A DNA stretch of 20,000 nucleotides from an uncultured virus (IMG/VR IMGVR_UViG_2061766007_003022) (IMGVR_UViG_2061766007_003022); one strand, 5' to 3'; numbered from the stretch's first letter, positions 1-20,000 are shown. The notes: generated by a model from the letters alone, not told the origin. Made by a program: numbers and translations.

Positions 1-1302
1 GCCAATGTCATCCGGTATATTCTCCGGGTCATCAACCAGCCCAGTCAGCATATCAGGATGGTCAACGAGTGCACCAATCATCTTGAACTTGGAAAATCCC
101 TCGTTATTGCCTTTGGCAAATTTCGGGTCAATTGTCTTCCGGAACCAAGTAACCGCAGGAGACTTGTCAGTGTTACTAATCATTGCGGCAAGTGCAGTGG
201 ACTGCGGGTTTTCCGCACCCATTTCATTGAGCTGATTGACCGCATTGGTTTCACCCCATTCATTCATGTTTACGGCTAAGTTCTTCGTCGCATACTGTCT
301 GAAATTAGTGAGCTTTTCGAGAACACTATTGTACTTGTCGCGGTTTTCGGGAGGTTGCGCATCACGCAACGCACTAATCGCCATGTTAGCATACTTGGGG
401 CTCATTGCCACCATCGCAGCCATCTGACCCATGCTGCTTTCATGCGACACCTTAATCTTCTTTGCAACCTGCTTTACGACATCATTATCGTAAGAATCCC
501 CATAGAACTGGTTAAGTTCATTAATGACCTCCACCACGTCCGGGTTGGTATTCAGGAAGTCAATCAGCTTCTTGGTAAATGCATAGATGGACTTGGTCGA
601 GCCGGTACGGTCAACGACAATGCTGCTGTTGGAAGTGATTGCGTTGATGAACCAATGCTCGAGAATCTGCAGACGTCTCCATGCGTTATCCCGTTCTTCC
701 GGGGTATTTCCACCAGCAGTTTCCGGGGTATATCCGAAGAGCATATTCCAGTTAATCGCACGGTTAAGCTTCGCCGCATCGGCAGCAATTACCGGGTCCG
801 TACTCTGTAGTGCCGGATTGAGCTTGTTCTGACAGGTCAAACTCTCGTTATTGTCAATATCCTCGGACATCTTGTCGGCGTCAGCCATGAATTTCTCTAC
901 CGACTTGGCCGATGAGGCGTCATCCTCGGCCTCACCGCGGCGCTGTCCGACCAGCGAAGTGACAATAGGACCAGTCCTAAGGTCCTCTAGTATGTCTACA
1001 AAATTCTTGTTGGGCCTGGTACCATCCCCGACATATGCTCGGATAAGCTCGAGGTCATTCGCAATGCGGTTGCTTTCGCCCGTTTCGTCGTTAACGCGGT
1101 TCACCAGATTTGCCGCTTCCGGGTCACGCATCACCTCGGGATGCACGAAAGCCATCAAAAGTGCAACGTTACGCGGCAACCTACGGGCATTATACGCACT
1201 TGCGATGGTTTTCATCATGTTATAGGCATCATTGAACTTTCTAAGAATTCGTTCAACATCATATCCGGTCAACCCGTCGCCCTGCTCCAGCATAATATCC
1301 AT
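1..1302 (-). CDS. Hypothetical protein, >434 aa, truncated by the window edge (MDIMLEQGDGLTGYDVERILRKFNDAYN...DDPENIPDDIG)
   Basis: Manually translated frame is open from ATG 1302 to position 1 (missing from the ORF track because it has no stop). AGGGG RBS-like element upstream and TATAAACT box 33 nt upstream. Confidence 0.85.
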   Translation of the reverse strand, partial: MDIMLEQGDGLTGYDVERILRKFNDAYNMMKTIASAYNARRLPRNVALLMAFVHPEVMRDPEAANLVNRVNDETGESNRIANDLELIRAYVGDGTRPNKNFVDILEDLRTGPIVTSLVGQRRGEAEDDASSAKSVEKFMADADKMSEDIDNNESLTCQNKLNPALQSTDPVIAADAAKLNRAINWNMLFGYTPETAGGNTPEERDNAWRRLQILEHWFINAITSNSSIVVDRTGSTKSIYAFTKKLIDFLNTNPDVVEVINELNQFYGDSYDNDVVKQVAKKIKVSHESSMGQMAAMVAMSPKYANMAISALRDAQPPENRDKYNSVLEKLTNFRQYATKNLAVNMNEWGETNAVNQLNEMGAENPQSTALAAMISNTDKSPAVTWFRKTIDPKFAKGNNEGFSKFKMIGALVDHPDMLTGLVDDPENIPDDIG

Positions 1303-1335
1303 CTGGTACCCCTACTAGGTGTATGTTTTGTCGCA

Positions 1336-1343
1336 AGTTTATA
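1336..1343 (-). promoter_or_regulatory. Putative phage promoter box TATAAACT
   Basis: AGTTTATA on + strand, 33 nt upstream of ATG 1302; same motif precedes six other starts. Confidence 0.7.
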
Positions 1344-1354
1344 TCCGTCCGGGC

Positions 1355-1371
1355 TTTTTTTCGGAAAAAAA
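1355..1371. repeat. Inverted repeat TTTTTTTC-G-GAAAAAAA between two divergent promoter boxes
   Basis: Perfect 8-bp arms with a 1-nt spacer, seen directly. Confidence 0.55.
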
Positions 1372-1373
1372 CT

Positions 1374-1381
1374 CATAAACT
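1374..1381 (+). promoter_or_regulatory. Putative phage promoter box CATAAACT
   Basis: 22 nt upstream of ATG 1404; matches nATAAACT. Confidence 0.6.
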
Positions 1382-1403
1382 GCGGTCATAACGGGGTATC
1401 GAC

Positions 1404-3087
1404 ATGAAGTTCGTACAAGATGTAATAAAACTGGCGATGGCCAAGGGGAAGCCCGGCATAGACTCGCTAACCAAACTTGAGCTGCTGGTTGCCCTTGCTG
1501 CAGCGTCCGAAACCAACCTGGCAAGATATAGTGGAGCCATCTTCGACCTCGTTACAATGTCGAAGCAGCCGGCATTTACCGGTCCGCTCGCCAATCCAGC
1601 CACGGCGGATAGGGTATGGAACACCATAGATACTATTCCAGAAGACCCGAAATACTATGCGGGGCAAAACTTTGCTAAACTGGTCGACATACTAAACAAC
1701 AGCGCCGTAGGCCTTATCAACCGGGTAATCAGGAAGCCGGCCTTGGGTGACGCCACGGGCGCATCAAGCGGTCTCAAGCCTGAATTCGGCGGGGAAATCC
1801 CGATAAGCAGCACCCATCCGATAAAGCAGGACTTCATGCCCCTGCTGGCACAAGTCACCGAATTCATGTGTCTAGAGATTCTGTCTCAGCAACAACAGCA
1901 GCAGCAACAGCANNNNNNNNNNNNNNNNNNNNNNNNNNNNNNNNNNNNNNNNNNNNNNNNNNNNNNNNNNNNNNNNNNNNNNNNNNNNNNNNNNNNNNNN
2001 NNNNNNNNNNNNNNNNNNNNNNNNNNNNNNNNNNNNNNNNNNNNNNNNNNNNNNNNNNNNNNNNNNNNNNNNNNNNNNNNNNNNNNNNNNNNNNNNNNNN
2101 NNNNNNNNNNNNNNNNNNNNNNNNNNNNNNNNNNNNNNNNNNNNNNNNNNNNNNATCGCCACTCCCCCTCCCCTCCTCGTTGACCCCACCGACGGACTCC
2201 CGGACGGTACTAGGGCCGCCCTGAAGGGCATGTGTGTGAGCGATGCCCAGCTCCAGGAGGCAATGGACTACCTCAACAATACCCCCGGCAACCTCTTCGC
2301 ATCTTACTTAGTGACATACCACCCGGTACTGACCGAGCGGGCCATCGCCAACCTCCTGGACGGACATACCACCGAAGGTACGCACAAGCACTACATGCCC
2401 AAGCCTCAGGTAAACAAGGTCATGATACCCCCGGCCTTCAAGATGGACCAGTCCCCTGCCATATGGAGCCGCGCTGTAATCACCTCACTCGGCTACCCTT
2501 TCATCAACTTCACCTGCCCGTCCGTCCTAGAACTCCTCCGTGGCACCGACCCGGCCAGGATTCGTGACGCCTACAAGCGTGTGAAGAAGATGTTCAAGCA
2601 GTGCGGCCTGAAGAAGCCCGTGGCGACCCTGCAGGAGTTCGCCCACGCGTCATACCGCAACTGCACGTTGAACGCCCTGGTCGTCGACGCGAACGAACTG
2701 TACAGCGCCGGAGCGGAGACCACCGTCACCGCACAGGTAGTGGAGCCCTACAGCAAGAACCTGACCACCAAGGGCAGTCTGGCAGTCCCCGTCAGCTTCC
2801 TCACCACGTTCTACGGAGTGCTCTCCCCGGTAGCCGCCGCGAACCAGTACGCCGCGCTATCCGGAAAGACCATCGACGAGTACAGGAACGACCTGGCCGC
2901 CACCGGGATGCCCCCGGTATACATCCTGAACCCACGGAAGGTACCGTTCCGCAGGGGCCCGAAGGGGAGCCTGTTCCACCGCCTGTTCAGCAACAAGGTG
3001 GCGCCGGTACTCGTCCGGGCGAAGGTCAGCACACACGACGGCGGATTCCTCATCCCCGAAAAGGACGCCGACAAGCTCCTCACATAG
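1404..3087 (+). CDS. Hypothetical protein (~560 aa) with a poly-Gln/Pro-rich linker spanning N-gap 1913-2154
   Basis: The ORF from ATG 1404 (GGGG RBS) enters the gap in poly-Q. The frame of ORF 2230-3087 is open right back to the gap edge (2155: IATPPPLLVDPTDGLPDGTRAALKGM...). Probably one gene with an inexact gap length; two genes cannot be excluded. Confidence 0.65.
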
Positions 3088-3108
3088 TAAGAATACATGG
3101 AATATCAT

Positions 3109-3139
3109 GGAGGCCACCGGGAAGCACCCGGTGGCTTCC
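3109..3139 (+). terminator. GC-rich hairpin after gene 1404-3087 (GGAGGCCACCGGG-aagca-CCCGGTGGCTTCC)
   Basis: 13-bp stem with one G-U pair, 21 nt after the stop and just before the next promoter box. It has no good U-tail, so it may instead be a processing or stability hairpin. Confidence 0.55.
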
Positions 3140-3141
3140 GG

Positions 3142-3149
3142 TATAAACT
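3142..3149 (+). promoter_or_regulatory. Putative phage promoter box TATAAACT
   Basis: 27 nt upstream of ATG 3177, with a GAGG RBS in between. Confidence 0.7.
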
Positions 3150-3176
3150 ACGGAAGATAAAATCGAGGAACTTTCC

Positions 3177-5235
3177 ATGTCCTATATCTGGGAAAAACCA
3201 AATCTCGGCAATAACCTCTACGAAATGGCATTCAACCAGCGCAAGGCCCTGCTGGAAGCAGATGCCGATAAAAAAGACGACGCTACTGCAGGTACCGGTA
3301 CTGCTGGAGAAGGTGCCGATGCAAGTGCCGGTGCGGGTGCTGGAGAAGGCGCTGGAGCTGGTGCTGGAGAAGGTGCAGGTGCGGGTGCGGGAGAAGGTAC
3401 TGGAGAAGGTGCCGGTGCGGGTGCTGAAGGCGGCACCGGTGGTGAAGAAGGGTCTGGCACTGGAGGCGGCACAGATGGTGAAGACTCAGCACTTGGCGGC
3501 CACATGGAATTAGATGAGGAAGGTACTCGACAACTTGCCGAGGAAGAGAAGGCTGCAAAAGAGGCCGAAAAAGCAAAGTCGGCCGAAGGCAAGAAAGAAT
3601 TCGCTGCAGAAATCCTTGATTCTATGAGTTATCCGGACCCAATCAAGGAAAAACTGGGCCAGTTTGTCAACAACATAATCGAAGGGAACGATTTTAACGG
3701 AGAAACGCCTAAGTCAGAAGAACGTGCTGCGTTCATAACGAAATTCAACAACGCATTGGCTAAAGAAAATAAAGAGTTCTTTGCCGCTTTCCTGAAAAAA
3801 TATGGTGACACACTGAATGAAAGAATGTTCGGCGATGTACTCAAGGAAATCAAGAAAGTCAACTGCGACGACGAATTGAAGAAGAAGATTTATTTGGCCA
3901 TCGCGAACCTCTATAGCGGCAAATGGTGCGACGGTACCCCCCTTGGCGAGGTTTCCGACCAAATCAAAGGCATTTCCCAGAGAGCGATAGCCAGGTTGCA
4001 ATCCAAGCAAAGCGACCAGATTGGTGCACAGGTGACCGCTCTAGCGCAGAACATATCCAACGGACGAATCCAGGTCGACAGCGGAAGCGATTCCAAGGAC
4101 AACATCAAGGTCGACGATAAGAACGAGGGTCTCTACCGCAAGGAGGCCCAGTCCGAGAAGGTGAAGGGCAGCATCGAGATGCCGGCACTGTTCGAGTCCG
4201 AGCCGGACGACTCCATGTGGCAGGACATCGTGGTGACCGCATTCGGCATCCCGATGATTAACATGGGCAACCCGGTATCCAAGAAGGTCCTCTCTTCCGA
4301 AAACCCCGAGGAGGAGTGCCCGGGCGACCTCAAGCAGTTCAAGAAGGCCGTCTACAGCGACCCGCGCCTCCAGAACGTGTTCGGCAAGGGCGGTTTCGAG
4401 CGGGTCATTGCAGGAAAGCTCATCAACCTCCTGACTCTCGGCGTTGCCGCCGCCACCACTGATGCCGGCAAGCGTGCCGACCGTATCATCAAGGAACTCA
4501 AGGAGAAGGGCGGCATGACCACCCACCGCAACCTCCTCATGGTCAACTACGAGGACATCATCGACGTCGACCCGGACAACGAGGAAATCACCGTGACCGC
4601 CAAGGCATACAACCGCTCCCGCGGAGACTTTGTCGGAGAAATCGAGGTTCCCGCCGTCATGCTGGCCGAGTTCTACAGTGCGGTCGACCCAATCAAGAGC
4701 CCGAAAATCTACATGGAGATGTACAACAAGGACGACGTCATGAAGGAGAAGCTGGAAAACGCCGGTGCCGAAGCAGATGCAGCAGGCGCAGGTGAAGGAG
4801 AAGGCTCCGCCGACGCTAAGGAAGACCCGAGCAAGATGAAGGACTTCGACAAGCTGGAAAGCAGGCACGCCGTTCCCGGACGCCCGATGTACGAGTCCTT
4901 CGCACTGGCTGGGNNNNNNNNNNNNNNNNNNNNNNNNNNNNNNNNNNNNNGGCGACAACGAGGACAGCAACAAGGTGTCCAAGATAAAGAAGAACGACGG
5001 AAGCGAGTTCGCCAAGATGAAGGAGAACTACATCAAGATGCTCTCCGCCGAAGGACACCCGCCGGCATACGTCCTCAAGCCGAAGAGCGCCAACAAGGAA
5101 GTCGTCGTCGTTTCCAAGAGCAGCACCGGCCAGTTCCAGAAGGGCAAGGTCCTCATGGTCACGATGAAAATCGGCGACAACCAGGCCGCAGCGTTCATGA
5201 CCCCAAAGGAGTGCAAGCAGTACTTCGCACTGTAG
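3177..5235 (+). CDS. Large acidic hypothetical protein (~685 aa) with a Gly/Ala/Glu low-complexity tract; candidate virion-internal protein
   Basis: Open from ATG 3177 to gap 4914-4950. After the gap the codon-biased frame is GDNEDSNKVSKIKK...KQYFAL* ending at TAG 5235, not the R/Q-rich frame given in the ORF track. Confidence 0.8.
3282..3485 (+). repeat. Degenerate tandem coding repeat (GAGAGEGA)n
   Basis: Repeating GGTGC(G/T)GG.../GGAGAAGG units encoding AGTGTAGEGADASAGAGAGEGAGAGAGEGAGAGAGEGTGEG... Confidence 0.85.
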
Positions 5236-5239
5236 TACC

Positions 5240-6265
5240 ATGAGGCTGGATACCTTCATAAGAAACAGCAAGGCCATGCTGGAGAACAACATGGCCTTCT
5301 TCTCGAAGAGGACGGACGGCGGACGCAAGCTCCGGGCAAAGGAGCTTACCCGCCGATTCATCAAGGTATCCCGGAACCCCCAGGGACAGGCAGTCACCGA
5401 ATGGAAAGTCCCCTCGGCATCCGAACCAGGCAAGGAATACGACTGCTACATCTCGGTCGAACCCAAGCAGGGGACACTCTTCACAATCGCCCATTCCAAG
5501 GGGAACCTCAAGACCCGCGTGCAGCTAATCAAGGACGCCGACGTCCGCTGCTTCTGTACCTGCCCGGACTTCAACTGGAGTGGCATGAAGTACAACATGA
5601 AGCACCGCTTCGACGGGTACGAGGACGGCCACACGTCCGTGGACGGAGTGCCGGACGGCTCGGACATCAGGCCAAAAGTAAGGGACCCGAAGGGAAGGCG
5701 CACGGTATGCAAGCACCTGCTCAACTGCTTCACCGGCATGCTGACATCGGCGCAGATTATCATGAAGGCCGCACGCACGGCCAAGTTCCCTCAGGAATAC
5801 ACCAAGGAGCCAGAGGACATCCAGGTTCTCAACCGGGAATCCGACAAGGAAGCCACACCCGGCGAGATTAAACCCATGAACGGAGGCCAGAAGAAGGACT
5901 CGACCAGCGGGGAAATCAAGGCGAACAACACCGGTACCGACAAGAAGCCACTGGCAGACTACCCCAAGGAGGAAGAGGCCATAAAGGTCCTCGGCGAGTC
6001 AGCCCCGGTCAAGCTCCCGGAGGCCCAGGCGGCCCTCGACGCGCTCGCCGGTACTCTCGGGGAGCCGGACGCTGGTGTACAGGAGGACTCCGGGGAGATT
6101 ACAGCAATAGGACAGGGAGACTCCGGGGAGGCACCGGGAGGTGAAGAAATTTCAATGTTCAACGGGGATTCCTCGCCCGACCTGTCCGACCCGCTCACCG
6201 GGATAGAGGACGCCTCGAAGCTGCCAATGTTCAACCCGGACGACGAAGACGAGGAAAATACATAG
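5240..6265 (+). CDS. SWIM-type zinc-finger protein with an acidic, disordered C-terminus
   Basis: 341-aa ORF. DVRCFCTCPDF...RDPKGRRTVCKHL fits the SWIM CxC-xn-CxH signature. Starts 4 nt after the upstream stop. Confidence 0.8.
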   Translation: MRLDTFIRNSKAMLENNMAFFSKRTDGGRKLRAKELTRRFIKVSRNPQGQAVTEWKVPSASEPGKEYDCYISVEPKQGTLFTIAHSKGNLKTRVQLIKDADVRCFCTCPDFNWSGMKYNMKHRFDGYEDGHTSVDGVPDGSDIRPKVRDPKGRRTVCKHLLNCFTGMLTSAQIIMKAARTAKFPQEYTKEPEDIQVLNRESDKEATPGEIKPMNGGQKKDSTSGEIKANNTGTDKKPLADYPKEEEAIKVLGESAPVKLPEAQAALDALAGTLGEPDAGVQEDSGEITAIGQGDSGEAPGGEEISMFNGDSSPDLSDPLTGIEDASKLPMFNPDDEDEENT

Positions 6266-6291
6266 TTTCCTGTCCGTAAAAGGACAGAATC

Positions 6292-6966
6292 ATGGCAATT
6301 ATCGTTGTAGGCTCGACCAAGAACATGTTCCCCGAGATGGACGAGGGGAGAGAGAAATTCCTCATAGACGTTCCCCACAAGGGGGAGAACATCGACCGTC
6401 TTAACCCGTGGTACTGCGAGCTCACCGGCCTCTACTACCTGTGGAAGAACTCGTCGGCCTACTATGTCGGGCTGGAGCACTACCGGAGGTTCTTCGCTTC
6501 AATCAAACGGGAAAAATCCAGGATGGACATAGCCGAGGCCCAGGATATCCTGAATGAGCATGACATGATTGTCACCGAATACTTCCACGGTCCAAAGTAT
6601 ACCGCGCTCGACTGGTTCAAGGACTCCAAGTACATCTACCATCTCGACAAGTTCGTCGACGTGCTCAGTGACGAGGACAAGTCGGGCTTCAAGGAATACA
6701 TTACCAGGCACTCGCTCATCCAGTGCAACATGTTCATCGGGAAGCGACCGGTAATGGACCGGTGGTGCCGGTTCATATTCGAGTTGCTTTCCAAATACGA
6801 CGCACACTGGGCTCCCAGCGAGAAGAACCGGCGCATGGACGGGTACTTCGCCGAGCACATCTTCGGCTACTGGCTGGAAAAGGAAAGGGTGCCCATATTC
6901 AAGGCACCCAAGGTGGAAATCGACTATGTAGTCAGGGGCGGCATCGTCCCGGTACACAAGGCCTAG
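6292..6966 (+). CDS. DUF4422-family protein (putative glycosyltransferase, WbbM N-terminal/GT111-like)
   Basis: GENIDRLNPWYCELTGLYYLWKN...YVGLEHYRRFF, CNMFI and RMDGYFAEHIFGYW match DUF4422 motifs (GDNISxxNxxYCELTxxYWxWKN, GLxHYRR, NMFI, RxxGFxxER). AAGGA RBS. Confidence 0.85.
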   Translation: MAIIVVGSTKNMFPEMDEGREKFLIDVPHKGENIDRLNPWYCELTGLYYLWKNSSAYYVGLEHYRRFFASIKREKSRMDIAEAQDILNEHDMIVTEYFHGPKYTALDWFKDSKYIYHLDKFVDVLSDEDKSGFKEYITRHSLIQCNMFIGKRPVMDRWCRFIFELLSKYDAHWAPSEKNRRMDGYFAEHIFGYWLEKERVPIFKAPKVEIDYVVRGGIVPVHKA

Positions 6967-8351
6967 TGGGCGGAGTGTACCAGCTTGATGGCAAGCGCGT
7001 CATCCGGGCTGAACAGTCTGTCATTGTCGGCAATGAACTTGATTTCATTGTCAACTACAACATACCGGCCGGCCACGTTTCCATTCGCATCGCCATACCA
7101 TCCGCAGCATTTAGTCCTGTAGAGCGGAGCCATTTTACCCTGCTTTCCGGTAGGGGAGAATCCGATACCGAGCCGCTGGATGTTTTCGGGAGTCCCAAGA
7201 TTCTTGAGTTCAGACATCGTAGGAAGACGCCAACCGCTTTCCCTTATAGAATCGATATACTGCTGAGCCTGCGTCATATTAAACACGGTGACGCCGGCCG
7301 ATGATTTAGTGACATCATTGGCACTTGCATAACCCTTCATCCACCACAGGCCATTGGCCGCGCTGTACGAAATGTTACCGAGCGCACCCTCGCTTACCTT
7401 ACCGGTATGCCGAGCAATCACGTCACGGTTAGCAAACAGTTTTTTCCTGATGGATTCAGCCTTATCCCTAGGCATCTTTTCAAGAAGGTTATTGATGAGA
7501 ACACGGTGCCCTTCAATGAAACTCGACGCAAACTTTGACCACCCGGATATATCCGAAAGTTCCAGCAATAGCATTACGCCATCTTCCGTAGTGGCCAGCG
7601 ACTCCACATATTCCGGAGTAAAGTACTTTTCACAGAGAGCGTTAATGTTTCGTCCATTTCCGGACAATGCAACTATATTAAACAAGGCAATAGACGGCCT
7701 TGCAGCAAACAGGGCTGCCAGTTCGGCATCGCTGACTACCTCGCCTACATCATCCTGGTTCCCAGTCACTTTCCTATAATATTTATCTACATTGAATAAC
7801 CGTGGAACTATCCTATTCAATGCAATGTCATGATAAGCTTCTATGCAGTTTCCAAGGATGTTCTTTCCGGTAACCAGTACAGAAACAAATTTCGCCCACA
7901 CATCAGCCAGTTTTTCCTCATACGCGATTGATAGCATCAAGACCAGTCCAATTTGGAAGTCAAGTGTATCTCCATCCAGTATTCCACCCGGTTCAAGGTA
8001 TAATTTAGTTGCCAATTCAGTATATCCAGCATCATACAGGTCCATTGCACTATACATGACGAAATCTGTCATTTTGGACCCGTCTGTAAGTACACCATGT
8101 GACCAATCGGCAATATTCTCAGCAAGGGTCTCGCGGACAAGACTAATTTGCGGAGACATATATTGCTCGATAAACACAGCCAAGTCTTTAATGTCATCTT
8201 CGTTGGCCCTAGCTATTCCCTCGTGAAGCATTATGGCAGACAGGGGACGACTGAATAACACTACATTGATGAGGTCTTTTATTCGTTTCCCCATGGGAGA
8301 TTCCGGCTTGGTCTTATTAACTTCAGTCAGAATATCGGGAGAAGTAGCCAT
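6963..8351 (-). CDS. Hypothetical protein (462 aa) with a C-terminal FISUMP (Fib_succ_major)/C-type-lectin-like domain
   Basis: Long ORF. The last ~135 aa carry WWM...F.M..A...GWRLPTMSELKNL...GFSPTG...WY...AIKLV, the motif order of FISUMP/DUF1566 domains. The start is next to gap 8361-8392, so it could extend upstream. Confidence 0.7.
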   Translation of the reverse strand: MATSPDILTEVNKTKPESPMGKRIKDLINVVLFSRPLSAIMLHEGIARANEDDIKDLAVFIEQYMSPQISLVRETLAENIADWSHGVLTDGSKMTDFVMYSAMDLYDAGYTELATKLYLEPGGILDGDTLDFQIGLVLMLSIAYEEKLADVWAKFVSVLVTGKNILGNCIEAYHDIALNRIVPRLFNVDKYYRKVTGNQDDVGEVVSDAELAALFAARPSIALFNIVALSGNGRNINALCEKYFTPEYVESLATTEDGVMLLLELSDISGWSKFASSFIEGHRVLINNLLEKMPRDKAESIRKKLFANRDVIARHTGKVSEGALGNISYSAANGLWWMKGYASANDVTKSSAGVTVFNMTQAQQYIDSIRESGWRLPTMSELKNLGTPENIQRLGIGFSPTGKQGKMAPLYRTKCCGWYGDANGNVAGRYVVVDNEIKFIADNDRLFSPDDALAIKLVHSAH

Positions 8352-8392
8352 AATGGCAAGNNNNNNNNNNNNNNNNNNNNNNNNNNNNNNNN

Positions 8393-10129
8393 ATCTCGAT
8401 ATTTAAGCAACTCCCTTATATACTGACGCGGTGTCATGTCAGTTAGTGATTCATTATTTTCTCTATACGCCCCTACGTGGTATCTCCTCCTATTATCGCC
8501 GGCCGTGAACCCCGGAATACGGAATCTGAATGTTTTAATGCAATTATAGAAAGAGTCATTATCAAGCCCGGCATCTACGATTTCACGCAATACCCTGGGG
8601 GTAATCCACTTGCGCACGTCATCAAACAGGGTACCACGATTATTAGGACTGATAGCATCAACAGAGTTCGCCAGATATCCCATTACGTTAACCATTTTTC
8701 GCGGGTCCCTGTTAGCAGACCTAAATACGTCCCGCATTATTTCCGGAGCAATCGGAATATATATTCTTTCACCCCGAACCTCTTCACCGTCTTCCCATAA
8801 CGCAGAAGTTAAATCGAAGATTCCACGACGATAAAAGTTCGCCTGAATAGCAGGACTATACATATATCGTACGCCTTCGCCCTGAGTAATTGGATTACGG
8901 TGTTCACCTTGCTTGCCAACAATGCAATCTATTGTATTATCATTAAGCAAGCTAGACATACCAACACAGGCTAAAAAGAACGGAAAATTTCTAAAATGTT
9001 TCTTGATTTCAATAATCTCATCCGGGCCTATTAGGTCGCCCAGCATTGTATTAACCTGGTCCCGTTGTTCCTGATAATCAATACCATCTCGTTCAACGTA
9101 TTCCGGTATTTGAATTAAGCTTCGTAAGCTCTGCTCATCCAGTTTCCCCGAGTCATATTCAGATACCATAAAGTGGAGCAACTTCATATCATTCTGTGTA
9201 GGAATACTAGCCGACCTTACTATCGCATCGTATATATCACGCTTGTTTCGTAAAATGCTTATCAAATCAGCTATATTTGAATATGTATATAGAGAATCGG
9301 CATCGTCATCGGACATCATCCTTGCATTCATATCGGTGGTCGAATATTCATCAACCGGTCCATTAGCAAGGTAATCACTAATCGCCCGATATCCTGCTAC
9401 TTTATTATCTGCTATTTGAGACACAGTTTGGACTTTATGAGTATCATCAGCATCTACATATATATAGGCAAGTGGTTCATTATCTTTGACTAATACAATA
9501 GTATCCGGTCTATCATAAACCCGGGCAACTACTCCATCCCGGGATATATACAGCGTATTGTCGTCAGTTTCCGGGATAGTCGGAATATATCTATCAATAT
9601 TATCTCCTGTAGTGGAAAAATGGTTTCTCCTGGATAGCAAATTAGTTAGCTGCACATCAAGTCGCTTAGCGAGTTCGTCAGCCACATGACGTTCAATATT
9701 TTCATTTGACAACCATTGATGACCGCGTTCGGCTACGGTTTGTACTGTGTTTACCAGAATAGTGGTCCTAAGATTATACTTATAATTCATGAACGTAGGA
9801 GACTTGATAAATTCCGGGTATTGGGACAGTCCCGTACCGGCAATTGCGTCCTCCACAACCTTGGTAGCGAAATCCATTATTTTCGGGAACCACTCAATGG
9901 TATTCAGCTTCTTTGATACCATTTTCGGCTTAAGCTCGCCATCGACCACGCAATCACTGATATCTACCTTCAGAAGTTCAGCCAACTTGTCCCAGGGTAT
10001 CGGTCGGGTGGCAACGGCTGCAGGAGCGGTGGCCTCAAACAGCAACCGGTAGCATGACTCAACTAGAGCTAGCATTGACGGTGAGACGCCTTCAGTAACC
10101 AGTGATGCGTAATCGGCAGTATCCAGCAT
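8393..10129 (-). CDS. Hypothetical protein (>=579 aa); 3' end falls in N-gap 8361-8392
   Basis: Long AT-rich ORF from ATG 10129 with a GATAAACT box 30 nt upstream; N-terminal LVTEG/LVES/LFEA motifs. Confidence 0.85.
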
Positions 10130-10159
10130 ATGCTTGACCGTTTTCTTTCCTTTTCATTC

Positions 10160-10175
10160 AGTTTATCGGTTTATC
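10160..10175 (-). promoter_or_regulatory. Tandem promoter boxes GATAAACC-GATAAACT
   Basis: The 14-mer AGTTTATCGGTTTA (10160-10173) recurs identically at 17439-17452; both lie 30-32 nt upstream of an ATG. Confidence 0.75.
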
Positions 10176-10221
10176 CACATAAAATTCACTTCATTTAATG
10201 ATATTTCCTCTAGTTTCAAGA

Positions 10222-10229
10222 TATAAACT
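10222..10229 (+). promoter_or_regulatory. Putative phage promoter box TATAAACT
   Basis: 29 nt upstream of ATG 10259 with a GAGG RBS; divergent partner of the 10160 box. Confidence 0.7.
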
Positions 10230-10258
10230 CCCATTGTCAGACAATAGAGGGTTTCCGA

Positions 10259-11392
10259 ATGGATATACTAAAGGAAATTGCTGGAGAAGCACCGGAAAAG
10301 ATGCGCCAGTGCATAGTCGAAGCGTTCAACAGCATATTCGGGGAACCGATACTTGAAGGTCAGCGAGAGATTGACACAATGACCCGAGATAACGCATACA
10401 AGGCATTGGCGTCCTCCATGATGGGACGCATACCGAATGACTGGAATGAGCCATATGCCAGGCGGAAATTTGATGAAATGCATGCTGCATTCAACATGCG
10501 CGCTGACGAAATGTATAATCAGGCCCGCCAGCGAGCCCGCGGTATGGGAATGGAGCTAGTTGAACAGAAAGAAAACGCATTCACTAACAAAAAAGGGACT
10601 GTCCTTACCGTACTACAGATAACCCTCAACCAGATTCGTGGTGCCATATTGAACTTTGACGGTGCGTGCGCCAAGTACATGCCTGGTATCACCCGTATAT
10701 CGTTACTGAGCCCATATCTTGGTGGATGCGGTATGCAAACCCCTATGCAGGATGCCGGTCGTTTAAAGCTCCTTAAAGCATTCACTATGTATGCCAGCGA
10801 GGTCTGTCCTGACCCCGAGGCTCCGGGTGCGGAATTCGATGTCAACTACAACGGCATGACGCTAGATGACATTATGCAGCAATTTGGTAACGCAGTACGT
10901 GATATAATCGATACCGGTAGGGCAGAAGTCAATAACTATCAGCCGACTCATGATGAAGAATCCGGTAACTATCGCATTGTGAAGATTAACAGTTTTGCAG
11001 AGGCCAGACAATATCGCCGATATGCTCCGTGGTGCATCTGTGATGGCGAAATGTACTGGAACACCTATAGTCTAGGTGGTGCCAATACCATATACTTCTG
11101 TCTTCGGGACGGGTTCGAGAATGAACCGGAAGTTGCTGGAGAAAACACGCCGCTTGACCGTTATGGTCTAAGCATGTTCTGCATCATAGTGGACAGCGAT
11201 GGCGACCTCGCCAACTCAACTACGCGTTGGAACGACCAGAACGGAGGCACCGACTGGTCAATCAAGCCGTCACTGGCAAGTGACCTAGTAAATATGCCGT
11301 TCAGCGAAGCGTTCCCGGCTGACCCGCATGATGAAGCTGCCGCATTACGTGCACAGATGGGGAGGATACCGAATGCTGGCCGCCAATTCTAA
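10259..11392 (+). CDS. Phage protein (377 aa) with a PcfJ-like 'WC..Y..YF' domain
   Basis: Domain at ~10970-11233 (YRIVKINSFAEARQYRRYAPWCICDGEMYWNTY...TIYFCLRDGFENEP...PLDRYGLSMFCIIVDSDG...TTRWN) resembles a domain I recognise from large gut phages; paralogous copies occur in this window. The family name is tentative. Confidence 0.8.
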   Translation: MDILKEIAGEAPEKMRQCIVEAFNSIFGEPILEGQREIDTMTRDNAYKALASSMMGRIPNDWNEPYARRKFDEMHAAFNMRADEMYNQARQRARGMGMELVEQKENAFTNKKGTVLTVLQITLNQIRGAILNFDGACAKYMPGITRISLLSPYLGGCGMQTPMQDAGRLKLLKAFTMYASEVCPDPEAPGAEFDVNYNGMTLDDIMQQFGNAVRDIIDTGRAEVNNYQPTHDEESGNYRIVKINSFAEARQYRRYAPWCICDGEMYWNTYSLGGANTIYFCLRDGFENEPEVAGENTPLDRYGLSMFCIIVDSDGDLANSTTRWNDQNGGTDWSIKPSLASDLVNMPFSEAFPADPHDEAAALRAQMGRIPNAGRQF

Positions 11393-14300
11393 TATGACTC
11401 CATTATTTGAAGCGCAGGACGACTTTAAGGCTATAGAGGATTCTATATCCTCTAAGTTCAATATTCCTCCAAACGCTAATGTAGCTGTATCCGACCTAGA
11501 AGAAAACCATCCATCAAAAAAACTCCAGCAGGTAAAAGACGCCATAAAAGCAGAGGCGAAAGTCGAAATGGCTGACCCGGGGCCGGTACTTGAACTATTG
11601 GATAGAATCGAGCAATTCAAGCGGGAGCCAAGCAATAATCGACTGAACCAAGACGTAATTGACGGTATCGAAGCATCCCCGGCAGAAATAAGGGATTTGC
11701 TGCATTCCGCTGTAGATGTTATTACTGCAGAAGCTAGAGCAGCATTGGGTGGAGAGGTAACCATAGAAAATCCGGAAGCACAGCTTAGTGAAATCCGTGA
11801 GTTAATTCTAGGAACCGCAGACCGTCTCGGCCTTGACCCAAAAGTATTCGAGCAACTTTTACTGCGAATAGCGAAAAATAAGAAAACCGCAGCAAACAAT
11901 CGTTTGGATGAAGTTACGCTCAACCGCATCAACTATCTCCCCAAACCCATGATAAAGCTTATTCAAACCGGTGCCGATATCATAGATACCATGATTGATA
12001 ACTTCTGGGCGGCTAAGCATATAGTCGAACACCCCGGTCAAAACGATTACGCCAACCCGGACATCGAACCTACATTCAATCTATATAATGCACCGATAGC
12101 AATCCCGCTTTCTGAGTATATAAGAATAAGAGCCACCGAACAGATGACATTCCCACAAAATTCGGGAATCGGAAACTCCAAGACTGCACAAGAGAACATT
12201 AAGGCAGGAACTCCAGCAAAGCTAACACCAGAAGAATTGAACAATCTGTTGAACAACGGGGTTGACCTGGCACACCCCGAGCAGTTACCGGAAGATATAC
12301 GAAACTACATCGCCCTGCTATCCAGGAAGTTCCTACCGGGAATCTTCCGGATTGGGTTTGATGATTTGGGTCTCATGGGCTATCTATATAACACCAAGGA
12401 TACTATTCAAGGGGCACTAGATAAGATGGGAATCCCCGTAAATAGTGGATATAGCCAAGAAAAAATGGATTATTTCGGTAAGAAAGTAATTCCTGCTCTG
12501 ATACTACGCTCCATGTTGTCACAGTATGAGCCTACTGACGGATATAAGAAAAGTGACTTTGTGAAAGGGGAGAAATTCCTTGGTAATGACGTTGCAAACG
12601 CATTAAGGGATTATATCGACCCATTAGATGTTCAACTCAACTCCGACTTGGATGGTCTTGACTACGATGGTCTAATCGACCTGGCCGATACAGGCGATAT
12701 TGATTCGACGAACCTCTTAGCATCATCAACCCATGACGAACACGGAAATCAGTTTACCTATATACCAGATGACAACGATGAGCCAGTTGCCGATAATACA
12801 CAACTTACGGTAACCGATAAAGATGCGGAATATGAATGTCCAGCATATAAGAGTGGCGATTGGTATGTAGTATATATTAAAGACAAAGAGCATTCTGAGA
12901 AAGGATGGTTCAGTTTTCCCGAGCCGTCCAGTATAAGAAAAGATGGAATTTTCATGTTGAACGGTACCGGGCAGGATGAATATGGGAGAACTCATGGAAG
13001 TGTAGGCGATGCATGGTGTATTGTCCATTCCGGTTCATTCAATGGATATGGTCCGGGTTCCTATGGGGAATACAAACCATATGCATACTACTTGGTTCAT
13101 AAAGATGCACTGTCGCCTGATGTACTTAAACACGACAGGAATGACTCCAAATATTATATGACAACAATGGGATTATTCTTTGCAGGCTGCGACCATAACG
13201 ATGCCAAGGAATATACTATTTTCACTGATGGACATATGATGAGCCGGGCAAACTGGTATATATTCAATCATGGTGAGTTCGAGGATAAATATGCCCCCTT
13301 AGCTCCCAAAAACCTACCAAATGCATCAAACCGGGCAAACTGGTGTTTCATTAGGACTATTTTTGCATTGAACACCATCGGTAAATGGGATAACACCATA
13401 ACCGGTGAAGAAAATATAAAGACAGCTGCCCAGGAACTTAGTAAGTCCTGGTTCCCACCGTTTGGCGGCAAGATAGAAGTCAAGCAAAAAGGTATCCCAA
13501 GCGTACATGTAAAGGACCCGGGGTCTGCAGCCATACTTTTTAATGGAAAGTCTCCGGAACACCAGGCGGTCACCCGCAGCATAATGGATGGCAACACCCT
13601 GCTCAACATAGACGGAACGGAATACAAGATGCATATGAACTTAGGTGACCGGGTGGACTTCGCCAAGCTAGGGACGCCAGAAGATGCAAACACTATTACT
13701 ACTCCAATGATATCGTTCAGGCTAGATAAAAGTAATAACAAGTGGCATGCGATAAATTCCATCCCGATGGACTATCCCAAGCGCAAGCGAATTGAGGACG
13801 ACTACAACGAAGTTCCGGAGCTCGACGATTCATTCAAGCCGGAGAATCCGGTAGACGGTATACGCTGGTGCTTCCCGGCATCTGGTAAGTCAGCATCTCA
13901 CCGTGTAGGATTCTCCGCCGACCACACAATCTACCTATCAGACGGGACCGACGTGTTCGAAGCTGGAAAGAACAGGGCAAATCCGGAGATATTCAACGGT
14001 TGCAAGTGTACCTACGTGGATACGCCAAACGGGAAAAACATATTCGTCATGGCGTCACGCCTGCACAGCACGTCTCCGATACGGATGGTGGGATATGTAC
14101 GCAACGGCAAAGTCAACTTCTTCCATGTTTACCTCATGATGCAATCCGGAATCGCCCTACTGCAGGATGCGATATCGGGCAAATACCGTGTCGGCGACCT
14201 CATGGGAGACCCGAAACCGATGAACCGGGACGAATACACGGGGGCGATTGCCGTGGACGGCGCAGGAAACTACGTCGATACCATTGGCCTGACCCCTGAT

Positions 14301-14510
14301 GCAATAGAAAACATGCTATACAACAGGAATTCCCAGATAGGCCTGGCCATACAGAACGGACGCATGGGAGAAGGCGATGACCCAACCCTGGTAGGGATAA
14401 TACAGTGGGTATCCGGTGAAGACATGTCAGACATCCAAGAAGAGACACGGATTACCATGAACGATATCCGCAAGGACGGCGCAAAACCGCCCTTCTTTGG
14501 TGAACGCTAA
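11373..14510 (+). CDS. Large hypothetical protein (~1045 aa), extended paralogue of 10259-11392
   Basis: Start chosen at ATG 11373 (GGAGG 7 nt upstream; alternative 11394). KFLPGIFRI, LNSDLDGLDYDGLI and WYVVYIKD..AWCI..YYLV..SRANW parallel KYMPGITRI, FDVNYNGMTLDDIM and YRIVKIN..PWCI..YFCL..TRWN in the upstream gene. Confidence 0.85.
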   Translation: MLAANSNMTPLFEAQDDFKAIEDSISSKFNIPPNANVAVSDLEENHPSKKLQQVKDAIKAEAKVEMADPGPVLELLDRIEQFKREPSNNRLNQDVIDGIEASPAEIRDLLHSAVDVITAEARAALGGEVTIENPEAQLSEIRELILGTADRLGLDPKVFEQLLLRIAKNKKTAANNRLDEVTLNRINYLPKPMIKLIQTGADIIDTMIDNFWAAKHIVEHPGQNDYANPDIEPTFNLYNAPIAIPLSEYIRIRATEQMTFPQNSGIGNSKTAQENIKAGTPAKLTPEELNNLLNNGVDLAHPEQLPEDIRNYIALLSRKFLPGIFRIGFDDLGLMGYLYNTKDTIQGALDKMGIPVNSGYSQEKMDYFGKKVIPALILRSMLSQYEPTDGYKKSDFVKGEKFLGNDVANALRDYIDPLDVQLNSDLDGLDYDGLIDLADTGDIDSTNLLASSTHDEHGNQFTYIPDDNDEPVADNTQLTVTDKDAEYECPAYKSGDWYVVYIKDKEHSEKGWFSFPEPSSIRKDGIFMLNGTGQDEYGRTHGSVGDAWCIVHSGSFNGYGPGSYGEYKPYAYYLVHKDALSPDVLKHDRNDSKYYMTTMGLFFAGCDHNDAKEYTIFTDGHMMSRANWYIFNHGEFEDKYAPLAPKNLPNASNRANWCFIRTIFALNTIGKWDNTITGEENIKTAAQELSKSWFPPFGGKIEVKQKGIPSVHVKDPGSAAILFNGKSPEHQAVTRSIMDGNTLLNIDGTEYKMHMNLGDRVDFAKLGTPEDANTITTPMISFRLDKSNNKWHAINSIPMDYPKRKRIEDDYNEVPELDDSFKPENPVDGIRWCFPASGKSASHRVGFSADHTIYLSDGTDVFEAGKNRANPEIFNGCKCTYVDTPNGKNIFVMASRLHSTSPIRMVGYVRNGKVNFFHVYLMMQSGIALLQDAISGKYRVGDLMGDPKPMNRDEYTGAIAVDGAGNYVDTIGLTPDAIENMLYNRNSQIGLAIQNGRMGEGDDPTLVGIIQWVSGEDMSDIQEETRITMNDIRKDGAKPPFFGER

Positions 14511-14517
14511 AAAACAC

Positions 14518-14538
14518 AAGGGCGGTCATCCCGCCCTT
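14518..14538. terminator. Probable bidirectional intrinsic terminator between convergent genes
   Basis: AAGGGCGG-tcatc-CCGCCCTT lies in the 31-nt gap between stops at 14510 and 14542, A-rich on the left and T-rich on the right. Confidence 0.75.
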
Positions 14539-14541
14539 TCG

Positions 14542-15289
14542 TTATCCCTCGGTAACCTCGATTTTCACCGGTTCTCCCCCGGCATCTCCCGGTTTCTTCC
14601 GTCCACACATCCGGTTGAACACGTCCATGTCGACGTCGCGCATGACGTCCTCCATCGACATGACTTCGATGTTGTCCCCCTCGATGGCAACACCGGATGC
14701 ATCGGCGACAGCACCGGCATACCCGTCCAGGTAAACTGCGTTCGAGGTCTCATCATACCCGGTCAGCAGGTCCTCGGACATGCCCATCAGGTCGGCTACG
14801 CACCGGTACTTCTCCGGTTCCTTCACCCCGTTCATCTCGAGAATCTCGCGGTCCTTGCTGTCGAGCGGACGCTGCAGGTTGAACGGGTCCTTCTCCAGAA
14901 TCTCGGCAAGCGCCTTGGCCTTGCGGTCGGCCTGGGTGTCCTCCTCCATCATCATGTCATAGACTTCTGGAGCGAACTTTTGCAGGACCTCTCCGTTGCT
15001 CGGCGCATGTCCGTCGAACAGTTCAAGGAACTTCGGGTACTTGCGGAGGAAGCCAATCTTCTCCTCGCCCGATACGGGGTCGGTGTACCAGAACACAATC
15101 TTCGACATGTACTCGACAAGGCGACTCATGCAGATACCNNNNNNNNNNNNNNNNNNNNNNNNNNNNNNNNNNNNNNNNNNNNNNNNNNNNNNNNNNNNNN
15201 NNNNNNNNNNNNNNNNNNNNNNNNNNNNNNNNCTCCTCGAAGGCCTCCATGGCCTCGTCCATCGTATTGTCATCAATTCCAGCCATCAT
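14542..15289 (-). CDS. Acidic hypothetical protein (~250 aa) spanning N-gap 15139-15232
   Basis: MMAGIDDNTMDEAMEAFEE-(gap)-GICMSRLVEYMSKIVFW...KIEVTEG*. AGGAGG RBS before ATG 15289/15286; the frame offset coincides with the gap. Confidence 0.75.
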
Positions 15290-15330
15290 GGCCTCCTGTC
15301 CTTTTCCACAGAAACTATTACAAAACAGAA

Positions 15331-15355
15331 AGGCTCCCGGGGTTTCCGGGAGCCT
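15331..15355 (-). terminator. Intrinsic terminator of gene 15379-17406
   Basis: Perfect 10-bp stem AGGCTCCCGG-aaacc-CCGGGAGCCT followed by TTCTGTTTT on the minus strand. Confidence 0.8.
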
Positions 15356-15378
15356 GGTTCAAAACATGGCAGTATGTT

Positions 15379-17406
15379 CTAGCGGCCGAAGAACTTCCTG
15401 TTTCCCGGCTGCNNNNNNNNNNNNNNNNNNNNNNNNNNNNNNNNNNNNNNNNNNNNNGTCAGCCAGCGCGTCGTAGTCGACCGCGGGTTCGCGGAAGTCG
15501 TTGCCGACATTCACGTCGGTACTCGCCGGAGCGGCTGGCTTATGGGAGAAGTCCAGCTCGGTGGGATATTCCTCATTTGGAATGCCCTTCAATCCGTTGT
15601 CGGCATCGAAGTCGTCGCTCAGGCCGATGCCCTCGAAGAGGCCATCCTCGTCGAGACCGTTGATGCTGTCGACCATTCCGCCCGGGCGTGGGAGGAACTC
15701 TTCCGGGTCGCCGCCGATTACCTTCTCGAGGTAGGACGGCATCATGCGGCCACGGTTCCTGCTGAGCACCACGTATCCCCGCTCCCTGGCAATCACGGCA
15801 ATGAGCGATTGGCCATATCCGCGGTCATCCGGATAGAGGTTGTCGAAGTTCGGGGTATAGCAGAAGTATACGTTAGTAGGTTCAGCGTTGACCAACTGGT
15901 CCCACGCATTCTCGTCCTGGATGAAGAACCACGGGTTGCCGTCAGCGAAGTACCTGGCAAACTCCTGGGCGGTCTGGAAGTCCGGGATGGTCTCCACGGT
16001 GCAGTTTCCGGCCCAGCGGGTCTTCTCGAGGGAGGAAGGCTCATCGTCGTTGAAGTTGAACTCGGACTCGTCATACTTCGGCTCATCCTCGTACCCATGG
16101 TCATTACCGTAGATGTCGTGGTCAAACTCCAGCTCACCGTAGTCGTCGGAGGAATCCATGTATCCACTGCCCTCGGTCAGGGAACGACCGCGGCGCTTTC
16201 CCGGAATACGGTTCGCACTGGATGTGAGCGGGAACCGCATGGGCCCCGGTCCCGATTCATTGCCACCGGCAGCCCTGCGTAACTTCCTCGGGTTATGCTC
16301 GCCGGTCGGCTTGCAGGCCTTTCCGACCCACGTGCGCTTGAACTCACTCTCCTCAATATCGTCAAGTTGGTGTCCGTCACGCAGGCTAACGTCCAGGTAG
16401 CCGTCCGGCAATGCGCATACCGCCATCAACGACCTCGGATAGGCATCGTCTTCCGGCTGCACGTCGGCGAACCCCTCGGTATAGCACATGTAGATGGTGC
16501 CACGCCTGCTGTACTCGTTCCACAGCCTCTCGTCATTGCATATAGCGACAGTACCGTGGAAGTACTGGTCGAAGCTGCTGGCCGTCCTGAAGTCGTGGAT
16601 GCGCTCGACACGGTACTTGCCGCGCCAGATGCGGTCATACTCGTCCGGTTCCACCTCGTGGAAGCCCTGGTTCATGATAATCTCGCCACCGGCGTCGTCG
16701 TCATAGTCGTCCAGCTCGGACTCGGGGTCGCCGAACATGCCGGTACCGTCCAGCTCGCTGCTGAAGTCAAGGTCCATCGGGTTTCCCCTACGGTCATACG
16801 GGTTCTCGGGGAACTTGCGGGACTCGGTCATCTTCTGCCCGCAGCATTCCTCTTCGGCATCGCCGGAATTGGGCTTGTCGTCATCGTCGTCATCGTCCCC
16901 GTCCTTCTCTTTGTCGCACGGGACGCACTCGCCGTCGACCTTGCACTCGCCTTCCGGGCACTCATCATCCTCTTCGGCCTCGGCCTCGCCGTCGTCGTCA
17001 TCGTCAGCCTCGGCATCGTCCTCGTAGGCANNNNNNNNNNNNNNNNNNNNCGCATGGCCGCCTTGAGGGCGTCCTGTGCACCGCCTACGTCGCCGCCGTT
17101 GATTTTCTCGTCGAGCGCGGTACAGACATTGCCGAGGAACTCCTGCTCGTCCTGGTCGAGATGGGGGAGGAATGCCCCGACAAGGCCCTGGAAGGCCTTC
17201 TCGAAATCACCCATGGAGAGCCCTGCCTCGGTAAGGGGCTTCTTCTTGCTGCCCTTGGGAACGATTCGTCCCTCGGCAACGGCGAACTTGTACTTGAAAG
17301 TGTCGATGATGGCATCGTTGGAGCCGTCCTTGAGCGACTCGCAGAAAGCCATGTATTTCTTGAATCCCCGGTCGTCCAGGGTGCGGCGTACCTTGATGCC
17401 TGCCAT
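15379..17406 (-). CDS. Very acidic multidomain protein (~670 aa) with two degenerate PcfJ-like repeats; spans two N-gaps
   Basis: Starts MAGIKVRR at ATG 17406 (GAGG RBS, box 32 nt upstream). After gap 17031-17050 the frame AYEDDAEADDDD...EECCGQKMTESRKF is continuous with ORF 16831. After gap 15413-15457 it most plausibly ends QPGNRKFFGR* at 15379, just before the terminator. Confidence 0.75.
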
Positions 17407-17438
17407 ATTTTCAACCTCGCGGTAGTTCTTTGCAGGCA

Positions 17439-17452
17439 AGTTTATCGGTTTA
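17439..17452 (-). promoter_or_regulatory. Promoter box TAAACCGATAAACT
   Basis: Identical to the 14-mer at 10160-10173; lies 2 nt after the upstream stop and 32 nt before ATG 17406. Confidence 0.75.
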
Positions 17453-17454
17453 CG

Positions 17455-18981
17455 CTAGAAAATTCCCGGAATATTCCCCGGGCCGCGTCCTGTCATCTCC
17501 TCCAGGACCTCCCGCTCGAACTCCATCTCGGCCCCGGTCATGAACACCTGGCCGCGCTCCTCCTCGGTCATCGTGGGCACCCCGGCATCGTCCAGTTCGG
17601 AATCCATCAGCGCCTTCACCCGGTCCCCGTACTCCGAGGGGACTATGACCGAGTCGTGCACCGTGCAGAACGGGCACCCGACCTCCCGCATGACCCTGGG
17701 TATCACCTTTCCGAACACGAAGTCGCTCTCCACGAACTGCATGGCCCTCGCCAGGGCGGCGTAGTCCGACTTCTTCAGGTGCTCGATGACGCCGAGGAGA
17801 ACCGGGAAGTCCCTCTCCCACACCCTCCTGACGGCTGCCCTCAGGCTCCCCCGGTCCCTGTCCTCGAGGACGGGCCCGAACAGGAACAGGAAGAAGCCGT
17901 GCTTGGCCTCCTTCCGGTCCGGCTTCCCGTCATAGAGCGGGTCCTCCGAAATCCTCCCGGAGAAGTGCTCGTACAGTCGTCCTCCCCGGAGCAGCCCGTT
18001 GTACCTCCCGCACTCGTCATCGTACCTCGCGCGGTCGACCACGGGCATGCCGAGCGCGAGCTCGCGTATCACGGTGTGCCTGCCAGAGTCGAGTATCGAG
18101 GACGGGTCCCCCAGCGAGCGCAGAATCTTCCCCAGGAAGGCACCCTGGCTGGACTTGATGTCCACCGACACCGTAGGCTTCCCGTCGCAGTAGAGGCACT
18201 CGGTCCTGACCTCCTTCTTCAGCTGGGTGACGTTCGTGTGGATTCGGCCGAACCGGTCCTTCTTGACGAACAGCGCGCAAGGGTCGGTCGAGTACGACAT
18301 GAACCGCTCCACCTTGTCGAGCTCGCGCCTCCTCTGCCCGTCCTTGATTTCGCCGGACTCGACGAGCGAGTCAAGCACGTCGCGGGCCTGCTTCCGGTCA
18401 ATCTCGAAGTGCTCCAGCTGCCGGTGGCACTCGGACACCATCGGGTCCTTCAGCTGCCTGGACTTCACGTCCTCCGCGCACTTCTGCAGGCGCTTCAGGA
18501 AGGTGCGCGACTTGACCTCGAAGGTCCTCGTCCTGCCGACGTGCCGCTTCCGGTGGGTGTCCGGGTCGGCGACCGCGTCCTCCCGGCTCCAGCAGTACTC
18601 GCGCCACTTGACGGCGTACCCGTACTGGAACCAGAACGCCTTGCTCACACCCGGGGTATGGTCGTCCCCCACGAGGTAGGACCGGCTCCTCCGGATGAAA
18701 CCCCAGTTCTCCAGGTCCTCCAGGACGCCCACGTAGTGCGCCCCGATGGCCATGTGGAGGTATACGGAGTGGAGGTTGCAGTGCCAGGTCTTCACGTCGA
18801 CCTTGCGTCCCACCGAGCGCTCGTCCCGGTACTTCCGGCGTAGCTGCCGGGCGACCAGGTGCAGCACGAAGAGGTACAGCTCCTTCCTCCGGGCGCACCC
18901 GGGATGGAACCGGAGCATCTGCTCCAGGGGGGCCACCATGGCCTCCGGTACCTTCATCGTGTAGTTGAACTTCGGCTTCAT
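17455..18981 (-). CDS. Divergent family-A (PolA/T7-superfamily) polymerase-like protein with an N-terminal winged-helix-like region and no exonuclease domain (508 aa)
   Basis: Ordered motifs GRIHTN (cf. GRLSS), VSVDIKSSQ (motif A Asp), RKEAKHGFFLFLFG (motif B RxxAKxxxFxxxYG), MQFVESD (cf. IQGSAAD) and TVHDS (motif C). Start moved to MKPKF at 18981 (GGGG RBS, GATAAACT 38 nt upstream) rather than 19098. Confidence 0.7.
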   Translation of the reverse strand: MKPKFNYTMKVPEAMVAPLEQMLRFHPGCARRKELYLFVLHLVARQLRRKYRDERSVGRKVDVKTWHCNLHSVYLHMAIGAHYVGVLEDLENWGFIRRSRSYLVGDDHTPGVSKAFWFQYGYAVKWREYCWSREDAVADPDTHRKRHVGRTRTFEVKSRTFLKRLQKCAEDVKSRQLKDPMVSECHRQLEHFEIDRKQARDVLDSLVESGEIKDGQRRRELDKVERFMSYSTDPCALFVKKDRFGRIHTNVTQLKKEVRTECLYCDGKPTVSVDIKSSQGAFLGKILRSLGDPSSILDSGRHTVIRELALGMPVVDRARYDDECGRYNGLLRGGRLYEHFSGRISEDPLYDGKPDRKEAKHGFFLFLFGPVLEDRDRGSLRAAVRRVWERDFPVLLGVIEHLKKSDYAALARAMQFVESDFVFGKVIPRVMREVGCPFCTVHDSVIVPSEYGDRVKALMDSELDDAGVPTMTEEERGQVFMTGAEMEFEREVLEEMTGRGPGNIPGIF

Positions 18982-19019
18982 CGCCCCAACGATAATCAAA
19001 AAACTTCCGAGCGTCAACC

Positions 19020-19027
19020 AGTTTATC
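19020..19027 (-). promoter_or_regulatory. Putative phage promoter box GATAAACT
   Basis: 38 nt upstream of ATG 18981. Confidence 0.55.
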
Positions 19028-19069
19028 CTGGAAATTTTCCTGTATATACCGTTTTTTTCTTCGGAGAGG

Positions 19070-19298
19070 ACCGGTACCGACCGGCCTACGCGCTCCATTG
19101 ATATGTTTACAGTTTTGATTCTCCTTGCTGTCCTGTCCCAGGCAGCTGCTGGGTTCTTCCCGGTTTCCTCCCGGGTTCTCCGGGTGAGGTCCCGGTATCC
19201 GACAGGTTTACATAATGTTCCTTATGTAAAATTCCGTTTACGTGTATTTTTTCTTTGTGACAACCGGTACATGCCGGCCCTACGCCTTCCATTGATAT
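19070..19298. repeat. Two imperfect 35/36-bp direct repeats (19070-19104, 19263-19298) enclosing inverted repeats; origin-like region
   Basis: ACCGGTACcgaCCGGCC-TACGCgcTCCATTGATAT vs ACCGGTACatgCCGGCCcTACGCctTCCATTGATAT (30/36 identical); inverted repeat TTTACATAA-6-TTATGTAAA at 19207-19230; GTTTAC three times. Confidence 0.75.
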
Positions 19299-19344
19299 CT
19301 TTCCAGATTTCTTCCGGAAACGGCCGGAAAATCAACGGTTTCCC

Positions 19345-19372
19345 TTGCCGGTACATTCCTTTTTGCTATATT
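19345..19372 (+). promoter_or_regulatory. Sigma70-like (host-type/early) promoter TTGCCG-16-TATATT with extended -10 TG
   Basis: -35 at 19345-19350 and TGcTATATT ending 19372, 9 nt before ATG 19382. A similar TTTTGnnATAnTT precedes gene 14542-15289 on the minus strand. Confidence 0.55.
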
Positions 19373-19381
19373 TCATGGCAT

Positions 19382-19822
19382 ATGGACATGAATGAACTCA
19401 GATACGCCAGGTCGGCGCTCGTTTCCGTCTGTCCCGCGAGGGATGTCGCGGCAGGAGTCCGTTCCGGTTCCGCCGAGTACGTCCTCGTCCCCGTCAGGGG
19501 CGAAGCTGTAGTCGACATCGAGACCAGGACGGAGCCGGAGCTGGAGGACGGGGTCGCCCCGTCGTTCACCGTTGAGCTCCGGGAGGCGGTCAGGCGCTAC
19601 GTGCTGAAGTGCGCAAGGCAGACATACATGATGAGGCGCGGCACCTCGATGTTCAACGAGACGGGGGACTACTACTCCCCGAACCACACGTACAGGCTCG
19701 TCGTATGGGTCGAGCAGCCGGAGTCCGGCGGCATGAAGTTCTACTTCCTCCCGCTCCGGGAGATTCCGCAGGATGCTACCGGTATCGACCGGGAGATGCC
19801 GGAAGGGGCAGTTGCGGTCTAG
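19382..19822 (+). CDS. Hypothetical protein (146 aa, MDMNELRYARSAL...)
   Basis: GC3-biased codons begin at ATG 19382/19388. The upstream extension in the ORF track (from 18965) crosses the repeat-rich non-coding region. Confidence 0.75.
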   Translation: MDMNELRYARSALVSVCPARDVAAGVRSGSAEYVLVPVRGEAVVDIETRTEPELEDGVAPSFTVELREAVRRYVLKCARQTYMMRRGTSMFNETGDYYSPNHTYRLVVWVEQPESGGMKFYFLPLREIPQDATGIDREMPEGAVAV

Positions 19823-19824
19823 CG

Positions 19825-20000
19825 ATGATTGACGAGCAGCTCAAGTGCACCGTGGTCTTCGACGACGTGGATGGGGTCCTGTCGAAGATGTACGTCACCG
19901 GGGAGAACCCGGAGGCGGTAAGGGGCATATTGCGCTCGGTCGCGTCCGTGCTCACCTACTACGACAAGAGCAAGAAGTTCACGTGGGCGGTGAAGCACGG
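19825..20000 (+). CDS. Hypothetical protein, truncated by the window edge (MIDEQLKCTVVFDDVDGVLSKMYVTGENPEAV...)
   Basis: ATG 2 nt after the previous stop; open, codon-biased frame to the window end. Confidence 0.7.
   Translation, partial: MIDEQLKCTVVFDDVDGVLSKMYVTGENPEAVRGILRSVASVLTYYDKSKKFTWAVKH

Follow-up and report, generated by a model that had tools for sequence, protein, structure and literature searches.

Excess and one-turn phasing of the tetranucleotide CCGG in a lineage of T4-like rumen jumbo phages

Background

The usual expectation for phages is loss of 4-bp palindromes and no helical periodicity; polar motifs such as Chi and KOPS show a strand bias that switches at the origin. 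Three kinds of described system are close to what is seen here. Motifs recurring at the helical period of 10-11 bp are found in prokaryotes and some large phages (PMC7537859; PMC3431218), where the available text of both reports describes long-range periodicities of dinucleotides and A-tracts, and for periodic motifs in general the binding partner is inferred (PMC7537859). In nucleosomal DNA, the accessible portions of two papers describe a decamer, YYYYYRRRRR or TTTCCGGAAA, that is centred on CCGG and recurs every 10-11 bp (PMC3691935, PMC3117857). The cyanobacterial HIP1, as far as the available text goes (PMC5861425), is a genome-wide, non-polar 8-bp palindrome found in all frames and between genes, over-represented 15-300 times, with sites conserved between genomes, a cognate methylase, a period of 10-90 kb and a proposed role in the nucleoid. 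Here we describe a phage sequence in which one palindrome has been gained and is phased at one helical turn within genes. No description of CCGG over-representation or phasing of this kind in phages was found in the main texts of the open-access literature.

Results and discussion

The window and its phage

The window, i.e. the whole stretch of 20,000 nucleotides analysed, comes from an uncultured virus (IMGVR_UViG_2061766007_003022). Contigs of public runs cover it and four long pieces from the possible source run match it with 0 differing letters, so that its letters are not an assembly artefact. Its phage origin is supported, and it belongs to a lineage of T4-like rumen jumbo phages (the capsid of G001 stands at about 30% to T4-like phages). 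The window also yields a lead to the host, which is probably Fibrobacter, a main rumen cellulose degrader. Of 12 window proteins compared with Pfam, PHROGs and NCBIfam, one was named above the cut-off (DUF4422); gene 10259-11392 had no match among cultured phages, the search for loci with gene 2230-3087 gave none, and atlas searches of the window proteins, with 16828-17439 left out, gave no lead to host or reader. Genome-scale tests were run on relatives of the window phage, including the close relatives G001 and G002, whose records are incomplete.

Abundance of CCGG

The initial annotation had described a window-wide over-representation of CCGG, and this was confirmed: positions 1..20000 contain 211 sites where 88.6 are expected from a mononucleotide model, 110.5 from a first-order model and 168.1 from a maximal-order Markov model (z 5.0, rank 3 of 136 words). 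Other palindromes numbered 92 (GGCC), 53 (CGCG) and 62 (GCGC). The 13 called genes have 175 CCGG, with 83 expected from base composition, 113 after shuffling codon order and 138 after synonymous shuffling, the last corresponding to a 1.27-fold excess (z 5.1). After this shuffle CCGG ranks first of 136 words by z and third by ratio, AATC, ATGC, GGAA and ACCG having ratios similar to or above it. The excess thus survives the Markov and codon-shuffle controls that had been proposed, CCGG is above expectation in all three reading frames of the window, and the genomes of Fibrobacter, the probable host genus, are not enriched (ratio 0.83-0.99). Outside called genes the word reaches 3-3.6 times expectation.

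The AT-rich gene at 8327..10129 (minus strand, family not assigned, with an N run at 8361-8392) carries 14 CCGG against 3.6 expected from its bases or 9.7 after synonymous shuffling (P = 0.027). The counts given earlier for 8393-10129 (14 CCGG, 3 GGCC, 3 CGCG and 1 GCGC) were exact, but the four-fold excess read from them is mostly a matter of codon and amino-acid choice.

Among relatives CCGG ranks only 9-17 of 136 by ratio after synonymous shuffling. The residual count excess (1.16-1.27) extends to G002, G005 and G006, in whose coding DNA there is no significant phasing, so that abundance and phasing may have separate causes. Individual sites turn over fast, with 11-44% retained between orthologues; at unchanged amino acids retention was above controls in most frames, the numbers being small. 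Even spacing of the sites was ruled out (gap CV about 1.1), and so was a longer motif in which CCGG is followed two bases on by A, at a frequency of 0.36 where controls gave 0.27-0.31.

Absence of GATC

Two features absent from the initial annotation are stronger than those it contained, the 9-12 bp phasing of CCGG and a complete lack of GATC. The latter word is found 0 times in the window against 66.5 expected (z -10.6), and also 0 times in 160,790 bp and in 259,974 bp of related phage sequence. This is ordinary restriction-site avoidance as described in phages (PMC6286503), which accounts for it. DpnII-family enzymes were present in 3 of 101 Fibrobacter genomes and MutH/Sau3AI-type enzymes in 9 of 101, their specificity being inferred from family; among five phage records none carried a GATC nuclease of the DpnII or MutH families. 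A sister clade has removed CCGG by similar avoidance. For CCGG in the window, avoidance predicts a loss, and a gain is seen.

Helical phasing of CCGG

CCGG pairs 9-12 bp apart number 32 in the window against 9.9 expected (P 2e-8; 33 pairs at 9-13 bp), flanked by troughs at 4-8 and 13-19 bp (9 against 29.6, P 1e-5) and followed by a second peak of 23 pairs at 20-24 bp. With the last 1.5 kb removed there are still 17 against 6.9. The sites form chains with 9-12 bp steps, 17 of two sites, six of three and one of four. Within genes, we find a phased run without hairpin at 14568..14614 (steps 11, 10 and 22) and three-site chains at 6748..6771, in the DUF4422 gene 6292-6966 (steps 11 and 9), and at 19779..19802, at the end of gene 19382-19822 (steps 10 and 10). 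The amplitude is about 3-fold at one turn and decays within 3-4 turns.

When the count is limited to pairs in coding DNA and to distances 10 and 11, both out of frame, the phasing is significant in three of seven phage sequences, namely the window (13 against 3.3), L052 (19 against 4.7) and G001 (57 against 22.9); G002 (27/20.9), G005 (13/20.6) and G006 (25/19.4) gave non-significant values. In G001 it is seen at every distance from the origin. Two distant phages have an excess over the whole sequence, mostly outside genes (G006 38 against 22.6, G011 24 against 11.0). The signal is restricted to the lineage: for self-pairs at 10/11 bp CCGG is the first of 136 words in the near set (147 against 46.7, in pooled sets that include homologous regions and are not independent), and it is not among the top 12 in distant phages or host. 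An apparent avoidance of 10/11 pairs in the host (4 against 18.6, from 26 homologous loci) was not upheld by a non-redundant host sample of 400 kb (0.82-0.88).

Near-matches are tolerated in a graded manner, with all four CCGG positions above 1 (1.14-1.32) and CTGG (1.72) and CCGA (1.49) standing out; near-matches in distant phages are not enriched in phase. Out of 16 YYRR words only CCGG (3.1), CTGG (1.7), CCGA (1.5) and TCAG (1.3) exceed 1.2. That others such as TCGA (1.0), TTAA (0.8) and CCAA (1.0) are unphased points to base-specific reading, and GGCC is likewise unphased. Synonymous shuffles retain 2.2-2.3 times the background of 10/11 pairs in the window and L052, 1.4 times in G001 and 0.8-1.0 times in six others, indicating that the pattern is imprinted on the proteins, in the window's lineage only. 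With protein and count held fixed the effect in the window is modest (35 of 72 against 25 expected, z 2.7).

A dispersed repeat was ruled out as the source, 145 of the 155 spacers between paired sites being distinct. Strand polarity was also ruled out by the nearly equal numbers of CCGGG and CCCGG (53/58 in the window, 449/408 in G001, 516/495 in G002), with no clear switch, and CCGG differs in this from Chi and KOPS. Where the amino acid is unchanged, conservation is hardly higher for paired sites than for single ones (23/30 against 47/65; 5/17 against 19/45; 47/75 against 367/695), which weighs against the explanation favoured below.

A candidate origin and a polymerase-like gene

The densest stretch of CCGG in the window (11 sites) is the intergenic region 18982..19381, which is probably a bidirectional replication origin. 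In G001, G002, G006, G011 and L052 the cumulative GC-skew minimum falls on the orthologous spacer or no more than about 500 bp away from it; in G005 it does not. Two plus-strand repeat copies consist of CCGG-N6-CCGG followed by an iteron-like word, clade-conserved in the first (19071..19112, word at 19095-19112) and degenerate in the second (19264..19306, word at 19289-19306), and between them runs a four-CCGG chain with steps 11, 9 and 12 (19160..19195).

The adjoining gene at 17455..18981 (minus strand) contains 28 CCGG, some of them clustered at 18826-18850 and 18889-18913, and its product of about 510 aa has invariant DIKSSQ, RxxxK and HD motifs, D313 and D482 being invariant in 20 sequences. 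It had no Pfam or NCBIfam match, and its best fold matches were POLRMT and family-A polymerases (E 5.6e-4 to 1e-3, low TM-scores). We regard it as a minimal family-A polymerase-like protein and a candidate primase or initiator. It resembles TV-Pol (PMC2579912; bioRxiv 10.1101/2022.12.02.518924), another minimal family-A polymerase, in size (400-600 aa), in carrying both acidic catalytic motifs of family A and in its fold matches to family-A and mitochondrial RNA polymerases. In contrast, TV-Pol neighbours a D5-like helicase, whereas the nearest helicase in G001 is of SF2 (ResIII/Helicase_C) and two genes away, and the gene described here lies beside a candidate origin in a phage with a separate family-B polymerase. 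Together, the spacer and this gene are a candidate pair of origin and initiator in a large, so far undescribed group of phages.

Search for a reader or modifier

HU/IHF was found in one of 16 phage records, that of a distant phage, and histone folds, searched for as two Pfam families, in none of 16 and none of 5 phage records and in none of 61 Fibrobacter genomes; the records are incomplete, and divergent folds would escape such a search. A check for methylases suggested by the initial annotation turned out negative: C5 (PF00145) and N4/N6 (PF01555) methylases were not found in the incomplete G001 and G002. General Pfam scans took in 113 of the 118 proteins of G001 together with 9 small ones; for G002 they took in 128 of the 211 larger proteins and 21 small ones. 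C5 methylases do occur in 3 of 23 more distant records, where the CCGG excess is low, and in four of five Fibrobacter genomes, specificity not assigned. TET/JBP was not detected in five phage records, the positive control giving no match either; the HpaII family was found in 0 of 101 Fibrobacter genomes, as was MspI, whose control gave no match. At the inner, third-position C of CCGG there is no excess of C-to-T changes (0/17 against 7% at other CpG; 0.15 against 0.26), a comparison confounded by selection. The lineage-restricted proteins, a provisional class (near minus distant proteomes, from 3 full records plus loci), are mostly acidic.

Possible explanations

We tentatively favor, as a reading that may well be right, a weak, genome-wide selection at the DNA level on CCGG as the preferred site of a protein. 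This protein would bind or wrap double-stranded DNA on one helical face, cooperatively and with two to four sites (20-35 bp) at a time, and its role would be architectural, organising, coating or compacting the phage DNA in the cell or in the head, the densest array being at the origin. The data establish the excess itself, its phasing at 10-11 bp within and outside genes, the absence of polarity, the graded tolerance of near-matches, the turnover of individual sites and the restriction to one lineage; that selection and not mutation produces them, that the reader is a protein and that its role is architectural are inferences. Counting against this explanation are the negative searches for a reader, the count excess in relatives whose coding DNA is unphased, the whole-sequence 10/11 excess of two distant phages, the other words with similar or larger ratios, the near-equal conservation of paired and single sites and the modest effect at fixed protein and count. 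Out of the functions offered in the initial annotation, a protein-loading site fits the helical phasing, and a modification or self-mark is unsupported. Should a sequence-reading wrapping protein exist, genome organisation of this kind would be new for a large phage. The boldest form of the idea, rather doubtful as a whole, is a recently evolved chromatin-like code, in which a phage protein reads CCGG once per turn and the genome is coated or wrapped in units of 20-35 bp. The choice of codons and amino acids would have been bent by it, and the array would be densest at the origin, next to the minimal family-A polymerase.

The phasing could instead reflect DNA mechanics with no sequence-specific reader. 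CCGG in phase, followed by purines, preceded by pyrimidines and with A/T in between, would make DNA easily bent or packed, and such a bendability code of nucleosome type would have been selected because it helps to spool or loop the DNA or to open the origin. The bendability consensus given in the available text is indeed centred on CCGG (TTTCCGGAAA, PMC3691935; CGGAAATTTCCG and AAATTTCCGG, PMC3117857), coding spacers have RR..YY at 227 of 356 positions (0.64, against a background of 0.56 and 0.44 in distant phages), purines and A+T show a damped oscillation around CCGG in the near set only, and A/T tracts are in anti-phase over whole sequences (1.38 at 5, 0.78 at 12, 1.33 at 17, 0.70 at 23), and A-tract phasing is at its strongest in near-lineage spacers. 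We nevertheless consider it unlikely: GGCC and most YYRR words are unphased, the A-tract anti-phase of coding DNA after shuffling (1.26) is host-like (1.21), A-tract phasing occurs chiefly between genes and is shared by distant phages and host, close relatives sharing the capsid have no coding signal, and phages generally lack curvature periodicity according to the accessible part of PMC3431218. A mark written on CCGG by a phage or host enzyme, with pairs favoured by a two-site reader, is quite improbable. The word is palindromic and non-polar as methylase sites are, relatives have glycosyltransferases, Fibrobacter has C5 methylases and most of the near-lineage genome is unseen, but the enzyme searches and the C-to-T comparison described above go against it and a mark by itself gives no reason for sites to lie 10-11 bp apart.

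Still less probable is a neutral bias in mutation or repair (Vsr-like or nick-directed), an enzyme bound at CCGG converting near-matches one turn away and regenerating sites without benefit. Fast turnover of single sites agrees with it and the enriched CTGG and CCGA are transition products, but near-matches in phase are enriched rather than consumed, CCAG/CTGG is undepleted after shuffling in the window, L052 and G001 (1.05-1.08; G002 0.80), the pair troughs fall below chance and the search gave no enzyme. An artefact of codons, amino acids or protein structure (Pro CCG before G, or the 3.6-residue rhythm of alpha-helices) or of host bias is very unlikely as the cause. About 60% of the coding excess is indeed codon and amino-acid usage (about 55 of the 92 window sites above base composition, from 83 to 138 of 175), both phage and host favour CCG for Pro, and frame 0, that of Pro-CCG+G, has no excess in three relatives. 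This artefact therefore stands as part of the count and is refuted as the whole explanation by a residual z of about 5-10, the excess outside genes, the out-of-frame distances of the strongest pairs, the lack of phasing in like proteins of relatives and host, and the host ratio. The least probable reading is that CCGG pairs serve as inverted repeats in RNA or single-strand hairpins, used in terminators. Both hairpins of the initial annotation do have CCGG in each arm, the intergenic inverted repeat at 3109-3139 (3109..3141 with a third CCGG 10 bp on) and the terminator-like CCGG-N5-CCGG hairpin at 15331..15355 (minus strand), intergenic pairs often extend to longer stems (10/21 in G001, 8/28 in G002), and hairpins account for the whole-sequence excess in G006 and G011. 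For coding pairs this reading is largely refuted, since flank complementarity is at chance (14/51, 30/105, 22/79), the excess persists once pairs with complementary flanks are left out (8 against 1.7, 10 against 2.6, 25 against 12.3), distances of 7-8, i.e. loops of 3-4 nt, are not enriched and there is a second pair peak.

Comparison with known systems

CCGG shares with HIP1 its palindromic and non-polar nature and its presence genome-wide, in all frames and between genes. The likeness drawn in the initial annotation holds as a loose analogy; CCGG has only 4 bp, an excess of 1.3-2.2 times (2.2 over bases, 1.27 after synonymous shuffling), a period of 10-11 bp at the bp scale examined, sites of which 11-44% are retained between orthologues, and no linked methylase found in the incomplete G001 and G002. 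The nucleosome decamer, in the text available, likewise has CCGG in the middle of a unit of 10-11 bp, with purines after it and pyrimidines before it; A/T tracts lie between the sites clearly on whole sequences and only weakly in coding DNA after shuffling. Here the phasing is limited to CCGG and its near-matches, the base after paired CCGG is more often G than A, and a histone was not found in the phage fragments or the host sample. Published helical periodicity, as far as the available text describes it, has in common with CCGG the one-turn period, presence in coding DNA, a lineage-specific motif, apparent selection and no partner named. The window differs in that a single palindromic tetramer is phased strongly at one turn and over short range; masking CCGG halves the CC periodicity signal, which the host lacks. 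Relatives span all states, from complete CCGG loss through unphased excess to strong phasing, and by this gradient the question of what reads periodic DNA motifs becomes testable, with a single word, a single spacing, relatives as natural negative controls and, as bait, a short piece of the origin.

Abundance of CCGG

The initial annotation had counted 14 CCGG, 3 GGCC, 3 CGCG and 1 GCGC in the AT-rich gene at 8393-10129, and these counts are exact; 3.6 CCGG are expected there from base composition. The whole window contains 211 CCGG, against 88.6 expected by a mononucleotide model, 110.5 by a first-order model and 168 by the maximal-order Markov model (z 5.0). Its 13 called genes hold 175, compared with 83 expected from the bases, 113 with codon order shuffled and 138 under a synonymous shuffle that keeps the protein (z 5.1). 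Since the expectation rises from 83 to 138 of the 175 coding sites under these shuffles, about 60% of the excess is carried by the choice of codons and amino acids, which may itself be shaped by the CCGG signal. The excess therefore did not vanish under codon control, the residual being 1.27x in the window, 1.20 in its close relative L052, and 1.19 and 1.17 in the relatives G001 and G002, both incomplete records. In three further relatives it was 1.19 (G005), 1.16 (G006) and 1.05 (G011), and in two host stretches 0.84 and 0.98. Several other words gave ratios comparable to that of CCGG after the same shuffle. Independence from reading frame, also raised in the initial annotation, held in the window, with excess in all three frames, and failed in L052, G001 and G002, with excess in two frames only. 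Outside called genes CCGG was found 36 times in the window (11.8 expected), 37 in L052 (10.5) and 138 in G001 (38.7). Nor is the bias shared by the putative host, as Fibrobacter loci are depleted in CCGG by Markov expectation (3367 vs 4208). In a distant sister clade CCGG has been almost wholly removed. From the shuffle residual, the host depletion and the ratios in the relatives we conclude that CCGG abundance is real, modest, not derived from the host and common to much of this phage family.

Long contig pieces of a possible source run carried the letters of the window with no differences, and close relatives were found in three other runs; one run with relatives is labelled bovine gut metagenome. 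Six N runs (470 bases) lie at low-complexity stretches (1913-2154, 4914-4950, 8361-8392, 15139-15232, 15413-15457 and 17031-17050) and interrupt several ORFs, and the contigs show single-base insertions at 4912, 8360 and 17030.

GATC is absent from the window (66.5 expected) and from 420 kb of G001 and G002. In Fibrobacter it occurs at 0.3-0.5 of expectation, with DpnII-family proteins in 3 of 101 genomes and MutH/Sau3AI-type proteins in 9. Avoidance of GATC by phages is well described (PMC6286503). Loss of GATC accompanies the CCGG phasing described below, yet also CCGG loss in another clade, so no link between the two is demonstrated. ACGT is nearly missing in G002, and CCGG, CGCG or CATG in other clades.

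Helical phasing of CCGG

The spacing of CCGG is a stronger signal than its abundance. In the window, 32 pairs of sites lie 9-12 bp apart, measured from start to start, where 9.9 are expected (P 2e-8). Distances of 4-8 and 13-19 bp are depleted (9 pairs, 29.6 expected), and the counts rise to a second maximum at 20-24 bp. When the six near sequences were pooled, the smoothed curve ran from 2.7 at 10-11 through 0.7 at 14-15, 1.5 at 21-22, 0.75 at 27-29 and 1.05 at 33 to 1.2 at 42-43, and CCGG ranked first of 136 words. Within coding DNA, pairs at 10 or 11 bp, which are out-of-frame distances, gave ratios of 3.9 in the window, 4.1 in L052 and 2.5 in G001, compared with 1.29 in G002, 0.63 in G005, 1.29 in G006, 0.94 in G011 and 0.88 and 0.82 in the host, the excess being significant in three of the seven phage sequences. 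Over whole sequences it also appears, largely intergenic, in G002 (50 vs 28), G006 (38 vs 22.6) and G011 (24 vs 11.0), and was not found in two GATC-free loci (L058 and L060); both results weaken a strict limit of phasing to the near lineage. Synonymous shuffles keep part of the phasing in this lineage only, so the protein sequence is affected. Individual sites turn over between relatives, single-mismatch variants of CCGG are enriched in phase, and a search for strand polarity of CCGG found none. A dispersed repeat was rejected as the cause, the spacers between paired sites being unrelated.

In intergenic DNA, A-tracts recur with a 10-11 bp phase in G001, G002, G005, G006 and G011 (contrast 1.3-2.0) and in the spacers of the window and L052 (3.2-3.4, on small counts).

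Possible origins of the pattern

Arrays of DNA-binding proteins that cooperate along one face of the helix leave a footprint of phased sites. A protein bound in this way would keep copies of one palindrome, and to a graded extent its near-matches, in phase over short distances, and that CCGG is an architectural site read by such a protein is the reading we tentatively favour, at somewhat under an even chance. Searches of the near records, incomplete as these are, turned up no gene for HU, a histone, a methylase or TET. The mechanics of DNA alone, with no protein reading the sequence, is an unlikely source; the RR..YY polarity of the spacers and the A/T anti-phase lend it some support, but YYRR words other than CCGG are not phased and the A-tract anti-phase in coding DNA is no stronger than that of the host. 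The nucleosome bendability decamer (PMC3691935, PMC3117857) has a consensus centred on CCGG and is in this respect like the phage repeat.

The initial annotation had proposed a modification or self-mark. With neither a methylase nor a TET gene in those incomplete records and without C-to-T excess at CCGG, this branch found no backing and we consider it improbable, with biased repair as the generator of the pattern a shade more so. Hairpins were rejected as the cause of the coding pairs, whose excess persists without pairs with complementary flanks, and as a general explanation they are, like a coding artefact, very improbable. The architectural reading remains our preference.

Candidate replication origin and adjoining polymerase-like gene

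CCGG is packed most densely in the window's intergenic 18982-19381 (11 sites in 300 bp); phasing also occurs away from this spacer. The counterpart spacer in L052 has 16 sites, and in G001 and G002 the corresponding spacer is not the densest. The stretch contains two iteron-like repeats. In each of them a CCGG-N6-CCGG pair precedes a word that, in most of the relatives inspected, is conserved ahead of the same gene. The cumulative GC-skew minimum agrees with the spacer carrying this word in four of five long records: G001 (118,731, flanked by words at 118,688 and 118,784), G002 (91,372; words at 91,802 and 91,901), G006 (33,086; 32,952 and 33,125) and G011 (154,212; 153,755). In G005 it falls 25 kb off the spacer. 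These features point to 18982-19381 as a candidate replication origin.

Beside it, and conserved there across the family, lies a minimal family-A polymerase-like gene (17455-18981, minus strand) with family-A motifs and fold, whose product had no Pfam or NCBIfam match. The protein encoded at 17455-19098 has 29 homologues, on contigs of up to ~430-465 kb, and as a query retrieved 41 viral and 80 metagenome loci. The 17455-18981 product resembles TV-Pol primase-polymerases (PMC2579912; bioRxiv 10.1101/2022.12.02.518924).

Phage type, host and other features

G001 (160,790 bp) shares 12 orthologues with the window at a mean identity of 46% and encodes T4-like gp23, portal, prohead protease, terminase, gp32, a family-B polymerase and a sigma factor; judged by this T4-like gene set, it is a T4-like jumbo myophage. 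It also carries a tmRNA (L010:4426-4781), 80-87% identical to that of Fibrobacter, with CCGG-pair hairpins on both sides. With a 22-base probe, Fibrobacter accounted for 51 of the 80 genome loci among the matches listed, all 51 outranking the rest, and 48 of them could be aligned at 80-87% across 265-360 bases. In G002, the region of thymidylate synthase has 74% DNA identity to Fibrobacter loci, in a comparison set rich in Fibrobacter. As both likenesses sit in relatives, we only infer Fibrobacter as the host of the window phage itself. There are 24 tRNA-type genes in G002, 54 in G006 and 40 in G011, and G002 (L147-L154) has at least six TnpB/IS605-type genes, an FtsK-like gene, a CCA-adding enzyme and an NAD-dependent ligase.

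The word ATAAACT, resembling a T4-type late promoter, stands just upstream of genes in the window at 1375, 3143 and 10223 (plus strand) and 1336, 10160, 17439 and 19020 (minus strand), with 46 such occurrences in G001 and 56 in G002; AAATATAGYAA is a second such recurring word. The proteins encoded in a block at 6963-17439 are large, acidic and fast-evolving, carry Leu/Phe-x-Glu words close to the N-terminus, and had no counterpart detected among the distant phages used for comparison. They are possibly protease-processed internal head proteins, a role known from T4; one has a weak Lcl_C match. The protein at 5240-6265 (plus strand) had no library match, and its CxCxDF...CKH pattern resembles a SWIM zinc finger. 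A Lys/Pro-rich basic protein of 74 aa in G002 (L143:970-1194; 73% in G001) was not found in the distant set and had no Pfam, NCBIfam or Atlas match.

Comparison with known periodicities

The CCGG pattern is real, and no description of phased CCGG in a phage was found in the open-access literature searched. Dinucleotide helical periodicity under selection is known, some large lytic phages included, and a partner for it has been postulated (PMC7537859). Curvature periodicity is reported to be generally lacking in phages (PMC3431218). The cyanobacterial HIP1 (PMC5861425) differs from the phage CCGG in fold enrichment, length and scale.
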